In this document: positions 1 through 64,000 of the stretch, piece after piece | Layout: each line of letters opens with the position of its first letter | How positions within the stretch are numbered: the stretch's first letter is position 1 | NCBI GenBank assembly: GCA_964354795.1 | Contig: CAYHBB010000040.1 | Location: 76,593-140,592, forward strand | Reading direction: 5' to 3' | Origin: an uncultured Planctomycetales bacterium | Lineage (GTDB): Bacteria > Omnitrophota > Gorgyraeia > Gygaellales > Profunditerraquicolaceae | DNA length: 64,000 nt | Position numbers and translations under genes: made by a program | Notes under the pieces: generated by a model | What the model saw: the letters and a program-made list of their open reading frames with translations, nothing else | Databases searched by the model: none | What the model was told of the DNA's origin: nothing

Positions 1-3000
1 TCCGCCGTCTAATAAGACTGAATTTGCGATTATCAATGTCGGCCTTTTGATGTCATCGGGGTCTACGGGACTGACCCTGCCTACTTCTTGACGCGCCTGC
101 CTGATCGCCAGCTTTAAATCCCCGGGGTTCCAGTACTCAACCGCGTACAAAGAACGTTTGATCTTAACGTCTTGGCGCAAGATGCGGGACAGGCGCCGGT
201 ATAGAGTCCGGTAGTTGCCGTGCTTACGCACTTCATTTCTGATGAACCTGCCTCTTGTCTTAACCAGATGTTTAAACAACTGCTCCTGCCGGCCGGTGAT
301 TACATCATTTACGGTTATGACCATATTCCTGTAGCCGACATAGGCATCCGGATAACGCCCGGACTTCTTATCTTTAGGACGGGGCAATAAATGTTGTGTC
401 CCGTCGACCATGATAATAATCGGCTGTTCGTTCAATATCCGATCATAAAGGGCGGCGCTGAAAAGATCAGGCTTGATATAATACGGCTTTTCATGGCATT
501 CGGTCGAGCCGATCCTGGCATAGTGGACTTCTACGCCGTCTTTAGCCAGATCTTTAAGGGTCGGACTGACCGCAAAACGGCCGTAACTTAAATTAGGGAC
601 CACCCAGACCGGACGGCCTATTTTATCTGCCTGTTTCTTTACCTCCATGATAAATTGCCTTAGCCTGAATGCTTCGTAAGCCGCGTACTTTACCTCTACC
701 TTCTCAACATGGCTTAATTGCACCTTTGTCCCCCGGTTGTTAAAATTTTTCAGGATCACTAAATATTCCTTAAAGCTGTATCTGTGCGGCTGTTTGAGCG
801 TCCTGTCCACGAGGCCCCTGAAAGTGGTATATTCCAGGTTGACGCTTAATTCATCATGAGGGTCAAAGGACATCTCTGCGGACTTAAACTTGCGCCTGAC
901 CTCACCCCAGCCTTTTATGGCCTCGTCGATCTTATTTTGTTGAGCCTGCCTTATCAGCTCCCGCATCAGATACTCTGTAGGTTCAAAACCTTTTATGCAA
1001 AGCTCTTTTAAGGCGTATACGGCCATCCTGAATTCAGAAGGATTACGGGTTAAATCAACTACCAAAGGTAACATTTTGTTCAAGGCAAAAGTGGGGTTCC
1101 TGCCGGAATCAACTAAAGCTATCCCTAAGGATAGCGCTTCATTTAGCTCTTCTATGTTTCGGGTAACTCTGGATACGCAAGGCAAAGTATCCTTCATGAT
1201 CTCATGATAATCATAATGCTTATTTTTCATCGAAAGCGCGAACTTCTCAGCAATACCGAGGCCTTGGATGAAAACATCTTTCTCTTTTCCTTTGGAGAGA
1301 ATAGCGCTTAAGCTATATTTAAACACGTGGCGGGGATTTATACCTACATTCTTCAGGCGCGCCGAGCTGTTTAAAAGTTCAATCAACCGCATATCCAATA
1401 TCCGCTTATTAAGCGTAAGCAAGATCTCTATTAAAACCTGATATGGCTCATTATCCTCGACTTTGCCCTCTTTGACTTTACTGTAGATTTCGCTGAGGAT
1501 GATTAACTTATTTCTTGGCCCTTTAAGAAAACTCAGCGTATTTTTTATTTGTAAGTAGATATGGATGGTTTTTGCGAATTTTACGCCCAGCGCTATCAAT
1601 AAAACCGGGATCGCTATTGCTAAAACTATTGCAATATAATGAACAGGCAGCATGCCCAGAAAACAAACGGGAACAATGCCAAGGAATGTGTTCGGCGACA
1701 GGGCTTCTGCCTTCCTGATCCCTTTTAATATTTTCAGGGTAGCCTGCCAGGATCTCGCGCCCACCAAATCTTCGGAGAATCTTACTCCCAGCCTTTGTAA
1801 ATTCTGCAGCGCCTCGCCTTCCGGCTTTCTGCCTACGGAGACTATGCTTGCATGCGGCAAAGCGCTGATGACATCCGCATCCAGCGCTCCGGCAGAAAAA
1901 GAATCCCCTATAAAAAGCACTTGCTCTAAAGGGATACTCTGCCTGATATCTTTTTCAATGCTCCTTAAGAAGTGCTCTGCCGCTTTTGCCTTACTGACTC
2001 CGCCGATGAGCACGTGAATCGTCCTCTTACCCCCCAGCCTGGGAACCAGATGCCAGCCACGTTCAAGGAATAGATCGGTCAACGCATCAATGGCCCTGCC
2101 CCTATCTAAGACATGGTCGATGGTGATAACCCCTTGGCGTTCCGGGCCGGTCAGGCGAACATGTTGCCCCAACCTTGCGGCTACAGCTTTCCTGACGGCC
2201 TCAGGATCAACGGACAAAACCGTATTCTCTGTAGCGTCATAAATTGCCTGACTAAGCAGCATTCCCTCATCATCGAATCTGTAGCATTTTGCTCCTACTG
2301 CCGGATAAAGTACAAGATTCTTCAGTAAATGTCTTTTCTCTTGCCAATTCTGAGAAATCGGTTCAAGGATATATCTAGCGATCTCATCTATTCCCTGTGT
2401 AGTAATCAAGGCTATCCGCGTCCCCTGCTCTAGCAATCCGAAAAGCTCTTCTAAAATGCCAGTGTCGATGACAGAGGTAGTGTCGGTAATGGTCCTATCA
2501 ATATCAAAGATCATCACTGAATACGGTTTGAGCAACCTAACAGGCCCTGCTTCAGATTTTGGCTCTTCTCTGGCTACGGGAGCTTCTACCCTAGGCTTGG
2601 CGGTTTGCGGCTGCTTGAGTTGTTTTATAAGGATACTATTCTCTTGCTTAAGCCCGGCTATTAACTGGCTGGCTTTACGCCATCTATAGGCCATGTAAAG
2701 AGACAAGGCGCCTAAGACAGACAAAACGACCATTAGGGCATTTCGGTTATCGTTTGTTCCACAACCTGGTTTCAAAGGCTGTATTTTAGGCGTAACTGTG
2801 ATATTTTCAATATTTGAAGCAGCTATGACAGGAGAAACTACGGGGATTTTCTGCTCAACAACCGACTCTTCTATTTTGGTATCAATAGGCGGCAACTCGA
2901 CAGCCGGCGCCTCAAGCGGGATGGTCAATATGTTGCCTGGATGGATAACCGCAGGATCAGCTATTTGGGAATTGGCTGTAACAACAGCATTGGTAAAAAC

Positions 3001-6000
3001 GTGCCAGGGGCATTTATCACTATAATCATTCTTCCAGATATTCCATAAACTGTCGCCTTCCTTGACAATGATAGTATCAGCCGCCCTCTTTTGTGGCTGA
3101 GCAACGGATTCCGCGTTTACCAAAGATGCAAATAAAGTTGAGGTAAGGATTGTAGCCAGCGATAGAAAACCGAGCAGCTCAATAAAAGTTTGGCCGCTGA
3201 CAACCTTTGCGCCCCTAATATAGCGTTGCTCAGGGATCGTTCCATCGCTAAGGGTATTGCGCAGCCGGTTATCTCTTGCAGGACCATGTGGTGCCGGACT
3301 GTCCAGCCCTTTGGTCACCGACCAGAAAAGAATATCCTTGGACGCTCCGATAAAAATAGAACGGTATGTATTCTCTCCTACGAGAAAAGTTATCTCTACA
3401 AAATTATATTCAGCATTAGTATGGACAATTTTGTAGTGGGCATTGATGATGATCTCCAGCGCCTTCTTCAATGGTATATCTGTCCCGCTTAAATCTTTTT
3501 CGGTCAACCCGCCACTGACAAAATCCTGAGCGATTCTTTCCTCTGATTCTCCCGTAGCCCTGGCAAGCTGCATTATCAGGGAATGCTGCATAAGCTTATC
3601 TTTTAAGGGAAGATTCGTTTTGATCTTATTCGCGCCTTCCTGTGGTTTCGCCTTGGACTTTCTTGCTGCTGCAACTACGAAAATCAGCCCTGCTACCACT
3701 AATACGCCAAAACCTACCACTAACCAAAACGGAAAACCCAGAATATTCGACGGAATCGTTGCAGTAATAGTAGTTATTGAGGCAACTAACGCAAAATCCA
3801 AAGGCACAATGGAAAAAATACCTTCCGGGCGGGGATGGGTTTCTGCGGACGATTGAGGATCTGCTGGTAATGAAGAATCAGGCATAGAGGATTTCTTTAA
3901 CAAATCAGCTACCTGAGCGGTTAACTGCGAGTTTCTAAAAGGCTTATGCATTATGGCATCTATAACAGTAAGATCCAAACCCCTGATCACATAACCGGAG
4001 ATCAATATAACCGGTATATTTTTATTCTTCGCCTTTACCTCTTTAGCTAATTCTCCGCCGTTTTTACCGCCGGGCATTTGAAAATCAGTTATGACTAGGT
4101 CAATATTTTCTACCCCTAATATCTTAAGCGCCTCTTCGGCATTAAGGGCGGTCAAAATATCATATCCTTCGCCACTTAACACCGCATCAAAAGTGCGCAA
4201 GATCATGGGTTGATCATCCACGAACAGTATTTTCTTCTTAGCGACAGATCCGGATTCAGTGATATCTTGAGAAAGCTGAATGGCCCCGTTTCTCGTTGAG
4301 TCCTCTTCTTCCTTCTGCGTATTCACGGGCTGAAGGCTGGGGATGACTTCCGAGGCGGGTTTGAAAACGCTTATCTCGGCAGAGCTTTGCCTGGCCTCGT
4401 CAGCAGCGCACTCCATTATCTTCGAAGACATTGCAGAAATAGGGATTCTCTGGTGCGGTATTCCGGCTCTGGCTATGCTATCCGGCATCTCTTCACAATA
4501 CCTGCTCCCATCTTTTGCAATTTCGCTTGGCGTAATATGCTGGACAAGAACTATGCCTCCGTTGCCCGCAATTTCTTTCGCTCCCGCCGTTCCATCCGAT
4601 CTCAAGCCTGATAAAACAACACAAATAACATCCTTATTGAATTCTGCTGCTGCCGATTTAAATAACAGGTCGATGGGAGAATACGCAATAACCTTACTTC
4701 TCCTAATGACCTCCCCACTAGCCGCGCTATCGAATAAAACCATAACTACCGGATAGCCGTTGTTATCTTTTTCAATCCAAGCATCCCGGCTAGTAACAAG
4801 TATCATCCCGCGCTCTAAATAGAACCTCTTTGGCGAATCCACACTTGGTTCACACAAAATGATCTTTCTCGACTTGTTTTGCTGAACAAATTCGGTAAAT
4901 GCGGCATAGCAGGGCCGTAAGTGTTCGTTAATTATGACCGGGGGATGATCCTGCGGCAATCCTTCAATTATCTCTTCGATCGCTTCATATCCACTGCGAG
5001 ACGCGCCGATCACGATTACCTTTCCTTTGTAGTCGATTGGCTTATGCGTGTCCGCTTGAGGAGTGGAAATTACTGTACCGAGAAGTATTGGTAGAATCGC
5101 AAGTGCCGCAATCGGCCCGGCGGTGGCTAGAATACTTGTGCCGATGCCGGCAAGGGCAAGCTTAATCGCGGCCCAATGCGGCGCGATAAAAAACGTTATC
5201 AGCGCGCCTACCGCCACCAACCCAATGAGCGCGATCAGGCTTACCCCGAGCTTAGTCGAGGGGCCTTGGCCTTCCTTCGGGGACACCCTTCCGATTTCCG
5301 CCAAAATTCTTGGCGGACTCGCCGCGTTTTGTGGCGAGGGCTCCCTGGCTGTCCCTTTTGCCATGAGGCCCCTTAACCTGATTAACTCATCACGGAATTG
5401 CTTTAGTGAAGAATACGCGCCGCTTCTTACCTCCCGGTGAAAAGCGCTAACTTCGCCGATCAGCCTTTGATTAACAGCTGTGTCATCAGAGAATCTTAGG
5501 CCGGGGATGATTTCCTCTATGAGCCTTCCTCCTTGCTCCCACAAAGCCGCATTAAAAAGCAAGCATTCTAGCTTAGGATAAATAGATAATTCCGTTTTTT
5601 TGTAATCAATAAAAATAACGTCTCCATTAGCAGTGACAATTTCATTATTGTCATTAATATCCCATATGCCGCGCACCCCTTTTTCCTCAAGATAGATGCA
5701 GATCTCGGTGATTTTTATCACGATATTAAATACCTCATCAACATATTCGCTAAGCGGCCTGCCTTTATATTTAAGAAAATGATGCGAGAAATCCCTGCCT
5801 TCTACATAAGGATAGACTATCGCCTCAGAATAGATATACGTATCATAATCGTCGGAGCTGATCCATAATCTCTTTCCGGGGTTTAATTCCGGCCTTGCGG
5901 TCATTCTGCGGGGACGATACACTTGAGAGTAATCGCCGCCTATCCTGTCAAAAGCCTCCTCTATGCCGTCACAGTGCGCCGTGTCGGAACAACCTTCCCG

Positions 6001-9000
6001 CTCTGTTTCAAGCTTGCGAATAACCACTAATTTCGCGGTATCCTCATCTACAGCTAAGTCCAGGCGCCGGGTATCTAACCGTCCGAAAGTACCGAGGATA
6101 AGGTATCTTTTATTTTCCTCCCCAAAGCTAAGCACTAACTCTTCGCATGGTTCTGGGGCCAGAACAATCCCTACCGGCCTTTCCCTGTTGACCGCTATGC
6201 GCATTAGTTCCGCGATCATCCTGTTCCTGCGGGACCTGTCCTCAAAGAAGAACCTAAACAGGTCCTCCGTGAACGCATCAGGCCTGTTTTTCATCCAGAA
6301 GAACAGCTCATCAAAACTCTCCCATTTCAGATCTTCCACTTCCCAAGAGCCGGGATTAGCCTTATCAAGCCTGGCCATTTCCTCGGCGATCCTATCCGCG
6401 TTCCCCTGTAGCTCATAATGTATCTGTGCCAGCGTTTCCGCCCTTCCTTTTATCCTGGACATTTCTTCTTCGGTCATGGGCAGGATAAAAAACGCCCTTC
6501 TTTCCTTATTGGAATCAGTTTCTGAATCATAAATAAATTCCCCGGGGACTCCCACCGGAATAAGCCTCTGCTTTAATCTTTCCTTAAATGTATCTGTCAA
6601 CTCCTCTTGGTCATATATATGCATCTGCTTTGTGACTTTATTGACAACTGAATCCAAATAACTAAAACCCGCCTCCAGATGCCCGCCGAATATTGTCCAT
6701 AAGTGGGGGTATTTCTTGAATCCTGCGCGCTGCTGCAGGATAAGGCCAAAATCCGGGGTTACCAGGGCGACATTTGCGGTCCTGTGCCAAAGGCCGGCGG
6801 CTTCAGCGATATTCTTATCTGCCTGGCCGATTACCTTTTCTTGGCCGGTAGTTGAGTTAGGGTCCAAAATATCGATTATTCTTCCGCTAGGATATAGAAA
6901 CGCAGGGTCCTCCTGCGGCAGGCGCAGCCTTCTTACAATTTCTTCGATCTTTTCTGCTTCAACGCCCAAGGATTTAAGATTTTCTCTTACTTGATCCAAC
7001 GCGCAGGCGCCAAGAAGGGCCTCTTTGCTTTTTTGCGCTTCCTCCCTTTCGCCGTACAGCTCTTCGTAATGGTTCATGACGCCGTTCATGATGCCGGAGA
7101 TCTGCTCCATCGTAGTATCGAACGGCATCTCGCATGTTAACCCGAGGAGAAAACGGTCGCGGTGCGCAAAGCGATCCATAATGGAGGATACTTCAGCCGT
7201 CAGCTCGGCAGGATCTTTCGCGGGAGTTATCTGTGAAGCCATGATGTTACCGATAAGATAATTTCCGGAAGCGGTAAGGACTTCGTACGCCTTTTCGAGA
7301 TCGACCTCCTCGTCGATGCTGTAGGCGTCGACGTTAAGGCCGGTCATGTTCGACAAAAACGGCGTCGAATCGCCGCAACCGTGGAAAATGACACCGATGC
7401 CCTTCGCCTTCGCCGCGGCGGCTACGGCGTTCACACGCCGCGTGATGCAATCGTCGTAATACGACGGCGTCATGATGGCGGTCGAAGGCTCAAGGATGAC
7501 GATAGCGTCCGCGCCGGCCGCGGCATACGCCTCGGCCTCCTGAGCAGAGACCTTTACGCAATAATCGAGGAGCGCCCCGAATGTCTCGGGATCGTCAAGC
7601 ATCGCCATGGCGGCATCCGCTTCGCCCACCAGGCGCGCGGCGAGAGTGAACGGCCCGATCACGTAGCCGACCTTAGCGACCTTGTTGCCGTATTCCACGC
7701 TGAGCGCGGCCATGGCGTTTATGAATACGCCGGTGCGGCCGTCCCTGTCGATCATCGGAAGTTTCAGTTTCGCGATATTCTCCTTCGTCAGAGTAAACGC
7801 CGGCCCAAATAACCTGCCTTCCTGGTCGATATGTTTCGGCCCGAAAACGGACCGTACCGGAAGCGCGCCGCTCTCTTTATTCGCCTGATAAACGGCCTCC
7901 GGCCATGATGAAAGATCCATCATCGTAAATACTACGTCGAGCCTGAGAGAATCCTGGACGAACCGTATAACCTCAGCCTGCTTTGACGGATCGGTGGCAA
8001 GATCCTTTACCGAATAGTCTTTACGCTCGTGTTCGTTAAAAAATTTCACTCCGCCGAAACTTATAAGCGGCATCCACATGGCTCTATTGCGCATATCGTC
8101 AAAGGTGATCCTTGCGGCTTCGGGCGCCGGAGCCGCTTCGCCTTTATCGACCCTGCCCCCGTCCAACGTCTCGCGCACCACCGCCCCCAGCATGCAGGCG
8201 CCAAGGATTAGCGGCAGGCTGTTCGGCGCGACAAACGCCGCCAACGCGCCCAGCGCCACAAACTCAAGCAACGCAATCATGCCTTGGCCAGACGCAGGGG
8301 ACACCCTTTCGATTGGCTTGATGGGTGTCCCTTGATTGGGTTCATGGGTGTCCCCATCTTGACAGAAGGAAGAACGCAGGACATACACAAAGGTCTCTTC
8401 TTGGATAAATACAGGCGCTCCCTCGCCCATATCATTCCATTCGCGGGACTTGACTTGGCGCTTATACGGCCCAAACTTAAAATAAGAATGATTTTCCCTG
8501 CCGGAAAACTCCTTTATTTTACTTTCGATTACGCGCGAAGCCTCAACTGAACAATGATCATCCGGGAATACTGAATGCCGGAAAATAACCCTTGCCTGCG
8601 CGACGAGATACTCCTGGACATTCGCAAAGAAACATTCAACATGTTCCTTATATACATATCTGTACCCGCCGTCAACAGACCTATCCCAACCGTCGACTGG
8701 AGAAGGAGTAAAGACAATAAGGTTAAATCTCCTTCCTTCCAGCCCCTGGAATAGATCTCCGCAGACAAACTCAAGCCTGCCCGGATTTGCGTTATTGTAA
8801 CCTAAGCTTTCGGCATTGGCCCGGGCGCAATCGACCGCCGCCTCTTTTACATCTGTAAATGTCACATGGCCGGCTCCCCGGCTAAGCATGATCAATCCTA
8901 ATATGCCTGAACCCGTGCCCAGATCAAGGCAGCGCTGGCCCGAGATGTCCCTGCCTAAGCGCTTTGCGATCACCCCTGTCAGCATGCCGCTGGGGGTGTA

Positions 9001-12000
9001 GACATCTCCCCCTGAAATTACGTACCCATCAAGTTCGGCTACATAGACACTCTCCCTCTGACGATAACTATACCTGCTTTTCAATGGTACCGGAAAATCC
9101 TTAGGCCTGGCGGAAGGCTTATTTCTTTTTATTCTGATCTTCTGGAAACTTCCTTCTTTCGACCATCGACGGGCGAGAGATTCCGGGACAAAAACATCTT
9201 CAGAATCTGAGAGGCTGCAGCACAATAAAAGCAGAGCTAATGCAAGAAAACTTAAATTGCCTGCGGAGACCACTGGCAAAGCTAAAAAATGTGCCAGCGC
9301 TCCGAGAGCCACCAGACCCGTTAGAAATACCAAAACGCTTACCTTGCTGACCAAAATTTCTAACGGGGCCAGCCCAAGGAGAGCAATCAGGATTGCCCCG
9401 AGCTTAGCCGGGGGGCTTTGGCCGGAAGATGAAACCCGGCCCTGTCTTTCCTGCATTGCCTTCTGCATTGCTTCGGCTAAAAACCTACAGGAATCCTCCC
9501 AGATGACACCTTTATTTATGTATAGGACAATTACCCCTTCTTTTCCTTTTAGTCTTTCCTGAACAATCTCTTTTGAACCATCGGTCCTCAAAATAACAAA
9601 AGTATCGGGCTTTATAGTTTTAATTTCCGACGCAAGCTGATCCCCATCCATTGTACACATATGCAAATCAGTAATAGCTATATCAAAGGGGCCTTGTCCG
9701 CTTTTGAATATTTCTATTGCCTCCTCTGCGCTATGTGCCGAGACAATGATGAATGCTGGATCGATCTTTCTTAATTGCCTGACCAGCAATTCTAAATCTT
9801 CTTCAGCATGTTCTATGACTAAAATTTTAATTGGAATATTTATATGTTGTGCGGATTGAATAGTTGCGGCGATAAAGAGGAGGCCGAGGCCAAGCGCCGC
9901 AATTGGTGGGCCGTGGTGCATGAATGCGCCGGCGATGGCAAGCTTAACCGCAGCCCAATGTGGCGCGATGACAAAAGCCGTCAGCGCGCCAAAGGCCATC
10001 AGCCCAAGAAGCGCGATCAGGCCCTGGCCACTGCGTGATCTATTTATCGAAGCACTGCCGGCCTTTCTTTCCACATACTCATCCACCGCTTTTAAGAATG
10101 CCCTGTTTTTCTTTGATTCAAGATAATAAAATGTATAGGCGTGCAATGGTCCCGCGGCGGAATCCATAATCTCTTTTTTCTTTAACCCAAACTTGGTCAA
10201 TTTATCAAAGAAACCTACTGCTGACCAAAGTTTGTCTTCGCAGGCTTCCGCGTGAATGGCGCCGTTGCCTATCTTCTGGCTTAAGGCTGCCGCAGCCTGC
10301 ACAAGCCTTGTGCCTACATAAGACAGCCCATTTTTGTTACCGGATGACCTTTGATGTTGCGGCTTGACGTCAACGGAACCGATAGCAAGCGCGTTATCCC
10401 TGTCGGGATACTCATAGTAATCCAGCACCTCCCTGTCAAATTTAAGGATCCCGGCCACTTTCTCCTTAGCGGTCAATACCAGCTCTTCCGATTCAAGATT
10501 AAGGAATCCGCGTATGATACAGGGCACTTTATTTCCGGCATCATCAATGACAAAAGTATCCTGCCTGAACCTGAAAAGCCCCCTGCGCAAAGCGCTAAGC
10601 GGATCGCTTATTGCTTCAAGTTTCAATCCTGCAGGCATCATGAGGGACAATTCTTTTTCCGCCTCGCTGGCAGAAGTAAAGTGCCTAGAAGGTATACCGC
10701 AGGATTCTGCGTTTACGACAAAATCCTGCCTGTCATCAAAATAAAGCATTTGCGAAGGCTGCACATAAAATTCCTGCTCGGTAAGCAGTAAGAATTTACG
10801 GAATATCTGCGCCCCGTCTCCCTTTCTAATACCCATCTCATAGGAGGCGTAAATACGGTCTGCCGCGCTTAACACTTCATATTTCCGCTTCAAATATGCA
10901 AGATGCATATGATTGGTATCGCTTAGGAAAGCCACTTTGATTCCGCAAGCCTTGAGCTTTTTTATCAGGTCAGCCGTATCCTGCCTTAGCTCGTATGAGC
11001 CGTTCCAGATACGCTTAAACGTCGCAAAATCAACACCCTCCAATTGAAGCTCTTCGGACATCTGCGCTACGAACTTACTTGTCGAGACCTCTCCTCTTTC
11101 GTAGCTGTGGTAGACGCCTGAATCCCTTAAAATAGCCGTTACCTCTTCTACTGTCTTATTGGTAAAGCCTTCTTTTACGAATCTCTCAGCTACCCTTTTA
11201 AAATCAAAATAGACAACAACGTTTCCAATATCAAAGACTACAAACCTTAACCTATCTGTGGATTTCTTAGAAACTGAAGAGGAAGTGTGCGTGGAAGACA
11301 CCGCTGCGGCAAGGAACGGGAGGAAAGCTATCGAAGCCAGTGGCCCGGCAATGGCAGGATGGCTCGCAAGACCAATGATGGCCGCCAGCAAGCCCAACCC
11401 TGCGAAACCAAAAAGTATAAAACACGCTAAATTATGATCAAACCAACCATGCGATCTTCCATTGGAAGAAGTGCGTTCGAGGATCTTCTGCTGATAGTGC
11501 TTTATCCAATAAAAAGCGTTATTAAGCCTCTTCTCCTGCTTTTTGGGATCCAACGCTTCTTTTAAAAAATCCACCCCGTCTTTACTTATATCAGATTTTT
11601 CTGACGCCTTAATAATAGTGTCCCTGTACTTGATGAAGGCCTGCAAGACCAGAATCTGTGTTTGTGAAGCCCTGATCTCATCCTCCTCGAATCTTAACGC
11701 CCCATACTTGATCTCATTAAGCATGTGGCCGTAAGCCTCATGGACAAAATCAGCCAGCATCACCGACGGATCATTTAAAACATTTTCATTAAGAATGATC
11801 ATATAGCTGTTTGAATTCGTTCTTTTGCTGAATATCTCAATATGTAACCCTGCAGGAGCTCGCCCTTCAAATCCCTGCGGGATATACCCTTTGCTGAATT
11901 TATAAAGCTGGACCATTTGCTCATCCGAGGCCCTGCATATACGCAGCCTATCGGTTTTCCAAAGCTCCAACACCAAGGTCAAATCAGCTTCCCCGGAGAA

Positions 12001-15000
12001 AGCGCCAACCATAGCCATCGCGACCTTGATCAGATCCAGTTTCTCTTCTTCGATCGCCTGAGCGGATACTTTTTCCAACAACTTTAATTCTTCCAGCTTA
12101 GCATCCTTAGGGCTCAATATTCTTCTGCCAAAATCATCCTTCATACCAAGCCCATTGACAGAGAGCTTAACAACCAATTTTACTCCAAGCAATGCTGCGA
12201 CAAGCGCCAAAACAGAAGCGATTACCGTTACTTTAGGTTTTCTGAAGAAAGCGAACACGCGGCTTCGGTCGGCGATTTTTGCCGCATTGATCAACCGCCC
12301 TGCTTCCTGATGGGGGCTGGGCCGGTCTTTTAAGGAATGCTCTATGACTTCGTGGATTAAGTCTTCTTTTGCTTCTTGGGTTTCTTTCTGGAAAGAACTC
12401 AGGCTTTCTTCGGTAACGATCAGGGTGATTTTTCCGTCAATGCTGATGATGACTGCGCCAAAATCCTTATCTATCCCTATTTCCCGATGCCTGACTACCG
12501 CGATACGATCAATACTTTGGACTACGGGCCCGGCGCGGATATCTTTAGCTTGAGCAAGTATTTTGCCTATCCCCTCCTGCTGCCCGGTTAAATACGCATT
12601 CACCCAAGGCATATCAACTTTGATTATTTTATTCTGCCCGAAGACTTTCTCAATTCTTTTTAGATCCTTACGTTTTAAGGCTCCAGTTTTACCGCGATTA
12701 TTTTCATCCTCTCCGGGCAATTCAGCGTCGAAAACTGTTTCCGCCTGGTTTTTCCAGAGCTTCGCTGTTTCCCCATTATGTCTCACCATTATAATCTTCC
12801 AATCAGCCCTAAAGGGATTCCAGTAATTCTGTCTTAAGTTTCCCTGAAGGATATGCGGGTACTTTCTCTTTATCCGTTCCCAGGTTGAAACATAAAACTC
12901 ATCAATGCCCATAGATCGGGCTACCTTCATGACATGCCTTATGGCAGCGTTGTTCCACACCCGGTAAGGATTCTCTTTAAGTTTTATCTGCCGCACGCCT
13001 CTGCTGGGATGCACTTCTTCAATAAAAAGAGCGGGCCTGCCGTCGCAGTAAAGATCTATTATTCCCACCCTCAGCCTTCCAAAAGAGCCATCCAGAGGAA
13101 GATAGGCATCGTACTCCGTAGGCGGGAATTCGACCAGGGCAGAAAGCTCAGGATGTCCGTCGATAAAACCTTCTTGCGGGAATATATCTGCAAACGGCAA
13201 TATCCGGTAATCAAAATCTGATTCTGTTAAATCACAGCGCGCAGGTATCATAAGGTTGCTGCCATCGCAAAACTTATATTCCCATTGGAAATCAGGATCT
13301 ACCTTTATCCTCTCAAAGAGCTCACCCGTTAATCTGTCTTTTTCTATTTGAGTCAATCCTTTTTTATCTTCCTCCGTTGCCACTCCGATGGTGCAGGCAC
13401 TAAGCATTAACGCCGCCGGCAGATAACAGGAAATAGCAGAACCAATCCCCGTGAAAACGAGCGCGGAAAAACCAAAGAAACCAAAGAGTACGAACATTAT
13501 TGGATACTGGTAGTAATAATTATAAGGCTCGAGGGTATCAATAATAATATCGGGATTACGCGGCCCATTGGTTTCCTTTGTGTACATATATTTATTCACG
13601 TGCCTGAATCGCTGCATTATCTGCCACCATTCCGGAAAACGTCCGCGCGCCCTGACCTTAAGCCGGCCCCTCCTTACTTTCTCATCCGTAACTATCACTT
13701 CGGCAAATACGTCGAGAAAACCGTTATCCTGCGGTATCCTGTTGACCCCTTCCACTATAAACACATCTACATTTGAGTTATCCTTGCATAAACCAGCGAA
13801 TGTCATCTCTGCCCATGATTCCAGAGGGGTCCTTTTTTGTTCTTTGAAGGCAGTTTTTTTGTTCATTCCGTTTGATTTCAACCAATCAAGCAGTGTATTT
13901 CTTATTAGGGTCTTACCGCTTCCGGGCTTGCCCTTGATCAGGACAACCACCGGCCTCTTGCGGCCCTTTGCCAGCTCCTCTTGAATGCGCTGCTTTAAGA
14001 CAACCAAACCCTGTCTTAAGCCAAATGCATTAGGTGAAGACAGGTAATCGGACCGGGCCATGCCAAGCAAAAACGGCGCGGCAATAGACACTGAAGCGAA
14101 TAAATTGAACCAGTGGTTTTGGGCCGCTTCCCATAAATCAAAATCAAAATTAGAAATTGATATGATCTGAGCCAGAAATGCCAAATACCAAAGCACAGCA
14201 GCGCCAAATATACCCCAGAATACCCACCGTCCAAATAGACTGAATATCTTTTTGAAATCAATATGCCAACAGCTGGGCCTATCCATTGACTCGGTTGCCT
14301 TAAAGACTTCTATTCTTAACTCCTGTGGTAGCTGAGTATAGATAGAATCATCGAGGATAGCTGCCTTTGCCCAATGTGTGATCGCTGTTTTTTCATTACC
14401 AAGAAAATAATGGATGTAGCCGAGATTTCCATGCGCCGCAGCGATATTTGGGTTACTAACCAGGACATCCTTGAAAAAGGGAATGGCTTCGTGATACCTT
14501 TCTTCTTCGCAGTATTTTAACCCCAGGTCAAATAATTCTTTTATTGTGAGCTTGGAATGCCGCAGGGTATATCTTTTTTCGCGGTTTTGACTAAGTTGAA
14601 CGCACATCCCTCCCAAGACAAAAAACGTAATAGTGGCGAGAACGCTTGTGCCGATGCCTGCCAGCGCAAACTTAATCGCGGCCCAATGCGGCGCGATAAA
14701 AAACGTTATCAGCGCGCCAATCGCCACCAGCCCAAATAGCGCAATCAGGCTTTGGCCGGAATTACCCTGCTCCTCAGTCGGCGGATTCAATGGATCATTG
14801 GAACGGTAGTGGTCAATAGAATAAATTTTTCTTATGATATGTGGATAGCGATTTTTATTTTGATATCCAGGAATAAATATATTATAACTTTTATCAATCC
14901 TTACTTCAGATACTCTGGCTAAAGACAAGAAAACCATTTTTACTTTTTGAATATGCGTTCGTAATTCATCAACTATCCCACGATCAAATTTCTTTAACCT

Positions 15001-18000
15001 GCCTCTAACAACATAGAGATCAATCACACATTTATACTGTCCGAATGCCTCACACAGAGAAAATGGTACTGCCAATAAAAGCCTCTTTAGGCGCGAATCA
15101 GCAGTTCCTTTAAATAGATCAATACGCTTACACAATATTTCATAAATGCAGTCGAGCTCATGACAAACCTTTTCTAACTTACTAATTGATGGCTTTTCCA
15201 TGGCGTTAGCAATCTCTTCTGCCATTTCCAAGTGAGGCCACACTTCTTCTTTAATACTTTTTGCTTCTCTACGCACTAGTTTAACAACTGTTTCTTGAGG
15301 CGTTCCCCGAGGCGCTGCCCTTTGATCTTGTGGTTGCTTCCCATTCGCAGAAACCACCACTCCCAGCGCGCAGGCGCCGAGGTTAAATATGCCAAGCCCT
15401 AATGCCGACGCATGGATCGGCCCAGTGATAAGTATCGGCGCCAAGATAAACGCCAGCACCACTAGCCCAAGAATTCCAATTAAGCTTTGTCCAGATTGGT
15501 TATTGATACATGCTGTCGCAATTGTGTCGGAAACAGTTTCCCCTTGGTTTTTCCAGAGCTTCGCTGTTTCCCCATTATGCCTCACCCTGACAATCATCCA
15601 ATCATACCTATAGGGAATCCAGTAATTTTGTCTTAAGTTTCCTTGACAAATATGTGGATATTTTTTCTTTATCCGTTCCCGGGTTGAGGCGTAAAACTCA
15701 TCAATGCCCATAGATCGGGCTACCTTCATAACATGCTTTATGGCAGCGCTGTTCCACGCCCGGTAAGGATTCTCTTTGAGTTTTATCTGCCGTACGCCTC
15801 TGCTGGGATGCACTTCTTCAATAAAAAGAGCAGGCCTGCCGTCGCAGTAAAAATCTATTATTCCCAACCTCAACCTTCCAAAAGAGCCATCCAGGGGAAG
15901 GTAGGCATCGTAATTCGTAGGCGGGAATTCGACCAGGGCAGAAAGCTCAGGATGTCCGTCGATAAAACCTTTTTGCGGGAATATATCTGCAAACGGCAAT
16001 ATCCGGTAATCAAAATCTGATTCTGTTAAATCACAACGCGCAAGTACCATAAGGTTTCTGCCATCGCAAAACTTATATCCCCATTGGAAATCAGGATTTG
16101 CTTTTATCCTCTCAAAGAGCTCGCTCAGCAACCTGTCTTTTTCTGTTTGCGACAATCCCTTTTTAGAAACACCCTTAAGACTGTTTCTTCCCGGACCCTT
16201 GTCGTCATTTAACTTACGGCAGAACTGTCCCCCATCCTGAACACACGCCGCCACCATCACTGCGCCCAGCGCTCCTGCCGGATGCATAAGGCCGGCAACC
16301 GCCAGCGCGCCCAACGCCACCAGCCCGAGGAGCAAAGGTAGGCTAAAGCCGGATTGAGAAGATGGGGAAACGTCCCCGATTTTATTTATTTTATTCAATA
16401 TTTCTCTTAACCCGCGTAAGTCTTTTTCCGCGGCATTGCTCATGGCAATAATTAAGTCAAAATGCTCACCCCTAAGCTGCTCCACCTTTCTGCTGATTAA
16501 TTTATTTATAAAGCGGCGTTTGCGCTTCAGGGTGCGCAGGCTGATTTTCTCTTTGAAGTTCTTCTGCTCGTTCATTGCAAACTGCATTGTCGCCTTTGAA
16601 CACAGGAAGCTCTTTATCTCGGGAAGGGTTAACCTGATCGATACACCCTTTTCGGTCATAACCACCCTGGAAGCCACCTCTGGCCGGTTGCGGATAAATT
16701 CTTTTAAGGCCCTGGCGACATAACCGTAGTCTGCCTCGCCAAAATACACCAGGTTCCTGATCGAGGCAAACTCTGGGTTAACCACAAGCTCCCGCAGGTG
16801 CGGCTGTTGTGCAGAACTAATGCCGATTACCTGCTGGTAGAGCTTGCGCAGGGTAAGGTGAAACTTAAATTCAAAAACCGCGTTTTCGCTTATTGCATCA
16901 AATTCTTTTACCTGGATTTTATCCCTGATTAGCACCCTGTCAATTGCCTTCAGCCTTCCGGGGCTAAGGTTCTTTAATGTGCTCTGCCTGTTTATGACAA
17001 CCTCGTATAACCCCGATATCTCGCCAGCCCATCCCAGCACGCGGTAGCGCCAACCTTCACCTGCCTGCGGCCACTTAGCCATATCCTTGACCGCTGCCCG
17101 GACAAATCCATGGATCATCTCAGCTGCCTGCCCATTGTATTCTAATAACTGCGTAACTTTCCTGCGGAAATTTGCAAACGAAAAGTCCCGGTTCACGAAG
17201 TTGCTCAATTTCTCTAAATCTTCCTCGACAGAAACGAAGCCAGGATTATTTTCTTGGGAAAGCACTGCGCCAAGAGCAAAAATGCCAAGCGCTAGTGCCG
17301 ACGGGGCATGAATCAGGCCGGCAATAAGTATTGACGCTAAGATAAACACCAGCGCCACCAGCCCGAGGAGCGCGATCAGGCTTTGGCCGGAGTCAGAGAA
17401 AATAGAACCGTCCCCTTTATTTGCAGGCAGGCTGAAGCCGGATCTGGATTTTTGGCTTTGTTCTCCTATCCTCTTGTGCAACAAGGCCTCCACGGAGGTG
17501 GAAGCGTCCCCTTTACTATATTTTTCTCTCATCGTGGCAAACTTCTTCGCTATTATTCGCCTTTTTTCTACACTATTCAACATCCGAGGACGGAATATAA
17601 GATAGGACCGAAAACCGGATAATTTAATATCAATAACCACAGGGGCCGTTTGTCCGTCTGCTAATGTTCTAACAACCACGTTAGCAGAGGATAAATCCGC
17701 GAAATTAAGTCTGCTACTCTGCATAAACTCTTCAATCCTTGCCATCTTATTCCAAAAGTCAGCGCTTTTGACCACCCCGTAATCTTCAAGGCGGGGAGAA
17801 ATACGGCCAGTGGCATCCAAAATACATTCTGTTTTTAGCGCAGTTTTTCCCCTGTATTTAGCGAATCCGTAAATTTTAGCAAAGCTATCCCGTAGATCAT
17901 AAGGGATAGACGGCGCAATACGTCTATACATTTTGTATTCATAACTGTTAAAATCCAGGATAAATAAATGCCGTAATAATGTGCGTATCCTCACTTCGGG

Positions 18001-21000
18001 CATAAGGATCTTAAAAACAAAGTTACCCTGCCTGTAAACGCGCCGGTGCGTGCCTCGAGCTACATAATCATCTTGTGCCTGCTGGCCATTCACAACGTCT
18101 CTGTGGTCGCGGTCGTCCATAAAAGCTGCTATCGTCTCTATTACAATCTGCCGTATTAATCGCAAAGACCAATTGCGAATCTCATGACTATTGACCTGCA
18201 TCGCCTCTTGTAATTCCTGAACTGTCTTAGGGCCCTTTCCGAAGCCTCTATGCGGACCAAATAAGCACAAGCCGCCCGGCCTTCTATAGGTAAAAACATC
18301 GACATAATCTGGATAATCTCTTAGGTTTTCCATCGAAAGAGGGCGCGGACCCAACAAAGACATTTCGCCTTTGATAATATTTACCACTTGAGGCAATTCA
18401 TCAAACAGGTTCTTCCGAAGGAACCATCCCAATGGTGTATGTCTTCTCTCTTCTGGTATGTTTGTATGAGTGAGGGTTCTAAATTTATAGATTCTAAAAG
18501 GGCGGCCTTTATATCCTATACGTTCCTCAGTATAAAAAACGGGGCCCTTCGATGTGAGTTTTATTAACGGTGCGATAATAATCGTTGCAATACAAAGAAC
18601 CGGCAACAACGATATCCCAACAATCATATCCATAGCCCTTAACCGCTTTACCCACCGCCGATAAGGAGTCTTCTCGTGTTCCTCGGTGCTTATTTTCCAA
18701 TTAAAACCAGAGTGCCCGGAGTTCGTTATTTGGCCAGCCGCGCTGATTCCATCGCTGTCGTTGCGGAGGTCTTCGCGGAGGGCATCTCTTGGGCCAATGT
18801 AGAACTTCCAAAGGATATATTCATCGGTCTCAACCAGAGAAAATCCTGCCTTCTTTAAGCATTTCTCTGTTTTGGCAACTTCTTCCGGGTCGCGATAAAA
18901 CTCTCTCTCATCTCTGCCGAAATAAACCGTAATTGCCCCGAGAGGACCCTTTATCAGATCGCTGTTTACACAGATGGCCATAATCAACACTAAGGCCTCT
19001 ATTCCGTAATCATGGTCCCTAAAATTAACCTTACTGAAAGGACCGCCGTGTATTGCATACCTGAACCATCTTTCCTGGGGCGGGTCAACAGGGCAGTCTA
19101 TAATCCCATGCCCTATGGCACAGGATTGGTCTGACCGTAGCGATATCAGAAAAACGTGTTGCTGTGGTAGTGCCTCTAAAGAGAATTTTCCATCCTCGCC
19201 GATCCGTTTTAAGACCCTGAAGAACGTGATTTCTATGTTTTTAAATCTGAAAACCTGGCAACTATTCTGGTCGAGGCTTTGCGGAAACATTACCCTGCCG
19301 ATTCCCGCAGGACAATTATAATCAGCCATACCTTTTATAAGCAGTTTGACGCGGCGGGCGGTTTCCTCAGCCGCCGAAATTTGTTCTTTTTCAAAACGAA
19401 CGCTTCGGATATACTCTTGACTCAACGGAATGGCATGATGGGGCACGGATGGGGAAGCGGGGACGTTTCCCCCTATTGTAACAGCTTTATTCTCATTGGG
19501 TTGCGAAGGCGAATTAAGAATTTGCTTATCGGAAGGCTGGATTGTTGCGGCTAATAGCGGGACGGCGGAAAGCGCAGCAAACGGCCCTGCGGTGGCGGGA
19601 TGACTCAGTAAACCAATAATAGCCGCCAGCACGCCCAGAGCCAAGAGGCCAACAAATAGTGTGATTAAGTTCTGGCTGGATGACCGACAGGGACTGTCCC
19701 CGCTTTTTGGGGACTGTCCCTGAATTTGTTTCCCTAAATCCTTGCGCTGCAACGTGCCCAAAGAGGGGGAAACGTCCCCTCTAATACACTCCCATTCCCC
19801 CTGTTCGAATTTGACTTTAACCGGCTCTCCCCTTACCCCGGATCTGTATACTGCTGACATTAACTTAATACCAATGCTGTGATCGGCAAGCGAGGATCTG
19901 ACTATTGCCTGCGTCAAATCTTTGCTTTCTGCCAGCACGGACAAGAACTCTTTCGCTGGCAAACTATCGTCTTCCGGCTCTACCGGCATAACCTCGATAC
20001 TCTTAGCGCTTCCTGTGACTACCGGGTTAGTTAAGAATAGAAGTTCGGCATGGCTGTCTCCTCCGATAGCTGCTTTATCCGAAATCCCGAATTTAGCGAT
20101 TCTTCTATACTGCACTGCTGCAACCGGGCCCTGATGAAGACTTAACAACTCATATTTGACCCTGAAACGGTCTTTTGAGATTATGGTTACCCCTTCATGG
20201 AGAAACTTTATACTAACCTGACATCTTTTTTCATCTCCATGTTTAAATGTGATAAGAATGTTTGCGTTGATTTCCGAAAGCCCTCTCAAGTTTTCTATAA
20301 CTCCCGGATCGATTTCGGAAAGCAGCTTTATTTGGCCGTCCCTGTGCCGGAAAACCGGAAAGGTAGTAAATGAATCCATCGGACGCCACAAATCAGCGTA
20401 AACTACCGCGCTATCAATATCCTTCGGATTAGTATGGCGGATCAACCACGGGATAATATCAAGGAAATGGTAGCCTGAATGCGAAATCTTGCCTCCGGCA
20501 GACTTATACGCCCATTGATTGCTTCCGTAAGACCCAAGACTCGCTTCATGCTCGTCTTTTGCAAATATCCAGTAACCGTCATTTGTCTCGTAATTAATGC
20601 TTGTAATCGGCACGGTTATCCCGTCGATACGGTTCGCAGAAATTCTTGCGGCTATTTTATTGAATACATCGGAGTATCTTTTCTGTGTAGCCGCCATAAA
20701 AAGCAACCCGGGCTTACTCTTGGCTATTCGCATCAGCTCTTCATAATCAGCAAATATCTGGCTAGCCCCGGCTTCGTCAATGCTGCAGCCTGATGGAGTA
20801 GTCAGAGGTTTATCCACAAGGACATGGTAACCAGCATTCAGCGCCCAGGAAACGTAGGCTTTATGCGAGACTGGATGAGTTGAAACAATCACTGCTATTC
20901 TTTCATAATCCTTTAATTTATCCTTCAGGCTTTCCTGTGTATCAAAGAACCGTTTGACTTCTTCCTCTGCAGGAACCCTTTTTCTCCATTCGTCGGGGAC

Positions 21001-24000
21001 ATATCGCTCTATCTCAGGCTGCTTTAAGCCCATACGTTGATAATATCTCTTGAGCTCCTCTTCATGCCCGCTATAAACTACTTCCTCCGCATCTCTACCC
21101 CTTGTGCCATTTTCTATTCTAAAATCAACAACAGCCAATAAGTGGCATTTTTCCCGATAACCCTCTAACGCGCGTAAATGAGCACTTAAAGCATACCTAC
21201 CGGCACCAATCAATATCACCCCAACTTTATGTTGTGGCAAGGAACAGCCGATAGAACCTTGCACTGAAGCCTCCCTGAAGGGAAGCGTGCCATCTTTATC
21301 TGCCTCATAAATATAATGCGTGTTATCGCTTATCGATGCTCTGATAGTAAAACTGGGGGGCGTTTCGGGGTTTTTGGGCTGGATGATCGCGCCGATGAGT
21401 GCCAGAGGCAGTACAATCGCAGCTGCCGGCGGCGCATGAATTAATCCTGCGATTAAAACCGGCACTAAAATATAAACGAGCACCACCAGCCCAAGAAGCG
21501 CGATCAGGCCTTGGCCGGAAGTAGGCTTCTTGTTAGGTTGAGGACTGACCAGGAAGGCCTTATAGAGCAGGGCGATCTCTTCGGCAGTGGCTTTTTCTTT
21601 CAATTTAAAATCCTTTATTGCTGCCTGAATAAGGTCAGAGGCAAAGAGGGTTTGCTCTTCTAGAGGCACCTGTTTCGCACAGGCGGCCTTTGGCTCTCTT
21701 TTAAGATAAGGCACCACTACGCCTAAGATATTATCTCGTTTATGTTTCTTCAAGCTAGGGATAAGGCAACCGAAATTACTTACTTTGGTAATGAAAAGAA
21801 GTGTATCGCAGGCAGTAAAAACCGGTGATTTCTCGGAAATGAAAGCGCTCTTGTACAGGCGGGCCCTCCAGTAGCGCGGAGATCCCGTGATAAGGTTATT
21901 CTTTGCGTGCCATTCGCGGAAAACCCTGCTGAAGACAGCCTCGTCATTAGCGTATCCTTTAACTTTATTCATATGCACATCATTGAGAAAATTCTGATAA
22001 GCCCTCATAAAACGCGAAACCAGCAAAGAATCTTCGGTTATAGAAATGATCAAATCTAATTGCCCTACTGCTCTAGCTGCCTTTTTCTCTGTAGTGGCGG
22101 CAGCAATCAATATGGAGGCGCGCTTAATCGCGTTAGTAAGGCCTGTAAATTCGACTTCTCTGAAGAACGGCCAGCGCAGTAATCTCTCCAACTCTGCTTT
22201 TGCGTTTTCCCGCCCTCCCCCTTGGAACAGTGACTTAATATCTTTCGCCCTGTCGATCACCCTGTTAAAACGCCTTTCTCCACACTGGCGCAGTTCAAGA
22301 CGCAATGATTCAAGATTTGAAAACATACCTTCTATGGCATGCAGGCGAAGCCCGATAAAAGGCAATGCTGCGCTCAGGCTTTCCGCCGCCAGCTTGAAAT
22401 ATCCTTTCTCAAGCAACTGCGCTGCAGTCTCCAGATCACTACGGCACTCTTTCTTAGATTCTACCTTTACGCCCTTAAGCTCATCGGCGAGAAAAGCGAT
22501 TTCCCTTACCAACTCCATAGCAGTATCCCTGGCTCCGGGATAATTGACAAGCTCTGATGATTTCCTTGAAATATCTTCAATCCTGTAAGAGAAATCTTTC
22601 ATCTTCCGGTAATCGCGGGCCAAAGAAGCAAAGATCTTATCCAGTATCCTGTGCCAGCGGTAAAGCGTAAATGTCTGCGGGCGCTGCCTGACCAAAGTCG
22701 TTCCCTCTTCGCTGAGAAGCCTGCCCATCAATATGGTGAATTTTCCGTTCTTTTTTCCTTCTTTTTCTTCGACAATCTTCTCTTTTACTTCCTGACAGTT
22801 TGCGCGTATGCGCTCATCCAGAATTTCTTTTCTTTGCTCTGCGGTTTTTCTGGATAAAGCGCTTAAGATCGCGCAGGCTGCCGGCTCATTGCCTTTTTCG
22901 ATCAGGCCCACTATTTCATCCGCTCTCTCTATACCGCTGTTTCGGATAACAATTTTAAGCTGGGCAATATTTCTCGCCACCTCTTCAGCTCCCGCCCTAC
23001 GCGTTCCTAAGCGTAAAGTGCGATGGTGCAGATCCTTGATTCTTTGGTGTCCGGCTTTTAACCTGGCCTCATGCCCATCTAAAGTCATGCCTAAAAATCC
23101 GCAGCAAGCAATGGCCCCGATTATAAACACTGGCTTAGCCAGTAAAATAGCGGTAACCCCTATCAGAATGAAGATTAATGGCAAATATTTGAACAATGAA
23201 ATAAAGTTATACAAACTGGAGTCCAGAGAAAGGCAGGCTTGTTTAAGAAAATTATATTGCTCTCCTATATCTTTTGCGCTAGCCACATCCGTTTCGGTGC
23301 AATTCCAAGTACTACCTTGATCAGGATGGCGGAAAGGAAAGTTAGTCTTTCCGTCAAAACCACTGACCAGCCTTATTGAGCCATCATTAAAAACCTTTGT
23401 CCCCGGATAAGGAATGGCTATATTATAGGACGCGCACGTGCCGAGTGCGCAAAGCATGATTAATAACGGCGGAGCACAAATAGCATGGCCCATGAACCCG
23501 GCAAGCCACAAAGGCAGGGTAACGGCGCATAAGAGAAATAGCCCCAGGGGCATAAGGTATTCGCTAAGAATGATGCCTGAAGCGGGATCACTGTTTTCGC
23601 TTCCTGCTCTTTCTTCGATTTTGTCGATGTTATCTTGGATCTCCTGCGCTGCCTCGCGCAATAGCTTTACGGCTTTTCCTAAAACAAATATATTCCTCTT
23701 ACGGTTTTCTCCAAGAAAAACACAGTTATAGAAATAACGCCCCAGGGTACTCCACAGGATAGGGTCGTTTATTGTGCCTTTATTTTCCGGCGGGTTTACG
23801 CGGCCCAGATATTTCTCCGCATTTAGCATTTCAAGAATGGCTAAATTCCCTGCAAGTTTTTTGCTTTCCTCAACAAATGTTTTCTTCGGCAAGATCAATT
23901 CTCCCTTGCCATCCTTGATGTTTTGCTCCAGTCCTCCCAGTAATACCGTCAGCGAGGAATTTAGATCGTGCTGGATCCAACTGTTAAAACCTATTGAAAA

Positions 24001-27000
24001 TACCATCTCCTGCCTGGATGTGTATGTTAATGAAGAATCTAAAAAAGTAACGAACTCCAATATTTCTTTAAAATATTGCACCCATTCTAAAGCGCTGACA
24101 AGGTGATCGTCTTTTGTTGTCAATGGCCTTTGCGGCCAGTCAATTTTCTCAGCCTGCTCTTCAAATATATTATAATGATCGTCATTCAGCTTTTCCCTTC
24201 GTTTTTTCAACTCCCCGAAGAACTGAGCCGTCATCTGCCGCACATACATGACTGAATCTGTCAACGCCGGGGCCAAAGGAGAATATTTCAGGGTTGCGCC
24301 TGCCAAATAGCCTATTACTTTCAAGAAAGCTTCTTTTTCAGAAATAAAATTGCCGATCATCTTATCCAGAAGATGAGCGTTCTCAAGGTCATTTTTGCTT
24401 ACAGCAATAAGCGACTGGTACGCGCGCATCACCCTGCCGAGCCTAGCCTGGTGATTCGATAATGCCTCGCGCTGCTGTGTGTCGATTTTATTTTCTTCTT
24501 TGGCGCGCAGAAAAAAATAATTGAACCAAGAAAGGTGATTAGGGAAGGCGTCGTTGAAATATAACTGTATCGCCTTAAATAAAAACTGCAGTGAATCTTC
24601 GGGTAAACCTTCCTTATTGTCTTCGGCCGCGCGCTCAAAAACAGTCTTTTTGTCATGGGTGGGTAAATTTCTTAGTATTTCAATAAATTCCGGACTATGG
24701 AATTCATCTTGCAGCTCTTTGGCCCCGATCCAGGAGTTTTCGTCATTTACCGCAGAAAGCGGGGTGGTTCCATCTGTAGACACATGGTAGATCTTTGTAT
24801 GAAAAGCGTCCTGCAAATCGTACAGTAAATTAAGTCTTGCGTCCTGTATATACAACGGCCCCAATTCCGTGTGCAGAAAATCCGAACGATATGCCGGGGC
24901 TTTCAAGACAATATCTCTTTTCGGCCAATTGCGGAATTCCCGGCAGAGAATAAAGGGCGTGCGCAAAGCGGTATCGATCAGTTTGTCTGCTGCCTGATCT
25001 TGGCCACGGCCCCTGAGATACTGATCAAAACAATTGCCTTTTAAGTCCTCCGCCGGGTCTGTTAAAGCAAACCTTTGCGCCTGATGCTTCAGCTGCCGGC
25101 AAATAACCTTGATCAAGACAAGCGCAAGAGAAGTTGCTCCCGCTGCCGCAGCAAAGACACTCAGGCTAGACATCGCTCCCACCCAGTCTTCAGGATCAGC
25201 TTTTACCTCTAATATAGGTAAGGCGCCTTCGGCTTTTCCCTGGATAGCGTGATACTGGTTCTCTGCAGGCTTAATAGCATAAATACCCTCTGCCGCAGCC
25301 TTAAGCTTAGCCTTTGAACCTAACACTCTTTGGACAACTGACAAGCGCAGAAGATTGTCTTTGATGCATTCACCTTGAGCATTCTTATTAAGAATCGATC
25401 TTAAGAATTTATTCCTTAGTTTGTATGAACTAAGGGCCATTGTCACGCAATTGAAGGAAGCCCGTAATTCATCTGTATCGTTTTCCGAGCCTTTACGGAC
25501 ATAGTAGTCGATTATGCCTTTCTCCAATGCCTCTTTTATTTGCGGCCTCTCCTCTAGGCCCCTTCCGCTTTGCAGGACAATATATGATTTGGAACCATTC
25601 TCTCTCATTGTGCGCGCAAAGGACAGTCCATCCATAAACTTCATCTCTAAATCAGTTATAATAATACCGAACTCTCCCTGGGCTTTGATAATCTCAAGCG
25701 CTTGCTTTGCGTCATTAGCGGTGATCGTCTCAGACAACCCGGAGCAAAAATAAAGCAGCCTTTTAAGTCCACTGAGTATGCTGGCTTCGTCATCTACTAA
25801 TAAAAGCCTTTTGTTCCCCGAAGAATTGATTACTGCACCTAAGCAAGCAAATACTCCAAGAAAAGCAAAAGACTTTAGAAAAGTGCTTAAGAACATGATA
25901 AGAGAAAACGCGGGGATAGAAATAAAGATGAAAGAAATAATAAACGGGCAAAGAATACCCAAAGCAACTAATATTTTAGTCAAAGCCTGCTTTCCGTTAT
26001 GCCCATTCATTTCATGAAGCGAGGAGATGATGCCGATAACCCTGCCTTTCTTATTAAGCACCTGCTGCTCAGTGATCCAAACGCTACGTACGCTTCCGTC
26101 GGCAAACTGATATTCCCGCTCAAAAGGCGGCAGAGTTTCCGGCTCTTTAAGCTTTTTAGCGACTACCGCGTGTACCTCCTCCTGGCACTTCGGCGCCACG
26201 AATTCCCAGACATAACGGCCGGCCATATCTTCGGCGCTATTTAATCCCAGGAACTTCACTTCAGCCTCGTTCACCCAGACAATCTCTCCATTCTCATTGA
26301 TCATGTGGGAAGGCACAGGTGAAGAGAGAAATTTAGCGTATTCTTCGGGACGATAAAGATTTTTAAGTTTGCGCACTGCTTCGCTCAGGAAACGCGGGGC
26401 GATATCCTCGACTGCGCCCTGATCGACGATTACCGTGGTATCGGCGTTCTCAAGAAGCATGCTCACCGGAGTCCCGCTTTCCATAAGCGCCTGTTTTAAT
26501 ATCTTTGCCTTGCGTTTACCGAGAGCAAGGAGAAAAACCTTCTTATCCGATTTTCCGCCTAAAACTATATCATACAAGCTCATCGTATTGGCGTAAGGGT
26601 TCACTTCGATACCGGGATAGTCCTCTCTGTTGGCGCGGATGATTTCCTCGGTAAGACGCACTTTTTTGAGCCTGCCCTGCTCTCTGATATCCAGATGCGA
26701 ACCTTGTGAGTTAAGGCCGATATGCCCATCCGAACCTACGCCTACAACAATAATATCCGCTCCCCCGAAATGCTCATTAAGCTCATTCATATAGGCTTTG
26801 GGATCAGGGCCGGCTCCGATATAATGAATATTTTTTCTTGATTCAGGCGTAGTGAAAACCAGCGAAAATAGTTCTTTCTCAAGCGTGTGCGCGTAGGAAT
26901 AAAGGCTGTCCACATCAAGGCCCTGGTATTCAGCTAACTGAAAAGCGTTCAATCCCTGCCAATAGATGCAGTATTCCTGGTCAGCAAGCGCCCGTAAGAA

Positions 27001-30000
27001 GCCCTTCCTTAATCCTCCGTTTGCGATATAGCTATTGACGGTCCTGCCGCCGGGAAAGATCACATTGACCAGCCCGCGCTCGGCCTGCACCCTGTTTATT
27101 TCGTTAGCGACAAGGCCCGCGGCAGTCCGGGCAAAATCACGCGAAGTCACGATATGGAAACCAAGATCCTTAAGTAGGCTAAGCGCCAACGGTAACTCAT
27201 TCTTACTGGCCGCAGTAAGCTCAAGAAGATAAGCAATGATCTGTTTTTTAAGCAGCGGGGATTCCTGGGCAAGACGCTTGATAATATCCTTCAGGACGAC
27301 AAAAAACGCCTCCTTATCGATCTGCCCCTGCTTCTTAGGCTTAAAAAGATCGTTCAAAACATTCCTGAATTGCTTCCATAAATCCGGTATCCTGCGGGGA
27401 TCTCTCAATGCCGCGAAAAGCACGGCTTCAAACATCCAGGCCGGCTCTGCTTCATCTGCCCCTAAGACGATCTTACCGTGTTCAGCCTTTACCAGGATGG
27501 AGATGAAGGCTTTGGCGCAGTCCGGAAGTTTTCCGGAATCTTTGATGACTTGATAAAAACGGTCAAAGCAAAATTTCTTATGCTTTACTATCAACTCGAC
27601 CATAGCCACAAGGCACGGTTCATACACGGTCCGGTCAGTCGAAGCAAAGATCTCCTCTAGTACCAGCTTTTTGGCGATGGCGCTGCGTAAGACAGACTGA
27701 CGGATTCCTTCACTTCCGATGCTAGGAGATATAATATTGCTGAGGATATCTGTTTTTAGGAGTAGCTTACGCTGCCTGACCAGGTGGCGCGTAAGGTTCA
27801 GCTTGTAATCACGGATGATACGATAGAAAAGATTATATATATTATCCGCCTCGTCTTCTTCCCCGTCTTCCACGCTATTTAATATATTTGTATTAGGGTC
27901 GAAATTCCGGTAAAAACGCAGTTCAGTGCCCAGATGTCCAACGAAAAGATAAACCAATAAAACCGAGACAGCTCCCAACGCCACGCGCTGCCAAGGCGCG
28001 CCCCCAAACAAGGCCAACATGAATACGGCCGTGATCAATCCGACCAAAACGCACTTGACGGTGATGATAGACGTCTCGGACCGCTTCTGAAGAAGGATGT
28101 CTCCATACTTGGCGACAGCAAAATTGAGAAGCGCAGAATCGTCATCAGGATCTTTCGCAACCTGATCTGCCAGCGCGATAAAATCATCATAGATTGCCCC
28201 ATCCTGACTTAACGCATGCCTCTTCAAATAAGCTTTAGCCCAGGCCTTTATTTCTTCCTGCTCGGAATCGCGTAACGCTTTCCAGGCCGAAACCTCTCTG
28301 CGGATAGCCGCCGCCTCTTCACTGATAGTGTGGTGTGCCTGTTCCTCATGGCACAGCAGCATATAAATAAGCATTGCGGGAACGGGGTGCTGGGGTGAGA
28401 ATAATTCTTCAGATAGGCTTACTGAACCATTCCTGCGCAGGGCTAACGCACCGCGGATCCTAGCCACATTTACCTTTGCGCCCTGCCGCCATAGCTCATG
28501 CACTTTAAATAAAAGCGCCTGATTATCACAGATCAAAGAGAGGAAATCCCTGATGTCTTCGCTATCGCCTTCGATCACAGGAACCGTATTCTTCAACCTT
28601 AAGAATGCAGCGGGAGAAAATAATTCAAGCTGTCGAGGAGCCTGCGGGGACGCAGGAATAAGCTGCCTTAAGGAGGCTTTGGTGGATTCGTAATATTCAG
28701 ATGGCGGCGCCCGGCCCCTGATCGACATCCATTGGATCAGGTCTTTTAGGATATTCCCTCTCTCATCAACCGGCCACACCGGAAGGTCTATCAGCCTCAT
28801 ATTGCTAAAATCGATCCTGGTAAAAAGCCTGTTCAGTCTTTTTTGCTGCTCTTTCTTAAAACAGTCTCCTCGTAATGCCCAAGCCAAAGGACCTTTGTTA
28901 GTCAAAAGATAATCTACCTGCGGACTGCCGTTTCTTAGAGCCGCTGCCTTAAGGTTATTTATCCATCTTTGCGTAGGCGCGATAAATCTCTCATGCGTCC
29001 TTGCCGCGTAATTCATAATATACCTTTCGACTTGATTGAGTCTACGCCGGGTCCTGAAAATCCTCATTTGAGTCCTATAATCATCGTCTTGCCCGTATCC
29101 GGCTACCAAGTTTGGATGGTTTTCTAAATATAGATAATGCTCCTTTATCCAATCCCTCATAGGAAGGCCGCAGATTGTATCATGCTCTAAATCGACTTCG
29201 ATATTATTCCTTCTTAGATCCTCGATACACCCGCAGAAAAGGCCTAAAGACAATACTGAAATAAAAGCTGAAGCCAAAGATAACCCTGAATGGCCTATGG
29301 CGACAGCGATAATCAAACTAAATCCAAAAAGAATAAGCGAAGTAAGAATGGGCGCGGCAGCGCGAAGAAATCTGTGCCTATAATGCAGCGAGGTATTACC
29401 GGAAGCAAACGAGGCTGCCTCAAGCTTTCTCAATAAAACTTCGGGTTTCAAATGCGTGCCATCGACCTTAAAGAGCCAAAAAAGCAGTATCTCCAGCTCT
29501 CTGTCAGCCAGGCCAGCTGCGCATATGACTCGCCGTAGCTCTCTCTTTAAATCTTCCGCAGACAAACCCCTTACCAGTATTTCTTTTTGCCTGAAGAGCT
29601 CTTTTCCCTGCAGGAATATCTTTCGTCTTCTCGCTAGCCCAGAATCTTTGCCTCCCAGGACGTCAAAAGTATCTATACCCAAGATCTGGGCAAGGACAGT
29701 GCCAAAACCAAACCAGTCTTTATGGACGCTGTTTTCGAGCCTGTCGCTCTTTGAGTGCGGGCCAAGATACGAAAAACCGGGAGTGAGTATTATTGATTTA
29801 TTTAGTACATTATCTTTCAATATGGCGCAGGAAAAGTCATATATGATCGGCCCATGGTGCGCAATAGCATCAGGATTTCTGGCTAAGGCAGCGGGTATCC
29901 AGATGTTCCTAGGGCCGAAATCTCGGTGAAGGATCCCCTGATCATGCACGTATTGCAGGCTCCTGGCAATCGAAAGCGCGAGGCGCTTTTTCTGGATTCC

Positions 30001-33000
30001 CGTCCAGTCCGAAAAATCGGCCTTCTCCATCGAAGACCCCTCGGGGAAAAGCTTCATGATCAAGACCGTGCGGTCTTCAGCGGGCAGCTCGGCAAATAAG
30101 TGCGGAAAATCGTTTCTTATCCCGAATCTATGCAGCCGGTAATAGATTTCTGCCTGCGGGGATTCCTGCGGTTCAAACGAAAACGCATGGGGGGAAGTCT
30201 TCGGCTTAGAAACCAGCACAGCGCATCTTTTAAGATGGATCCCAGCTTTCAGGTATTTAAAGACCGCGAACATCCCTCCGTCATCAATAAAGCTGAAGCG
30301 CGAGCCATCCACGTCATATTCATGGCCCTCTTTAGGATTCCTGATGCATAAAGCCTTATGCGCGATCCTCGCCATTTCTTCATCACTGAAGGCGCCTGAG
30401 GAGATCATACCCATCATAGATAAGCCAAATACCGCTATTATCCCGGAATTTACAACAATCTCCGACACTAATAAAGCGCTAGCAACCAAGCCAAGCCCAA
30501 TAAAAATAAACAACCCAGATATGATCAAGTCTACGCGAAGTAAAGATTTGCTCTTTATCGTTTCTTGAATAACCCTCCCTAACAACAATTCTGCGAACAG
30601 TTCGATATTGTCGCATTGCGGATTAAGCGTTCTCAGTATTGAAGATGCTTCCGATAACATGCGTCTTTTTAGCTTATCTTTATCATGCCTGAATTCAGCA
30701 TGGTTTGAGTAAAGGAAATATTTATACGCCAGGCTGCCTATTACATCTATCTCCTTATCCTTTAGTTCTCTGACTATTTTATCCAGGCGTTCATTTAAGG
30801 CCTTTTTATGCAGGTATTGACTGATCAGTATTACACAGATAAACGCAATTAAAATACCAGCGACAAAATAGACGCAAGGATGGATTACGGCAAACGGCAA
30901 AATTGTAAATCCCATTGCGCCGGGATTATTATCTGACTTATAAAACTTACGCTTAAGCAACCATACAATAGGTATCAGGGAAGCTAATATTACGGCGAGA
31001 TTTTCCCGGATCTTCTCCCAGATTATCTGAATGATATCCGGCACTCCGGGTTTGCCTTCCTCCTCTATATTTATCTTCCTATCTCTCTCGACGTTTTTCT
31101 GCGCATTTTCAATAAGATTTCGCGCTGCCTGAGGGCAGGCGACCTGTTCGATCAAGCTACCCCCAAGCGTTACGAAATTACTGCCTTTCGCAAAATAAAC
31201 ATTATTGGTGCTGGCTGCTGAGCACAAAACCGATGTGAATAGAATGATGAACGCCGCGAAAATACTGTTTACTGCGCGGCAGGAATCGTTATCCGGCCCG
31301 TTGGCCACCGCCGCTTCCTTTATAATCTTTATTCTCTCCACAAAAAGAGAAGGCGAAGAGTCAAAATGGACAAATACTTTTCTGATGGCAGGAAGATGTA
31401 AATCTTCGGTTAGTTCTAATGTTCCTGAACTAAATCTGACGGCGTTCACAAAAAGGCGCGCCTTGCAGGCAACAGTTCCTTCTCTGGCCATGATCCGTTC
31501 ATATTCCACTTCCTGACCTACGGAGAAATCCAGTATTTCAAGCTGCTTAGAGGCTTCGGTGAATTCCGGTTTTGTTTCAGTAAGCTTCTTAGCTTCCCTG
31601 TGCGTTTTCTTTATTACGGCTTCTTGGTATCCATGGTAGGAGACTGCCTCAAGCGCAGTGGCGAGGTTGCCGTTGAATTTCTCGGAGAAATCATCGGCAA
31701 ATTCTTTGGAAGAGAAATATATTTCGAGGGCACCTTTGTATCTACGCTCCCAGATGAATTTCTTAAGCGGCGGCGCGCGCGGGTTCTGACTGGTGAAATA
31801 GAAGAACTTGACCGGCGTGATGCATATGGCCGCAGAGAATCCGTTGAATTCAGGAAGCGAAGCGAACGCGCGTTTACGGATCAGGGCCTTACACCCCTTT
31901 ACTTCATCATCGCATAAATTCCCGAAAAATCCGTGCTTTTGACCATCGGACCGCCCTTCTTCCCGACTACTGCCGCAATTGCCATTTAAATCTGTGTTGA
32001 CGCGCGACTGCGCAGCTCCGATCTTCACATATGAGCCCTCGCCCCGGCTTACATAATCTACTATCTTAGTGAATATTTCCCTGGCGCTAAGACCCTGCGC
32101 CCGGCAGAGAGTGTTCGTAAAATCTCCGATAACGATCATTTTCTCCTTTGCCCGGGAAAGTGATACGTTTATCCGCTGCAAGCCGTCCATGGTCTCAAGA
32201 AAACCGATATTCTTAAGCTCCCCTTCGCTGCCATATTTACTACGCACCATAGAAACTATCACTACCTTGTTCTCCTGTCCCTGGATAGCATCGATAGTAT
32301 TGACCATAACGTGTATCTTGTGCACATCTTCTTCGCTGAATAGCCTGCGGCCCTGTAAAGAAAGATCGAATTTCACAAACTTAAGGAACGAATACAGACT
32401 CGAGGGATAGGGGTCCTTGATGAAATTTACGATAAAGCTGCGGCCGCGCGGATTAGACATGGCCTCTATATCAACCCTCAAGCTTTCCCTCAAAACACTT
32501 TTATCCTCATCCGTAAGATTAACTTTAGATTGGCCACTGGAACGTATTTTATCGATTACTGACTTTAAACGAAGAGCCAGGACTATCTCTTCATTTTGCG
32601 CAGCATAGGGTGAGATAATCGTGACGTCCTCGAAACCGTAGCGCCAGCTCTCATCCGACTTTACCTGATTTAAGATCAATTCCAACTCGCGCAAAACCGT
32701 GCTTACTTCGCGGATATTATAAGAGGAGAAGTTAAGCTGTGCCTCGCGGCCTGCGATATCAATGAGCTTAAGCGTATCTTCCTCAGCTATCTCCTTATCC
32801 TGCGCCTCATGGTCGCGCGCAAACAACTGGCCATCGTAAAAGATATTCACCAGCCCGGTGATCAACGGATGCGAACGTCTGTTCACTCTAAGCAGGTGGT
32901 GATCAAGGGAAATTCCGCGGTCACGCTGAAGTTCAAATGCGCGCTGGAAAAGAGAAATCTTGAAACTCCAGAGGTTGTCAGGCAAGAATATTTCTTCAAG

Positions 33001-36000
33001 CGGCGGCAGGCTGAATCGCTGCTCGAGGGTCTTACCTTCCTGGCGCATGATCGCCGCCTCTTCGTGCACCATCGCCTCCATATCCTGGCTGACTCCGAAA
33101 GCGGGAAGCTGCATGTGGTCTCCGACCAGGACGATCTTTTCTCCTGCCATCAACACAGGAACGATCGTTTCGGCGATAGTGGCGCGGCCGGCTTCTTCGA
33201 TGATCACGATATCAAACCTTCTGAAGAAACCGTTCTGGCGGATAAATTTGTCATTAAGGAACCCGTTATTCGTCCCAAGGATGACAAAACCGGATTTCTT
33301 CTTAGCATACCCCTGCTCAAACTCACGCAGGCACCTCTCGCGGTTCTTCCAGTTGGCTTTTATCTCATCGCTTATCTTCTCCTCCTGATTGCCGACGCGT
33401 ACAAAGGGTATTTGCGCCCTGCTCAGGCGCTCGCCGATATTGTTCACAGCAGCGTTAGACTGAGATACCACAAGCACCCGCTTTCCGTATTTAATATAAT
33501 ATCTTACAATGTCAGTTATGGTGGTAGTCTTGCCTGTACCGGGAGGGCCCTGAATAAGTGTGACAGAAGGCTCAAGACTTATGCCGGAAAGTACCGCGTT
33601 TCTCTGAGAGACATCGCTACGTATCAATTCGCTCACCGAGTCGATGTTTCTATCCCGGAAATCTCCCGGCTTATCCTTTTTCAACCCAAAGAGTATATCT
33701 AGGTAAGGATTAGCCGTGGTAGCCTTGCCGCGCGCAATTGACGACTGTAATTCTCCTATGACGCTGTCAAAATCTTCCTTCTGCCTTAAAAGAGAGGTGT
33801 CTTCGACTCTCTTGATGAAGCCTTTTGACCTGATGCAAATTAGGGCGCGCTCTTTCTGCTCGATGTTATCAAATTTAAAGACGATACTATTATCTTCCGC
33901 ATTTACTCCGACGACTTCAAAATAGTCATCGGTAACGGTCTCGCCTTCAAAATCAAGAAAGACAAAGCTGTCGCCTATGCGAGCCACATCTTTTGAGCGT
34001 ACGGTTATCCCTTCGAGAGCCGCAACCCGGTTATCGGTCTTCAGACGAAGCCCCCGCACAGTGAATGTATCTTCGAACTCTCCCTTAGGTAAGGCGCAGG
34101 AAGAATACAAATATTTGAAGGAGCCGTAAACATTTTTGATCCTGCGCTGCCTGTGTTCGACAGCAGTCAGGAGCGCTGAGATGATTCTATAATGGGGAAT
34201 AAGAAGTCTTAAGGTAATATTCCCGAGGGCAACGCTCTGCGCTTTCGCAAAATCTTCGTAGCCGGAATTTTTCTTTATCAATTCCGAAGCAAAGGTAAAA
34301 ACGGTCTCAAACTCGCCCTGTTTATTCATCCCCTCGAGGACTCCCAGGATCTCAGCGCACACCATCCTTACTTCTGGGCCGAGTGAAAAAGCGGCTAAAT
34401 ACATATCTTTAGTCCTGACAAAATCATTCTCTTGCAGAGTTTTGCGCGCCTCTTTCAAGATAGCTTCTCTTTTTTCAATAAGAGACCTGGCCTCTTCGAT
34501 TAGTTTTGCGGCCCGATGGTCATCAGGGCAAATCTTCAGGATTTTCTCGGCCGACTTCAGCGCTTCATCGGGATTACGGCCGCACAGGCTTTGCGCGCGC
34601 TCAAAAAGCTCAATCTTCTGAAGGAATCTGGTGATTGTCTGGTCTTTATCCGAACCTGTTGCAGGATTAAGCGCCTGTGCTAGCCTGCGCGCTTCGGCAA
34701 GATTACCAGCAGAATACTGTTCCTGCGCCTCTGACATCGTGTTCACTGTTAAGTAGAAAGCATGCGCGGCGGTATCCTGGGCGTTAAGGCCAAGAGCAGT
34801 ATTAAGCCAATTCAGCGCCCGCTGATAGTCAAAAGTACTGTATGCCTGACGTGCTTCTACCATGAGGCTAAGTATCCTCTCTGAGCGTTCGATAAACCAG
34901 ACACATTCGCCTCTCTTCAGCGCCAGCTCTCCTTCTATGCCCAGATACGCCTTCGCATCAGAGATCACTTGCGGATAAGAGCCCGTCTGAAAAAGCTGTT
35001 CCAAACGTAAGAGCACGATATCCGCGTCTTGCGCGGCAAGGTTATTGATTTCCGTTTTAAAGCCCGCGAAGGAGCGGCGGATAGCCTTATTGCTTATCCT
35101 TTCAGCGTCTATCTCGCTTACAAAACGATAAAGTCCATTCGAGTAAAAATATCCCAATAGGTGCAATACCTCTTCTAGTCTCATACCGTTGGAATCTTTC
35201 CCCTCAAGCAGGCAAGGCAAGGCAGCGCACAGATAATCGACAAATGGTTTACTACGATTCATCACAAGAAACAAGATAATCAGCTTCTTTTCTTCCTGAG
35301 CAATAGAAACCTCGCAAAGCATGGGAAGCAGTGATTGGGTAATCCTTTCTTTGGCGGACTCAGGAAGAAAGATAAAAACCCTGGAAAAAGCGAAGAGCAA
35401 TGTGTCGACTACCTGGGGATCGGGATCAAGGCGCAAAAACATAAGCATTTCTCGCCTGATGGAGTCTTCCTGGCCGCTGCGAGCCAGGGCATAAAAACGG
35501 CAAACGCTTAAAGCGCAATAGAGCGGGAAATAACTCACAGGCAGCTTAGTAATATCGGCAACTCTTTCTTTGAGGCTCATAAAATCATCTTTGAATATAT
35601 CGTCAAACGCCGCAATCAAGGCCTTCCCGATATCGGGTAAATTTTGCTGCTTGGCGAATGCCTTACGGATACTTTCTGCCATGGAAGCGGCCTTTTCGGT
35701 TCCGAAATCATCTCCGGCATCCTCAAGCGACTTTGCGGTAAAAGCCATGAGGATTGCATGCAGGATAACAGCCTCAAACATAGCGGATTGCTGCGATATC
35801 ATTGATGCCATGAGGTCCGAAATATTCACCAGCACCTTAAGGTTATTGCCGGATAACTTATAAAACATTGCCAGCGACTCCCAGTCGTTTATCCGCACAG
35901 GTTCCTTCTCCTGCTTTTTATTATTTACAAAGGCTTCTCGGGACTGAACGAGCTTATACAGCTGGCTTTTGAAATTGATCATCCGGTTTGCGTTTGCGCT

Positions 36001-39000
36001 AAACTCATCAGCAATAAAATCAGCTTTTGCGCTGGCCAGATCTTCGCCGACCAGTTTGAATATCTGGGGATCCAGGCTGTTTCCTGCCTGCAGGCATTCA
36101 TATTCTTTCAGGAATCCTTGGGCCTTGCTAAAGGCGTGATTTTGATATGCGTCTTTAAATGCCATCGCAAGCGCAAAGACATACTCCGGTGTCCGTTGAT
36201 GATAGCGGTAACTGCGGAAGAGCGCGATAACTTTTTCTATGCATTCAAAATCGCGCTTCTGCTCTATTAGAGCGGCGGGGATAGTCATCCTTTGATCAGA
36301 AATACTTATTAGTCCTTCAAGGCCGATAAGTACGAGCCTTCTTACTGATTCAACATACAGACAGGGACCTGCGAAAGCAATAATGCCCTCAAAGACGCTT
36401 TGCATATGCGGCCGGTCATTCTTGCAGGAATCAATAATGTTATGCCACCACCTGCAGATAACACCCATAAAGCTTGAGGCATAAGAATCCTCTTCCTGCG
36501 GCCTGCGCTGTTCGTTGAGATCGCCAAAATTATCATTCATCCAGGCAAGCACATGCCGGATGAGGCCTATGGCGCTATCAACCTGTTTCTTTTGGGTAAG
36601 TTTCCCTAGATGGATATCGGTCCGCGCCAGCGCAGCCTGCATATCTTCTGCCAACTGCTTGCCTTTGGAATGAGAAAAAGCACCGTAACTCTCGTGGGCT
36701 TTCTTTATTGCTGTAAGGCGGTCGAATAGGCCCTGAATATCCTTGGTCTCAATATTAAGCGCTACGACCTCTTCGGCTGTCGGGGGTTGATCGTTATTCT
36801 CTTCGCAGTTTAAGGCGCTGTTTAAAAGCCCCTGAAGCGCGGATTTATAGGTATCCTCAAAGCGTATTTCAAATAATTCTTCGGCTTGCAACAAGAGTTC
36901 AAGCTCTTTCTTACGAGTTTTAAAATATTCGAAGCTCGCGCGGCAGGCTTCTCCGTGATTTCCATATAAGAATTTCGCTGTCTCATGGCGCAATATATCG
37001 CTGAAAAATACCTCGAAAATAACGCAGCGGGGATCGTATCGATCATACGGCGGAGCGCGCGCGGCGATCTCATCAAGTACGGTTATTTTAGCTGAGCCGC
37101 CTTCCACTTCAGCAATATTTCCGGAAGCGGTACTATCGCTGAATCCGACTTCAAATTCCCGGTCAGGCCTGAAACGCGTAAAATATTTCTTAATATATTT
37201 ATAAATTTCCTTTAAATTGGCCTTGCCGTTGCCCTTGATCTGGCCGCAGAGGGTCGCCGGATAGGCATGCGAGCCAAGGCGTCCTGCCATCTTCTTATTC
37301 TGTTTTGCCCTTTCGCTCAGGGCCCTTTTAATAAGCAGATGAGCAAGGTTCTCTACCTTTTTACGGCCTTCACCGACCCTACTAAGTATAGAAATTGCTT
37401 CATGCAATAACGCATCCCGAAATTTTTCTTTATTATCCTGATATTCCTTCTTTTGCAAAAGAAAATCATATTTAATCACGAGCTCGCGCACCCCATCTTT
37501 TCCCTGCTTCTTAAGCTTATTCAGCATATCATCCAGGTAAATATTCAATATTTCCTCTGTATTGTCTTTTGAGCCTGACTTTACAGATAAGAATATTATT
37601 ACTCCCAATATTATGATACCGACAATACCAATGGCCACATAAGCCGATACCGGAATAACAGCCAGCGGCAAGGCCGCGATCCCCATCATTGCGGAATTAT
37701 TCCTCTTTTCTTCATCCGCCTTGCGCTTAATCCACGGCATCAATGAAGCTATAGCAGCCAAGATTGCAAGAGACACAACAGCTATCTTGCCGCACTTCTT
37801 TGACTCCTGTTCAAGCTGTTCTTCAATTTTACGCGTCTCTTCATTATTCTTAGCGATTATCACCTGCCCTTGCGCTATTTCCCTGCGGTAATCCTGGTTA
37901 AGCAACGTATCCTCATCCAGCGCTTTTTCGTCTAATCCAGAGAATCGCGCTTTCGGGTTATTTGTGAACTCGCTAGCCGTAAGATCGACCAAAACCCCAT
38001 CCTGCATTACCGTGAAACTCCCGAATAGTTTCGCAATAAAGCTATCAAATTTTTCTTCAGATGAGCCGAAACAGAAACAAAAATCTTTCGTGGAATTAGT
38101 CACATCCACTAAGGCAAAGGTGCCATCGCTTAATCTTACAATATTCGCCACATGGTGGTATTCTTGGCCAGACTCATTCTTTGCTGTGCAGGGAACCGTC
38201 CCGGCGTCTAGGCCGCAAACCCTGGCCATCACCTCAAAAAGGCGCGCATATGTCGCGCAGATCGCCTTCTTTTGCTCGAGCGCTTCCCCGATAAGCAGGC
38301 TCTCATCTGTATAGGAAAGATTTGACCTGATGACATGAATAAGCCATTTTGCCGTCTGCATCTCTATGTTCACCCAATCTTTAGCGTAGTCTTTACGTAC
38401 CTGCTCGTTCTTAAGCAGCTGCCCGATCTGTGACAGAGTTACTGCAGTGAAATTTGTTTTATATGCCTGATTATATAAAATGACAAATTGCTCATAAGCT
38501 TCCCGCGCGAACTTAGATTCCTGGTTAGCTTTATCGATCCATCCGCTAAACACTGCTTCTAATTTATCGTCGTTATAACCGGCTTTCTGCAAAGAAACCC
38601 TATCCGAATCAATAAAAGCATATTTGCTGACTGTATTGGTGTCTGGGCCCTGGGCAAAAACACCGCTAGCACATATTCCAGACAAAAGGAGCATGCAAAT
38701 GGTTTTGCCGAATAAATACTCGACCAAACCGTTGCCTTTACGTAAATGCAGCGCCCGAAGAAAGCTGGAAGGATCTTCTTCTTCCGCCTGATAAGCCTGA
38801 AGCATCCTTAACTCCGGATCAGCCTTCATTAAAGGCATGATTATATCCAGGATCTTTCCCGCCCTTATAGGATGGCTTAATTTTCTAATCGCCTTGGCTT
38901 TCAACTGCTTTATCCTTCCTTCACTTACACATAATTCATCTGCCAGCTCCTTGTCAGATAGTCTTGCGCTCATGCCAAGATAATTACGCATTACGATCTC

Positions 39001-42000
39001 TTCCCTGGCGGTAAGAGTAGGCAACACAACTTCCAGCGCGCGCTCCAAAGCAGCTCTTCTTTGGGTGGAGAAATCAGGAATATTCTCCAACACCGCATCA
39101 AAAGAACCCAAAGGCATCATCTCCTGCTGGCTATAAACCTTAATATAAGCGCGGACTTCCGGAGTAAGTATGGATTTATTACGGAAAGATCCTACCTGGG
39201 CCTTGAGAGCCTCAAGTTCTGTAGATTGTCTTTCGTGGATATCGGAGACTTCTTTAATGAAGAAATCTATCACCTCTTTGGGATAACCTTTGTTCTTAAG
39301 GATCCCCCTTACCGTATCTTCCTGGCCTTCGATAAGCCAGCCTAAAACGTTATCAGCTATCTCAAATTCTTCCGGAGGCCCCTGCTCTTTGCCTGAATCC
39401 TCGATATATTGAGTTGCGATATCCAAAGCCATTTGCGAGAGAAGCGTAAACTCGTGGCGATATTGCGGATATAATTTTGCCCCAAAGCCCTGTCCCGCGG
39501 CGGTGATGGGGTGGGAAACGACCTCTTCCAAATGCCCGATACCCATGATCCTATACAGCGCAAATTTCGCCCATACCTGTAACTGCAAGGGTTCCTGCGG
39601 ATCCTTCATGATGTTTTCAAACAGCGTACGCGACCAATGGAGATACTGGCGGGAGCTTTCTTGATGCCACTTCAAAACAATAGATAAACATACGACCGCG
39701 TCTTTTCGCACCAGCGCATCGTTATCTTTATTGATGATGACCTTGAACAAGATATTCGCCAATCTGTCTTTTTCTGCATCTGTAATATAGTAAGACAGGC
39801 GGCCAAGGGCAAAAAGCTGAAAGCGAAGTTCGCAAAGCGTAAAGTTATCCAACCTGCCGTCTTCGCGTACACCCTGCTCGCATCCTACGAGACTCTCCAG
39901 CTTATCGATATATATAGGTATGTCTCTGCGGTGATAAAACAATCCCATAGGAGCCATCTCAATAGCGATCTCATAGAGGGAATGGCGGTAAGGCAGTTTT
40001 CCCTGCGTACGCTCCTGGTCTATCTGGGTAAACTTCATCAGGTATGGGTCTTTTTTGCGGACCAAAGAATCGGCCCTTTCAAAGATAGCGGAAGCGTGTT
40101 TACGTACCAAGTCGATCAGGTCAAAAGAAAAATCAGCCTCTGACTCAAGCCAATCCTCTAAAAGCGCCATTACCCGGTGCAATACCAGAATATCTATTTC
40201 ATCAGTGACATGGATACGGTAGAAATCAGAGTCCCGTAGGATAGCAGCGACACCGTTAGCGTGATTATGGCGGATGTCTTCGCGTGAACAACAGATGCCT
40301 CCGCCGTTAAGCAACTCTCCTGGAAGGTAGATTATCCCGTGTTTCTTTAATTCCGCCTGCAAAGAACGCTTAATGGCGTTATTCGCTCCTTCGGAAATAA
40401 TCAGACACTGCAATTTGGAAATCTGCGCGATATCACAAATAACATTGGCTGCCGCCGCCAGACACAATATAGTCGTCTTCTGGTATATAAGCTCATTTAC
40501 AATCGTGGCGTCCCCGAATACCGCTTTTACTCCACGAGAAACTAACCCCTCTGTCAGCTCTTTGATTTCGGCATCGCTAAAGACGTTTTTGCCCGTTTTG
40601 GGATTAAGGGGATTGGCTATCCAGATTGTCGAGTGCTCCAATCCGTCGAGATTCCGCATCCCCAATAAATTCTTCAGCGTCAGCTTATCCGGGTCAGCTT
40701 CGGCAATGCTGCGCGCCTCAAGGAGAAAATCTCTCGGCAAACCCTCCTCGCGGTAAATAGCAAAGAACTTATTGGAGAAACCGCGTATCTTGAAATTGAA
40801 TATGGAAAAAAGAGTCATAAGAAGCTTGGCCACGCCGCTGCCTACATCGCCAAATCCCTGAATGATCCAGCTGATACAATTAAAATCTATTTTCAGGTTC
40901 CTGATGAATTCAATCACTTCCGCAGGATAATAAGCGCTGGCATCCAAAATATGCTTTAACATCCTTAATGCGGTGACCGTACCCTGCACCACCCCACGGC
41001 TGGTGACCATCCAGGCGGTATGAGAAAATCCGCCTTCTGATTCCGGGTTGCTGGTTGTAGGCTTCAAAACCTCTTTTTCATCGATAGGCTTTATGCCTAA
41101 ACGCTGGGCATTGGCATTGATATCCCGGACGGTTTCTTTTGCAGTCCTGACCATAATACCCATGCGCCTGTCCACATCGCGCATCATATCGGGCCCGTCG
41201 ATAATCGCAAATCCTAAAAGGCGCGCAATAACCATAGCCCTGGTATATTCTTCAAAGACCTTATCTTCTTCAGCAAGGATCCTTGCCTTCTCTTCATCGC
41301 TTTGGCCGGGCTGCGAAGAAACGCTGGGGCCTAAACGCGTGATGCGGTCTCCGCCCTTACCCATCAATAATCCCATATCATAAATATCCTGCGGGCCGTA
41401 AAGCACAGGCATACCTATCCAATTATCCTTATCCTGGATAGCGAAGGTAGTCTTCTTTCCGTGATAAGGGATTTCCCAGATTGCATTCTTATATTCCATG
41501 GAATTGGCCAGCTGGGAGCCTTCATGGGCGAGCCCGAGCTTACTACGCGGATCAAGGATAATATTGACCTCTTTTAAGACTCCGCGGCCGACGAAAACAA
41601 TAAGCAGCGGGTTTTTGTCCAACGGGCAATTCCTGAAGATTTCGCCTTTGAGCGCGATGGCGATAGGTAAGTTTTTTTCTTTCCTGTACGCGTCATCAGT
41701 CGTGTCTACAATGACATTTGCCTCTATCTCTTCCGCGGTCAGGTCTAATTTTTCTCCTAGCTTAAAGATATTAATGATAGACTGGATGAGTTGTTCTCTA
41801 TCAGCCTGCATATTGCAAAAATCAAGAAGCGACAGTTCTTCTTTATTACTTATTCGGGTAAGGTTTGCTTCTATTTCTAGCTTTGCGCCTTCGGAAAACT
41901 TTTTACGCTCAGGCAAAGATTTACCTCTATGCATTACTTTGCGGATTAACTCCTCGATCTCGGTGTTTGTATCGTGCTGGGTCCGCAAGGCCAAAGACGC

Positions 42001-45000
42001 AAACTCATGCGCCAGGCGCGCCTGGAGTTCCAAAGGATCGGCATATTCATCTGCTTTTGTCAATATAATGACCTCTTTTTTATCCGGATGGATTACTGCC
42101 CTGATCTGGGTGCCCAGGTAAAGAGTCTCTGCGTCTACGCTCATCCCCTGCCCGCCACGGACAGAGACCTGATAAATCGCATAACCTTCGATCGCCTTTT
42201 TAACAAAAGCTTCCTCTATATTGATACGCTGTGACTTTAAGGCACTAACCAGGGACGATACTGTCTGGTCTATCAATTCTCTGCCGGTTTCCTCCCTCCG
42301 GTAAACGCCGCAAAGCGTAAACAGCCGCCTTACTTCCTGCGCGCTTAATTCTTTATCCGCGCAGGATAGATCCTTACTATCAACGCTAGCGGAAGACTCC
42401 AGTTTAGATGTTTCCCCCGTATTGCCGTGATCCAGGTTGAACATTTGGGCTACCGCAGGAAGATAATCTTTCTCAAGCGTAGAGCGTATGCGGGCTTCGT
42501 CTTTCTCCAGTATCTTTATATAACGGTAAGCGCTTAAGTCGTCGCTCCTGTTTTTCACATGGTGCATTACGGCTTGCGTATAAGCCTGGATATCAGGCTT
42601 GGCAATATCAATGCCCATATTCATTATTTTATTTCTTGTGGCAAGCGAGACAAGATTAAAATAGGGATCGGATACGATCAATCTCTGAAGAGAAAGCATA
42701 GCCATGGCCCAGGCGACGATCTCTTCCTGTACCCTGCTTTTAAGAAGCGCCTTTTCGTCATGCCTTACGGGATCAGCAGGGTGCATAGCAGCAAAATCCT
42801 GAAAGATAGCGCGCGCCCACATGTGGCCGATGATCTCATGAATGATATCGAATTCCTTTATCTCCTCTTTTATTACCCACCCGGCGTCTCTTTTCTCCAA
42901 AGCGCTCTTATCAATGAAAAGATAGACTTTGCCTTCATCCGAAGTGAATAATTTCGCCTTAAAGCGCGGATATACGCTTCCTAATTGGGCAGAAGTATCC
43001 ACAGCCAGGATTTCCGGCAAAGGAACTTCATCAACAGACTCAGCTAAAACACCCAAACAGCTTCTGACGTAGCCTGTCAGGCTTAATGTATCAACCGGTT
43101 CGCTGAAGAAAGTATTATTCAGCAATTGCCTGTCAAGCCTGGCTCGCTGAAACGGCGATAACGCACAAGCCTTAGCGGCCTTTGCCTCATGGCGCTCGGG
43201 ATGGCTGTTCACCATCTTGATAAAACTAAGGATCCCAAATTTAAGGGTTGTGATCTTTTTCTCATAAACCACGGGATCGTGCTCTATCTTTTCGTGCAAG
43301 GGGCCCTGCAAGTATTCCGATGGCAGAATAATCGAATGAGCATTCTTTCGGGGCGCAGAACAGTGCAGGATACTTTCCGCTGTAATAGAAGTAACAGGGA
43401 TGCCGTAAACACCGTTAGCCAGATGACTGAAACAGGCATCCTGAGCAAGGACTGTAGTGGCTATACCTAAAATATTATGTATGTAAGGCTGGATCCCCTC
43501 TTTTTTGGGCACAAGGATCTGGCTTTGGGCAGCCGTGTTCTTATTACGCATCTCATTCCGGGCTCCCTCTACAACTTTTTGCAAATAATCATTGCAGGCT
43601 TCTGCCTGCCTTCCCCAGCCGCAGGTAAACACAAGATAAGCGCCTTTTATATCGCGCGCAAGCGCGATAATCACACCCATCCATTCTTCGGGTTCTAGTA
43701 AGCTGCGCTTGGATATATCGGCCGCATATAAGTTTATGATGACCACTTTTTTCGTAGGGTCAAAAGCTCCTAATGAGCCACCACTATTGCATTCGTCAAA
43801 TAATCTCTTCATCCAATCCAGGGCGATGATCGACTCTTCGATGCCGTATTGTATTGCGGGCATATTTTCTACGGTTACATCCAGGCCCAGGATACCGTAA
43901 GTCTCAATAGGAAGAAGCCAGATGCCAGTTGGCTTCAGCAGCCATTCAGACGCCACATCATTACTGATCCCGGATTTACTGGCGACTTTCCCGATCAGCT
44001 CTTCCATCCCCGATACATTATAAAGACAGCCTTCGCGGTCTAAAAATGTCGGATGATAATACCCGTAGATAGCGGGGCTCATCAGGCCAGGGTTCAAAGA
44101 CGAAATATTCGACAGCGGAGCGAACAGCCTGACGACATAAGGAGATTTTCTATTGATTGAATTGCCGGATCCCGCAAGCCAATTAAAATTTCCTTCCCCT
44201 CTGCCGATATCTATAATGTCGATCACCATATCGATCTCATGATCAAGTAAGACGGTTTTTAACTCTACGTCAAAAGGCTTATTGTCCTTTTTGCATTGCT
44301 CCCTTATTTCTCGCGACGAAGGTATCAGCTGGATCTTACCGGTAAATTGCCTGGCTATGAAAATATCCGGCAGGTCTGAGGCCAGATATATAGTGGCATC
44401 CGGAAACTTCTTCATCAATCCGGTCACCAGCGGCCAGAGAGTGATAGTCTCCTCTTCGAGATCAGATATGATCAGCGTCTTAAAGTCAGCAAAAACAAGA
44501 ATCTTCTTGATTTCTTCAGAAGGGATCTGCGCAAGCGGCTTGCTGATTGTCTTTTTCTCCCCTTCGTTGCTAGATGCCTGTATCAGAGCGCCCAGCAAAC
44601 CAAAAACAAGCAAAGATGCAGGATGAACCAATCCCGCGATAACCGCCCCTAAAGCAAAAACCGCAAGGATTATCTGCAAGGTGCGGGTCGATGAAGAATC
44701 TTGCGCGCTGCGTGCTTTTTGTTCGGCCGCTGCGGAGGCCTTATTTGAAGCCCCGCTGGAAAGCGACTTTTGCTCCCCACCAGCCACGGAAGGTAGAGCT
44801 AGGTCATTGTTATCCTTTCCAGCGGAGCAAGGCAAATCTATACAATCCCCATCCCTTTGCTCGCTTTCGCTCGCAAGGGACGCCTTCGCCCCTTCCGGGG
44901 CTCGGCAGCCAGCCACGGAAGGTAGAAGATCGCCTTTTTCAATTCTTTGCAACGGGGCATGACAAGTCTTTACGGGCCCCATCCTTTCAGATACATTCAT

Positions 45001-48000
45001 TTCCTTTAATACTTCTTCCGGATCCCGCCCGTTCTGAAACGCCTGAATAATCGCGCGCGCTTTCTTAGAAGGCAGAACTATAGTCCGAGGATAAAAATAG
45101 CGGTAGGCGCAATTGTCGCAAGGCGTGATTCTCTCACCGCGCTCGAGGCGGTAACGATTAAGCTCTACCATAGCTTCAAATGTAGACCAGTATTGTATCT
45201 GGCTACCATGCATGCCAAGAGCCATCTTTTCAAGCAAGCTGAAGTTATAAAGGTGGGATACGCCGAATATCGCTCCGATCTCGTGAGCGACAACCTGCTT
45301 CAAGCGGGCGGGAGTAAGGCAGGGCTTGACTACTATCCAGATACGCCCATATGTATCGACAAAATTAAAGGCGTCTATTGAAATATCAAAGCAGGTCAGG
45401 GATTTGATCAACTTTTCCATCTCCTGAAACAGTTCAGGAGGGCCGCGCACAAAATGCGCGCCCATGCTATATTCCGCCAAAGAACCCAGCCCCTGGGCCC
45501 TTAATATGCCCCTTACTTCATCTATTTCTGTATCGGCCATGGCGCCGCAATTTACGAATAGTTTTTGATTGCGCTCGGAAACAGCGCCCACCGTATCCTG
45601 GACCGTCTTTTCATGGAACTGGATAATACTGCTTGCGTCCCTGCTGCTGCTGAATGCCGCGTTATCGCGCGCGCGCATTTTTCCTGCGACCAGGTCAGCC
45701 CAGACGCAGATCAGGCCCTTGGCCTGATTGCGGATATCTCCCTGAGTAAGGCCCATCTTCAAAGCATTATATGAGAGCTGACCATAATTATCTTTAATGC
45801 GATAAACAGCAACTGCTTCCTCAAGTTTTACCACTAGTGATTCGATATCGGGGATGGTCTCTCCGTGCGAATCGCCGTCAACACAGGAGGTTTTTTCGTA
45901 TTCAACTATGTAACCTGTGCCGCTTAAAACTTTTCCTTGTGCGTCACGCACTACCGGTTTTACCCGCTCAGGAATTACCCCATCCGCAGTGGCAAAAGTA
46001 GGAGCGCCGTTTTGCTGGGCATTGCCGAAGCTAGTCGGGCCAGCCTCTTTATCCTTAAAAGAAAGCATCCCACCAAAATCAACACCCTGCTGGATGATCC
46101 ATGAGGTATGCACGTTGTGGTTGGAAATAAAGATAATATGGTACTTTAGTTCAGGATATTTCTTAAGCAATTCTTCTGTCCTGGCCTTTAAGCAGTCGCC
46201 GAAACCACAGAACCTTCTTCCGCCGATAAGTAGGACAACTCTGGCTTTGATGATTCGTTCTCTAAGATCAGGGTTGCGGCTGAGTTTATCCACAATGATC
46301 CTACTTGACCGCAGATCACTGTAACCGGCAATGATATCTAAGATAAGATCTGCGCATTTATAAGGCACCATCCTGCGCACAAAACTAAAGATTGGCATAT
46401 CCATAAGTTTTTGCTTTGCCGCTTCTGCCTCATCCTTAAGCTGCTGATTGAGCTCTCCAAAGGTCTCCTTAAACAGCTCATCGATCAGATGCCTCTTTTG
46501 GATCTTCTTAGCTTCTTGTAAACCCTTTACGAACATTTTGCGATAATTCTCCATGCTATCAAGAAAAGCGAATAATCCACGGTAAGTACTTATGTCAATA
46601 TCCTGGGTATTCGCGACTCTGCGCGCCAGGTTTTCCATATATCGCCTTAGCATCCATTTTATGGGCTTACCCTGCCAACGCTCAATATCTGAACCTTCGC
46701 TATTCCCAAAAAGCGCATCTTCAACTACCTTATCCGCGACCGCTTCAAATAGAAGCGGATCGGTTTCCAGTATCCGCGTGTGGGCGGTAGAACATCCAGT
46801 GATAATGTCGCTGACCAGCGCCGTGAGCTTAACCAAATCTACTATACCGTCGTGCAGGACTGAACAAAACTTGTCCGCTATCTGCAGGCGGTTAAACATA
46901 TACGCATGGTAAACCGGCAAGCCGGCTGCGACAATCGTATGATTATAATGGTGTACGGGCAAGTCCTTGAAAAGGTGCAGCGCTATTCCCTCATTAGCGC
47001 TCAGTTTATCTTTACGTAAAGCGATGATTTCCGGGTTGTAATCATCTTTGACTGCGGCGGGGATGGCTAATGTGGTATTCACTTCGCTGGTTGAGAAAAG
47101 AAGCTTGTCTTGTATATGGCCTTTCTTATAACTATCGATGATAAACTGCAGGAGTACCTTACGGTAGAGAAGTGTCTGCACAGCGCGCCAATCGTCATCG
47201 CTATCTCCGGGATAGGCCTCATTAAATATCTCGGGGCAATACATCCAGTATTCCCTTAATTCGGATTCCCTCTGGAAACGATTACGGTAAAGCTCTACCT
47301 TTACCGGCCCGATATGGTGGATATGCGTTCCTTCGTGAACATCCACATCCAGATTGATATGGTAAGTCTTCACCGGCTCAAGGCAGTGCTTCAGGATCCC
47401 GATCAGCCCTTCTTCAGGATTGATCTTATATTTTTCATACAGCTGCCTGTGGTAGACTACCGGCCCGCGCGGCATGATCCTGCCGCGGTCCTCAACCTTG
47501 CCTTTAATGGCATTTGCGTAAAGAACACCCATGACATGGATCCTCTTTGAGGCCTCAATCTCACCCCAATATTTACTCAAAACCTGATACCATCCCCTGA
47601 CTAAATCAGGCTTAAAGCTTCCCAGGCCGCCGGCCATGATGATCTTGGCGATTTCTCCGGTGTTGTACGCCGCCTCCTCAGGAGTGCATCCCCAGACGTC
47701 TATAAGGTATTCCTCAAACGCCTTCAGGAATTTCTCAGAAAGCTCATACTCCATTTGGAGCACCCAGATATCCCTGCCCTGAAGATTGTTAACGGCATCG
47801 CAAAGGGCCTGCTCTTTGAAATCTTCTGCCCACTGCCAATCTACGGAAAATCCTGCTGTGTCATCGAGCCTATCTTGACTACGGATCAGTCCGGAGACCA
47901 TATGCCTTAACACCGGATCGATTAATACTGCGCTATTTACTCCTGCGCTGCCGACTGAATTATCCGCCTTATTCAATGAATCCAACATCCGGCCTAACTC

Positions 48001-51000
48001 AGTGTCTTTTGCGTTCTCGGGGATCACAAAAATAGCATCTTTGCCAGATCTACGGTCCCGGATCCCGCCAAAAATCTCGAAATTAAGGACAGCTACAATC
48101 CGGGCGGGTAAATTTAGCGATAATGATCTAAAGACATCCGGGTCGCCTAAACGCAATCTATCTAAGCTTAGGTTCTCTTCATGGGTTATTGGGAATAACA
48201 CTGCCTGGATTTCGTGAGCGATGGTTTGAACTGAGGCATTTACAGGATGAACAATAAGCGGCTTTGTTCCGACAGGGGTATCCAAAAGCACAATGCAGGC
48301 ACCGATATCCCAGCCGTCAGGCGCACGGGCATAATGGATGCCGCGGGCCTGCTCCAGTTCGTCGAATCTGCTACGATTAATGCCAAAACGTTTTGCAAAC
48401 AAATTACGCGCATCCTCAAGAATATCGCTATCTTTGTATATCCCTGCGCGAATAGAATCAATGCCGAATTTATGCGCGTAAGCATCGACGAGCGCGGCAT
48501 CAAGGCCGTTTTCCGAGCGGTCAACAGGCCGCTGATCTATTACGCACTCATCGTTTACCCTTGCTGAGTAACTTTGAGAAAGGATCACACAGAGAGTGTT
48601 TTCGCTCCTATGGATCTTTATCTCGGAAAAGCGGGTTTGAATATCCTCCTGCTCTTCCAGAGGAACGGACAAGCTCCTGCGTATATTTAATATAGTGGTA
48701 TTGTCTTCCGCCCTTTCCCTATCAAGGTCATAAAGGAAATTTATGATATCGATCTTTTCTTTCATATCCGGATCTCGGCTGATATATTTCCACAATCCGT
48801 AAATGAACCTGAGCGCCACAACCATATTCCCGTCTTCGGCGAGCCACCGCAGATCCCATACGCCGCGGCGGATACTCACCCGGCTTAAGAAAGCGATGAA
48901 TTCACCATCGCTGAGGAACTTCACCACATCCTCAGGGAGATTCTTATGCCTGGCGATCTCAGATAAAGAACCCCGCCACTCCTCGCCGTCAAATGTGCCT
49001 AGATCAGCGGCCACCCCGCCTTGTCCTGTAAGCCCGGCAAAAAGCCTTATCTTTGCCCAGTTTTCTTTCATCCTTGAATATGTGGAGAACCGTCCGAGGC
49101 TGGAAAGAAAAACGATGCTGCGTATGTGCCCGGCGCTTACCGTATTTTTCGCCTTTGAGACGACCCATGTGGCGGAAACTATAGATGCCAGCTTTGTGAA
49201 TCTGTACCAGTTGGCAAGATACGCATTATCAAGACTAAGCTCCCATCGCTTCTCAGCTTTATTTTCACTCAGTGAAATATTTAACCCTCGTTCTTTCAGA
49301 TTACGCAGGATCTCTTCGAAGCGCATACGCTCATCTGTGAGCCTGTTTATTTCGTCAAACGATGTATTTCGGAATATTTCAGCTATCGGTTCGGAACTAA
49401 AAGGAGCCAACGCGGAAGGAGCACTAAATCTTATCCACTCGATCTCTCCTTCTTCCTTATTGCCTGCAAGGTGTTCTTCGGCCCTGGCCAAGACGCGGCT
49501 TAAAAGAAATATCATTTTGACCAGCGAATCCGGGTCAAGTGACTGCAAAAAGAATATGCAAGAATCAATCACCCTCACAGGCGTATGCTCGGGATTGTCA
49601 AAATATTTACGTATCAAAGCGAAACTATCCGGCTGCTTCTGTTTTATATCTTCCAGCAGCGCCTTCGCTTTCTCGTACTTAGCCGAAGATGGCGGAAGGC
49701 CTTCTCTTGTGGAAGAGAATATCTTTAACCTGTAATCAAGAAGCTGCCTGCCGAATTCTTCGGACAAATAATCTTTCGCATTTTTAGCGCCCATTAGCCC
49801 GCTAAAAAACTTTGTCTTGTCGCCAGAAAGCCCCATGCCCTTTCCTGAAGCATAGATATCAGCAAGATTAAGAAGAGACAGGACTTTTATTGCCAGGGAG
49901 TCCGGCTCGTAATTAAGGCTGTCCCGGGAAAGCACCCTATACGTCCTTTCGCCGAAATGTATGGTCCCCAGATCAACGTGATGAAATATTGCCCATGCCG
50001 CCAGTTTTATCTGTTCGTCGGAGAACCTATCCTCCTGAGGGAGAAAACCGTTTATCGCATTAATGATCCCCGAGACAATAGGAGCCCCTGCTTCTGCGTG
50101 ATGCGGACTCTTTGAGGGCTCTCCGATATCATGCAACAAAGCGATCAAATATACCAGCCTGCGCATTGTCAACGCATTGCCTGCGGCAAAGATCTCTTTA
50201 AGCGCGTCACGGAACATCCTAAAAGACGATTCGAAAACAAGATCCCCTTCTTTATCTTTGTTGATCGCGGCCAGATCATCATTCTCGCCTTTGTCCAGCG
50301 CGTTAATGAATACGGCCGCGCCTAAAGAATGCTCAAAGATATTCTGCTTAAAACTACCGCTCTGGAATTTTATCCCCTTCTTAAGCTCGATCATCTTCGG
50401 GAACAGTTTTTCTATTACTTCCCGATTTTGCGCAAATGCGACATCGCGGCTATCAAGCACTTGAATGAAAGCTGTCACGTCTTTTTCGTCCCATAAAACG
50501 CAAGCCTGCCCTTCTTTGCCCGGGGCAGGGCCCGGCTTTTGGCCGGCGGCCTTCGGATCTACAGGTTTTACGGCTGGCGCAGTGGGCTTAAGCCTTTTTT
50601 CTAATTCCGCCTTGAGCCTGCTAAAGTGCTGCTCCATATATATAGGAGAGCCTTCGCCAAAGAATAAAGTCCCGAAATCCCTGTGCAATGTAGTCAGGCC
50701 CATGATCGTCTGCATTTCATCTGATTTTATTCCGCGCTCTTTTCCGTAGACATCCGAACTCGATAGGGTTTTAAGAAAATGAGGCAGGAACTCCCAGTTA
50801 TCCAACGATTCATCCCGGTATAAAAGACGGGTGTAGAGAAGAAGTATGACAGAGACCCATAATATCTTCTTCATAGAAGGCTGGGAAATAATAGCCTTGT
50901 ACGTAACGATAAAACTTTCAACATCTTCTGCCAAAGGCGCGAGGCTTTCGGAAAGGCTGTATTTTCTAAGATACGAGGTCAGGTCTTCTATACGCAACGC

Positions 51001-54000
51001 CCCCCTTGCCACATTATCGATTTGATCAAGAAACCGGATAGAAGCGACGACTCTTTCATAGCGGTTCCTGACTCTTCCTTTCTCGTCTTTTGTCTCGGGG
51101 ACATCCTTGAGCTCATCCATAAAAAGCATTTCCTGCAGCCTTTGCCAAAGAAGCGAGATGCTCGGTTGCCGGATCTCAAATTCATCCCAGAGCCTGATAA
51201 AGTTCTCGCGCTCTACCTCTGTTATACTTGCGGTCGAACTTCTCAGGGCAACAAGCAACTTATCATCACGGACACTATTGCAAAGGATAGGATTGATTTC
51301 AAGAAGATACACTATCGCGTAAGAATAATTCCTGATAGCAAAAGTATATTTAAACTTATTTTCCGTTCCTGAGGAGAAGTAGGTGTCGCCCAGAGCCACG
51401 AACAGATCCGCGATCCTGCTGCGAATATCCTTTGGCCCGTATTCAAACCCCCCAAGGCATCCCAGGCGCCTCAGATATTCAACGGTTAAGGATACCTCCT
51501 TGCCTATCAAATTAGGCGTCTTGTCTATCGACATCCTCATGTCTGTGTATTCCCGCAGGAATGAAAGGTGGTCTCTGGCGATTCTAGAGGGCAATGTGGC
51601 CGTATTACTAAGAAGTGATTCCATCCTTTCATCACGAAAAATATACCGCATCTCGGAAATCAAAAGAAAGGCTTTGTGCACAAACTCATCACCATGATTA
51701 TCTTTAGACACCCCATTGCAATGCCGGCCTGATTTCTCCAGCCACAAAGCCAGGACCTGATGATAAATCTGCGATTCTATGATCAGCTCTTCCGCTTCGC
51801 TATAGTCGCCCTTATCTTTCCACAGGCAGCTATTCAGCAATAGCACTGCCTCACCCGCGCTTGCATCCGACCTGCAAGCGCTGAGAGCGGACGCATTTAC
51901 CTTAAACTCTAATCTCCATTTTGTTCCCGAAACGAAAAACTCTTTAACCAAGGGATTATTGCTAATGATCCTATCCAATATTTTCTTTATCGGAGCTGAC
52001 GCGATCTCGCTCATTGAGGCGTACGTCTTCGGCAAATCATCCCCAGACTGACCCTTAGGCAAAACCCTCCAGAAAGAATTATGCAAATTTCTTTCCACTT
52101 CTGCAGCGGGCCTTCCGTTTTCCGAATGGTCGGCTGCTGAAACGGCTGGAACAAGATATCTTGTATCGAGCGGCGGCTGGAATACCTGCGTATCAGCATC
52201 TTTCTGCGTGAAAGCCTGGAGAATCTCTTTTGCCCTGCTTTTTATCGAACTATAGAATTCCCCGCTAATAAACTGCGCATGCCGGGGATTCCTGTCTCCG
52301 TTATAATTTGCTAACCCTTCAGCGTAATCTACGCAGTCAGCCAGGTTTATCCCTCCGGCATACCCCTTATTCTTTGCCTCGGTACCGGAAGGCCTTATCT
52401 CGACCCATTTATCGCTGAAGGCCAAATAAGTACCATCGCCGACAAAAAGGATGTTCTCTAAGTTGCTAAAATTAAGCTCGCTAAACGCTTCCTGCAGAAT
52501 TGCCCGGGCGTCTTCAATGCCTATCATGCCAGCCCGCAACGCAAGGGTAATGCTTAAAAAATAAGTGTCATTTTTCGTCCTAATCCCTAGCCCCTCCCTT
52601 ATTTCGTCATCAAGCTTTTTCGAATCTTTCTCATTAGGATTATAATAGATAACGTCCGCTCGGTAATCAAACCTGGAAGTTATCCGGTTATCCTCATAGA
52701 TCTCTTCCAGATAATCGGAAAGCATTTTGTTGCGGCTTTCTGAGTATGCGGCGAGCGCTGCAGTGACAATCATGGCTTCTCCCGCAGACTTCTCTCTCAT
52801 AGCGATGGCGGACCTTCCATTGGTGCTCCTGATCAATTCCGCAGGCCCGAAGATCTCACCGCCGGATTCTTCGCCCGCAAAAAGCGCGCGCGGATTCTTT
52901 CCTATATTGATATTGTTTCCGTAAATATCGGTAATAATGACGTCCTCGCCTGGGCGCGTCCTGAGCTGAAATTCCGCCTTTCGCAATATCGAGGCAATTT
53001 CTTTGAAACCCACCGGAACCTCTACTACCGCAACCCCGTTCTTTTGCGCCCACTCAAGCCAGGTCCTGGAAGAAGGAGTGGTCTTTACCATAAACCAGTT
53101 GTATTTATTCCACAGGCCCGCATCTTCTAATGCTTTCTTTTGATAGGCAATAGTCAGCAAAAACGACTGGTTCGGCGTATATACAGCCAACACCCTGGAA
53201 TTGCCCATATCAATATATGCTATCCCTAAACGCTGCAAAGAAGCAATATTCTCGCTGGATTCGATTTGCGCGGTAACCAGCCTATCGCCGTCCGGGTCAG
53301 TCATCAACACCGTTGTTCCTACGGGGTAATCTTTGAGTAATTCGCTGTAGCCGGTCATTTGTACCACCGGCATGATCACCTGCTGTGTCTTTTTATCAAA
53401 TTTAGTCATCGCCAGATCGCACGACAAATCATAGAATTCGCGGTTTCCGTTCTTAGGGTTAGTATCAAGCTTGCCGACTCCGTGGAAGAAGGAATCTTCG
53501 GCAGTATGCAGCCACCTTATTTTATGGTCGATGCCCAGATGTCTGAATATTCCGGACATTGTCCGGTACATGCATCCGCCGACGCAATCGATGACTACGG
53601 GATCCCTCATCCCCTTTATCTTTTCGAGGTTTGCCGCAGTAGCAACGCCTCTTCTTAAATATTCGACGTAAAGCTGCATACCGTCTTCAAGCCGGGATAA
53701 TAGCCCGGTGTCGATCAGTGGATTATCTTTGGCCGCGATGGCGACCGTATAACTACCCTGCTCTTCGATTACCTTGAATATCCTCTCGATCTCCGCAACG
53801 AACTCCATGGATTCTTCGGGCAGGTACTGGCTGCCCTGATTATTTATGTCCTTGGTAGCGATAAAGGTGGCGATGGCGTGGCTGGCAGTTACGTATTCAG
53901 CGCCGATGAAATCAAGCATGAATGCCAGGAATGAGATCATCCAGATCGGCATGGTCTGATATCCTGCTACAGTATGTGTAGTTATGCCTTCATGCGCTTG

Positions 54001-57000
54001 TATTCTGGAAATCAATTCTACAAACGCGAGGGAATTATATCTTACTTCTGAAGCGGCTATCTTATGCAGTTCTACTGCGCTATATTTATTATTGGCGACC
54101 CTGGCCTTGGCCAAAGTAGCCAGGAGGATCGCGAAAAGATGCAAGGGGTATTGCGGGCGGGTGTCCTGCGGATAGACAATATTCTGGTTTCCGCGGATGC
54201 CGGCAGTAGATTTCTCCGCCTCATCCTTGTATTTCGTTAACCATCTTTTTAAGCCCAATCCTTCAGGATTATTCTTCTCATCAAAATCAGATAAATGCGC
54301 TTTGGTTAACGTAACCTTAAACTCACCGGGATTTGATAAATCTATCCGGGAATTATTCTTTACGTGCGCGGGAGTCCTCTCTTCTATGTCGAGCAACAAC
54401 TCCCGCTCTAAAGCGCGGGCCCTTTCATTATCAGAGCGGCCCGATACCACAACCATGCCCAACAGGCCAAGAAGGATAAATGATGTGGGATGAACCAATG
54501 CAGCTAAAGCAGCAATACTGAAGAAGAAAATAATGGGTAAGACAGAACGCAATACGAGAGCTGAAGGAGCATTAGTTTCAAGCCAGAATAAAACTCCGTT
54601 AGTAGAAACCGACAGGTCTTCATTAAAACGGTAGCTGTATACTTTGCCGGAGGTGTGCACTTGGATCGCGCGCGGTTTAGTAAGGCGTATATTTACGTTT
54701 ACAATATCGTTATCAGACAGGCCGAATCTTTCTTTGGCATCCTGCGTTACCAAGACTTTTAACCTTTCAATGCGCTTTTCATATTCCGTGATAAGACGGT
54801 CGATTGCAGCGTCATGTAATTTAGAAGTGACTCTGCCGGAGAATGTCGAATTATTATTTCCTTTAGCAGTCTCGTGCCAGACCGTTTCATATAAGCGCAT
54901 CCATGTTTTACTGAATCCAGCAGCCTTATTCGGCGCCGTATTCTTCAAGGCAAAGACCGCTGCTACTAAGAATAAGGCGACCGCCCCCATTACGATCAAT
55001 AGTTTATTGCTGATCTTCCCCGACGTTTTGGTTTGCCGGTTGTCAGCCGCCGAATCCCTGGCAAAAGAAACATCTCCCTTTTGATAAAGCATATAGGCGC
55101 CTTCGGTCAACTCATTATCTTTTAATTTCTCGGGCGAGGTATTGGTCTTAACCAGGCGCAAATAATCAAGGAAGCCCTTACTTGGCAAAGTCACATCCTG
55201 CATGTAAAGGTATCCGCCCTCTCTTGTGCAAGAAAAGATATTGCCGTAATACTTATCCGCGGATCCGTCCCTGGCGAGCTTCCCTCCCAGGCCGGGGAAT
55301 TTCACGATAGTAAGGTCGCTTGCTCCTTTTAAGAAATCAAGCGGCTGGGTGCAATCTTTACGATGGAAATGCACAGTGACTTTTCTCGCAAATAATCCGG
55401 ATCTATACCTAATCTCGACTTCTATTATATCTAGGGTAGGATATTTGTAGGTGAAAGAGTAATTGAAACTGTCGCCGGTGAAATTGGGGATATGGTTATG
55501 GAAGAACCCGGTAATAGTTTCCATTGAATACTGGTCTTCATTATCCACCAGATGCACATCTGTTACTGTCGGGATGTTCCTGATGATTTCATAAGGCAGG
55601 GAGTAGTCCCAGCCGCAGGCAAGATAAAGGATGGTTTTTACTTCGCCGTCCGGTATCAGCTTCCAGACAGCTTCCCGGGCGTTTGTTTTTTCCGGGCCTG
55701 CGCGGCTTTCCTTGCCGCGGCTCTCTGCAAATCTCCTGAACGCGCTAACAGCGCTGGCAATAATTCTGCGCAGGCCCCGGTAGAAATCTGCATCAAAGAG
55801 CATGCCAGGGAAAGAGTAGAGCTTTGAGGATAAGGGATTGCCTTCAGAAGGTAAAACAAACCTCAGGCGGACCTTTACATGCGCGCCTTCCTTTAATAAA
55901 GCGATGATTTCCTTTGGAGCTAAATTTTGCTGCCAGGCACCCTCCACTAAAGAAGCCTCTAACACCACCGCTTCTGTGTCTTTCAGGTAGCTGACCACGG
56001 AACTAAGCAAGGCTACTGTAGGATGGCTGAAATTTATGCTTGAGACCTTGCCTCTTAGTTCACCTATCATCCATTTAAAAACTCTGCTGCCCAGCCCCTG
56101 CCTCCTTGCTACCCGGCCGTATCCTATGGCCCTTCCAAAAATAAGAAGGTCAAAACTTGCTTCCCCTTCTTTGGCTCTGGGCAATACCAGGTCCAAATGC
56201 CCCATTTCCTTATAGTTTTCGGCTCTATTCTCCTGGCCCCTATTTGTATTAAGGTAAATATAATCAAAATAATGCGATGCGTTGCTGTCGGCAATGTCGG
56301 CCATATGCCTGTGGAGCTCAAGCTCCCCCTCTATTGAACAGACAATACTTATTTCCAGACCTCTGACATCTACCTTGGCCGGCCCCAGCTTAAACATAGC
56401 TATGTGCTCTTTTTTCCCGGATATTTTTCCCATCTTCTGATAAAGATTCCGCGCGTAGTGATGGGGAACATTTAATTTTTCTCTGAATGAAGATTTTTCG
56501 TCTTCCCAGACCAACATATTTATGACTTCAGGATATTGAGTCTCCAACCCCCTGTCGCTTACCATAATGCTGGCTAAAAGATATATTTCAAAACCTGAAT
56601 ACCTATCGGACCTGATCTTCTTGACCCAAATCTTTACTTTTAGCTCCGTTGACTCGGATAGATCATCGGAGAGAGGCAAGCTGCTGATAATACCCACATA
56701 GTCGTAATGAAGGGCGCAGTTGCAGCTACATTGATTGCCGTTGCCACCGAGGCTATCTTCGATAGCCAGGTCCATTAATATGCTGACGATCAGCTCTTTC
56801 CTTTCAGGGCCGCTATGCGTGAAGAATCTGGCTATTTGCCGGCCTTTATCAAAGACAAAATTGCCCATCCAGGCTTTCAGCCAATTCTTAACTATATCTT
56901 TCTCGATCTCCTTGCCCGCGCCTTTTAAATATCCGATCAATTCTTCATTGCCCATGATCCTTTCATTGCCCATTTTTATCGCTTCAAATTTATCGCGCAG

Positions 57001-60000
57001 CTCCTTGAGTGAACCGGTCAATTCCTCAACAGATACCCTTGTCTCTTGAGGAAGGTGTAAAACGTTACCAGGATGCTGCTCAAAAAAGACGATCATATCT
57101 GCGATATTTGCCAAGGCTTTGGCGGCATTCTGCACAAAAATAGGGTTTCCTCCGCGAGAAGCATTGACCACTATTTCAACTTGATTTGCCAACAAAGGCA
57201 TGATTTCTTTAATTGATCTAATGCCCCCGCTTATCTGGCTGTTAATGTTGCCTACTACATCCTCGTTTATCTGGCCGCTCATTTCCTTAAGGCAAGGGTC
57301 TCTTACTTTCTCAAACAGCTCCGCGATCTTCTCGTCTGTTTCCATGACATCAAAATCTGGATTATTTACCGCCATCCCCAATAGGCCTAACATAAGTAGC
57401 GATACAGGCTGGACAAAGACAGCTTGCCCTTCGGCAAGACTCAGGGCAAGCATGGCTCCGACGGCCAACATAAACACCCACTTTGAAAGCGCTTTCCTGA
57501 GATTTAAAAATAAAAGGCTACGGTAAGATCCGGGAGGAAGCGAATAGCAGCTCTCCTCCCAAGTCTTATTGGTAGATAAGATCGCGCTTATCAATAAGTA
57601 TTGACTTGACCTTGGCCATGAGGATATCCTTGAGTTCCTGGCTGGCCCGTAGCCAGACGCCGTCTGCGGTTTTCCCCCTGACTGTTCCGTCGGGCTCGAC
57701 AAGGAAACAAAATTCAGACCACCAGAGAGGATGTTTAACAAATACGAAGAGATTTTTTGTATCAGGCAAGATGCGGATGATTTCCAATTCCTGTAAATTG
57801 ACCATTTTGTTACCTCCTTATTATTTTTGGCCGCTGCCAAGGATTTAAGTAAAGCCCCGTTGCAAAACGACAAATCTTCCCCACCAGCCACGGAAGGTAG
57901 AAGATTGCCTTTTTCAATTCTTTGCAACGGAGCATGACAAGTCTTTAGCGCCCTGATTAATAAAAATCCTAAACCCGGTGTAAATAATCCGTAGAATCCT
58001 GAATCGCTCCTTAATGCGGCCTTGGCCTGGCCCGGAGCAGAAAACAGGATGAAACATCCGATAAATGTAAGGTTCGAGATGGCCTGGCCGGTCAATAACC
58101 AACCGAAGAGAATAAAGCCTAAAGCGCATGCCCTGCTTATCCCCAATGTTATCCGCGTAGCCATATAACTGCCGAGATGCAGCTTAGAAACCAAAACGGC
58201 TCTCAGTATCCTTCCCCCGTCTGTAGGAAATACAGGAAGAAGGTTCAGGGCCGCTAAAATCAAATTAATGTAGGCAATGCTGCTTAAGATCTGTGCCCAG
58301 CTGCTGACCCCTATAGTAAAGGTAAGGCCCCCGGGCACAAGCCAGAAACTGAGCGCGAACAATAACGGCGCCAGTAAGATATTCACCAATGGACCGGCAA
58401 ACGCGATGCTCATCTGCTCCCTGGGAGTGCGGCCAACCCCCTGCATGCGGGCGAATCCGCCGATGATCGTCAAGAGGACATCGTTGGTCCTGATATGGTA
58501 TTTGCGCGCCTTCAAGATATGCCCAAACTCATGCAAAGTCACTAAGCTGAATATGGCAGCGTAAAGAACCAGTCCCGGCAATCCCCATGCGTTAATCGCA
58601 AGGAACAGGCCCAGATAAAGGCTCCAGTGCGCTCTTACGGGGACTCCTTTTACGGTAAAGAGGGTGATATTCAATCTATCAAGAACACCATTCAAATTTC
58701 CATTCAGGGAAGCTGACAGCAGCGGAATCGGTAATCCTAGACAGGCAAAAGCAGCGCCCGAACAATCGCTCCTTAAACCTTCCAATAAATTCTTAAAGGC
58801 GCTTTCTTCGATATTACTCTTACCCATATCGTGCTCTATGTCTTCAGCAGTGGCCCGTTCATATTTTTCCCTGTTATCAGCCAGAGCAAACCCGTCCAGC
58901 TCATGGGTCCCCAGGACAGGGGAAAGCCTGTATTCCTGCGTCCTTATCACCGTAGGCCAGATATAAATGAAATCCCCCAGCATGGAAACTGAATGTTCAA
59001 TATTTTGAGATTGAAGCGCGGATACGCACTTCATAAAGGCGGATTTGAATCTTTCCGTGCCATCTGCCTTCATGCAGATCACAGATAAAGGATAATCAGT
59101 GAGTACATATACCTCGGCTCCCTGAGCCTCGAAGGCGGCTTTTCTGGCAGCGCTTTCCACGGGCAGAGAACAATCATAATAATTTGCCTGTATGTGCAGA
59201 TGGAAGACAGAAGCTAATTTCCCGGGATTTATGCCCAATTTTAATCTTGGGGAGCGGGATAATCTCCTTATTGCCAGCATTGTCTCAAGGGCCGCCTCGC
59301 TGACCTGCTGCGGAAATTCTTTTTCGGGCTCAGGAACGATTACAATGTGGTACTTAAAGGAAGCATTCTTATTGATATCTACAGCGATATGCCTTGCGTC
59401 TATCACTAAATCCAGGAGCCTCCTTACAGGGCCCTCTTCCTTCAGGAATTTATTAAAATTCTTATTGGGATCGAACTTTAAAACATCAATGTTAGAGCTG
59501 CTCTTTCCGGTATTGCGCGCCTTCTTCGCATTATCGTAATCTGCGCGTCCGGAATTGAACCTCATCATCCACCTGCCTACTTCCCTGGTCTCGGTAATGT
59601 AAGGGTCATACGCGAATACCCCGGGCTGATGCGCCCTTATATCCCAAAGCTCCTGAACCGTAGTATCAAAATCTAATACTCCCTCCACAATCAGCCTTCC
59701 CAGTATCCAGCTCGCCTGCCCTTGAGAAATTTCATCGATAGCCCTGATAAATTCCTTCTGCCAATCGCTCACTCTTTGCTCGGATTCACGAAAGACCATA
59801 TCCTGGTAAAGATTCAGGATTATCTGGGTCTTTAATTCCTCGCTCAGGACGCTGTTCTTTCTCAAGACTTCTTTGACCTGCGCTGCCTTGACTGCTTCTG
59901 AGGCCTCGCTAGGTTGCGCGCGATTGTCATTGAAACCATCAGGATTATTATTGTGCCACTCCCAGGCGCTTCTGATTATGTCTTTAATCCCCATTGTCGG

Positions 60001-63000
60001 GGTGATACCGAGCTCTTGCGTAGCTTTCGTGTGACTAATAACCAGCCTGTCAACTTCTCCCTCGGGTTTTCCTTCAATGATGATCTTTTGGGCGATATCG
60101 GGGCAGGACTGCGAAGCAATCTCGATCACCGCCTGCTGAATTTCCTTTATGCTGAATCCTGTGCCGCTTCCGAAGGCAAAGGTATCAGACCGGCCAGTTT
60201 CACATAAGCGCTCAAATGAAGCCGCGAACAAGCGCGCGACATCACCGACAAAAACAAAATCGCGGATAGGCGTGCCGTCTTTGGTAGCGGCCATTACACG
60301 CCGCCTTATCAGGGGATTCGCCTTAAGCTCAGGCTCGCTATAGATATGCCAATCGACATTGTTTCTTTTACCTAAAGCGACAAGGAGCAATCTGGGGATT
60401 ATATGGGTTTCGGGATCATGGTCTTCGCCGATATTCAAGCTTCCGCCTGCCACATTGGCATAGCGTAAAGTCACGTATTGTATGCCTTTTTGCCTGCTGT
60501 ATTCCTCTAGTACCTTTTCTACAAGGACTTTTGTCCTGTTGTAGGGATCTGAAGGTGAAACTTGTGAATGCTCATCAAAGGCTTCGTTTTCACTTAAGTT
60601 CGAGTCTCCATAAACAGCTCCGCTGGAGGCCTGGACGATATATTTGATCCCGTGCCTGGCCATGGCCTCAAGCAGCCTGATCTCATTGATCACATTGTTG
60701 TAATAATAATCCAGCGGCCTCTTTAATGATTCATAGCCCATGGTGTTGGCGGCAAGATTGAATACGGCGCATGGTTTATATTTCGCGATCACCTCTTCTA
60801 ACCTGGCAGTATCCGCTAAATCTCCCTCCTCGAATATCGCCTTGCTTTGCACGGCGGCTTTCTGGTGCCCCTTACGCAGATTATCAAAGACCACAACGCG
60901 ATAACCGCGGCTTATTAATTCCCTGATCACAAAACTCCCCACGTATCCTGCGCCGCCGACAACGAGCACAACGGCCTCGGGCTTATTTCTATTTTTAGTA
61001 AACTCTTGCATAAAAGCGCTGATCCTCTCGGCTACTATTTTTTGCGTTGCTTCGTCCTTGGCATAAATCCTCTTATAAAAGTCCTGGAACTCCCGGGAGA
61101 AGACAATTGGAATCCACCATTCCGGATGCTGGGTGTACCAAGAAACCACTTCCTGAACGCCATCTTTTAAGGAAATAACCGGCTGCCATCCTAATTTAGT
61201 GCGTATCTTGCTGTCATCCACAGGATACCAGGGGTCATGCCCGGGCCTGGGAGGAATAGCATAAATATACTCATCAAGGTCCTTTCTTTTGTTGGCAACG
61301 CCCATGGCTTGCAAAATCTGGTAGACCATCCAGAGATTACGTTTCTGATTTCTTCCCGCTATATTGTAAATTCCTCCGGGTTCTCCCCGATGGAGCACGG
61401 CGTCGATCGCCCGGGACATATCCCAAACAGAAAGCCAGTCTCTCTTACCCTCGCCCTTATTAAAGAGAGGGATCTTTAATCCCAGCATCTTATGGATGAT
61501 CGTAAAGGGCAGGAGTTTCTCCGGATATTGATAAGGGCCATAGTTGTTAGTCCCGCGGATCATCTTTGCCCCGAGGTTCCAGGCGTGGTTGAATACCTGG
61601 ACCATAAGGTCTGCTCCGGCCTTGGAAACGCCATAGGGGTTGCCGGGAGCAAATTTTGTATTTTCTTTGAAGCGCCTGCGCTGCTCCAGCCTCGCCCCGC
61701 CATAAACCTCATCGGTGGAAATGTGCAGCATCACCACTTCATTGCGGCCGGATTCTTTACGCGCCTTATTCTCATCACGCACTGTTTCCAGCATATTCAA
61801 TGTCCCGCCTACATTGCTGTCCACGAATGGCATCGCGCTATAATTTGACCTATCCACGTGGCTTTCTGCGGCAAAGTTGACTACAGCATCCACTCTTCTT
61901 ATCAGCGCCTGCACACATTCTCTGTCCCTTACATCCCCCTTCACGACTTCAAGCCTGGGGCCCAAATCCTTATCCCGCATGATATCCTCTAGGTTCTCCC
62001 ATCTGGCGGCATAGGTAAACTTATCCAGCACAATTACCCGGTAATTCGGGTGGACTGACAAGAAATAACGCACGAATACAGAACCGATGAATCCTGCTGC
62101 TCCGGTGACCAGAACCGTAGGCTTACCGCTGGTGTTGCCTATACAAAGATCGTCTTTGGGATGCCCGGGATTTTCCTTTACCGCACGGGGCACTGGATAG
62201 GCAGAGGCGAGACTAGAGATCCTCTGTTCATTGCTGGGAAGGCCCATATCTATCAGCATCGCGGTAAGGATTTCATTTATTAAAGAACGGGACAGGACCG
62301 GATCTGTGTCTATGCGGCTTTTTAATTCCTCCCACATCTCAATAGCCTCTTTTGATTGCGCTTGGACTTGAACATCCGCATAACCTTGCGGGTGGGTCTT
62401 ACGCCATAAATAGAAATGCCCAACCATATCCTGCAATCTATGGCGCGGCTTCCAACCAAGCAATTCAGTGGCCTTCCTGGGGGAGACCACGATTCTATCA
62501 ACGTCGAATCTTCTTTTTCCCTCAATAACGATGCGGCTGTCCACATCGCGATGTTCCGGCCTGGCAACTTCCCTGACCATAGATACTACTTCCTTAGCAG
62601 ATATGCCTTTTCCTGTCCCTAAATTGAAGGTGTCTGATCCTTTGCCATCCTCTAAATATCCCAAAGCCGCAAGATAAGCAGCCACGGCATCCTCTACATG
62701 CACATACTCTCTTATGGCTGTGCCGTCAGGAGTATTTGCCAGGCAGCGGTCAGGGTCTTGGGCAGACCATAAGACTCTTCTGGCGGCATCTTCCGCTACA
62801 GAAATCAACGTCGGAATCAGGTTCGTAGGCTGCAAAGTGTCCTCTCCCATGGAGCCATCCGCTAATGCTCCGGCGATATTTGCGCAGCGTAAAATTACAA
62901 ACTTAAAACCACAGTTTTCAGCATAGCTGCGGATAATCTGCTCACCTAAGTATTTTGTCCTTGCGTAGGGGCTGACAGGAAACACCTCGCTCGTCTCGCT

Positions 63001-64000
63001 GAATTCCTCTCCTGCTGCCAGATGTGTTTCTCCGTATATGGCTACACTTGAGGCAAAGATAATATTTTTCGCCTTATAAGACCTCATTACTTCCAAGAGA
63101 TTAAGCGTAGCCTGTATATTGTGGTAATAATAGTCTAGGGGCCTTAAGAATGATTCGGGTATTACCTTAAGGGATGCCAGATGGAAGACTGTTTCCGGTT
63201 TATATTTGGCAAACACCGCTTCTAGCCTTGCTTGATCAGTAAGGTCCCCCTCCTCAAAGTCCACTCCCTCAGCTACTGCTTTTCTATGGCCGTTTATTAA
63301 ATTATCGTAGACTATGACTTTCCTGCCCTCGGCAAGCAATGCCTTAACCAATATGCTTCCCAGGTAACCCGCGCCTCCGGTGACAAGTACGGTAGAGCTT
63401 TTTGTTTTCACCAGCGCGCCGCGGCTATTGTCTTCGTTAGGAAATTCCAGCTCTCTTAAGCTTGCGCTGTCGGATACATTGTTACGAGCCATCTTACGAT
63501 GCCTGTGGACTAAAGACTGCATAAAGAAATCGGGATTATTTGCCAAGATCTTAAGCAATCTCTCTGTGGGGATCAATAATCTGCCAAGCTGCTCCCAATC
63601 ATCCGCACTGGCAGCAAGCGAGAATCTAAGCGGAACAAGCAACAGGATATCTTCCGCATTGCCTAACCGGCGATACATGGTGCTATCCGCTTTTATGACT
63701 TCAATCGCTTTTCCATTGTTCTGGCTTGCCACAGAAGAAAGGATCTTGTCGGTGATCGGGCTTCTGTAATGGCCCCAGTAAACTACTTTTTCTATTCCCG
63801 ACCTTACCGCAACTGTAGCGCAGACCGGACAGGTCTTCAAAAGTGTAAAGCAGTCGGCACCCTTAAGCTCTTTCTTACGGCCGTTGAATATAGCCTGCGC
63901 AACTGCCCGCTGTTCAGCGCATAAGGTATGTTTGTACGCACCCTTCAAATGGCGGCAGACATTATTTTCAAATTGCGCCGAGGACAATTCCGTGTTCACC
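1..64000 (-). CDS. Internal fragment of a single giant multidomain ORF, open at both window edges, at least 21,300 codons. Predicted membrane-tethered multi-enzyme polyprotein.
   Basis: Sixteen hand-reverse-complemented segments at 3, 8160, 17460, 21600, 33540, 45000, 57480, 57900, 58260, 58560, 59220, 59967, 60960, 61140, 62160 and 63492 are all in the frame whose codon first bases are divisible by 3, and each gives sensible protein motifs. No TTA, CTA or TCA in that register on the + strand lines I checked: 1-300, 30001-30060, 40021-40080, 50041-50100 and 57481-57900. Junctions between modules at 17281-17460 and 21361-21600 read through with no stop. The supplied ORF track lacks this ORF, so the track is filtered or incomplete. 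Confidence 0.72.
1750..2520 (-). other. HAD-superfamily (Cof/IIB-like) phosphatase module.
   Basis: VMIFDIDRTITDTTSV (revcomp of 2485-2520; DxDxT motif I) ...RIALITTQGIDE...LFIGDSFSAGALDADVISALP. Confidence 0.45.
2950..3110 (-). other. LysM (peptidoglycan-binding) module.
   Basis: DTIIVKEGDSLWNIWKN (revcomp of 3030-3060) ...ADPAVIHPGNILTIP. Confidence 0.5.
3900..4290 (-). other. REC receiver module.
   Basis: KKILFVDDQPMILRTF (revcomp of 4200-4230) ...IDLVITDFQMPGGKNGGELAKEVKAKNKNIPVILISGY. Confidence 0.55.
4350..5060 (-). other. CheB-type protein-glutamate methylesterase catalytic module.
   Basis: KVIVIGASRSGYEAIEEIIEGLPQDHPPVIINEHLRP... then DVICVVLSGLRSDGTAGAKEIAGNGGIVLVQH.... Confidence 0.5.
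5090..5290 (-). repeat. Hydrophobic two-helix (TM-hairpin-like) linker repeat, representative copy.
   Basis: Encodes EGQGPSTKLGVSLIALIGLVAVGALITFFIAPHWAAIKLALAGIGTSILATAGPIAALAILPILL. The + strand core is ...cagcccaa(g/t)(a/g)agcgcgatcaggc...ggcc.... Confidence 0.6.
7050..8150 (-). other. Uroporphyrinogen-decarboxylase (URO-D/MtaA-like) superfamily module.
   Basis: ITFDDMRNRAMWMPLISFGG... (revcomp of 8101-8160 confirmed) ...VIFHGCGDSTPFLSNMTGLNVDAYSIDEEVDL... Confidence 0.35.
8190..8300 (-). repeat. Hydrophobic linker repeat copy.
   Basis: SPASGQGMIALLEFVALGALAAFVAPNSLPLILGACMLGAVV. Confidence 0.5.
8550..9150 (-). other. Class I SAM-dependent methyltransferase module, HemK/PrmC-like with an NPPY-type motif.
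   Basis: GQRCLDLGTGSGILGLIMLSRGAGHVTFTDV (revcomp around 8900-8930) ...FNLIVFTPSP. Confidence 0.55.
9450..9860 (-). other. REC-like receiver module.
   Basis: IKILVIEHAEEDLELLVRQLRKIDPAFIIVSAHSAEEAIEIFKSGQGPFDIAITDLHMCTMDGDQLASEIKTIKPDTFVIL. Confidence 0.4.
9890..10040 (-). repeat. Hydrophobic linker repeat copy.
   Basis: RSGQGLIALLGLMAFGALTAFVIAPHWAAVKLAIAGAFMHHGPPIAALGLGLLFIAA. Confidence 0.55.
10650..11250 (-). other. HAD-superfamily hydrolase-like module.
   Basis: LRFVVFDIGNVVVYFDF (revcomp of 11210-11245) ...KVAFLSDTNHMHLAY...MLYFDDRQDFVVNAESCGI. Confidence 0.35.
11690..11780 (-). other. HExxH zinc-metallopeptidase-like motif in a module of unknown family.
   Basis: LADFVHEAYGHMLNEIKYG (revcomp around 11725-11750). 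A second such motif, IHEIIGHMWARA, sits at about 42820-42850. Confidence 0.3.
12700..13400 (-). repeat. Copy B of a duplicated coding module of about 650-700 nt. It is roughly 90% identical at protein level to 15500-16250.
   Basis: Out-of-frame shadow ORFs in the track are near-identical between 12934..13221 and 15733..16020, and between 12563..12826 and 15389..15613. In-frame translation repeats GLTQIEKDRLTGELFERIKVDPDFQWEYKFCDGSNLMIPARCDLTESDFDYRILPFADIFPQEGFIDGHPELSALVEFPP... Confidence 0.6.
13850..13990 (-). other. P-loop NTPase (Walker A) module.
   Basis: RPVVVLIKGKPGSGKTLIRNTLLDWL (revcomp of 13900-13925). Confidence 0.45.
14270..14600 (-). other. TPR-like repeats.
   Basis: LGLKYCEEERYHEAIPFFKDVLVSNPNIAAAHGNLGYIHYFLGNEKTAITHWAKAAILDD. 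Confidence 0.4.
14610..14770 (-). repeat. Hydrophobic linker repeat copy.
   Basis: GNSGQSLIALFGLVAIGALITFFIAPHWAAIKFALAGIGTSVLATITFFVLGG. Near-identical at nucleotide level to 5090-5290. Confidence 0.6.
15370..15500 (-). repeat. Hydrophobic linker repeat copy.
   Basis: SGQSLIGILGLVVLAFILAPILITGPIHASALGLGIFNLGA. Confidence 0.5.
15500..16250 (-). repeat. Copy A of the duplicated coding module, paired with 12700-13400.
   Basis: In-frame translation GLSQTEKDRLLSELFERIKANPDFQWGYKFCDGRNLMVLARCDLTESDFDYRILPFADIFPQKGFIDGHPELSALVEFPP..., nearly identical to the 12.7-13.4 kb module. Confidence 0.6.
16250..16360 (-). repeat. Hydrophobic linker repeat copy.
   Basis: SGFSLPLLLGLVALGALAVAGLMHPAGALGAVMVAA. 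Confidence 0.5.
17280..17400 (-). repeat. Hydrophobic linker repeat copy, hand-verified.
   Basis: Revcomp of 17281-17460 gives ...GDGSIFSDSGQSLIALLGLVALVFILASILIAGLIHAPSALALGI. No stop on either side. Confidence 0.65.
18150..18750 (-). other. Bacterial sugar transferase module, the polyprenyl-phosphate sugar-phosphate transferase catalytic domain of PglC/WbaP/WcaJ type.
   Basis: GPVFYTEERIGYKGRPFRIYKFRTL...LFDELPQVVNIIKGEMSLLGPRPL (revcomp of 18360-18405) is the hallmark motif of this family. Confidence 0.62.
19560..19690 (-). repeat. Hydrophobic linker repeat copy.
   Basis: LITLFVGLLALGVLAAIIGLLSHPATAGPFAALSAVPLLAA. Confidence 0.5.
20700..21350 (-). other. Gfo/Idh/MocA-family NAD(P)-dependent oxidoreductase module.
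   Basis: KVGVILIGAGRYALSAHLRAL (revcomp around 21195-21225) ...LLAVVDF... then IAVIVSTHPVSHKAYVSWALNAGYHVLVDKPLT. Confidence 0.5.
21400..21530 (-). repeat. Hydrophobic linker repeat copy, hand-verified.
   Basis: Revcomp of 21361-21600 gives ...LVSPQPNKKPTSGQGLIALLGLVVLVYILVPVLIAGLIHAPPAAAIVLPLALIGAIIQ. It is in frame with both flanking modules. Confidence 0.65.
25400..25815 (-). other. Response-regulator receiver (REC) module.
   Basis: KRLLLVDDEASILSGLKRLL (revcomp of 25782-25812) ...IITDLEMKFMDGLSFARTMRENGSKSYIVLQSGRG. Confidence 0.5.
26000..26330 (-). other. PAS sensor module.
   Basis: MINENGEIVWVNEAEVKFLGLNSAEDMAGRYVWEFVAPKCQEEV...FEREYQFADGSVRSVWITEQQVLNKKGRVIGIISSLHE is PAS-like. Confidence 0.45.
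26450..27250 (-). other. Glucosamine-6-phosphate deaminase / 6-phosphogluconolactonase (NagB/Pgl/DevB) family module.
   Basis: VNVIFPGGRTVNSY..., ADIIVVGVGSDGHIGLNSQG (revcomp around 26715-26750), ...KKVFLLALGKRKAKILKQALMESGTPVSMLL...TVIVDQGA. Confidence 0.5.
29450..30350 (-). other. Protein-kinase-like (eukaryotic-type Ser/Thr kinase fold) module, possibly degenerate.
   Basis: Catalytic-loop-like QYVHDQGILHRDFGPRNIWI (revcomp around 29895-29930) and a DFS in place of DFG (IIYDFSCAIL). Confidence 0.4.
32100..33650 (-). other. Superfamily-1 (Upf1/DNA2-like) helicase / P-loop NTPase module.
   Basis: Walker A LIQGPPGTGKTTTITDIV (revcomp of 33481-33540). Motif II IVLVGDHMQLPAF at about 33100-33130. 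A later QGQENKVVIVSMVRS...RINVSLSRAK C-terminal helicase motif. Confidence 0.6.
38000..38450 (-). other. Transglutaminase-like (TGc) cysteine-protease-like core module.
   Basis: KKAICATYARLFEVMARVCGLDAGTVPC...EYHHVANIVRLSDGTFALVDVTN (revcomp around 38235-38265). Cys, His and Asp core residues sit at the expected spacing. Confidence 0.5.
38850..39010 (-). other. Sigma-70 region 4 (4.2) helix-turn-helix module.
   Basis: LTAREEIVMRNYLGMSARLSDKELADELCVSEGRIKQLKAKAIRKLSHP (revcomp around 38880-38920) is a canonical sigma-70 region 4.2 pattern. Confidence 0.55.
43350..44500 (-). other. GT9-like (ADP-heptose:LPS heptosyltransferase family) glycosyltransferase module.
   Basis: ILVFADFKTLIISDLEEETITLWPLVTGLMKKFPDA... 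then VVIINLYAADISKRS...GAYLVFTCGWG... then LAQDACFSHLANGVYGIPVTSI (revcomp of 43413-43440). This matches the heptosyltransferase C-terminal motif shape. Confidence 0.4.
44570..44700 (-). repeat. Diverged hydrophobic linker copy.
   Basis: LQIILAVFALGAVIAGLVHPASLLVFGLLGALIQA. Confidence 0.45.
44800..44975 (-). repeat. Short LPSVAG-containing repeat units, about 61 nt each. There are two copies here and one more at 57885-57950.
   Basis: + strand gccacggaaggtagaagat(c/t)gcctttttcaattctttgcaacgg(g/a)gcatgacaagtcttta occurs at 44912-44972 and 57889-57949. In frame it encodes KTCHAPLQRIEKG(D/N)LLPSVAG. An extra LPSVAGG-encoding copy sits at about 44800-44830. Confidence 0.55.
49850..50350 (-). other. 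HD-domain metal-dependent phosphohydrolase-like module.
   Basis: LIALLHDIGEPSKSPHHAEAGAPIV...IFHHVDLG (revcomp around 50105-50130) shows the H...HD...H pattern. Confidence 0.4.
52150..54150 (-). other. Alpha-D-phosphohexomutase (phosphoglucomutase/phosphomannomutase) module.
   Basis: YVTASHAIA at about 53880, MTDPDGDRLV at about 53290 (the DxDGDR Mg site), and FAGEESGGEIFGP at about 52870 (the GEESGG sugar loop). Confidence 0.55.
57340..57480 (-). repeat. Diverged hydrophobic linker copy, hand-verified.
   Basis: Revcomp of 57421-57480 gives WVFMLAVGAMLALSLAEGQA... followed by VFVQPVSLLMLGLLGMAV. Confidence 0.5.
57566..57805 (-). CDS. 79-aa small ORF in an alternative frame, embedded inside the giant ORF. 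It is preceded by TAA TAA and a GGAGGT ribosome-binding site.
   Basis: ATG at 57805 with GGAGGT 7 nt upstream and two stop codons in this frame just before it. Translation is MVNLQELEIIRILPDTKNLFVFVKHPLWWSEFCFLVEPDGTVRGKTADGVWLRASQELKDILMAKVKSILIDKRDLIYQ, which looks protein-like. The giant-ORF frame stays open across it but encodes low-complexity S-rich sequence here. Confidence 0.4.
   Translation of the reverse strand: MVNLQELEIIRILPDTKNLFVFVKHPLWWSEFCFLVEPDGTVRGKTADGVWLRASQELKDILMAKVKSILIDKRDLIYQ
57885..57950 (-). repeat. LPSVAG-containing 61-nt repeat copy, located just after the M50 protease module.
   Basis: See 44800-44975. Revcomp of 57841-57900 gives LPSVAGGEDLSFCNGALLKSLAAAKNNKEV. 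Confidence 0.55.
58000..58720 (-). other. M50 (site-2 protease) family intramembrane zinc metalloprotease module.
   Basis: HEFGHILKARK (revcomp of 58501-58560) and LNLLPVFPTDGGRIL (revcomp of 58201-58260) match the HExxH plus LDG signature of S2P/M50 peptidases. There are hydrophobic helices between them. Confidence 0.6.
58900..59600 (-). other. HIT-superfamily, GalT/Apa2-like (HxHxQ) nucleotidyltransferase or phosphorylase-like module.
   Basis: KLASVFHLHIQANYYD (revcomp of 59161-59220) carries an HxHxQ motif of the galactose-1-phosphate uridylyltransferase branch of the HIT superfamily. It sits directly after the two epimerases and the dehydratase. Confidence 0.35.
59930..60990 (-). other. 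Second NAD-dependent sugar epimerase/dehydratase module, GalE/WbpP-like.
   Basis: VGGAGYVGSFVIRELISRGYRVVVFDNLRKGHQ (revcomp of 60901-60960), ...SPSDPYNRTKVLVEKVLEEY..., and it ends AWEWHNNNPDGF at about 59967. Confidence 0.55.
61080..62160 (-). other. rfbB: dTDP-glucose 4,6-dehydratase (RfbB)-like module.
   Basis: KPTVLVTGAAGFIGS (revcomp of 62101-62160), ISTDEVYG, NPYGVSKAGADLMV, and the C-terminus EVVSWYTQHPEWW (revcomp of 61081-61140). Same frame as the GalE-like module. Confidence 0.62.
62370..63492 (-). other. galE: UDP-glucose 4-epimerase (GalE)-like NAD-dependent epimerase module.
   Basis: Reads VLVTGGAGYLGS...YGETHLAAGEEFSE...SPYARTKYLGEQI... and ends ...LGWKPRHRLQDMVGHFYLWRKTHPQGYAD, which matches a GalE C-terminus. 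The reading frame stays open into the next module. Confidence 0.6.
63495..64000 (-). other. Cytidine/dCMP-deaminase-like zinc-binding module, partial. It continues upstream beyond the window and reads in frame into the GalE-like module.
   Basis: Minus-strand translation gives ...KHTLCAEQRAVAQAIFNGRKKELKGADCFTLLKTCPVCATVAVRSGIEKVVYW..., with CAE and CxxC zinc-ligand motifs. No stop before the MARNNVS start of the epimerase module. Confidence 0.4.

Follow-up and report, generated by a model that had tools for sequence, protein, structure and literature searches.

Giant genes of the Omnitrophota type are, to our knowledge, the largest protein-coding genes known. Of 116 Velamenicoccia genomes, 77 carry ORFs longer than 20 kb (PMC10066038), and 18 samples have yielded 3,650 proteins of 10 kAA or more (bioRxiv 10.64898/2026.06.07.730766). 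The Omnitrophota giants are rich in transmembrane (TM) helices, contain PGM/PMM, receiver, HAD, HD and methyltransferase domains, and are mostly unannotated and mostly unique (10.1101/2023.11.21.568195; 10.64898/2026.06.07.730766; PMC10066038). The type sequence of the Archaeovorins is a 39,678-aa protein of Velamenicoccus archaeovorus LiM (10.1101/2023.11.21.568195; PMC10066038); their operational set comprises genes of >90 kb or proteins of >30,000 aa, and most members carry a divergent SecA DEAD domain (West-Roberts et al. 2023, 10.1101/2023.11.21.568195). SecA_DEAD, C39 and HEAT domains are frequent in this group, and the N-terminus combines a signal peptide with a C39 or S8 peptidase (10.1101/2023.11.21.568195).

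The window, i.e. the whole 64 kb stretch of DNA analysed here, provides a further example of these documented genes, not a new phenomenon. One minus-strand frame, with codon first bases at + strand positions 63999, 63996 and so on down to 3, contains no TAA, TAG or TGA over 63,999 nt; it is open at both window ends, and the gene is at least 21,333 codons long. The remaining five frames hold 623–1,565 stops each, with no open stretch longer than 1,026 nt, and if stops fell as densely as in the other two minus-strand frames (6.3–7.3%), a run of 21,333 codons would escape them with a probability of about 1e-600 to 1e-700. Codon-position composition is uniform in 22 of 22 bins of 1,000 codons, while GC content and GC skew are even along the window. 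An earlier, sequence-only reading had taken the DNA for part of the interior of a single giant gene that exceeds the window, and the six-frame count, together with coding character throughout, bears this out. It was also right that the available ORF track holds only shadow ORFs (three + strand ORFs of 207–310 aa, which have no Pfam matches), but it tied the omission to length or annotation filters; the giant ORF is absent because the lister, by a documented rule, leaves out any ORF that extends past an end of the source. Its statement that ORFs of at least 21,000 codons are extremely rare holds across bacteria and fails within the Omnitrophota, where the Velamenicoccia figure shows giant ORFs to be common. 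In-frame Shine–Dalgarno sequences with a start codon are not enriched, either overall (2.1% versus 1.7%) or at module starts, nor were embedded RNA genes found in the window.

Pfam scans place 21 non-overlapping families at or above curated cut-offs, plus about five just under, all in the giant frame between aa 21 and aa 20,361 (Table 1). About 21% of the residues fall inside Pfam matches and about 79% have none. Catalytic motifs are intact in the deaminase, epimerase (GxxGxxG and YxxxK in the SDR-type enzymes), M50 protease (HEFGH and NLLPVFPTDGG), PglC-like transferase (DE dyad and PRP), helicase, CheB and two of the three receivers; receiver 1 has canonical residues, whereas the acidic DD pocket of receiver 2 is replaced by IEH, so that it may be a pseudo-receiver. 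The deaminase-like match begins at profile position 48, and the start of this domain therefore lies upstream of the window. The SDR trio runs epimerase (aa 204–461), GDP-mannose 4,6-dehydratase-like enzyme (aa 630–950) and epimerase (aa 1011–1264). TPR is also present, and relaxed Pfam scans add only weak hints of NUDIX (E 0.004), P-loop, HEAT (E 0.067) and GT1. Purifying selection is seen in two unannotated modules, with dN/dS values of 0.24 (against an Omnitrophota homolog) and 0.37 (between internal paralogs).

Table 1. Features of the giant frame, listed from the N-terminal to the C-terminal side of its product (positions in the window)
Feature	Position	Strand	Evidence
Giant ORF, internal fragment, 21,333 codons	1..63999	-	0 stops, uniform codon-position composition
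Cytidine/dCMP deaminase-like domain, CAE and PCxxC motifs	63778..63939	-	PF00383, E 3.6e-7
Three SDR-type sugar-nucleotide enzymes	60208..63390	-	PF01370 378 bits, PF16363 370 bits
Peptidase_M50, site-2 protease-type intramembrane metalloprotease, multipass	58024..58632	-	PF02163 E 4e-20, hydrophobic stretches
22-aa motif KTCHAPLQRIEKGxLLPSVAGG copy 2 (aa 2018-2039)	57884..57947	-	
Phosphoglucomutase/phosphomannomutase domains I-III, divergent	52693..54048	-	PF02878/02879/02880, E 1e-7 to 5e-4
HD phosphohydrolase domain	49936..50334	-	PF01966, E 4e-5
Weak GT-B/phosphorylase-like region, hint only	45973..46848	-	PF00343 E 8e-4, PF00534 E 0.15
22-aa motif copy 1 (aa 6343-6364)	44909..44972	-	
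Unannotated module (aa 6410-7187)	42439..44772	-	conserved in Omnitrophota MAGs; stand-alone signal-peptide protein P0001
Glu/Leu/Phe/Val dehydrogenase-like NAD(P) domain	40264..40911	-	PF00208, E 8e-13
Sigma-70 region 4 helix-turn-helix	38875..39024	-	PF04545, E 1.7e-6
Transglutaminase-like core	38104..38346	-	PF01841, E 3e-6
SF1 helicase (AAA_11/AAA_12), Walker A GPPGTGKT	32122..33615	-	E 6e-36 and 1e-29
Protein-kinase-like region, under Pfam cut-off	29680..30078	-	PF00069, E 3.4e-6, 27.1 bits vs cut-off 31.7
Glucosamine-6-P isomerase/6PGL-like, PAS, response-regulator receiver 1	25492..27144	-	PF01182, PF00989, PF00072
Linker-rich region, 11 copies of ~65-aa hairpin linker	5113..21564	-	linker family profile, excess of identical codons
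Hairpin linker copy 1	21364..21564	-	
GFO/IDH/MocA NAD-binding Rossmann segment	20794..20937	-	PF01408, E 7e-8
Hairpin linker copy 2	19522..19728	-	
Bacterial sugar transferase, PglC-like initiating phosphoglycosyl transferase, then YrbL-type kinase-like domain	17518..18639	-	PF02397 E 1.6e-36, PF10707 E 1e-7
Hairpin linker copy 3	17242..17430	-	
Hairpin linker copy 4	16219..16404	-	
Duplicated unannotated module copy 1 (aa 15946-16172)	15484..16164	-	82% aa identity to copy 2; dN/dS 0.37
Hairpin linker copy 5	15337..15543	-	
Hairpin linker copy 6	14620..14808	-	
Duplicated unannotated module copy 2 (aa 16879-17105)	12685..13365	-	dN/dS 0.37 vs copy 1
Hairpin linker copy 7	11284..11487	-	
HAD-type hydrolase, slightly under Pfam cut-off	10729..11241	-	PF00702, E 2.4e-5
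Hairpin linker copy 8	9904..10077	-	
Response-regulator receiver 2	9565..9825	-	PF00072, E 4.8e-9
Hairpin linker copy 9	9193..9393	-	
SAM-dependent methyltransferase (MTS type)	8704..8970	-	PF05175, E 2e-9
Hairpin linker copy 10	8161..8340	-	
Uroporphyrinogen-decarboxylase (URO-D) family domain	7084..7794	-	PF01208, E 2e-39
Hairpin linker copy 11	5113..5307	-	
CheB-type methylesterase then receiver 3 (canonical residues)	3910..5016	-	PF01339 E 7e-22, PF00072 E 2e-17
Block with 84% DNA identity to Candidatus Omnitrophota MAG contig JAPLLR010000048.1 (GCA_026387455.1)	3160..3757	-	dN/dS 0.24
LysM-like peptidoglycan-binding domain	2917..3069	-	PF01476, E 3e-4, 21.0 bits vs cut-off 20.9

The usual explanation for bacterial ORFs of more than 10,000 codons is an NRPS/PKS megasynthase or a repetitive adhesin. 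Size alone and a weak KR cross-hit in Pfam (aa 203–275) would point that way here, but the KR match overlaps the 378-bit SDR epimerase match, and the Pfam scans found no condensation, adenylation, thiolation, ketosynthase, acyltransferase or carrier-protein domains and no Ig-like, cadherin, RTX or adhesin-type families. The highest copy number of any Pfam family is three (SDR enzymes, receivers), and Tandem Repeats Finder reports a single 44-nt tandem array in the 64 kb; the domain content of the window refutes this explanation, whose residual probability is next to nil. Separate genes might also have been concatenated or collapsed at repeated linkers into a chimeric 64 kb, and dispersed repeats of 30–300 nt at 60–97% identity do exist. 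However, no exact repeat is longer than 63 nt, and the one of that length belongs to the duplicated module (one copy inside module copy 2), not to a linker; the linker copies are only 45–83% identical to one another in nucleotides; and a random join keeps the frame one time in three, with non-coding flanks adding stops, yet none interrupts the frame. Uniform GC content, GC skew and codon-position composition argue against such joins too, as do independent assemblies of relatives, where the ORFs are likewise open to the contig edges, and we regard an assembly artefact as very improbable. The window is most probably a genuine internal piece of a giant protein-coding gene of the Candidatus Omnitrophota kind, be it an Archaeovorin or a multi-enzyme metabolic cluster.

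The suggestion that the Omnitrophota giants are the closest parallel has held up: all five named relatives of the modules and the linker are Candidatus Omnitrophota/Omnitrophica, which gives strong, if indirect, support to an Omnitrophota origin, the window itself containing no marker genes for phylogenetic placement. The single ORF of more than 20 kb, the multiple predicted TM helices, the few annotated domains and the poor conservation that characterise Omnitrophota giant ORFs (Seymour et al. 2023) are all found in the window, with at least 63,999 nt open. With the Class 1 multi-enzyme metabolic clusters (Nielsen & Lui 2026, 10.64898/2026.06.07.730766), which are membrane-anchored proteins of at least 10 kAA with about one TM helix per 300–400 residues, the product shares a length above 10 kAA, many distinct Pfam families of which none dominates in copy number, roughly one TM helix per 300–370 residues by hydropathy, a large unannotated share, near-unique sequence and the recurrent PGM/PMM I–III, response-regulator receiver, HAD, HD and methyltransferase families; the comparison is that of a fragment, with the full length and any signal peptide beyond its edges. 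It differs from this class in its dispersed nucleotide-conserved hairpin linkers and a module shared at 84% DNA identity with another MAG, neither of which is described in 10.64898/2026.06.07.730766, where the words hairpin, linker, M50, polyprotein, cleavage and fusion have no occurrence.

The likeness to the Archaeovorins lies in the probable Omnitrophota origin, numerous TM helices, a repertoire of transferases, methyltransferases, peptidases, sugar-phosphate enzymes including PGM/PMM, and TPR, and domains highly divergent from their ordinary counterparts (<40% identity). Within the window this repertoire comprises a methyltransferase, the M50 peptidase, Bac_transf and TPR, with GT-B (E 8e-4, 0.15), NUDIX and HEAT only weak. 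In contrast to the Archaeovorins, the window gave no match to PF07517 (SecA_DEAD) in any chunk at E <= 1e-3, nor in 20 chunks rescanned at E <= 0.05–0.5, although such a domain could lie outside; Pfam scans of the window likewise found no C39, S8, glycoside hydrolase or significant HEAT domain, and the N-terminus, site of the C39 domain and signal peptide, is beyond its edge. The window instead carries an SF1 helicase rather than a SecA-like one, and signalling modules (three receivers, CheB, PAS and sigma-70 region 4) abound in it.

Exact 50-mers from the two ends of the window had no match in the genome, metagenome and viral contig collections. The closest database matches to modules of the giant ORF reach 39% and 63% identity, in each case across one module. 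The former links the module at aa 6410–7187 to its counterpart in the related metagenomic contig L001 (ENA ERZ27247725 k141_2366117); the latter links the window to P0036 (MCX5705733.1, Candidatus Omnitrophota), the match being 63% identical over 281 aa as protein and 84% over 604 nt as DNA. P0036 shares the hairpin linker, and the sequences flanking the 84%-identity block are unrelated between the window and JAPLLR010000048.1. In word-index protein searches the N-terminal sugar-nucleotide enzymes retrieved only matches of <=39% identity with no taxonomic signal, the dark region two matches and the 5,000-aa linker-rich region two weak single-domain matches. The relative P0002 comes from a Candidatus Omnitrophica MAG, and the GTDB matches L005 and L006 are both Candidatus Omnitrophota. 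The sole return of a scan of metagenomes with the window/P0036 alignment was L007, an unrelated response regulator, a viral-contig scan with alignment A1 had no matches, and PDB sequence searches found neither a match for the profile of module aa 6410–7187 nor relatives of five large dark spans totalling 6,753 aa. AlphaFold2 models of two unannotated modules, built from three-sequence alignments, were unusable (pLDDT 42 and 37). A by-eye assignment of module aa 6410–7187 as a GT9-like glycosyltransferase was dropped, as Pfam gave no support at E <= 0.5.

Hydropathy analysis reveals about 47 hydrophobic, charge-free stretches between the modules and roughly 65–70 helices in 21,333 aa. About 25 of these linkers are 36–62-aa stretches broken by a central His/Pro/Gly turn and are therefore probably transmembrane helical hairpins; in many the second arm is short (12–17 aa), so that some could be single-pass. 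The nucleotide-conserved linker repeats noticed in the sequence-only reading are real and form an 11-copy family with the consensus SGQ[SG]-LIALLGLVAL...G-x-I-H-A-P or A-P-H-W...second hydrophobic arm. With only two matches among 1.84 billion representative proteins, this family is almost private to the lineage of the giant ORF. Single linkers part domains of cytoplasmic type, namely GFO_IDH from Bac_transf, and HAD, receiver 2, methyltransferase, URO-D and CheB-receiver 3 from one another. By contrast, the transglutaminase-like core sits between two single TM helices (aa 8433–8452 and 8739–8757) and is predicted to lie across the membrane from most of the protein, and the LysM-like domain, between helices at aa 20275–20296 and 20420–20438, is predicted to form a periplasmic loop. 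A TM hairpin (aa 6440–6478) precedes the unannotated module delimited as aa 6410–7187, and at least one interval (aa 16,550–17,587) has ambiguous or odd membrane parity.

On this topology, which is read from hydropathy only, the gene would be translated as one polypeptide stitched many times into the inner membrane. The hairpin linkers would return the chain to the same side, and successive modules would hang like beads on one face. The bulk is most likely cytoplasmic, apart from a few periplasmic loops, because the majority of modules (helicase, methyltransferase, receivers, CheB, kinase-like region, sugar-nucleotide enzymes, PglC-like transferase) depend on ATP, SAM, NAD(P) or phosphorelay partners, and the sole LysM and sole transglutaminase-like domains are each flanked by two single-pass helices. 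The protein may thus be a membrane-tethered array that joins nucleotide-sugar and glycan synthesis with signalling, a topological and functional model to which we give an even chance. Against a cytoplasmic face stand several observations: the closest stand-alone homolog of one module has a signal-peptide-like N-terminus, which suggests export; three Omnitrophota loci carry the module at aa 6410–7187 fused without any TM segment; and the largest multi-enzyme giants are predicted to have their content outside the cytoplasm (10.64898/2026.06.07.730766).

In the model published for the giant protein of V. archaeovorus and the Archaeovorins (10.1101/2023.11.21.568195; PMC10066038), the protein is an extracellular coat or prey-attacking effector; here most modules would be exported and TM-anchored outside, acting on surface polysaccharides or the cell wall of host or prey. 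The Sec-type signal-peptide-like N-termini of P0001 and its four large neighbours, the LysM and transglutaminase-like domains, and the sugar ABC transporter, MFS transporter and GH2 gene that adjoin the related ORF in the JAPLLR010000048.1 MAG are in keeping with this. SDR epimerases and dehydratases hold NAD(P) tightly and could in principle work outside the cell. On the other hand, Pfam scans of the window found no glycoside hydrolase, lectin, dockerin or adhesin domains, the single TM helices put precisely the LysM and transglutaminase-like domains opposite the bulk, and a coat sits poorly with three phosphorelay receivers, CheB, PAS, a SAM methyltransferase, an ATP-dependent SF1 helicase, sigma-70 region 4 and a PglC-like transferase, the active site of which is cytoplasmic in characterised members. 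Export is a possible but rather unlikely reading.

The intact site-2-protease-type M50 domain inside the ORF raises a different question, that of a polyprotein cut at or near the conserved linkers by the embedded M50 or a signal-peptidase-like activity, which would free dozens of separate enzymes, membrane-anchored or soluble, and make the ORF work like an operon that lacks stop codons. Self-cleavage has been raised before, there through C39 or S8 peptidases (West-Roberts et al., 10.1101/2023.11.21.568195), homologous modules are found as separate genes elsewhere, and the TM linkers contain a turn (G-x-I-H-A-P or A-P-H-W) that is conserved, breaks the helix and is, we infer, of a sort that intramembrane proteases prefer. 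In the stand-alone homologs a conserved GAMHE motif directly follows the signal peptide, and the linker turn aligns with it; in L001 a conserved G-x-hydrophobic-H turn lies just upstream of the shared module. Unlike the window, L001 is made up of separate genes of 592–2,423 aa, each with its own signal-peptide-like leader, and has only that one module in common with it, not the neighbouring ones. The relationship of leader to linker is suggestive and rests on one module-anchored alignment, since the linker profile, which has no matches in the related loci L001–L006, misses the L001 leaders. As the strong linker family is moreover confined to aa 14,146–19,629 and M50 proteases normally need a prior site-1 cut, such processing seems improbable. 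It is a long shot that the linkers are more than passive membrane anchors, being leader regions kept from, or donated by, exported proteins that were formerly independent, in which case the turn might act as a cassette boundary and processing or sorting site: a recombination-prone boundary for module shuffling between giant genes, and a point at which a membrane-inserted polyprotein may be split into its dozens of units, perhaps by the M50 protease that it contains.

The gene evolves as a mosaic: linker-plus-module units are duplicated internally, and modules are swapped with further genes of the Omnitrophota. Direct evidence of this comes from the synonymous sites that linker copies have in common and from the module that recurs at 84% DNA identity in another Omnitrophota genome. 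The window also holds a duplicated unannotated module and two copies of a 22-aa motif at 97% nucleotide identity.

The existence of giant genes is established and the gene described here adds little to it. As a practical warning, ORF listings that drop end-touching ORFs hide exactly such genes. Its value is that of a compact test case for the side of the membrane on which giant proteins reside, for their insertion and for their translation as a whole. Its eleven recognisable hairpin linkers stand between domains that can normally be assigned to one side of the membrane with confidence (LysM as against receivers, CheB, SAM methyltransferase and URO-D), and the embedded intramembrane protease and the evidence of mosaic evolution add to this value.

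The entire window is read through by one minus-strand frame: with codon first bases at + 63999, 63996 ... 3, a six-frame stop count found no TAA, TAG or TGA over 63,999 nt, giving a giant ORF of 21,333 codons that is open at both window ends. This count, which the sequence-only reading had put forward as its own check, upholds its claim that the window is a single minus-strand ORF internal to a larger gene. The remaining five frames carry 623-1,565 stops each, with a longest open stretch of 1,026 nt, and from the stop density in the other two minus-strand frames (6.3-7.3%) the chance of 21,333 stop-free codons is about 1e-600 to 1e-700. Since all three stop codons are absent, there is no genetic-code reassignment to invoke. 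The ORF track had been said to show only shadow ORFs, and its three plus-strand ORFs, which have no Pfam match, are indeed most plausibly mere shadows of the giant gene. The giant ORF is missing because the listing rule leaves out ORFs that run off either source end, not because of a length or annotation filter.

The frame is coding over its whole length, on the evidence of composition, Pfam domains, catalytic signatures and selection. Codon-position composition is even across all 22 bins of 1,000 codons (per-bin ranges of 0.31-0.39 for G at position 1, 0.14-0.20 for G at position 2 and 0.59-0.67 for purine at position 1), as are GC content (0.44-0.53) and the GC skew, which is negative throughout, and in-frame Pfam domains span residue 21 to residue 20,361. 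The dN/dS ratios, 0.24 for one unannotated module against an Omnitrophota homologue and 0.37 between the internal paralogues of an unannotated 227-aa module, indicate that both modules are under purifying selection in the giant-ORF frame. Searches of the window for tRNAs and Rfam families gave no matches. Shine-Dalgarno and start codon combinations in frame are not enriched (2.1% versus 1.7%) and none falls at a module start, which speaks against a set of proteins started internally in the manner of an operon; most likely, the giant ORF would be translated as one chain.

A chimera or other assembly artefact is scarcely credible. The nucleotide conservation of the hairpin linkers (hydrophobic two-arm segments with a central turn, between modules), to which the sequence-only reading had drawn attention, is genuine; within linker sub-families, identical codons encode 58-76% of identical residues versus the ~25-30% expected from codon usage, and this excess accounts for it by recent duplication or gene conversion. 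Against misassembly, linker copies share 45-83% nucleotide identity, and the longest exact direct repeat, of 63 nt, sits in the duplicated 227-aa module and not in a linker. A random join would keep the frame one time in three, non-coding flanks would add stops, and relatives in independent assemblies are likewise ORFs open up to contig edges. The best supported explanation, and a highly probable one, is that this is genuinely one giant gene like those of Omnitrophota.

The domain order was obtained from Pfam scans of the minus-strand ORF, catalytic signatures being inspected separately (see table). The protein is a mosaic, neither repetitive nor assembly-line. At curated cut-offs there are 21 non-overlapping Pfam families with a maximum copy number of three, and ~21% of residues lie inside Pfam matches; relaxed scans gave hints only, and five large dark spans have no relatives in the PDB. 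Tandem Repeats Finder reported a single array in 64 kb (window 8311-8354; 44 nt, 23-nt unit x 1.9), located just upstream of a hairpin linker and adjoining a dispersed repeat that encodes an I-E/G-R-V-S-P pre-linker motif. In receiver 2 the phospho-acceptor Asp is retained together with Thr and Lys, but IEH stands in place of the acidic DD residues, and the domain may be a pseudo-receiver. NRPS/PKS and adhesin domains are absent from the window Pfam scans, and an NRPS/PKS megasynthase or an adhesin is refuted by domain content.

Domains of the giant ORF in N- to C-terminal order, and the longest ORFs on the opposite strand
Feature	Window position	Strand	Evidence
1 Cytidine/dCMP deaminase-like	cut by window edge	-	Pfam; CAE + PCxxC intact
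2 Three SDR sugar-nucleotide enzymes (two epimerases, GDP-mannose-dehydratase-like)		-	Pfam; epimerase GxxGxxG + YxxxK intact
3 M50 site-2-type protease, multipass		-	Pfam; HEFGH + NLLPVFPTDGG intact
4 PGM/PMM domains I-III		-	Pfam
5 HD		-	Pfam
6 GT-B-like region, weak		-	Pfam
7 Glu/Leu/Phe/Val-dehydrogenase-like		-	Pfam
8 Sigma-70 region 4		-	Pfam
9 Transglutaminase-like core		-	Pfam
10 SF1 helicase (AAA_11/AAA_12)		-	Pfam; GPPGTGKT intact
11 Kinase-like region		-	Pfam
12 Glucosamine-6-P-isomerase-like		-	Pfam
13 PAS		-	Pfam
14 Receiver 1		-	Pfam; canonical receiver residues
15 GFO/IDH/MocA Rossmann segment		-	Pfam
16 PglC-like sugar phosphotransferase		-	Pfam; DE dyad + PRP intact
17 YrbL-type kinase-like		-	Pfam
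18 TPR		-	Pfam
19 HAD hydrolase		-	Pfam
20 Receiver 2	9565-9825	-	Pfam; degenerate acidic pocket
21 MTS methyltransferase		-	Pfam
22 URO-D		-	Pfam
23 CheB methylesterase		-	Pfam; GASRSG intact
24 Receiver 3		-	Pfam; canonical receiver residues
25 LysM		-	Pfam
Plus-strand ORFs, 207-310 aa	32809-33702, 41498-42121, 48803-49735	+	

Hydropathy analysis yielded 74 hydrophobic 19-mers that merge to 49 charge-free stretches, two of them Rossmann strands. About 25 units, either 36-62 aa long or made of two stretches with one charged residue between, have a central His/Pro/Gly break and match the pattern of a helical hairpin. The linker HMM, built from these units, finds 11 strong copies at aa 14,146-19,629 and a divergent one at aa 6,425 (consensus ...SGQ[SG]-LIALLGLVAL...-(A)G-L-I-H-A-P or A-P-H-W-...second hydrophobic arm), and HMMER, run exhaustively against 1.84 billion representative proteins, returned two matches only, both long and with several copies each. 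One linker each divides GFO_IDH from the PglC-like transferase, and HAD, receiver 2, methyltransferase, URO-D and CheB-receiver 3 from one another, all of which are normally cytoplasmic domains. The other intervals between cytoplasm-type domains contain zero or an even number of helices in ~18 of 23 cases, the rest being ambiguous and one possibly odd; LysM and the transglutaminase-like domain are each flanked by two single-pass helices, and the second hairpin arm is short (12-17 aa) in many linkers. On the simplest reading, the hairpins would keep most of the protein on a single side of the membrane, probably that of the cytoplasm, with a few periplasmic loops. The chances are about even that the chain is tethered in this way to the inner membrane with most modules on its cytoplasmic face. 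The literature model of an extracellular coat or effector is doubtful for this gene, as the window has signalling, ATP-dependent and SAM-dependent modules but no hydrolase, lectin or adhesin. That the chain is a polyprotein cleaved at its linkers, perhaps by the M50 protease that it contains, is improbable, though compatible with the other models; neither West-Roberts et al. (2023, 10.1101/2023.11.21.568195) nor Nielsen and Lui (2026, 10.64898/2026.06.07.730766) mentions hairpin linkers, M50 or polyprotein processing.

Every named relative of the window modules and linker is from Omnitrophota, which is strong though indirect evidence that the giant gene comes from this phylum, and a GTDB scan yielded exactly two loci (L005 and L006), both in Candidatus Omnitrophota MAGs. 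Neither end of the window has a match in the genome, metagenome and viral contig collections. The unannotated module at aa 6,410-7,187 shares 39% identity with P0001, encoded by a gene of its own (1,134 aa) on contigs from ENA and JGI, and 29% with P0002 from the Candidatus Omnitrophica MAG GCA_023135115.1. It lies behind a hairpin in the window, behind a signal peptide in P0001, and directly fused to another domain in L005, L006 and P0002. In L005 (JBDRIH010000022.1, ~2000-2465, an Omnitrophota MAG) it directly follows a HEIGH (HExxH) metalloprotease-like region with no TM between, and is therefore used in very different contexts. The linker search also found P0036 (MCX5705733.1, Candidatus Omnitrophota assembly GCA_026387455.1), which has a type-A linker and is 63% identical to the window over 281 aa; its ORF, with HEAT repeats at the C-terminal end, extends open to the edge of the contig, and P0036 is thus the C-terminal piece of a longer gene. 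Immediately downstream of it (JAPLLR010000048.1, 5176-15162) lie two PilZ genes, a sugar ABC transporter (SBP and two permeases), an MFS transporter and a GH2 glycosidase, in agreement with the published association of giant genes and carbohydrate import systems. Window 3160-3757 and positions 1577-2180 of the same locus share 84% DNA identity over 604 nt (~200 aa) between unrelated flanks, a pattern suggesting that one cassette was recently exchanged between giant genes or is strongly conserved among them. None of the conserved enzyme domains reaches 40% identity to anything in 5.8 billion protein clusters; the gene is real, very large and essentially unique in sequence.

Module order differs wholly between the window and P0036, P0035 (a further related protein) and L001 (ENA ERZ27247725 k141_2366117). 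The 227-aa module occurs twice in the gene (window 15484-16164 and 12685-13365, 82% aa identity) and again in P0004, an unrelated protein of 4,659 aa; with too shallow an alignment, AlphaFold2 yielded no model of the module that could be used. The 22-aa motif KTCHAPLQRIEKGxLLPSVAGG (KTCHAPLQRIEKG[ND]LLPSVAGG) is found at window 44909-44972 and 57884-57947, ~13 kb apart with 97% nucleotide identity. Both copies lie 100-150 residues upstream of a TM hairpin, and an additional LPSVAGG is located near aa 6404. L001 contains five consecutive large same-strand genes (4795-23405; 509-2,423 aa) with near-identical signal-peptide-like leaders, M[IK]RKLIS.IIFVF.LQST.AYALS, and a conserved [IM][TA]GAMHE[AG] motif ~20 residues further on, which together look like an undescribed leader or sorting signal common to a large exported-protein family. 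In a module-anchored alignment the GAMHE motif falls on the G-L-V-H-P-A turn of the window hairpin, the two hydrophobic arms being insertions, and the window has five instances of the G-x-hydrophobic-H-[EAP] turn versus 0.5 expected in shuffles. The shared turn hints at a relationship between linkers and leaders, although the linker HMM did not detect the L001 leaders.

Among 116 Velamenicoccia genomes, Seymour et al. (2023, PMC10066038) found 77 with ORFs >20 kb; they also described a V. archaeovorus protein of 39,678 aa with 42 TM. West-Roberts et al. (2023) described 46 genes >90 kb, encoding up to 85,804 aa and all with numerous TM regions, which they split into Archaeovorin and Dockerin types; of the domains frequent in the former, SecA_DEAD, C39 and significant HEAT are not present within the window. 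Nielsen and Lui (2026) catalogued 916 long proteins of up to 147,155 aa, 94% of them membrane-targeted, with 80% of sequence clusters being singletons, and their 'multi-enzyme metabolic cluster' class has PGM/PMM, receiver, HAD, HD and methyltransferase as recurrent families. The window carries these families and has the defining features of the class; together with the named relatives, all of them from Omnitrophota, this bears out the parallel that had been drawn with the giant genes of that phylum. Giant TM-studded multi-enzyme ORFs are already known in Omnitrophota from several groups, with thousands reported; what is added here is a well-defined hairpin linker family, a domain-based argument for modules on the same side of the membrane, and evidence for module shuffling.

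Follow-up and report, generated by a model that had tools for sequence, protein, structure and literature searches.

Signalling domains as single beads in the domain chain of an Omnitrophota-type giant membrane protein

The stretch of DNA analyzed here (the window, 64,000 nucleotides) is occupied by one open reading frame on the minus strand (1..64000), an internal gene fragment of 21,333 codons, both ends of which lie outside the window. This frame (reverse complement, offset 1) contains no stop codon, whereas each of the other five has 623-1,565, roughly one every 14-34 codons. No long ORF appeared in the ORF listing because the frame runs off both window ends. About 30 distinct Pfam families were detected, and every match falls in this one minus-strand frame. 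An assembly chimera, or a long frame that is not translated as one unit, is highly improbable given the stop-free length and the shared frame of the domain matches; the GC skew is uniform across the window, and long-read assemblies have independently yielded comparable giant ORFs, those of Omnitrophota being reportedly transcribed and detected by proteomics. The gene is longer than 64 kb, and what the window shows is an inner section of an Omnitrophota-type giant membrane protein of the "multi-enzyme" type. This identity is supported by the nearest relatives of the modules neighbouring the signalling domains, which come from Candidatus Omnitrophota MAGs and are partial proteins 1,843-5,817 residues long, and by published catalogues. 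Multi-enzyme giants with many transmembrane helices have already been described in Omnitrophota (Nielsen & Lui 2026, bioRxiv 10.64898/2026.06.07.730766; West-Roberts et al. 2023, bioRxiv 10.1101/2023.11.21.568195), and of 916 long Omnitrophota proteins, 105 carry PF00072 (REC) and 136 carry PF02518 (histidine-kinase ATPase; Nielsen & Lui 2026).

In the polypeptide, modules of 150-2,000 residues, each folding by itself, would follow one another with transmembrane hairpins between them. About 22 such hairpins are seen as uncharged hydrophobic stretches of 36-68 residues, in which K+R averages 0.27, compared with 3.0-3.4 in each 20-residue flank. Each consists of two helices joined by a short uncharged turn, and the turns contain Pro, Gly and His. 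One example, the linker LIALIGLVAVGALITFFIAPHWAAIKLALAGIG... (5053..5250, minus strand), opens the bead that carries the CheB-like module and the first receiver. The hairpin linkers are 60-88% identical in protein sequence and use the same codon at only 40-70% of identical residues, and this protein conservation with many synonymous differences points to selection on the linker sequence itself. A hairpin motif, SGQ[SG]LIALLGLV, is restricted to one part of the gene and is absent from the relatives compared. Since a hairpin brings the chain back to the same side, most modules, all signalling ones included, probably lie on one membrane face. That face is most likely cytoplasmic, a location that fits beads needing NAD(P), ATP or nucleotide sugars (epimerases, SF1 helicase, kinases, Bac_transf). 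A few loops flanked by single helices, such as the transglutaminase-like and LysM ones, probably face the outside. We give this topology less weight because the only methods behind it are a hydrophobicity scan and the positive-inside rule, and because both preprints describe topology predictions for such giants as unstable; in one of them, the metabolic content of the longest (147,155-aa) protein is placed outside the membrane (Nielsen & Lui 2026; West-Roberts et al. 2023).

For the Pfam scan, the translation was split into 27 chunks, and the signalling-domain matches listed here all remain at or below about 1e-4 when multiplied by 27. Three REC domains, a CheB-like module, a PAS domain, a protein-kinase core and a sigma-70 region 4 were all found where the initial annotation had placed them; all are significant, with Pkinase alone below its Pfam cut-off (GA), and acceptor and catalytic residues are mostly intact in the receivers, the CheB-like module and the kinase. 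Its view that these domains alternate with metabolic enzymes along a giant, membrane-tethered protein is likewise supported. REC1 (3910..4230, minus strand), C-terminal to the CheB-like module, matches PF00072 with E 1.7e-17 (64 bits, GA 30.2) and PDB receiver domains with E 1e-14. In an alignment with CheY (A2), its DD pair, acceptor Asp (LVITDFQMP) and the Lys in HKPF are all found, and Ser occupies the T87 position. REC2 (9565..9825, minus strand; PF00072 E 5.2e-9 / 3.2e-10, 37-41 bits) is a stand-alone bead between two hairpins, in which DD is replaced by ED with a 4-residue insertion and the acceptor Asp, Thr and Lys are present (A2). REC3 (25492..25803, minus strand; PF00072 E 5.3e-14, 53 bits), again a stand-alone bead, begins 4 residues past a hairpin and has DD, the acceptor Asp, Ser and Lys (A2). 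By alignment to CheY, D13, D57 and K109 are intact in all three receivers. The PAS domain (26014..26325, minus strand; PF00989 E 1.8e-8, 35 bits, GA 22.6) also passes NCBIfam TIGR00229 (43.3 bits, cut-off 22.9). It forms the C-terminal end of a bead shared with a Glucosamine_iso-like module and is separated from REC3 by a hydrophobic stretch of 2-3 helices (25813..25974, minus strand; hydrophobicity scan). The regulatory parts had been described as a near-complete set; however, a Pfam search of all 21,333 residues at E <= 0.01 detected neither HisKA, HATPase_c or HPt nor any output domain of a response regulator.

The CheB-like methylesterase/deamidase module (4417..5016, minus strand) matches PF01339 (CheB_methylest) with E 6.9e-22 (78 bits, GA 24) and keeps the Ser-His-Asp triad (GASRSG, NEHL, SDG), with S28, H54 and D163 invariant in alignment A1. 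From N- to C-terminus, its bead consists of the hairpin, the methylesterase, a linker of about 60 residues and REC1. This arrangement had been taken to match the native CheB order, but in the aligned canonical CheB proteins REC is N-terminal (A1). The closest relative of the module is a stand-alone, REC-less protein (P0001, 40% identity), and the 86.9 bits that the module reaches under the NCBIfam CheB subfamily model fall short of the cut-off of 293. CheA, CheR, CheW and chemoreceptors are absent from the window.

A Hanks-type protein-kinase bead lies between two hairpins (29362..30384, minus strand), with the PF00069 match at 29680-30078. The match (E 7.6e-7 to 3.6e-6, 27-29 bits) is below GA 31.7 and covers profile positions 70-191 only. 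The bead has HRDFGPRN, DFS instead of DFG, the alphaC Glu and DWFGFG, and a Lys that sits one residue off the VAIK position. It aligns through the catalytic loop with the PDB kinases Wee1, ULK1 and RIPK1 (E 2e-4 to 3e-3), and a search for close homologues found none. With HRD..N and DFS kept, the protein-kinase-like fold seen initially is upheld as a Hanks-type core, though below the Pfam cut-off. A further kinase-like module, YrbL-PhoP_reg (17518..18075, minus strand; PF10707 E 1.2e-7, 32.1 bits, GA 31.5), directly follows a Bac_transf module and was absent from the initial list.

The sigma-related module (38875..39024, minus strand) is an orphan, RpoD-like region 4 (4.1 + 4.2) that matches PF04545 (Sigma70_r4) with E 0.8-1.6e-6 (28-29 bits, GA 24.1) and region 4 of RpoD/SigA in the PDB with E 2e-7, and carries AIRKLSHPIR. 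NCBIfam RpoD models match it by their C-terminal ends only, and the sigma-70 superfamily model gives 33.5, short of its cut-off of 42.9. No sigma region 2 or 3 precedes it and nothing else was detected upstream in the profile search; about 1,950 residues of other modules are attached N-terminal to the fragment. The equivalents of E. coli sigma-70 R584 and E585, two of the -35-reading positions, are Glu and Gly. The domain had been called a canonical sigma-70 region 4.2: the RpoD type stands, and "canonical" does not, given the missing regions 2 and 3 and these two replacements. The module is not a sigma factor, and at most a tethered element that binds DNA or the RNA-polymerase flap. About 57 residues after it comes a single transmembrane segment (38644..38703, minus strand; hydrophobicity scan), for which the positively charged N-flank suggests an N-in orientation. 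A transglutaminase-like loop between two single transmembrane segments then follows (37786..38643, minus strand; PF01841 E 3.2e-6); it has Cys, His and Asp and is probably extracytoplasmic. Its cassette has a counterpart in the Omnitrophota protein P0132 (33% identity, E 3e-47), where an unrelated module precedes it. On the other side of region 4 lies the "X module" (H.IT...YP...GPPEEF.IA...W...F.I.Q..HE..E.A..AQ; 39130..39528, minus strand), which recurs in Omnitrophota giant proteins; the modules that come after it in P0139, P0233, P0204 and L003 are unrelated. The modules around region 4 each have different relatives, and none among 1.84 billion representative proteins covers more than one of them. 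These separate relatives make the neighbourhood look more like cassette shuffling than a conserved circuit.

Each signalling domain is one bead in a chain of a known kind, and together they do not make up a complete regulatory system. We consider the best explanation, with about an even chance of being right, to be a chain of modules joined by hairpins in which the signalling beads act as local switches on a tethered enzyme assembly. The beads in question would be REC2 and REC3 as stand-alone CheY-like domains, REC1 behind the CheB-like hydrolase, PAS, the Hanks-type kinase and the orphan region-4 helix-turn-helix. The phosphoryl groups for the receivers would come from histidine kinases encoded outside the window, in the rest of the gene or in other genes. 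A phosphorylated receiver might then make the beads next to it more or less active or alter what they contact; the methylesterase would be gated by REC1 beside it, and Ser/Thr of nearby modules might be phosphorylated by the kinase bead. This reading is favoured because the key residues of the three RECs and the CheB triad are intact, the kinase catalytic loop aligns with solved kinases and region 4 aligns with that of RpoD/SigA. It is weakened because 21,333 residues hold no histidine kinase, HPt or output domain and because the kinase is below the Pfam cut-off; in addition, the signalling modules have no detectable counterparts in the 12 large relatives compared. The same absence of a kinase partner and output domain from the window would be expected if the signalling cassettes were cargo, gained by shuffling of the enzyme chain with no coordinated regulatory role, some being relics (region 4 lacking 2 and 3, the sub-threshold kinase, REC2 with its altered acidic pocket). 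The unshared relatives of the region-4 neighbours, the differing surroundings of the transglutaminase cassette and the X module, and a recent internal duplication (87% nucleotide identity) are in line with such accretion, as are the changes at the R584/E585-equivalent positions (sigma-70 numbering). However, key residues are kept in the three RECs, the CheB-like module and most of the kinase core, a retention unexpected for neutral decay in so divergent a protein, and the frame has been kept open over more than 64 kb. We regard accretion without a circuit as rather unlikely.

Another way to read the chain, which we judge unlikely and slightly more so, is as a precursor polyprotein from which many proteins are cut, by other peptidases or by an M50 protease that attacks hairpins or single helices in cis. 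In that case the RECs, the CheB-like module, the kinase and region 4 would work as free proteins, which covers the released region-4 fragment suggested initially. The M50 module placed in the same polypeptide is indeed present (58189..58560, minus strand; site-2-protease type, PF02163 E 4e-20), with intact HEFGH and LLPVFPTDGG; it lies outside the interval to which the initial annotation had assigned the signalling modules. Selection on the linkers, the helix-breaking residues in their turns, the stand-alone relative of the CheB-like module and the position of region 4 before a single N-in helix and an extracytoplasmic-type domain would all agree with cleavage, which has already been proposed for such giants from C39 and S8 peptidase domains (West-Roberts et al. 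2023). M50-mediated release of the sigma fragment would be topologically possible. Cleavage is a candidate only, however: Pro, Gly and His turns are equally expected of plain hairpins, and to release region 4, the chain would also have to be cut some 1,950 residues further upstream. The lack of an identified site-1 protease or anti-sigma domain speaks against this reading as well. The SGQ[SG]LIALLGLV motif is local to one gene part, so that local duplication fits it better than a general cleavage signal.

The window can be set beside several known systems. Like CheB, the giant has a methylesterase fold with a Ser-His-Asp triad fused to a receiver with an intact phospho-acceptor pocket, but in reversed order, with the linker of about 60 residues, and embedded between transmembrane segments. 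Region 4.1/4.2 aligns with RpoD/SigA of several species, including the C-terminal ...RKL.HP.R motif, whereas regions 2 and 3 are lacking in the window. Sigma-70 domains also occur in another Omnitrophota giant, P0260 (MBF0486236.1, annotated as a partial sigma-70 family factor, 3,581 residues), with two copies each of r2 and r3 and three of r4; a transmembrane segment and then an extracytoplasmic domain come after them. By phmmer there was no match between the window's region 4 and these copies. As in RseP/S2P anti-sigma systems, there is an intact M50 metalloprotease, and a sigma-related cytoplasmic module adjoins a single-pass helix and then an extracytoplasmic domain. Here, however, protease and putative substrate are 6,500 residues apart in one polypeptide, what is tethered is a part of sigma rather than an anti-sigma domain, no PDZ domain or site-1 protease was seen, and the RseP equivalog model is matched weakly (25 bits versus 147.55). 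Also among the closest systems are the "multi-enzyme metabolic cluster" class (Nielsen & Lui 2026) and the "Archaeovorins" (West-Roberts et al. 2023). The texts of these preprints do not mention sigma-70, CheB, Hanks kinase, PAS, M50 or conserved hairpin linkers, and HATPase_c, SecA, C39 and HEAT were undetected by Pfam in this 64-kb piece. In other respects the window resembles these giants: the product is well over 10,000 residues with dozens of transmembrane helices, about 30 Pfam families are tiled with none dominating, the content includes PGM/PMM, HAD, HD, methyltransferase, NUDIX, TPR and REC, and there are modules 33-50% identical to partial giants of Omnitrophota MAGs.

The window is an internal fragment of one minus-strand gene longer than 64 kb. 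In a six-frame count, the reverse-complement frame with offset 1 contains no stop over 21,333 codons, against 623-1,565 stops in the five other frames. An ordinary listing of ORFs of 150 aa or more gave just seven in the 64 kb, none of them on the minus strand, because ORFs that leave both window ends go unlisted; the minus-strand frame is open throughout. GC skew on the plus strand is negative throughout the window, which is what a single coding strand predicts. The translation, whose residue i corresponds to window position 63999-3(i-1), counting downwards, was scanned with Pfam profiles in 27 overlapping chunks of 1,000 residues each. Every module named in the initial annotation was matched at its place in this one frame, REC, CheB_methylest, PAS and Sigma70_r4 above the GA cut-off and Pkinase alone below it, and rescanning of isolated segments left this picture unchanged. 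The claim of a near-complete set of regulatory parts did not survive, as no HisKA, HATPase_c, HPt or response-regulator output domain was found in the window with Pfam.

About 25 further Pfam families lie in the same frame, giving about 30 overall. Among them are a cytidine-deaminase-like module, three epimerase/GDP-mannose-dehydratase modules, PGM/PMM I-III, Glucosamine_iso and GFO_IDH_MocA. Others are HD, Glu/Leu/Phe/Val dehydrogenase, HAD, MTS methyltransferase, URO-D and a weak NUDIX, and the remaining modules include a transglutaminase core, an SF1 helicase (AAA_11/AAA_12), Bac_transf, YrbL-PhoP_reg, TPR and LysM. The helicase is complete and Upf1-like (32122-33615, minus; AAA_11 E 5e-36, AAA_12 E 1e-20 to 1e-22). 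A nucleic-acid helicase is unexpected in a membrane-tethered chain and is, like the sigma-70 region 4, a hint that the chain contacts DNA or RNA. Bac_transf, a phosphoglycosyl transferase with its own N-terminal membrane helix, is directly followed by YrbL-PhoP_reg (17518-18639, minus), a second kinase-like fold which the initial annotation did not list and which scores just over the Pfam cut-off (E 1.2e-7). A 227-residue module without a Pfam match occurs twice in the gene (15484-16164 and 12685-13365, minus), with 82% amino acid and 87% nucleotide identity; both copies sit after a two-helix membrane hairpin, and the pair looks like a recent internal cassette duplication.

The modules are separated by membrane linkers. 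Some 50 uncharged hydrophobic stretches came out of a hydrophobicity scan. About 22 of them, with lengths of 36-68 residues and a short central Pro/His/Gly turn, are transmembrane hairpins. Seven hairpins share the motif SGQ[SG]LIALLGLV... (residues 14165-19649; 5053-21507, minus), with turns such as IAPHWAA and AGLIHAP. Hairpin pairs have 60-88% protein identity, and the same codon is used in only 40-70% of the identical residues. Therefore, the hairpin sequence is under selection and does not reflect recent duplication alone. This motif is absent from 12 large Omnitrophota relatives. Lys and Arg together average 3.0-3.4 per 20-residue flank, versus 0.27 inside the stretches. By the positive-inside rule, the flanks and hence the modules would be cytoplasmic, a placement that comes from simple rules (hydrophobicity scan, positive-inside) and not from a trained topology predictor. 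Two loops flanked by single helices, one with the transglutaminase-like domain and one with LysM, are probably extracytoplasmic. The former domain (37786-38643, minus) has its Cys, His and Asp. The LysM match (2917-3069, minus), between hydrophobic segments just after the first receiver, is marginal (E 2.7e-4, 21.2 bits versus 20.9), and this stretch could be an outward-facing peptidoglycan-binding loop.

The three receivers, all on the minus strand and all matching PF00072 (GA 30.2), are REC1 (3910-4230; E 1.7e-17, 64.1 bits), REC2 (9565-9825; E 5.2e-9, 36.7-40.6 bits) and REC3 (25492-25803; E 5.3e-14, 52.8 bits). They were aligned with E. coli CheY. D13, D57 and K109 are invariant in this alignment, so that the acceptor Asp is intact in all three receivers. 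The DD pair is present in REC1 and REC3, whose T87 position is Ser; in REC2, Glu-Asp with a four-residue insertion replaces DD, and Thr occupies the T87 position. The pocket corresponding to CheY D12/D13, D57, T87 and K109 is thus present throughout, with an ED variant in REC2. REC2 and REC3 each begin at most four residues from a hairpin and carry no output domain. The PAS domain (26014-26325, minus; PF00989, E 1.8e-8, 34.8-36.8 bits, GA 22.6), which also matches the NCBIfam "sensory box" model TIGR00229 (43.3 bits, cut-off 22.9), forms the end of its own bead, that is, of a module group between membrane segments, just ahead of the hairpin preceding REC3.

REC1 shares its bead with the CheB-like methylesterase (4417-5016, minus; PF01339, E 6.9e-22, 78-81 bits, GA 24). 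In an alignment with six canonical CheB proteins and a stand-alone relative (P0001), the catalytic Ser (GASRSG), His (NEHL) and Asp (SDG) fall in invariant columns S28, H54 and D163, so the triad is intact. The Ser-His-Asp methylesterase is thus common to canonical CheB and the window module, but the receiver is N-terminal in the former and C-terminal in the latter: translation runs from the methylesterase (residues 19662-19861) through a Ser/Glu/Gln-rich linker of about 60 residues to REC1 (19924-20030). The order is opposite to that of the aligned CheB proteins, and therefore what had been described as the native CheB order is in fact reversed. The NCBIfam CheB subfamily model NF001965 scores 86.9 bits, short of its cut-off of 293. 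P0001, the closest relative, has 40% identity, 585 residues and no receiver, and its gene adjoins greA on a short contig. A word-index homologue search with the CheB-REC segment returned only ordinary two-component proteins and P0001. No CheA, CheR, CheW or methyl-accepting receptor was found in the window with Pfam.

The kinase bead lies between two hairpins. Its Pkinase match (29680-30078, minus; PF00069, E 3.6e-6, 27.0-29.2 bits, below GA 31.7) spans only profile positions 70-191 of 263, and the bead aligns to Wee1, ULK1 and RIPK1 (E 2e-4 to 3e-3) across the Gly-rich loop, alphaC and the catalytic loop. Among the catalytic residues, the HRD and Asn (in HRDFGPRN), DFS instead of DFG and the alphaC Glu are present, together with DWFGFG; the beta3 Lys is shifted by one position in the Wee1 alignment, and the Gly-rich loop is degenerate. 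The bead is best regarded as a putative divergent Hanks-type kinase which may be active. The word-index search found no close relatives of the bead, and an AlphaFold2 model made without an alignment was too poor for a fold check (pLDDT 38).

The sigma-70 region 4 (38875-39024, minus; PF04545, E 1.6e-6, 27.9-29 bits, GA 24.1) was called canonical in the initial annotation. An RpoD-type region 4 is real: it matches region 4 of RpoD/SigA in the PDB (E 2e-7), with the tail AIRKLSHPIR versus ALRKLRHPSR, and NCBIfam RpoD models match at their C-terminal ends only. The label canonical was not supported. The 176 residues upstream gave neither a Sigma70_r2 nor a Sigma70_r3 hit at a threshold as loose as E <= 1, and the sigma-70 superfamily model TIGR02937 scores 33.5 bits, below its cut-off of 42.9. 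In E. coli sigma-70 numbering, R586 and Q589 are kept, R588 is Lys, R584 is Glu and E585 is Gly. R584 and E585 are two of the residues of sigma-70 that read the -35 element. About 57 residues separate region 4 from the helix that opens the transglutaminase loop. The best-supported reading is that region 4 is a tethered helix-turn-helix and not a sigma factor.

Upstream of region 4 is the X module, a segment of about 115 residues (39130-39528, minus) with the pattern H.IT..(S/G)Q...YP...GPPEEF.IA...W...F.I.Q..HE..E.A..AQ and no Pfam match. It recurs in the Omnitrophota giants P0139, P0141, P0138, P0233, P0204 and P0260 and at the metagenome locus L003:3674-4024; P0260 alone has three or four copies, and the modules downstream of it are unrelated. 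A first alignment of nine X modules was too divergent for a metagenome scan, and an AlphaFold2 model of the X-plus-region-4 segment, made without an alignment, was too poor to use (pLDDT 49). The X module was rejected as a sigma-specific leader, as it precedes sigma units in P0260 and unrelated modules in P0139, P0233, P0204 and L003. A conserved transmembrane signalling unit of region 4 plus the transglutaminase loop was also rejected, since the corresponding cassette follows a different module in P0132.

A full HMMER search with residues 8000-8810 (X module, region 4, transmembrane helix, transglutaminase loop) against 1.84 billion representative proteins found none that covers more than one sub-module. 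Each sub-module has separate relatives, and those with a named source are mostly partial giants from Candidatus Omnitrophota MAGs. For four modules, the best relatives come from Candidatus Omnitrophota MAGs and share 31-39% identity. The transglutaminase cassette is shared with MBF0122002.1 (P0132; 5,491 aa, 33% identity, E 3e-47), and further Candidatus Omnitrophota MAG relatives are MBP7216038.1 (5,817 aa), MDD5246923.1 and MDD5584566.1. With phmmer, this cassette was the sole match of the window's signalling modules among 12 large relatives, and the N-terminal 1,000 residues retrieved only distant epimerases in the word-index search. MBF0486236.1 (P0260; 3,581 aa, partial), annotated as a sigma-70 family factor from a Candidatus Omnitrophota MAG, has Pfam matches to Sigma70_r2 (two), r3 (two) and r4 (three); beyond these lie a transmembrane segment and an extracytoplasmic domain. 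Therefore, at least one further Omnitrophota giant carries sigma-70 domains. Further r4-like helix-turn-helix motifs were seen in it by eye. No description of such a "poly-sigma" giant was found in the literature searched.

From the domains, residues and architecture observed in the gene, we infer a topology, phosphodonors and couplings between modules. The best-supported reading is a cytoplasm-facing, membrane-stitched enzyme chain in which the signalling domains would serve as local switches. In this scheme, kinases encoded elsewhere would phosphorylate the receivers, the CheB-like hydrolase would be gated by its neighbour REC1, the Hanks-type kinase would act on nearby modules, and region 4 would be a tethered helix-turn-helix. 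A serious rival is that the signalling domains accumulated as cassettes without forming a circuit. The mosaic relationships of the modules, the apparently recent internal duplication and the lack of partner domains in the window speak for such accretion; the retention of the catalytic residues speaks against it.

Another serious rival is that the giant product is cut into separate modules. The same polypeptide does contain the M50 module of the initial annotation, a site-2-protease type peptidase (58189-58560, minus; PF02163, E 4e-20, 72.5 bits, cut-off 27.2) with intact zinc motifs (HEFGH at residue 1823; LLPVFPTDGG). This in-cis protease, the selection on the linkers and the fact that post-translational cleavage has already been proposed in print (West-Roberts et al., 2023; 10.1101/2023.11.21.568195) favor cutting, but the signature hairpin motif is confined to this gene. 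One detailed form, which we regard as improbable, is a self-processing membrane polyprotein or "operon in one ORF", whose own M50 module would cut the conserved hairpin or the single-helix linkers. The REC, CheB-like, kinase and region-4 modules would be freed outright or in response to a signal that the transglutaminase-like and LysM loops detect, and region 4 would turn into a free regulator or a decoy for RNA polymerase. The M50 module shares the polypeptide with its own potential transmembrane substrates. A 22-residue peptide, VKTCHAPLQRIEKG(N/D)LLPSVAG, occurs twice with 91% identity (57883-57948 and 44908-44973, minus), one copy just after the M50 module and each about 75-130 residues ahead of a hairpin, and may serve in recognition or processing. 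The S2P-mediated release of a sigma fragment that was suggested initially is a sub-case of the cutting proposal. The predicted topology permits it, but no anti-sigma domain was found, and the chain would have to be cut a second time, about 1,950 residues upstream.

Giant genes are known from Omnitrophota, with products that reach 85,804 aa and contain many transmembrane regions (West-Roberts et al., 2023). In a catalogue of 916 long proteins, REC (PF00072) occurs in 105 and the histidine-kinase ATPase (PF02518) in 136, and a membrane-anchored arrangement with cytoplasmic domains is discussed for nearly half (Nielsen and Lui, 2026; 10.64898/2026.06.07.730766). The "multi-enzyme metabolic cluster" class defined there comprises proteins of at least 10,000 residues with many Pfam families, none dominant, and many transmembrane helices; the present gene has more than 21,333 residues, about 30 families without a dominant one, and about 22 hairpins plus single helices. 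The texts of both papers mention no sigma, CheB, protein kinase, M50 or hairpin linkers, their supplements hold nothing on sigma, CheB, Pkinase or M50, and a full-text literature search on sigma factors in Omnitrophota giants returned nothing relevant. The published accounts found do not describe a CheB-like module placed ahead of its REC, an orphan region 4 of RpoD type, a kinase bead or conserved hairpin linkers. Since these giants and their regulatory domain content, REC included, are already on record, the gain is incremental. This window alone does not settle the role of Omnitrophota giants. It is a residue-level example of a membrane-stitched chain whose metabolic enzymes are interspersed with regulatory domains that have kept intact active sites, which argues for a regulated cytoplasm-facing assembly, or a precursor, over a mere extracellular adhesin or degradative effector. 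The three receivers, the kinase, the CheB-like hydrolase, the orphan region 4, the in-cis site-2 protease and the conserved hairpin linkers offer experimental handles.

Compared with S2P/anti-sigma proteolysis, the window has the M50 protease and a single helix after region 4 but no detectable anti-sigma domain near it. As to the sigma-rich giant MBF0486236.1, the window's region 4 is nearer to true RpoD than to the copies in that protein.

Follow-up and report, generated by a model that had tools for sequence, protein, structure and literature searches.

A folding unit probably copied once, in frame, inside a giant Omnitrophota-type reading frame

How did two near-identical stretches of DNA come to lie within one very long reading frame, with unrelated sequence between them? 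The window, by which we mean the whole stretch of 64,000 nucleotides that was analysed, is filled by a single stop-free frame of 21,333 codons on the minus strand (1..63999), open at both window ends, as shown by a six-frame stop scan. It encodes a mosaic of Pfam domains (epimerases, Peptidase_M50, PGM/PMM, HD, helicase AAA_11/12, Pkinase, PAS, Response_reg, Bac_transf, HAD, MTase, URO-D, NUDIX, CheB and others), in which enzyme domains alternate with hydrophobic, membrane-type segments. A crude hydropathy scan, standing in for a DeepTMHMM-type call of transmembrane (TM) segments, found 47 hydrophobic segments with a Kyte-Doolittle 19-residue mean of at least 1.9. Over the repeat region, promoter and terminator consensus scans, Rfam and TRF gave nothing above chance.

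Aligned with MAFFT and compared codon by codon, 12727-13365 and 15526-16164 match over 639 nt with no indels and 59 differences (90.8% DNA identity), and their translations, both within the giant frame, share 184 of 213 residues (86.4%). Near-identical modules had been claimed at this place from the sequence alone, and the claim is borne out: in a self-BLASTP of the 21,333-aa translation, copy A against copy B is by far the strongest internal repeat (E=6e-125). The peptides quoted for the two copies were also confirmed (minus-strand translation, ...FERIK(V/A)(D/N)PDFQW(E/G)YKFCDG...DGHPELSALVEFPP...), while the unit proved smaller than the ~0.7 kb and ~220 residues first given, at 0.64 kb and 213 aa. 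A direct-repeat search recovered 12727-13026 against 15526-15825 at a spacing of 2799, and a pair of shadow ORFs noticed earlier (12934-13221 and 15733-16020) is likewise offset by exactly 2799 nt. As the offset between the copies is exactly 2,799 nt, or 3 x 933 codons, they lie in phase. The edges of the repeat are sharp, with the identity of about 90% giving way to background level at the limits of the domain, in DNA and protein alike, and a family HMM found no third, diverged copy of the domain in the window. The coding strand of both copies is the minus strand, which corrects the earlier account of this DNA. The host gene, followed by the repeat and its surroundings in the order of translation, is as follows.

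1..63999, minus strand: giant multi-domain gene hosting the duplication (six-frame stop scan; Pfam mosaic).
16234..16359, minus strand: hydrophobic linker lying upstream of copy B and belonging to the 'SGQSLIALLGLVAL...H(A/P)' family (linker HMM, E=1.7e-10).
15526..16164, minus strand: copy B, upstream in the protein (aa 15945-16157), a 213-aa GNAT-like domain (family HMM, 203.9 bits; AlphaFold pLDDT 92.2).
15334..15501, minus strand: hydrophobic segment of the linker family that could cross the membrane once or twice (linker HMM, E=5e-16; hydropathy scans).
14764..15333, minus strand: module of ~190 aa between the copies, without a family match (sequence; Pfam and NCBIfam empty).
14596..14763, minus strand: linker-family segment of the 'FIAPHWAAIK' sub-type, two hydrophobic stretches (linker HMM, E=2e-18).
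14230..14595, minus strand: TPR-like module, best TPR motif at 14350-14442 (Pfam TPR_2, TPR_1; weak NCBIfam TPR matches).
14125..14229, minus strand: hydrophobic segment outside the conserved linker family (hydropathy scans; linker HMM negative).
13510..14124, minus strand: P-loop NTPase or nucleoside-kinase-like module (weak Zeta_toxin, uridine kinase and PRK06547 matches).
13366..13509, minus strand: hydrophobic segment directly upstream of copy A, not of the linker family (hydropathy scans).
12727..13365, minus strand: copy A, downstream in the protein (aa 16878-17090; alignment to copy B; family HMM, 201.7 bits).
12235..12726, minus strand: soluble segment of ~165 aa after copy A, without a linker or family match (sequence; Pfam).

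The duplicated unit corresponds to exactly one folded domain in the AlphaFold model. Given the two copies alone, AlphaFold reached a pLDDT of 35; it was confident only with a 34-sequence alignment (pLDDT 92.2, pTM 0.89, confident residues 1 to 210). About 49 of the best 50 Foldseek matches in the PDB are proteins that we take, from their entry titles, to have the GNAT fold, and these matches carried probabilities of 0.9-0.99, yet had E=1.5e-3 to 6e-2 and TM 0.25-0.46. By its predicted structure, then, the duplicated domain appears GNAT-like (acyl-CoA N-acyltransferase-like) in fold, and we infer acyltransferase chemistry as its putative activity. Pfam gave no match for either copy and no consistent one for the 34 family members at E<=10, NCBIfam gave none for either copy, and a sequence-profile search of the PDB with the family profile gave none. 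A LarC fragment (E=0.017 with a 2-sequence profile) was absent with a deeper profile and was dropped.

An exhaustive phmmer search of 1.84 billion representative proteins returned 40 relatives of the domain, all at 45% identity or below and mostly within proteins of 1,000-6,460 aa. Every relative that bears an organism name in this protein search is a protein of a Candidatus Omnitrophota MAG; one GTDB MAG carrying the domain is labelled Planctomycetia. Alignment-based scans picked out three distant GTDB loci, each within an ORF of over 2,000 aa that is cut off by the end of its contig, and found no relative in the JGI metagenomes. GTDB genomes and JGI metagenomes scanned with the single domain yielded no relative, a word-indexed protein search with the domain gave no match, and no close relative of the giant gene was found in any collection searched (proteins, GTDB genomes, JGI metagenomes). 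The family is unannotated and, judged by these matches, has so far been met almost exclusively in long proteins of Omnitrophota, and the distant homologues together with the architecture suggest that the giant gene is itself of the Omnitrophota type. A complete stand-alone gene of the domain exists (200-223 aa), and the duplicated unit is therefore autonomous. Two copies per protein recur, in the window and in P0001, P0002 and P0038. In P0001 and P0002, both Omnitrophota proteins, the two copies are adjacent, and they are 46-49% identical within a protein, compared to 53-63% between orthologous copies.

The DNA alignment and Ka/Ks comparison that the sequence-only reading had proposed for the two copies were both run. 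Counting by NG86 gave 26 synonymous differences (Sd) over 133.3 synonymous sites and 33 non-synonymous differences (Nd) over 505.7 non-synonymous sites, that is, dS 0.226, dN 0.068 and dN/dS 0.30 (Fisher p=2.8e-5). Both copies are under purifying selection. The differences per codon position (14/18/27) fit the minus-strand frame, and of the 35 columns that are strongly conserved across the family the two copies agree in 33 and differ in two, A/V and Y/F. Since all the strongly conserved family residues are retained in both, both copies are probably functional. There was no asymmetry of rate between them (7 versus 6 changes against the nearest outgroup). The duplication had been called recent; with 59 substitutions and a dS of 0.23, the pair ranks with the youngest of the repeats found in the window, yet it is not fresh.

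Does 86% identity understate the age of the pair? It would if gene conversion confined to the domain had recently homogenised an old paralogous pair. The sharp boundaries coincide with the domain, older pairs are found in P0001 and P0002, and identity is somewhat higher at the centre of the unit, all of which is consistent with conversion. However, the differences show no significant clustering of the kind that marks conversion tracts (the longest exact run common to both copies, 63 nt, has P=0.10 under random placement), and synonymous divergence is similar across the thirds of the unit. Moreover, the older pairs consist of neighbouring domains and lack the spacing of 933 residues seen here, and the flanks bear no sign of an older, wider paralogy: residual homology in the 80-aa flanks of the copies gave p=0.018 on the N side, where hydrophobic composition is shared, and p=0.30 on the C side. 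We regard such homogenisation as distinctly unlikely, and keep to a single copying of the domain.

According to the sequence-only reading, the gene grows by tandem segmental duplication in which a module takes its hydrophobic linker along. There is indeed a conserved family of linkers, for which the linker HMM gave about 11 good copies from aa 14160 to 19645 of the giant ORF, and certain linkers match each other as closely as the two modules do (14596-14763 and its twin 5065-5253 have 89.2% DNA identity over 120 nt), so that linkers too have spread by duplication; P0001 and P0002, besides, carry their two domain copies side by side. In the window, however, unrelated sequence of 2,160 nt intervenes between the copies (in order, linker, helical module, linker, TPR, TM, P-loop, TM), and TRF detected no tandem array. 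The presence of a TPR and a P-loop segment between the copies had been recognised correctly: TPR_2 matches with E=5.1e-6 (26.6 bits against a Pfam cut-off of 27, i.e. 0.4 bit under), and a Walker A motif, GKPGSGKT, lies at 13909-13932 on the minus strand. Neither module falls into a specific family. The module at 14764..15333 had no Pfam or NCBIfam match. The hydropathy scan allows 5-7 membrane passes between the copies, with parity either way, so that the two may lie on the same or on opposite sides of the membrane.

The linkers, furthermore, were not part of what was copied. A conserved hydrophobic linker had been said to follow each copy, which is true of copy B, with the linker family on both sides, but not of copy A, which has an unrelated hydrophobic segment before it (13366..13509, no linker-HMM match at E<=10) and ~165 aa of soluble sequence after it. 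Even at copy B the linkers stand outside the duplicated unit: 23 unique residues (16165-16233) separate the upstream linker from the copy, and the linker segment at 15334..15501, which begins 8 residues after it, is unduplicated. Similarity stops at the domain edges, the flanks were not co-duplicated, and the segment after copy A is unlike the segment after copy B. Tandem extension by module and linker is thus very improbable at this locus. As for the wider proposal that the pair shows the gene growing by duplication, a genuine intragenic module duplication is present, but internal paralogues are detectable in only 13.9% of the residues of the giant ORF (4.3% at 50% identity or more) and most of its modules are mutually unrelated.

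The second copy could also have been acquired by recombination from the giant gene of a related genome, and giant genes are described as evolving rapidly and as encoding mostly sequence-unique proteins (West-Roberts et al. 2023, bioRxiv 10.1101/2023.11.21.568195; Nielsen & Lui 2026, bioRxiv 10.64898/2026.06.07.730766). Yet the copies are each other's closest relatives, at 86% identity versus 39% or less elsewhere among the 1.84 billion representative proteins, and none of the collections searched yielded a donor-like sequence; intragenic copying is simpler, and we give acquisition very little credence. An assembly artefact, either two strain variants in one contig or a mis-join, is scarcely credible: the gene type does point to a metagenome assembly as the probable source, and 9% divergence is within the strain or species range, but each copy is bordered on either side by unique sequence that differs from that around the other copy, the frame of more than 21,000 codons continues without a stop across both junctions, the divergence between the copies bears the mark of purifying selection in that frame, and in a strain chimera one would expect the flanks to be duplicated too. 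Nor is the pair likely to be the hotspot for assembly collapse that it had been taken for, because with no exact common run beyond 63 nt, assembly with k >63 or with long reads should separate the copies.

We therefore consider it likely that one 213-codon domain was copied once, in frame, inside a giant gene of the Omnitrophota kind. The folding unit would have been placed at a site 933 codons downstream, just after another hydrophobic segment, and the copying would have taken neither the neighbouring linkers nor the neighbouring modules, and for that reason the duplication counts as dispersed and domain-exact, not as tandem segmental. Given the sharp, non-homologous junctions and the uninvolved linkers, the most likely route would be insertion by a replication template switch or by illegitimate recombination, filtered by the need for an open, very long reading frame. 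The divergence of the copies since the duplication would amount to about 0.23 changes per synonymous site and 0.07 per non-synonymous site. Because the copies are in phase and have identical stretches as long as 63 nt in common, recombination between them would be expected to delete or amplify the intervening 933-codon cassette with the frame intact.

What does the pair mean for giant genes? The duplication is real but fairly ordinary for such genes, and it leaves the current picture of them unchanged, domain repeats being already reported there as the rule. It does offer a clean, datable example of a giant bacterial gene changing, in which a folding unit has been copied in frame and both copies kept by selection, and in which the domain was copied separately from hydrophobic linkers that have a duplication history of their own. 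The unannotated GNAT-like family, with its high-confidence predicted structure, is worth naming. A more ambitious reading, which we think rather improbable, is that this is a new, mainly Omnitrophota GNAT-like family working as a pair, with the partner supplied by repeated intragenic duplication and with in-phase copies that let the cassette vary. A domain in a membrane-tethered giant polypeptide could not easily find a partner from another chain; a need for pairing would lead to repeated intragenic duplication, and would thereby account for the older tandem pairs that arose independently in P0001 and P0002 as well as for the younger, dispersed pair of this window. If this were true, recombination at the in-phase copies would give the giant gene a built-in variation of module content (linker, helical module, TPR, P-loop).

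The structural comparators of the domain are found in the GNAT superfamily, e.g. NatD/Naa40 (4u9w), YjcF (1q2y), YhbS (4rs2) and the TacT/AtaT toxins. Like these, the domain as modelled has a strand-loop-helix-strand-helix-strand order in its C-terminal half. GNAT motif A, Q/R-x-x-G-x-G/A, is the loop for the CoA pyrophosphate, and the family has a loop, [Q/H]-P-S-x-G-x-R, at what we presume to be the place where GNATs bind this group. Its first position and its Gly are conserved, and its last position, Gly or Ala in GNATs, is Arg in 91% of the sequences. The domain further differs from GNATs in having a helix and three strands at its N-terminus, and a long helix preceded by about 8 additional residues, and in matching no GNAT sequence model. 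N-myristoyltransferase and the mycothiol synthase MshD are single-chain double-GNAT proteins that arose from internal duplication, and the window's ORF resembles them in carrying two predicted GNAT-type domains per polypeptide by the same means. In those proteins the domains are adjacent and packed together, whereas the copies here lie at a distance of 933 residues, with several hydrophobic segments in between.

The host gene compares with the giant 'multi-enzyme' or Archaeovorin-type proteins of Candidatus Omnitrophota, with Velamenicoccus archaeovorus as the type example for Archaeovorin (West-Roberts et al. 2023, bioRxiv 10.1101/2023.11.21.568195; Nielsen & Lui 2026, bioRxiv 10.64898/2026.06.07.730766). 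Like Archaeovorin-type proteins, the window's ORF exceeds 10,000 aa (21,333 codons) and has numerous hydrophobic or TM segments, and published TM densities of Omnitrophota giants are of the same order as that obtained here by a crude hydropathy scan. Methyltransferase, NUDIX, PGM/PMM, HAD, response-regulator, sugar-transferase and TPR domains are common to both. A SecA-DEAD-like domain and an N-terminal C39/S8 peptidase occur in most, not all, members of the class (same two references); by contrast, no SecA-DEAD or C39/S8 peptidase domain was found in the 21,333 aa within the window, though the N- and C-termini of the gene lie outside it. In this giant class 65% of Pfam-positive long proteins repeat a Pfam family, and the published survey describes the repeats as mostly ancient (same two references). 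Unlike those, the pair described here is comparatively young (dS 0.23), dispersed and domain-exact.

A repeat scan of the window placed a direct repeat with a spacing of 2,799 nt at 12727-13026 and 15526-15825, where the sequence-only reading had located it. When the two copies were aligned with 300-nt flanks (MAFFT), they showed ~90% identity with an abrupt onset and end, and codon-wise comparison set the limits of the unit at 12727-13365 (copy A) and 15526-16164 (copy B), 639 nt with no indels. The copies differ at 59 nt (43 transitions and 16 transversions; 90.8% identity). The near-identical peptides quoted in that reading were recovered from the minus-strand translation of both units, in which 184 of 213 residues are identical, and its paired shadow ORFs at 12934-13221 and 15733-16020 simply reflect the repeat on the antisense plus strand, with an offset of exactly 2,799 nt. 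By self-BLASTP of the window's long translation the pair had E=6e-125, and the runner-up internal repeat was 43% identical. A family HMM matched copies A and B only, with no third copy in the window.

The duplication had been described as tandem, and as that of a module plus its linker, and neither description survived. Identity falls from ~90% to background inside one 30-nt bin at each edge of the unit. The 80-aa flanks of the copies had no meaningful similarity on the N side (p=0.018, attributable to shared hydrophobic composition) or the C side (p=0.30). In the self-BLASTP, nothing downstream of copy A corresponded to the 720 aa that follow copy B, and TRF found no tandem array over the region. 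The TPR and P-loop segment reported between the copies is present, as two modules. A conserved linker, claimed for both copies, follows copy B only; copy A has no neighbours from the linker family, the recurring hydrophobic segments defined by a linker HMM.

Elements of the duplicated region, in protein order from N to C (window coordinates)
16234-16359, minus strand: linker-family segment
16165-16233, minus strand: 23 unique residues
15526-16164, minus strand: copy B
15502-15525, minus strand: 8 residues
15334-15501, minus strand: linker-family segment
14764-15333, minus strand: module of ~190 aa without family assignment
14596-14763, minus strand: linker-family segment
14230-14595, minus strand: TPR-like module
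14125-14229, minus strand: hydrophobic segment
13510-14124, minus strand: P-loop module, Walker A GKPGSGKT at 13909-13932
13366-13509, minus strand: hydrophobic segment, not of the linker family
12727-13365, minus strand: copy A
12235-12726, minus strand: soluble sequence of ~165 aa, without linker

The duplicated unit is exactly one folding domain, since AlphaFold with a 34-sequence alignment was confident over residues 1-210/213 (pLDDT 92.2, pTM 0.89), distant homologues align across the same span, and the domain on its own makes up a complete gene of 200-223 aa (homologue locus L004, 542-1213; ENA ERZ27297473 contig k141_2244626). Membership of the family is thus not confined to giant proteins. 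The neighbours of the stand-alone gene lie on the opposite strand.

Neither copy matched Pfam or NCBIfam, and none of 5.8 billion proteins was retrieved by a word-indexed search. Exhaustive phmmer against 1.84 billion representatives gave 40 relatives at E<=1e-3, none more than 45% identical, mostly inside proteins of 1,000-6,460 aa. Those with an organism name are all from Candidatus Omnitrophota MAGs, and the GTDB species set held three loci, each within a long ORF cut off by the end of its contig. The 34-sequence alignment is marked by the motifs PEL..L, GSFG, ALxIxE[VI][QH]PSxGxRxI, an invariant Trp, FYAST and NLxxNYxxPF.

Foldseek matched the model almost exclusively to PDB entries titled as GNAT-type acetyltransferases, including NatD, NatA/Naa10, YjcF, YhbS, PaiA and the TacT/AtaT toxins; the ICL2 C-terminal domain and N-myristoyltransferase, also matched, are GNAT folds as well. 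Probabilities reached 0.99, with weak E-values (1.5e-3 to 6e-2) and TM-scores of 0.25-0.46. GNATs carry Q/R-x-x-G-x-G/A between a strand and a long helix, whereas the duplicated domain has an altered motif, a conserved [Q/H]PSxGxR loop, in this place. No GNAT sequence model matched the domain, either from Pfam on family members or as a PDB sequence profile. Because of this, the altered motif and a chemistry that is putative, we call the domain, as modelled, GNAT-like at the level of fold, short of a demonstrated GNAT member.

Both copies have evolved under constraint. Nei-Gojobori counting found 26 differences at 133.3 synonymous sites and 33 at 505.7 non-synonymous sites, hence dS 0.226 and dN 0.068. 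The dN/dS ratio, 0.30, is significantly lower than 1 (Fisher p=2.8e-5). Differences by codon position (14/18/27) fit the minus-strand frame. The copies agree at 33 of the 35 strongly conserved family columns, with conservative changes at the remaining two (A/V and Y/F), and they are equally diverged from the nearest outgroup (7 vs 6). From selection, conserved columns and equal divergence, both copies look functional. Differences are unclustered: if they were placed at random, an identical run as long as the longest one, 63 nt, would have P=0.10. Thus, nothing hints at a recent conversion tract. The duplication, which had been called recent, is among the youngest events detectable in the window, yet not fresh.

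Related duplications occur elsewhere. Two homologous proteins, P0001 and P0002, each contain the domain as an adjacent pair, with 46-49% identity within a protein and 53-63% between orthologous copies; the gene for P0002 (4,354 aa) is complete and comes from an Omnitrophota MAG. Copies A and B share 86% identity, and neither exceeds 39% to any other sequence. Judged by these identities, the P0001/P0002 pairs represent an older duplication, independent of the window's, and the domain has thus been duplicated within genes at least twice. In P0001 and P0002 (L005 10001-23065) a recurring soluble motif, KPEAPDMA, separates modules, rather than hydrophobic linkers (2 and 3 regex matches, with further variants by eye). 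The motif seems to be another kind of punctuation between modules, specific to the lineage, and is possibly a processing site.

The observations establish that exactly one domain was copied, in frame, to a separate site and that both copies are conserved. As its junctions are non-homologous and the linkers uninvolved, the copy would have arisen by illegitimate or template-switch insertion; for the same reasons we favour linker-mediated unequal crossing-over less. A chimera or other assembly artefact is argued against by unique flanks on all four sides and a preserved reading frame. Nor does the region look like a hotspot for assembly collapse, as had been proposed: no exact run shared by the copies exceeds 63 nt, so de Bruijn assembly with k >63, or long reads, should resolve them. 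After such an insertion, only in-frame, domain-preserving outcomes would survive, as the frame must stay open over >64 kb. The domain, as a putative acyl-CoA-dependent transferase, may be tethered close to the membrane through the hydrophobic segment ahead of each copy, with 5-7 possible membrane passes between copy B and copy A. Since the copies are in phase, 933 codons apart, recombination between them would keep the frame while deleting or amplifying the cassette that they enclose.

A single minus-strand frame of 21,333 codons, uninterrupted by stops, fills the window (1-63999) and continues past both of its ends, so the gene exceeds 64 kb, with its start and stop out of view. Only seven other ORFs of at least 150 aa occur, all on the plus strand; the longest, 32809-33702 (297 aa) and 48803-49735 (310 aa), are antisense within the giant ORF and most likely shadow ORFs. 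Pfam scanning in 1,000-aa pieces showed that the frame is a mosaic, built of enzyme and signalling domains that are unrelated to one another: cytidine deaminase, three NAD-dependent epimerase/dehydratase units, Peptidase_M50, PGM/PMM, HD, Glu/Leu/Phe/Val dehydrogenase, sigma-70 region 4, transglutaminase core, AAA_11/AAA_12 helicase, protein kinase, glucosamine-6-P isomerase-like, PAS, four receiver domains, GFO/IDH/MocA, bacterial sugar transferase, YrbL-like, TPR, HAD, small methyltransferase, URO-D, NUDIX, CheB methylesterase and LysM. The repeat had been taken to show how the gene grows, which it does only weakly: internal paralogy (E<1e-5) covers just 13.9% of ORF residues in the window (4.3% at >=50% identity) and most modules are unrelated to one another. 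As far as similarity is still visible, this suggests that the gene gained most of its length through accretion of different domains. Three epimerase/GDP-mannose-dehydratase-type modules stand in a row at ~60200-63390, minus strand (aa ~203-461, 629-950 and 1010-1264); the first shares 43% identity with the third over 310 aa, an older duplication than that of copies A and B.

A hydropathy scan found 47 strongly hydrophobic segments along the ORF, many of them members of a single repeated family, 'SGQSLIALLGLVAL...H(A/P)...', often with a second hydrophobic stretch behind. About 11 good copies recur every 250-1,100 aa from aa 14160 to 19645, which places them in the C-terminal third of the ORF within the window, with weaker look-alikes at aa 3158 and 6445.

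Linker copies (window coordinates)
21367-21522, minus strand
19522-19683, minus strand
17242-17397, minus strand
16234-16359, minus strand
15334-15501, minus strand
14596-14763, minus strand
11284-11445, minus strand
9850-10038, minus strand
8167-8295, minus strand
5065-5253, minus strand

Three copies form a sub-type with FIAPHWAAIK. The pair 14596-14763 and 5065-5253 is 89% identical in DNA, which suggests an age similar to that of the copy A/B duplication, in a separate event. None of the 40 proteins carrying the duplicated domain (0/40) has the linker family. The Peptidase_M50 (site-2 intramembrane metalloprotease) domain lies at 58189-58560, minus strand (aa ~1814-1937, E=8e-21), and a homologous protein, P0009, has a weak M50 match too; that the conserved Pro/Gly/His-containing linkers are M50 substrates, cutting the chain into modules, is pure speculation. 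Downstream of copy A, a 230-aa module at 11446-12144, between a hydrophobic segment and a linker, has no Pfam match and carries an HExxH motif (HEAYGH, 11725-11742, minus strand), and may be metalloprotease-like. A 22-residue peptide, KTCHAPLQRIEKG[N/D]LLPSVAG, occurs twice, 13 kb apart, at 57880-57945 (aa 2018) and 44905-44970 (aa 6343), minus strand, with sharp limits and DNA differing at only ~4/66 positions (by eye). Both copies lie in low-complexity sequence, 100-170 aa ahead of a hydrophobic segment, and LPSVAGGE occurs once more nearby.

In its numerous TM helices and its domain pool the window's ORF matches the giant proteins of Candidatus Omnitrophota, described as the 'Archaeovorin' type (West-Roberts et al. 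2023, bioRxiv 10.1101/2023.11.21.568195) and as the 'multi-enzyme metabolic cluster' class (Nielsen & Lui 2026, bioRxiv 10.64898/2026.06.07.730766). The host proteins of the domain's relatives, with methyltransferases, sigma-70 r4, a weak Peptidase_M50 match, HATPase and APH, draw on a domain pool in common with it. Recurrent intragenic duplication of the domain fits a published survey, in which 65% of the long Omnitrophota proteins with Pfam matches contained one or more Pfam domains more than once, mostly as a result of old events. The event is ordinary for a known, remarkable class of giant genes, and involves a previously unannotated GNAT-like family.

Follow-up and report, generated by a model that had tools for sequence, protein, structure and literature searches.

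A transmembrane-rich, multi-enzyme giant reading frame, probably of the kind known from Candidatus Omnitrophota, with a sub-community of sugar modules

Results

Giant reading frame

The window, that is, the whole 64-kb stretch of DNA analysed here, contains one giant open reading frame (ORF) and nothing else.

1-64000 (-): internal part of the giant ORF, stop-free and open at both window ends

According to the six-frame stop count, frame 1 of the minus strand (first full codon, 63999-63997) has no stops among 21,333 codons and overruns both window ends, with 623-1565 stops in each of the remaining five frames, in agreement with the single chain described in the initial annotation. The frame is uninterrupted, coding throughout, and under purifying selection: the codon-position signature is uniform (GC1 > GC2 and a purine-rich first position in 21 out of 21 3-kb windows), and dN/dS is about 0.35 (0.33-0.37). 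None of the 393 in-frame ATGs of the ORF in the window is preceded by a Shine–Dalgarno (SD) motif, and hence separate products would require proteolysis.

Glycan-related modules

18118-18639 (-): monotopic phosphoglycosyl transferase (PGT) module, PglC/WbaP catalytic domain
52378-54048 (-): alpha-D-phosphohexomutase module
26407-27147 (-): NagB/glucosamine-6-phosphate-deaminase-like module
19699-21333 (-): Gfo/Idh/MocA-like module with a hairpin on either side
49936-50334 (-): HD-domain metal-dependent phosphohydrolase module
10675-11241 (-): HAD phosphatase module, glucose-1-phosphatase (YihX)-like
62383-63390 (-): GalE module
61105-62115 (-): dTDP-glucose-4,6-dehydratase-like (RmlB-like) module
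59938-60969 (-): second GalE-like module
45961-46848 (-): possible GT-B (alpha-glucan phosphorylase/GT1-like) C-terminal domain, weak
43285-44547 (-): orphan alpha/beta segment, formerly “GT9-like,” with no supported family
2917-3069 (-): LysM module

The PGT, previously proposed at about 18.4 kb, is a full domain (Pfam Bac_transf, 125 bits, profile positions 2-178 of 179; NCBIfam EPS_sugtrans, 141 bits) that matches the structures of WbaP (75 bits) and PglC (59 bits) in the PDB, and retains the YKFRT (18475-18489), DELPQ (18388-18402), and SLLGPRP (18340-18360) motifs, as well as the re-entrant helix with a Pro kink, MIVGISLLPVLCIATIIIAPLI. The phosphohexomutase, placed by the initial annotation at 52.15-54.15 kb, holds as well: all motifs are present, namely, TASH (53878-53889), DPDGDR (53281-53298), GEESGG (52858-52875), and RPSGTE (52378-52395), NCBIfam Arch_GlmM yields 48.5 bits (E = 6e-13), and, of the Pfam domains, PGM_PMM_III (32.2 bits) exceeds the cut-off, I (21.6 bits) and II (21.2 bits) being just under it; phmmer found no PDB match for this module.

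Two further assignments made from the letters alone were borne out by profile searches. The NagB-like module (proposed at 26.45-27.25 kb; SDGHIG motif, 26716-26733) matches Pfam Glucosamine_iso (38.1 bits), TIGR00502 nagB (68.7 bits, profile positions 8-245 of 259), and PDB 2bkv (E = 2.4e-14). The Gfo/Idh/MocA-like module (proposed at 20.7-21.35 kb) has GAGRYA and VDKP motifs, weak NCBIfam oxidoreductase and IolG matches, and a Rossmann segment (20794-20937) with 33.6 bits against the Pfam GFO_IDH_MocA cut-off of 24, covering only profile positions 51-98, that is, part of the Rossmann domain. The expected HD phosphatase was also found (Pfam HD, 24.3 bits, cut-off 22; LLHDIG, 50122-50139). From the two HAD phosphatases claimed for 18150-54150, one was recovered outside that region (NCBIfam NF006991, 106 bits; Pfam Hydrolase, 25 bits; motif I, FDIGNV), and the second was not found, nor was the suggested HIT motif. 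The LysM module is present, if borderline (Pfam, 21.0 bits vs. the cut-off of 20.9), and has one single transmembrane helix on each side, but it too lies outside 18150-54150.

Upstream of this region, the GalE, RmlB-like, and GalE-like block (59938-63390) matches NCBIfam with 281, 351, and 252 bits, respectively, and also Pfam Epimerase and GDP_Man_Dehyd, with GxxGxxG and YxxxK intact. The possible GT-B segment yields Pfam Phosphorylase at E = 6.7e-4, Glycos_transf_1 at E = 0.13, and NCBIfam more_P_ylases at 29 bits (E = 4.6e-7); the pLDDT of its AF2 single-sequence model is 36, too low for use.

The GT9 heptosyltransferase-like module, claimed at 43.35-44.5 kb, is not supported: the segment has no Pfam match even at E ≤ 1, no homologue, no PDB sequence match, and a 6% hhalign probability against the E. 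coli WaaF/C/Q/U profile. Its AF2 single-sequence model also has pLDDT 36, again too low for use. Within the 64-kb window, we detected no NDP-sugar pyrophosphorylase/nucleotidyltransferase, flippase (Wzx), polymerase (Wzy), or ABC exporter, and no supported elongating glycosyltransferase (GT).

Other modules and overall composition

58189-58560 (-): peptidase M50 (site-2-protease type) intramembrane metalloprotease, Pfam 72.5 bits
40264-40911 (-): ELFV (amino-acid) dehydrogenase, Pfam
38875-39024 (-): Sigma70_r4 (sigma-70 region 4), Pfam
38104-38346 (-): Transglut_core (transglutaminase), Pfam
32122-33615 (-): Upf1-like AAA_11/AAA_12 helicase, Pfam
29680-30078 (-): Pkinase-like module, Pfam
26011-26325 (-): PAS, Pfam
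25492-25803 (-): Response_reg (receiver), Pfam

The M50 module retains HEFGH and NLLPVFPTDGG; the chain further carries receiver domains (four in all), kinase-like modules, a methyltransferase, URO-D, and CheB. Altogether, about 28 modules are recognisable, mostly complete and of the stand-alone type, and for about half of the chain, no family was detected. Sugar modules with intact catalytic motifs make up about one third (two GalE, RmlB-like, phosphohexomutase, NagB-like, Gfo-like, YihX-like, weak GT-B, and PglC-type PGT), the remaining ones belonging to signalling, nucleic-acid processes, proteolysis, and unrelated metabolism. In 18150-54150, about five out of 14 recognised modules are sugar-related, and these are mixed among the others without pathway order.

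Hairpin linkers and topology

Two-helix hydrophobic hairpins, in at least 12 conserved copies, stand between modules; the alignment of the copies yields the consensus SGQ(S/G)LIALLGLVALGAL..IAGLIH(A/P)P..LGA.

21334-21540 (-): hairpin linker
19495-19698, 17212-17412, 16192-16374, 15307-15516, 14581-14784 (-): further copies
11254-11466, 9841-10050, 9157-9366, 8125-8313, 5050-5277 (-): further copies
3040-3219 (-): half copy
44557-44697 and about 54439-54546 (-): weaker copies

Between copies, pS is 0.3-0.7 vs. pN of 0.09-0.28, and thus the constraint acts at the protein level; the hairpin is an anciently duplicated, conserved module separator. A parity count based on hydrophobicity places two module copies, 82% identical, on opposite membrane sides, and hence some helices are mis-called; published topology predictions likewise disagree for giant proteins of this kind.

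Relatives

A search with the hairpin profile among 1.84 billion representatives retrieved two proteins only, MCX5705733.1 from a Candidatus Omnitrophota MAG, truncated by the contig end, and one metagenome protein. MCX5705733.1 has three matches to the profile, is 63-71% identical to amino acids 20008-20286 of the window, and ends in HEAT repeats; downstream of its gene lie two PilZ genes as well as genes for a sugar ABC importer, MFS, and GH2, the same context as reported downstream of giant genes (West-Roberts et al., 2023, doi 10.1101/2023.11.21.568195). Metagenome and genome scans yielded no closer relative, and the giant protein itself is absent from every database searched. Marker genes are likewise absent from the window; as far as homology of the giant ORF is concerned, the probable assignment to Omnitrophota leans on this one partial relative.

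Discussion

Taken together, the data are best explained (with a probability of about 0.72) by one ORF of more than 64 kb, covered internally by the window, that encodes a transmembrane-rich multi-enzyme giant protein, a general scaffold with one sugar sub-community, of the kind known from Candidatus Omnitrophota and named the “Archaeovorin” or “multi-enzyme metabolic cluster” type. Such proteins contain GT, PGM/PMM, HAD, HD, receiver, and methyltransferase domains (West-Roberts et al., 2023; Nielsen and Lui, 2026, doi 10.64898/2026.06.07.730766), and thus the earlier remark that no such description had been seen is out of date.

With the class of Nielsen and Lui (2026), the chain shares a single ORF exceeding 10 kAA, tiling by many distinct Pfam families with none dominant, the domain communities (PGM/PMM, GT-type, receiver, HAD, HD, methyltransferase, NUDIX), transmembrane helices at intervals of a few hundred residues, and sequence uniqueness, 80% of that class being singletons at 30% identity. 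With the Archaeovorin type and the 39,678-aa protein of Velamenicoccus archaeovorus LiM, it shares numerous transmembrane regions and GT, TPR, and PGM/PMM domains, as well as, via the relative and its locus, HEAT repeats, PilZ genes, and downstream sugar importers (West-Roberts et al., 2023); in contrast, SecA_DEAD, C39, and S8 were not seen in the 64-kb piece and may lie outside the window. Giant proteins that are rich in transmembrane segments and combine many enzymes, sugar-metabolism domains included, are already known from the 2023 and 2026 preprints. New here are the conservation of a hairpin linker and the inclusion of PGT and M50 modules in such a chain; the main text of Nielsen and Lui (2026) mentions none of these three.

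The PGT resembles other monotopic PGTs (PglC and the catalytic domain of WbaP and WcaJ) in the re-entrant Pro-kinked helix, KFRT, the DE dyad (DELPQ), and GPRP. However, its position is about 15,000 residues deep in a giant chain, where a YrbL-like kinase fold and hairpin linkers flank it, and, unlike WbaP, it has no N-terminal transmembrane bundle.

The hairpins would either cross the cytoplasmic membrane and return or enter just one of its leaflets, and such tethering could hold cofactor-dependent modules side by side on the cytoplasmic face, including NAD-dependent SDRs, the mutase, the helicase, receiver domains, and the active site of the PGT, with short loops such as LysM probably flipped outside by single helices. 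The sugar modules might then form a membrane-proximal pool interconverting hexose phosphates and NDP-sugars beside the PGT, whose predicted activity could load sugar-1-phosphate onto polyprenyl phosphate. Control of this pool may fall to the receiver, PAS, and kinase modules embedded in the chain. In this view, the sugar modules would be one functional sub-community within a general scaffold, neither a complete nor an exclusive glycan assembly line.

Alternatively, the chain could be a polyprotein precursor cut at or near the hairpin linkers into individual enzymes, membrane-tethered or soluble, for example, by its own M50 protease or by the transglutaminase-like module acting as a cysteine protease. 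This seems rather unlikely, even though the S2P-type module is intact (HEFGH, PTDGG), Transglut_core lies on the chain, the linkers show conservation at the protein level and contain many helix-breaking Gly/Pro residues, the modules resemble complete stand-alone enzymes, internal SD-ATG starts are lacking, and the C39 and S8 domains have been proposed in the literature to cleave giant proteins of this kind. The cleavage and any conserved scissile motif are putative, S2P enzymes normally require a prior site-1 cut, and plain anchoring accounts for the hairpins equally well. Many catalytic units per reading frame are also seen in viral and eukaryotic polyproteins and in PKS/NRPS megasynthases; however, processing here is putative and the modules are membrane-tethered housekeeping-type enzymes, and, compared to PKS/NRPS, carrier-protein or condensation logic and collinear pathway order are missing.

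The proposal that the chain is a dedicated membrane-anchored assembly line, synthesising activated sugars and assembling an envelope glycan within a single polypeptide, is improbable as well. The part that stands is the fusion of sugar-nucleotide and hexose-phosphate enzymes and an initiating PGT in one transmembrane-rich chain: the catalytic motifs of the PGT are intact, the phosphohexomutase, two GalE, RmlB-like, NagB-like, glucose-1-phosphatase-like HAD, and weak GT-B modules accompany it, LysM is on the chain, and monotopic PGTs fused to further enzymes of a pathway reportedly have precedent. The selection of modules was partial, though, as the majority are non-glycan ones interspersed with the sugar modules, GT9 failed in every test, and the nucleotidyltransferase, Wzx/Wzy, ABC exporter, and a supported elongating GT were not detected in the window; the missing steps could reside in the half of the chain without families or past the window ends.

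Even more doubtful is the reading of the chain as a predation effector, extracellular or periplasmic, with most modules outside the cell binding and processing cell-wall sugars of the prey. LysM and the GH2, sugar ABC importer, MFS, and PilZ genes at the locus of the relative would fit it, and the linker helices, coming in pairs, argue against it. The SDRs need NAD+, the helicase and kinases need ATP, and the receiver domains need phospho-donors, all cytoplasmic. To our knowledge, the active site lies on the cytoplasmic side in all known monotopic PGTs, and the same orientation is expected here. It would also fit that, for the Archaeovorin type, extracellular cell-wall degradation is favoured and most domains are predicted to be extracellular (West-Roberts et al., 2023), and one 147-kAA protein has been revised to an outside-facing topology (Nielsen and Lui, 2026), whereas the module set of the multi-enzyme scaffold considered here looks cytoplasmic and biosynthetic/regulatory.

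Finally, a mis-assembly, chimeric contig, or non-translated remnant is extremely improbable, as, although most of the chain has no close relative in very large databases, the frame is stop-free over 21,333 codons with a uniform codon-position signature and the low dN/dS given above, many modules keep their catalytic motifs, and one module and the linkers are common to the Omnitrophota relative.

Coding capacity of the window

The minus-strand reading frame whose first codon occupies nucleotides 63999–63997 contains no stops in 21,333 codons and is open at both window ends; the remaining five frames contain 623–1565 stops each over the same 64 kb. The coding signature is alike in every 3-kb slice, with GC1 of ~0.52, GC2 of ~0.38 and GC3 of ~0.51, a purine in the first codon position in 59–67% of codons, and zero stops in the reading frame versus 45–91 in each other frame of the minus strand. 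The dN/dS ratio is 0.37 for a 227-aa internal duplication (residues 15946–16172 vs. 16879–17105 of the visible chain) and 0.33 for a module common to the chain and a database relative. Since the frame is stop-free, its codon signature is uniform, and dN/dS is well below one, we conclude that the window is part of a single genuine coding sequence, under selection, that exceeds 64 kb.

Internal translation starts were rejected, as a Shine–Dalgarno core was found upstream of none of the 393 in-frame ATGs. No tRNAs or Rfam families were found in the window, which contains just one, trivial, tandem repeat, and the plus-strand (antisense) ORFs of 157–310 aa have no family matches.

Module composition of the chain

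Pfam scans of the chain used overlapping pieces of 1000 residues, with cut-offs of E ≤ 0.001 and E ≤ 1, and excised modules were compared with NCBIfam and with PDB sequences. According to the Pfam and NCBIfam data, the chain comprises about 28 module types from many Pfam families, none of which dominates, and roughly half of its residues have no match at all. A comparison with PDB sequences, covering 8,350 residues of the region 18150–54150 (residues ~3284–15284) to which the initial annotation had assigned the fused glycan toolkit, revealed no further modules.

Modules of the chain from the N- to the C-terminus (all on the minus strand; coordinates where referred to in the text)
1. Cytidine/dCMP-deaminase-like
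2. GalE
3. RmlB-like
4. GalE-like
5. Peptidase M50, 58189–58560
6. Phosphohexomutase
7. HD
8. GT-B/alpha-glucan-phosphorylase-like domain, weak (Pfam, NCBIfam scans), 45961–46848
9. Orphan segments
10. Glu/Leu-dehydrogenase-like, partial, 40264–40911
11. Sigma70 region 4, 38875–39024
12. Transglutaminase core
13. Upf1-like AAA_11/AAA_12 helicase, 32122–33615
14. Protein-kinase-like
15. NagB-like
16. PAS
17. Receiver
18. Gfo-like
19. PglC/WbaP-type phosphoglycosyl transferase (PGT), 18118–18639
20. YrbL-like kinase fold
21. TPR
22. P-loop
23. YihX-like HAD, 10675–11241
24. Receiver
25. SAM methyltransferase
26. Uroporphyrinogen decarboxylase, 7084–7794
27. CheB methylesterase
28. Receiver
29. 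LysM, 2917–3069

The PglC-type initiating transferase that had been proposed is firmly confirmed. Bac_transf (PF02397) matches over the whole domain (profile positions 2–178 out of 179) with 125.4 bits against a gathering threshold of 27; the Pro-kinked re-entrant helix MIVGISLLPVLC and the motifs YKFRT, DELPQ (with the Asp–Glu dyad), and SLLGPRP are intact; and among PDB structures the module matches WbaP (75 bits) and PglC (59 bits). The PGT is predicted to move sugar-1-phosphate from an NDP-sugar onto polyprenyl phosphate. PGTs of this family are monotopic, with the active site on the cytoplasmic side.

The phosphohexomutase (PGM/PMM) is supported by the NCBIfam model Arch_GlmM (48.5 bits, E = 6e-13, far under the equivalog cut-off) and by four signature loops in the expected order, TASH, DPDGDR, GEESGG, and RPSGTE, at residues 3371, 3568, 3709, and 3869, respectively, the phosphoserine loop being TASHAI rather than TASHNP. 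Its Pfam domains are individually weak (domain III, 32.2 vs. a cut-off of 20.7; domain I, 21.6 vs. 22.5; domain II, 21.2 vs. 29.3; domain IV not reported by the scan), and phmmer gave no match to PDB sequences. The NagB/Pgl-like module is established by Pfam (PF01182, 38.1 bits vs. 27), by the nagB model over nearly its full length (68.7 bits, positions 8–245 out of 259), and by NagB from B. subtilis (PDB:2bkv, E = 2.4e-14), GVGSDGHIGLN being aligned to GIGRNGHIGFN. The Gfo/Idh/MocA module, carrying GAGRYA and VDKP, exceeds the Pfam threshold (PF01408, 33.6 bits vs. 24), but the match covers just a part of the Rossmann domain (profile positions 51–98 out of 120), and the family scan yielded no C-terminal domain.

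The HD module passes its Pfam threshold narrowly, and LysM (PF01476) is borderline, scoring 21.0 bits vs. 20.9, with a typical sequence pattern. Two HAD phosphatases had been proposed for the region; one exists, outside it, namely, a glucose-1-phosphatase (YihX)-like module (106 bits) with motifs FDIGNV, LSDTN, and FDD, and neither Pfam at E ≤ 1 nor a motif search of the chain revealed a second copy. A suggested HIT module has to be abandoned, there being no HxHxH anywhere in the chain and no Pfam match, including the scans at E ≤ 1.

The heptosyltransferase of family GT9 failed every sequence-based test. The segment in question (43285–44547, minus strand) has no Pfam match to PF01075 even at E ≤ 1, no homologues among 5.8 billion proteins (word index), and no PDB matches; hhalign against a profile of WaaF, WaaC, WaaQ, and WaaU from E. 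coli gave a probability of 6%, and a single-sequence AF2 model (pLDDT 36.5) is unusable for recognizing a GT-B fold. At the level of sequence, its motif resemblance to GT9 is in register, yet statistically indistinguishable from chance. The AF2 model of the GT-B-like module, also built from a single sequence, is likewise unusable (pLDDT 36). Overall, the proposed modules are partly confirmed: seven hold, and GT9, the second HAD, and HIT fail.

Upstream of the region the chain carries GalE (281 bits), a dTDP-glucose-4,6-dehydratase-like module (351 bits), and a GalE-like module (252 bits), with YxxxK intact; a search with the SDR block brought up no giant relatives, its matches being ordinary fusions of two or three domains with identities of 44% or less. 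Sugar-related modules make up about five out of 14 recognized within 18150–54150 and follow no pathway order, and the searches of the window revealed no NDP-sugar pyrophosphorylase, flippase, or polymerase, nor any elongating glycosyltransferase with support. Therefore, the term "glycan toolkit" is a selective description of a heterogeneous object: the fusion itself is real, but its reading as an assembly line is not supported, most modules being unrelated to sugars.

Several other modules deserve mention in their own right. The M50 peptidase, of the site-2-protease type, retains HEFGH and NLLPVFPTDGG and is a candidate for intramembrane self-processing. The Upf1-like SF1 helicase (AAA_11 and AAA_12, 125 and 104 bits) and the DNA-binding Sigma70 region 4 are oddly located, as modules handling nucleic acids, inside a membrane-studded chain. 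Uroporphyrinogen decarboxylase (131 bits) and the partial Glu/Leu dehydrogenase are of the non-sugar housekeeping type, which raises the question of whether separate copies exist in the genome.

Hairpin linkers and membrane topology

A hydropathy scan and self-comparison identified a recurring linker of about 65 residues with the consensus ..SGQ(S/G)-LIALLGLVALGAL…IAGLIH(A/P)P…L.L…LGA…, built of two hydrophobic helices with a short His-Ala/Pro turn between them. At least 12 clear copies of this hairpin lie within residues 14154–20331, with weaker ones near 6435 and 3157, and they stand between soluble modules. The hydropathy heuristic gives about 48 uncharged hydrophobic stretches along the chain, at least 12 of them being the conserved hairpins. 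Between hairpin copies, pS is 0.3–0.7, with synonymous sites near saturation, and pN is 0.09–0.28; thus, the copies are old and constrained at the peptide level. The same near-saturation rules out the hairpins being recent recombination junctions.

In the region 2917–3219, the hairpin copy preceding LysM keeps SGQ and the first helix without the second (a half hairpin), so that LysM sits between two single transmembrane (TM) helices, with a Pro-rich stretch after it. This arrangement fits an extracytoplasmic loop and would be expected if paired helices leave their flanks on the same side and single ones cross the membrane. A topology model based on the parity of TM helices was dropped, as two 82%-identical module copies fall on opposite sides; because the naive count splits these copies across the membrane, some helix calls are wrong. 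Topology prediction is similarly unreliable in published work on such giant proteins.

Relatives of the chain

No close relatives are detectable for most of the chain, and the PGT, the GT9-like segment, and the SDR block give domain-level matches at most; for the PGT, these are one weak match in the protein search and matches at 39–40% in the GTDB genome scan. Neither of two scans of JGI metagenomes, one querying the conserved C-terminal module and the other the hairpin motifs, returned a match. When the hairpin profile was run exhaustively with HMMER against 1.84 billion representatives, two proteins only were retrieved.

The first, MCX5705733.1, is annotated as belonging to a "Candidatus Omnitrophota bacterium" MAG; it has three hairpins and HEAT repeats at the end and, being cut off at the contig end, represents the C-terminal portion of a longer gene. 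As the only clear relative, it supports an Omnitrophota origin of the chain indirectly; the window itself contains no marker genes. Its identity to residues 20008–20286 of the chain (~280 aa) is 63–71% and rises to about 80% in the core of one module:

Unannotated module shared with MCX5705733.1 (~80% identity)
Window, 3175–3732, minus strand (residues ~20090–20274)
Locus L003, encoding MCX5705733.1, 1443–2198

The neighbors of this shared module are not the same in the two proteins, suggesting shuffling of hairpin-bounded cassettes. Downstream of the gene lie two PilZ genes together with genes for a sugar ABC importer, an MFS transporter, and GH2; such a context is seen in the relative only, the window being internal to its ORF throughout. 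Literature look-ups for this accession returned nothing.

The second is a complete metagenomic protein of 2,578 aa (JGI 3300045146, Ga0438316_0011919, 88–7824) with two hairpins, almost no Pfam matches, and an AT-rich region upstream of its gene. Hence, the hairpin linker is not limited to proteins above 10 kAA.

Comparison with known giant proteins

The initial annotation had not seen such a fusion described, and this claim of novelty is not supported: two preprints already cover this class of giant proteins. The Omnitrophota ORFs reported in the first reach 85,804 aa and have many TM regions and GT5/GT1, TPR, HEAT, and PGM/PMM domains, and the authors speculate on proteolytic processing (West-Roberts et al., 2023; bioRxiv 10.1101/2023.11.21.568195). 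PilZ genes lie directly downstream of most of these giant genes, with sugar-import systems near (West-Roberts et al., 2023), and the MCX5705733.1 locus is similar in both respects. A catalogue of 916 proteins with lengths from 10 kAA upward defines a "multi-enzyme metabolic cluster" class, a Pfam community for sugar metabolism (starch synthase, GT1, PGM/PMM, receiver), and another around methyltransferase, HAD, and HD; TM residues account for about 2%, and 46% of the proteins are "TM-only," interpreted as membrane-anchored with cytoplasmic domains (Nielsen and Lui, 2026; bioRxiv 10.64898/2026.06.07.730766).

The chain resembles the Omnitrophota multi-enzyme giants in exceeding 10,000 uninterrupted codons, in its mixture of Pfam families matching the published communities, and in its recurrent TM helices, and very probably belongs to this class of giant multi-enzyme membrane proteins. 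Its conserved hairpin linker, Bac_transf, and M50 are not mentioned in the main text of either preprint; the linker and the two embedded modules are new here. No new category is opened thereby, as the class is already described. Giant bacterial genes are a recognized puzzle: whether the product stays intact, on which side of the membrane its modules lie, and what its role is. The chain offers three handles on these questions. The hairpin, constrained at the protein level, is the obvious place both for a cleavage-site search and for topology mapping; an intramembrane protease is present, intact, in the chain itself; and the PGT, for which structures have established how the monotopic active site is oriented, may mark the topology from within. 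If the sugar enzymes were the only copies in the genome, core metabolism would be encoded within a giant gene.

Possible functioning of the chain

The reading we favor, with a probability of roughly 0.5–0.6, is a tethered cytoplasmic array. The hairpins would fix the chain in the cytoplasmic membrane, holding cofactor-dependent modules on its cytoplasmic face; the cytoplasmic active site of the PGT family supports this orientation for the neighboring modules. The sugar modules, namely, a hexose-phosphate mutase, a glucose-1-phosphate phosphatase, a GlcN6P deaminase, two 4-epimerases, and one 4,6-dehydratase, may form a membrane-proximal cluster beside a PGT that could start the assembly of a polyprenyl-linked glycan. 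The receiver, PAS, and kinase modules within the chain may plausibly regulate it; there is a precedent in an initiating PGT activated by a stand-alone receiver protein (PMC12802240).

Among the alternatives, a polyprotein whose linkers are cleaved by its own M50 or transglutaminase-like protease modules is unlikely. A dedicated glycan assembly line is slightly less credible again, given the missing pathway steps and the minority of sugar modules, even with the PGT, mutase, and NagB-like module present. More speculatively, the SGQ-hairpins could be functional units for processing or inserting a bacterial membrane "polyprotein," with M50 cutting inside their Gly/Pro-rich helices and the housekeeping-type enzymes delivered to the membrane at fixed stoichiometry, including much of NDP-sugar metabolism and the glycan-initiating PGT, possibly as the only copies in the organism; we regard this as a long shot. 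An outward-facing predation effector, for which LysM in a putative extracytoplasmic loop might speak and against which the PGT orientation weighs, is more doubtful still, and an artefact, in view of the selected stop-free frame, is extremely improbable.

Other repeats in the chain

Apart from the hairpins, self-comparison revealed three repeated elements. An unannotated 227-aa module is duplicated (15484–16164 vs. 12685–13365) with 82% amino acid and 87% nucleotide identity, the most recent duplication seen. A 22-residue peptide, KTCHAPLQRIEKG(N/D)LLPSVAG, occurs twice, with 91% identity, about 4,300 residues apart:

22-residue peptide copies (self-comparison)
57883–57948, minus strand (residues 2018–2039), right after the M50 module
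44908–44973, minus strand (residues 6343–6364), right before a hairpin linker

This peptide may serve for docking or for processing. Finally, there is a second type of TM-containing linker or module, with copies at 37300–37902 (residues 8700–8900) and 30550–31152 (residues 10950–11150) that are about 30% identical and read ...NN(S/P)xAMG..LP.AVI...; a highly hydrophobic helix comes after this motif, together with a charged, coiled segment.

Follow-up and report, generated by a model that had tools for sequence, protein, structure and literature searches.

The Rickettsia palindromic elements (RPE), reportedly described by Ogata et al. in 2000 as inserted in frame in protein-coding genes, are palindromic repeats of about 100-150 nt that lie in ORFs without closing the frame, so that an extra peptide is translated from them; they also occur in non-coding DNA. 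In the early mRNA of phage T7, RNase III processing hairpins lie between the cistrons, and similar processing or stabilising stem-loops are found inside operons. Integron attC sites have a conserved stem base (the R and L boxes, GTTRRRY) and a variable centre. In antitermination hairpins, such as boxB of the lambda nut site and the RAT sites, the loop or tip is recognised by a protein, the stem covaries, and the hairpin acts on the transcription of long units. Finally, the REP/BIME and REPIN sequences, with RAYT transposases, are hairpin-forming palindromes tagged by GTAG or CGTC; REPs often lie just 3' of genes within operons, are proposed to stabilise or terminate mRNA, and are also mobilised (PMC3733652).

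Giant genes of the Omnitrophota reach 30,000-147,000 codons, and their transcription, translation and evolutionary assembly are an open question. The window, i.e., the whole 64-kb stretch of DNA analysed here, is a single stop-free minus-strand frame of 21,333 codons, open past both window ends, whereas each of the other five frames contains 623-1565 stops (against 0 in the giant frame). Many distinct Pfam families are matched in this frame, including Epimerase, PGM_PMM, HD, Response_reg, methyltransferase and HAD. With more than 10,000 amino acids, many enzyme Pfam domains and transmembrane linkers, it is an Omnitrophota multi-enzyme giant gene, and its architecture fits class 1 of a 2026 preprint on Omnitrophota giant genes. 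Relatives carry Omnitrophota labels, and there is one 100% identical Logan contig (L002).

The first-pass annotation had described a repeat of about 61 nt at two distant sites of the window. The repeat is real: positions 44909-44972 (copy A) and 57884-57947 (copy B) are identical at 62/64 nt (blastn E 3.7e-22 within the window), and chance does not explain it because the expected count of such a match in 64 kb is essentially zero. The coordinates originally given for copy A were right, those for copy B were 2-5 nt off. A further LPSVAGG-encoding copy had been placed at 44800-44830; it exists, but its 24-nt tip lies at 44774-44797 (core 44780-44797). An exact 18-mer, TCTACCTTCCGTGGCTGG, hereafter the core, is common to the three copies, and no further copy was found in the 64-kb window allowing up to 7/24 mismatches. 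The location of the repeat at module boundaries also stands, with copy B after a Peptidase_M50 domain (aa 1814-1937 of the window frame) and copy A preceding a hydrophobic two-helix stretch at ~44.58-44.69 kb.

The similarity is longer than first noted. An alignment of 57821-57947 with 44717-44842 gives 72%, and at site A there are two tandem units of ~129 nt, A2 and A1 (Table 1), which Tandem Repeats Finder misses, the units being too diverged. The 61-mer at 57884-57947 is the 5' arm plus the core of full copy B. In the alignment of contig L003 with copy B, L003 has 15 extra 5' nt that match the flanks of A1 and A2. Between A1 and B, the tip is identical at 24/24 nt against 72% identity overall, and the P1 stems differ by two compensatory double changes (U-A to C-G and C-G to G-C). 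The 5' half of A2 is 97% identical to B; its variant 3' half (CUGCCGAGCCCCGGAAGGGGCGAAGG...) shows no pairing with the 5' arm, and units of this variant type form a 129-nt tandem array with 96% identity in the MAG contig L045. Since the match between B and A2 breaks off right at the invariant core, the pattern points to recent ectopic copying or gene conversion, one endpoint of which would lie in the core. A possible fourth copy (9317..9367) is flanked by the core-like CUCUCCUUGGGCUGG and UCUGGUGGCUC; its fold is not above shuffles (z = -0.8), and it is a weak candidate for a relic.

Table 1. Coordinates of the features in the window (numbering of the forward strand)
Feature	Position	Strand	Description
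Giant host frame	1..64000	-	Mosaic of ordinary enzyme domains with hydrophobic linkers between them; Pfam matches
Copy B, full	57822..57960	-	Decayed outer stem CAGGGCGCU ... GCAGCGGCC (57829-57837)
Copy B, inner hairpin	57854..57933	-	Same architecture in all 48 family members folded
Copy B, P1 arms	5' arm 57920-57933; 3' arm 57854-57867	-	5' arm GCUCCGUUGCAAAG
Copy B, P2 arms	5' arm 57902-57906; 3' arm 57873-57877	-	5' arm follows the A-rich 5' internal loop
Copy B, invariant 24-nt tip	57878-57901	-	UCUACCUUCCGUGGCUGGUGGGGA
Copy A2, ~129-nt tandem unit	44858..44985	-	P1 5' arm 44945-44958; core 44909-44926
Copy A1, older complete copy	44722..44857	-	72% identical to B overall; tip 44774-44797
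Copy A1, P1 arms	5' arm 44815-44828; 3' arm 44750-44763	-	5' arm GCUCCGCUGGAAAG; 3' arm CUUUCCAGCGGGGC
Copy A1, outer 3' arm	44725-44733	-	GCAGCGGCC
Possible fourth, degenerate relic	9317..9367	-	P1-type hairpin CCCCGUUAGAAAU/AUUUCUAACGGG, without canonical tip
79-aa ORF with Shine-Dalgarno site	57566..57819	-	Shine-Dalgarno AAGGAGGU 57812-57819; ATG 57803-57805; stop 57566-57568
Terminator-like hairpin GGGAGGA.../...UCCUCCC	57498..57568	-	Overlaps the stop of the small ORF; followed by the U-rich tract UUUUAUUUUU
Palindrome GAAAGCGCTTTC	57485..57496	.	Edge of a 1.85-kb module found in the window but not in L004

The 61-nt repeat is half (5' arm and tip) of a hairpin of 80-140 nt, composed of an outer stem P1 (10-19 bp), an A-rich asymmetric internal loop, an inner stem P2 (5-9 bp) and a 24-nt tip, UCUACCUUCCGUGGCUGGYGGGGR. 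The core sits at the tip of the hairpin in 48/48 distinct copies folded, and the fold energy of copy B is -34.4 kcal/mol (z = -3.0), with 0/200 shuffles equally stable. The stem sequences vary among copies and the pairing is kept. P1 was tested by script and P2 by pair counting; MAFFT staggers the P1 arms, the internal loops being of unequal length. For the longest P1 helix the median is 13.5 bp, versus 7 bp around chance matches to the core and 8 bp in shuffled flanks. P2 positions pair in 80% of cases versus 51.5% in shuffles, with a covariation score of 0.80 versus 0.24 that 0/500 shuffles reach, bearing in mind that intra-strand template switching at a palindrome can imitate compensatory change. 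The sense fold is more stable than the antisense one in 44/47 copies (Wilcoxon p = 4e-9). G-U pairs are common (190 among 1426 pairs) and A-C mismatches rare (only 5), and therefore the sense strand is the folding strand, a census to be read knowing that G-T pairs are tolerated in single-stranded DNA too.

Known families did not account for the hairpin. Rfam 15 gave no gathering-threshold match on the window, only noise over copy B (E 3.7-9), and no match at E <= 1 on eight loci carrying the element; a CRISPR repeat was dropped on the same ground, its Rfam match being at noise level. A template or variable repeat of a diversity-generating retroelement (DGR) was dropped as well, because the two differences between A and B are not adenine-specific. 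The literature that could be searched, including two giant-gene papers, contains no mention of the core, of LPSVAGG or of such a hairpin or palindrome.

The 18-nt core was retrieved in ~56 distinct copies, coming from Omnitrophota, from MAGs mislabelled "Planctomycetales" and from metagenomes; most were found by exact-core search, so that the invariance of the tip is partly ascertainment, and only L099-L102 are free of this bias. These four were first found by PilZ homology, independently of the core, and belong to a set of seven orthologous greA-pilZ loci reached in that way (72-100% identity), where an untranslated intergenic copy lies directly after the greA stop and before pilZ. The core is exact in 7/7 of them, and the stems change, mainly by G-U-type steps. 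The conservation is phylum-wide. Of the three natures that the first-pass annotation had proposed for the repeat, the recombination or regulatory element (at the DNA or, as taken here, the RNA level) and the small inserted repeat are supported in kind, by the structured hairpin with its covarying stems, by this conservation, by the lack of the element at the orthologous site of an 80% relative (L004) and by its nested and tandem copies.

The element is also independent of the reading frame. Altogether, 48/56 copies lie within long sense ORFs (giant open frames) and none is antisense; in the 48 in-ORF copies the core is read as LPSVAG in 21, as STFRGW in 19 and as YLPWLV in 8, and copies located 3' of homologous modules are read in differing frames. 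The hairpin contains no stop codon in any sense frame, and for this reason it is translated within giant genes. On the antisense strand, two of the core's three frames are open as well, so the strand bias goes beyond an effect of stop codons.

Close to copy B there is a small ORF of 79 aa, shifted to frame -1 with respect to the giant frame, whose start is 96 nt downstream of the copy B core. Its site is the strongest in the 64 kb for another frame beating the giant frame in codon usage. The homologues are also 79 aa long, and pN/pS is ~0.2 in the frame of the small ORF versus 0.5-1.0 in the giant frame. Members of the family adjoin the hairpin in nine lineages, and their relative frame is identical in every case. 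Searches of Pfam, NCBIfam and PHROG returned nothing for the small ORF, and none of the PDB folds matched it significantly. A programmed frameshift into the small ORF was discarded, as there are stop codons 4 codons before its ATG. The hairpin that overlaps the end of the ORF, which folds also in L004 (z = -5.9), looks like a terminator, and the giant frame reads through it. At seven other loci the palindrome GAAAGCGCTTTC also lies upstream of the hairpin, at a distance of 8-40 nt.

We consider it fairly probable that the repeat represents two of the three local copies of an Omnitrophota-specific hairpin, which acts as nucleic acid and not as protein and has a boundary, or "punctuation", role. 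On the basis of its strand asymmetry and location, the most likely form of this role is an RNA hairpin at gene or module boundaries. We infer, then, that the folded molecule is RNA: the hairpin would fold in the transcript, would work as the sort of boundary signal seen between genes (3'-end, processing, termination or protein-binding), recognised via the tip, and would have been retained at the module junctions of giant genes. Its gene-boundary-like placement speaks for such a role: in nine lineages it lies beside a nested gene that has a Shine-Dalgarno site of its own, and a U-rich tail (at least 5 U of 8) comes after 14/48 copies versus 5% expected. Against punctuation count the restriction of the U-tract to ~30% of copies and the fact that a standard scan does not call the window copies (tails UUUACUUA in B and UUCAAAUA in A1) as terminators; a promoter scan does not call them either. 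Set beside an intrinsic terminator (G+C-rich stem, loop of 3-8 nt, U-tract directly after it), the base of P1 is G+C-rich, and in size the structure greatly exceeds a terminator loop.

The dynamics of a proliferating repeat (nested copies, 129-nt tandem arrays, absence in L004) also stand against a boundary hairpin and bring in its main rival, a selfish non-autonomous palindromic repeat, MITE-, REPIN- or RPE-like, without host function. Such a repeat would spread by transposition or self-targeted insertion and would persist in giant ORFs only thanks to its three open sense frames, with the strand bias due either to single-stranded-DNA transposition that is strand-specific or to sequence being copied from one giant gene to another. 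Presence/absence polymorphism between relatives fits it: in L004, an 80%-identical relative, copy B is absent between the end of M50 and the Shine-Dalgarno site. In nested cases, the insertion point of the new copy is exactly CCGUG^GCUGG within the tip of an older copy, whose tip then decays (L099, L068, L085); in L068 and L085 GTG is present on either side of the insert, and solo copies such as B have no duplication. The 97% identity of B and A2, the P1 subfamilies common to several genomes (few in number, e.g., GCCCCGTTGSAAAG and GGCCGCTGCGG) and the contigs that start inside the element (L001, L002, L045 and L089) point in the same direction. In the comparison with a MITE (terminal inverted repeats, target-site duplication of fixed length, related autonomous IS), the P1 arms act as inverted termini; no autonomous partner was found and no transposase was identified. 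Moreover, a repeat without function does not readily explain a tip identical at 24/24 nt while the flanks are at 72%, the exact tip in 7/7 orthologous greA-pilZ sites, or the antisense count of 0/48 despite two open antisense frames of the core. Decayed solo copies were not found in the 64 kb, the core had no match in viral contigs, and copy B had none in plasmid or phage collections. Overall, we regard a purely selfish origin as possible but unlikely.

A DNA recombination site folding as a single-strand hairpin, comparable to attC or to the origin of an HUH endonuclease, by which modules would be inserted, deleted and exchanged between giant genes, appears much less probable. It would accord with the module-boundary location, the end of the B/A2 identity exactly at the core, the nested insertions at a fixed point of the tip, the module indels between relatives and the strand-specific folding. 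However, the 1.85-kb module indel is bounded by the palindrome GAAAGCGCTTTC and not by the hairpin, and the greA-pilZ copy is stable across species, without an associated cassette. The boxes that define attC are absent: the stem base varies freely, GTTGCAA in the B arm does not fit GTTRRRY, and it is the tip that is conserved, for which reasons attC was rejected as an identity. No recombinase is known to be associated with the putative site; no integrase was seen in the fetched flanks, inspected unsystematically.

The first-pass annotation had also proposed a functional peptide tag for sorting, cleavage or modification, taken here as a motif conserved at the protein level. The minus-strand reading of A and B is indeed KTCHAPLQRIEKG(D/N)LLPSVAG in a single open frame (their two differences being one synonymous, GCC/GCT, and one D/N), and each of the three window copies has the motif in frame, within a linker. 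This proposal fails on several sides. The peptide KTCHAPLQRIEKG..LPSVAG is in no other protein or contig searched: a search of 5.8 billion proteins gave no candidate, and the codon-degenerate pattern for CHAPLQRIEKG matched nothing in genome or metagenome collections. These results exclude a widespread peptide motif, and they show that the two collections do not contain the source genome. The core is elsewhere translated in three frames and is also in non-coding DNA, and in A1 the tip is retained as nucleotide sequence, whereas the amino acids upstream of it are not. The peptide is an incidental by-product, and a protein-level tag is highly improbable. Known sorting and cleavage signals (LPXTG, PEP-CTERM, lipobox) were rejected for the lack of peptide homologues and the three-frame use, and the lipobox also because VAGC is present at A2 only. 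An assembly, adaptor or vector artefact can be practically dismissed, since independent NCBI, ENA, JGI and Logan assemblies agree in context, plasmid, phage and viral matches are lacking, and the element is conserved in related genomes. The breaks of short-read contigs at the element are expected for any repeat and lend no support to an artefact.

Returning to the boundary hairpin, the frames of giant genes have features of their own: a structured element, phylum-wide and strand-specific, whose tip is strictly conserved, and beside it, in several lineages, a conserved out-of-frame gene that has a ribosome-binding site to itself and whose stop is followed by a terminator-like hairpin. Hairpin and nested gene look like gene boundaries kept alive inside one ORF. 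We also advance, as a speculation that is unlikely to be right, an internal punctuation cassette of giant Omnitrophota genes, made of the sense hairpin, the nested 79-aa gene and the terminator-like hairpins. Here the hairpin would serve as a checkpoint. A dedicated factor, possibly the adjacent small beta-barrel protein, would bind it and determine if transcription, or the integrity of the mRNA, extends to the following block of modules; expression of a single ORF of 60-400 kb would thereby become modular and regulated. For annotation, the "motifs" seen in the linkers of giant proteins may be translated nucleic-acid signals, and for assembly, breaks are to be expected at these repeats in short-read data.

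Among the described systems, antitermination hairpins resemble the element by their conserved tip and covarying stem, and they are much smaller; we know of no factor that reads the tip of the Omnitrophota hairpin, and the resemblance to boxB and RAT is purely one of analogy. Like attC, the element is a strand-specific folded hairpin, conserved in structure and varying in sequence, that bounds same-orientation mobile coding units; the arrangement is, however, reversed, with the tip conserved and the base variable, and no integrase is linked. The RNase III sites of T7 share with it a long irregular hairpin (lower stem, asymmetric internal loop, upper stem) between coding units of a very long transcript, but they are untranslated and lack an invariant tip. 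REPs and REPINs are, like it, short hairpin-forming repeats, but to our knowledge the Omnitrophota element has no RAYT partner. REPs are 20-40 nt long, extragenic and stem-conserved, with a terminal tetranucleotide tag (PMC3733652), whereas the element is 80-140 nt long, mostly intra-ORF (48/56 copies) and tip-conserved, and a REP/REPIN identity was rejected on these grounds. The likeness to RPE is one of behaviour: both are palindromic, lie inside ORFs with the frame kept open, are translated and are also present in non-coding DNA, and all three window copies, as well as 48/56 overall, are palindromic repeats in ORFs that are translated. Membership in RPE-1 to RPE-8 by sequence is implausible because the hosts are Omnitrophota, i.e., another phylum. 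Unlike RPE, the Omnitrophota element combines an invariant tip with freely varying stems, is strictly sense and read in three frames, is concentrated in giant genes and has a small nested gene associated with it.

Read on the minus strand, the window (1-64000) is a single giant frame of 21,333 codons, stop-free and open past both ends; the five remaining frames contain 623-1565 stops each. The Pfam domains that tile it are of ordinary enzyme and signalling types (three epimerase/dehydratases, Peptidase_M50, PGM/PMM, HD, ELFV dehydrogenase (GluDH-like), sigma-70 region 4, transglutaminase, SF1 helicase, PAS, receiver domains, URO-D, sugar transferase, methyltransferases, and HAD), and among Omnitrophota giant proteins the frame fits the "multi-enzyme metabolic cluster" class. 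Other parts of the giant gene have module and linker duplications, including a block of 227 aa at 82% identity and several linker repeats of 35-110 aa, which show recent intragenic duplication.

The first-pass annotation had described a 61-nt repeat at two module boundaries. The repeat is real (62/64 identical positions between two 64-nt stretches; blastn E 3.7e-22), and its placement was described correctly: copy B lies directly past the M50 module, and site A directly ahead of a pair of hydrophobic helices. The proposed extent was too short. Two alignments at 72% reach beyond 61 nt, so site A consists of two tandem units of ~129 nt (A2, then A1). The exact 18-mer TCTACCTTCCGTGGCTGG, hereafter the core, is common to all three copies, and scanning the window with the 24-nt consensus at ≤8 mismatches found no further copies, the one extra 8-mismatch site being part of a transmembrane linker. 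The 5' half of copy B resembles A2 (97%) and its 3' half A1 (78%); the B/A2 identity stops at the invariant core, which would be the expected outcome of ectopic recombination anchored on it.

The minus strand of copy B folds as a long stem-loop (−34.4 kcal/mol, z = −3.0), with the outer helix P1 formed by GCUCCGUUGCAAA/UUUGCAACGGGGC and the 18-mer at the tip. A1 takes the same shape with the outer helix GCUCCGCUGGAAAG/CUUUCCAGCGGGGC: compared with B, two pairs are changed on both sides, and the 24-nt tip is identical (24/24) at 72% identity overall. The core lies at the tip of the fold in 48/48 distinct copies with enough flank, most copies having been recovered by exact-core search. In P2, the helix next to the tip, 80% of cells were paired against 51.5% in shuffles, the covariation score was 0.80 against 0.24 (0/500 shuffles equally high), and pairing fell to 30-46% once the partner was slid. 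The longest contiguous P1 helix had a median of 13.5 bp, against 7 bp for chance hits and 8 bp for shuffled flanks. The tip variants Y19, R24, and G20A would fit a small apical helix CCUUCC/GGUGGG closed by a GUGGCU hexaloop. The sense tip (antisense CCAGCCACGGAAGGUAGA) would also be partly complementary to the GGAA-tetraloop region conserved in bacterial SRP RNA (CCGGAAGGAAG), which may be chance.

Two possible further traces of the element were seen in the window. A hairpin with P1-type arms CCCCGTTAGAAAT/ATTTCTAACGGG, flanked by core-like CTCTCCTTGGGCTGG and TCTGGTGGCTC and devoid of the canonical tip, may be a decayed nested copy within a hydrophobic linker. Moreover, a recurrent hydrophobic linker family (G-x-S-L-I-A-L-L-G-L-V-A...) contains the 9-mer GGCTGGTGG of the tip in another reading frame, by common origin or by coincidence; the minus strand has seven of these 9-mers, with 0.6 expected, and the plus strand has none.

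Exact matches to the 18-mer were found at 38 loci in metagenomes and 52 in genomes; chance alone would give ~17 matches in the genome collection (596e9 x 2 / 4^18). Close to this number, 21 genome loci had no flanking structure (P2 of 0-2 bp) and belonged to Arthrobacter, Halomonas, Lysobacter, Acidobacteriota, and similar taxa. The other hits fell in MAGs labelled Candidatus Omnitrophota or "uncultured Planctomycetales" (third-party assemblies), where YGGGGR follows the core and both flanks carry inverted repeats wholly different in sequence among loci (GCCCAGATGCAAA/TTTGCATCTGGGC, CGCCGCCGCGGC/GCCGCGGCGGCG, GGAGAGGCAG/CTGCCTCTCC). The hairpin core is phylum-wide.

Long open frames, most spanning their contig end to end, contain 48 of the 56 distinct copies, all 48 in sense orientation and none in antisense. 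Read from the sequence, the core is free of stops in 3/3 sense and 2/3 antisense frames, so tolerance to stop codons cannot account for this bias. The core is translated as LPSVAG in 21 of these copies, STFRGW in 19, and YLPWLV in 8. At five loci, copies are read in different frames despite homologous upstream modules, which we would read as glycogen-phosphorylase-like, although Pfam gave no match there. The stems contain 190 G-U among 1426 pairs and only 5 A-C mismatches, and the sense strand folded better than the antisense in 44/47 copies (−48.4 vs −37.8 kcal/mol, p = 4e-9). Together, these two results indicate that the constrained molecule is the coding strand, as transcript or single-stranded DNA. 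As a nucleic-acid signal, the element is structured and specific to one strand, and the earlier suggestion of a DNA-level recombination or regulatory element is supported in kind by the hairpin fold, its covarying stems, and its conservation through the phylum.

Some copies are intergenic, directly 3' of the stop codon of greA, which encodes a transcript cleavage factor, and 10-40 nt ahead of the start of a PilZ-domain gene. To avoid the bias of core searches, we retrieved contigs encoding PilZ homologues with the protein as query. Seven distinct greA-pilZ loci were obtained (L058, L034, L041, L100, L099, L101, and L102; PilZ identity 72-100%), four of them (L099-L102) first reached in this way. 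The hairpin with the exact 18-nt core was present in 7/7, stem differences being mostly G-U-type steps; in L034 a run of seven U follows it. Among PilZ relatives at 53-56% identity (L098 and L096), no hairpin was found at the site upstream of pilZ: in the former only 12 nt separate pilZ from its upstream gene, and in the latter a tRNA-like 3' end precedes it.

A small gene accompanies copy B. At 96 nt 3' of the core, TAATAA, AAGGAGGU, and ATG lead into an ORF of 79 aa read in the −1 frame, the top site in the 64 kb for a non-giant frame beating the giant one in codon usage. Its homologues are 79 aa long, the nested genes across loci span 74-79 aa, and ~40 cluster representatives of the family (71-95 aa) were found among 1.84 billion proteins. 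Its own frame gives a pN/pS of about 0.2, compared with 0.5-1.0 for the giant frame, which has no stops through the ORF in any relative. The predicted fold has five strands and a C-terminal helix (pLDDT 86.7), and Pfam, NCBIfam, PHROG, and PDB folds gave no known family or fold relative. The family occurs ≤350 nt from the hairpin in nine lineages, 3' of it in the window and its 94% relative L003, L036, L066, and L068, and 5' of it in L019, L046, L086, and L087, in every case with a strong Shine-Dalgarno site, an ATG start, and the giant frame at +1. Right 3' of the stop codon, a second hairpin (GGGAGGA.../...UCCUCCC) with a U-rich tract, kept with a different loop in the 80% relative L004, is a putative terminator-like signal within the giant ORF. 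With its Shine-Dalgarno site, ORF, and post-stop hairpin, the region resembles a complete small transcription-translation unit read through by the giant frame. A 1.85-kb module absent from L004 has the palindrome GAAAGCGCTTTC at its edge, and in seven other loci this palindrome lies 8-40 nt ahead of the hairpin; it may act at the nucleotide or the peptide (KALS) level.

Coordinates of the features (window positions unless a locus is named)
Feature	Location	Strand
64-nt stretches, 62/64 identical	44909-44972; 57884-57947	
72% alignments	57821-57947 with 44717-44842; 44909-44987 with 44780-44857	
18-mer TCTACCTTCCGTGGCTGG	57884-57901 (B); 44909-44926 (A2); 44780-44797 (A1)	minus
Hairpin lacking canonical tip	9317-9367	minus
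GGYTGGTGG linker 9-mer	5222; 14732; 16325; 17363; 21491	minus
Module and linker duplications	12727-13026 vs 15526-15825; aa 14,000-19,700 generally	
greA-pilZ hairpin	L058:3311-3415	
Modules compared for frame, "...KEAGPTSFGNAQVNG...QAKGL..W"	window; L046; L052; L066; L068	
Nested small gene	57566-57819	minus
Nested small gene, other loci	L004:476-715; L005:1-240; L019:1710-1946; L036:6399-6635 (-); L046:6955-7167 (-); L066:6735-6971; L068:102-338 (-); L086:481-708 (-); L087:148-363	
Post-stop hairpin	57498-57568 (-); L004:712-800	
Palindrome GAAAGCGCTTTC	57485-57496; also L019, L020, L046, L062, L071, L088, L014	
Module absent from L004	about 55628-57484	
A2-type tandem array	L045:1-238	
Array of MAG CAYGZJ01	L045:1-238; L089:1-90 and 6850-6990	

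We consider it somewhat probable that the element is an RNA boundary hairpin kept at module junctions, a function that we infer from four observations: the sense-strand tolerance of G-U pairs, the placement ahead of start sites or directly 3' of stop codons (that of greA and, in four lineages, that of the nested gene), a partial enrichment of U tracts, and the orthologous conservation. Its role would be to form 3' ends, to direct processing or termination, or to bind a factor.

The main rival, a selfish palindromic repeat with no host function, appears less probable to us. The element duplicates, nests, and gets lost, despite its strongly constrained tip. In L004, the M50 end and the small gene with its Shine-Dalgarno site are present with no hairpin between them, while in L003 the hairpin is present with 15 extra nt at its 5' end. 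In L099, the tip of the orthologous greA-pilZ hairpin is interrupted exactly at CCGUG^GCUGG by a second, newer copy, and the two halves of the older tip are decaying; similar nested L-L-R-R layouts occur in L068, L085, L066, L043, L056, L087, and L091. L045 carries a tandem array of 129-nt (43-codon) A2-type units, and the short-read contigs L001, L002, L045, and L089 start inside the element. In the MAG CAYGZJ01, whose contigs start or stop within the array, the array ends with an A1/B-type unit, the layout of site A. The boundary hairpin and the selfish repeat are not mutually exclusive, as REP elements illustrate.

The peptide tag proposed in the first-pass annotation is excluded, since the core is translated in three frames and no peptide relatives exist: among 5.8 billion proteins no candidate had even three 5-residue words in common, and the codon-degenerate pattern of CHAPLQRIEKG had no occurrence in 596 Gb of genomes or in the JGI metagenomes.

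The hairpin element matched no family in Rfam 15, and we found no mention of it in two Omnitrophota giant-gene papers or the searchable literature. It differs from REP and attC in their defining features, and probably from canonical terminators as well. In behaviour, the closest are the Rickettsia palindromic elements, likewise translated inside ORFs, together with REP or intercistronic processing hairpins.
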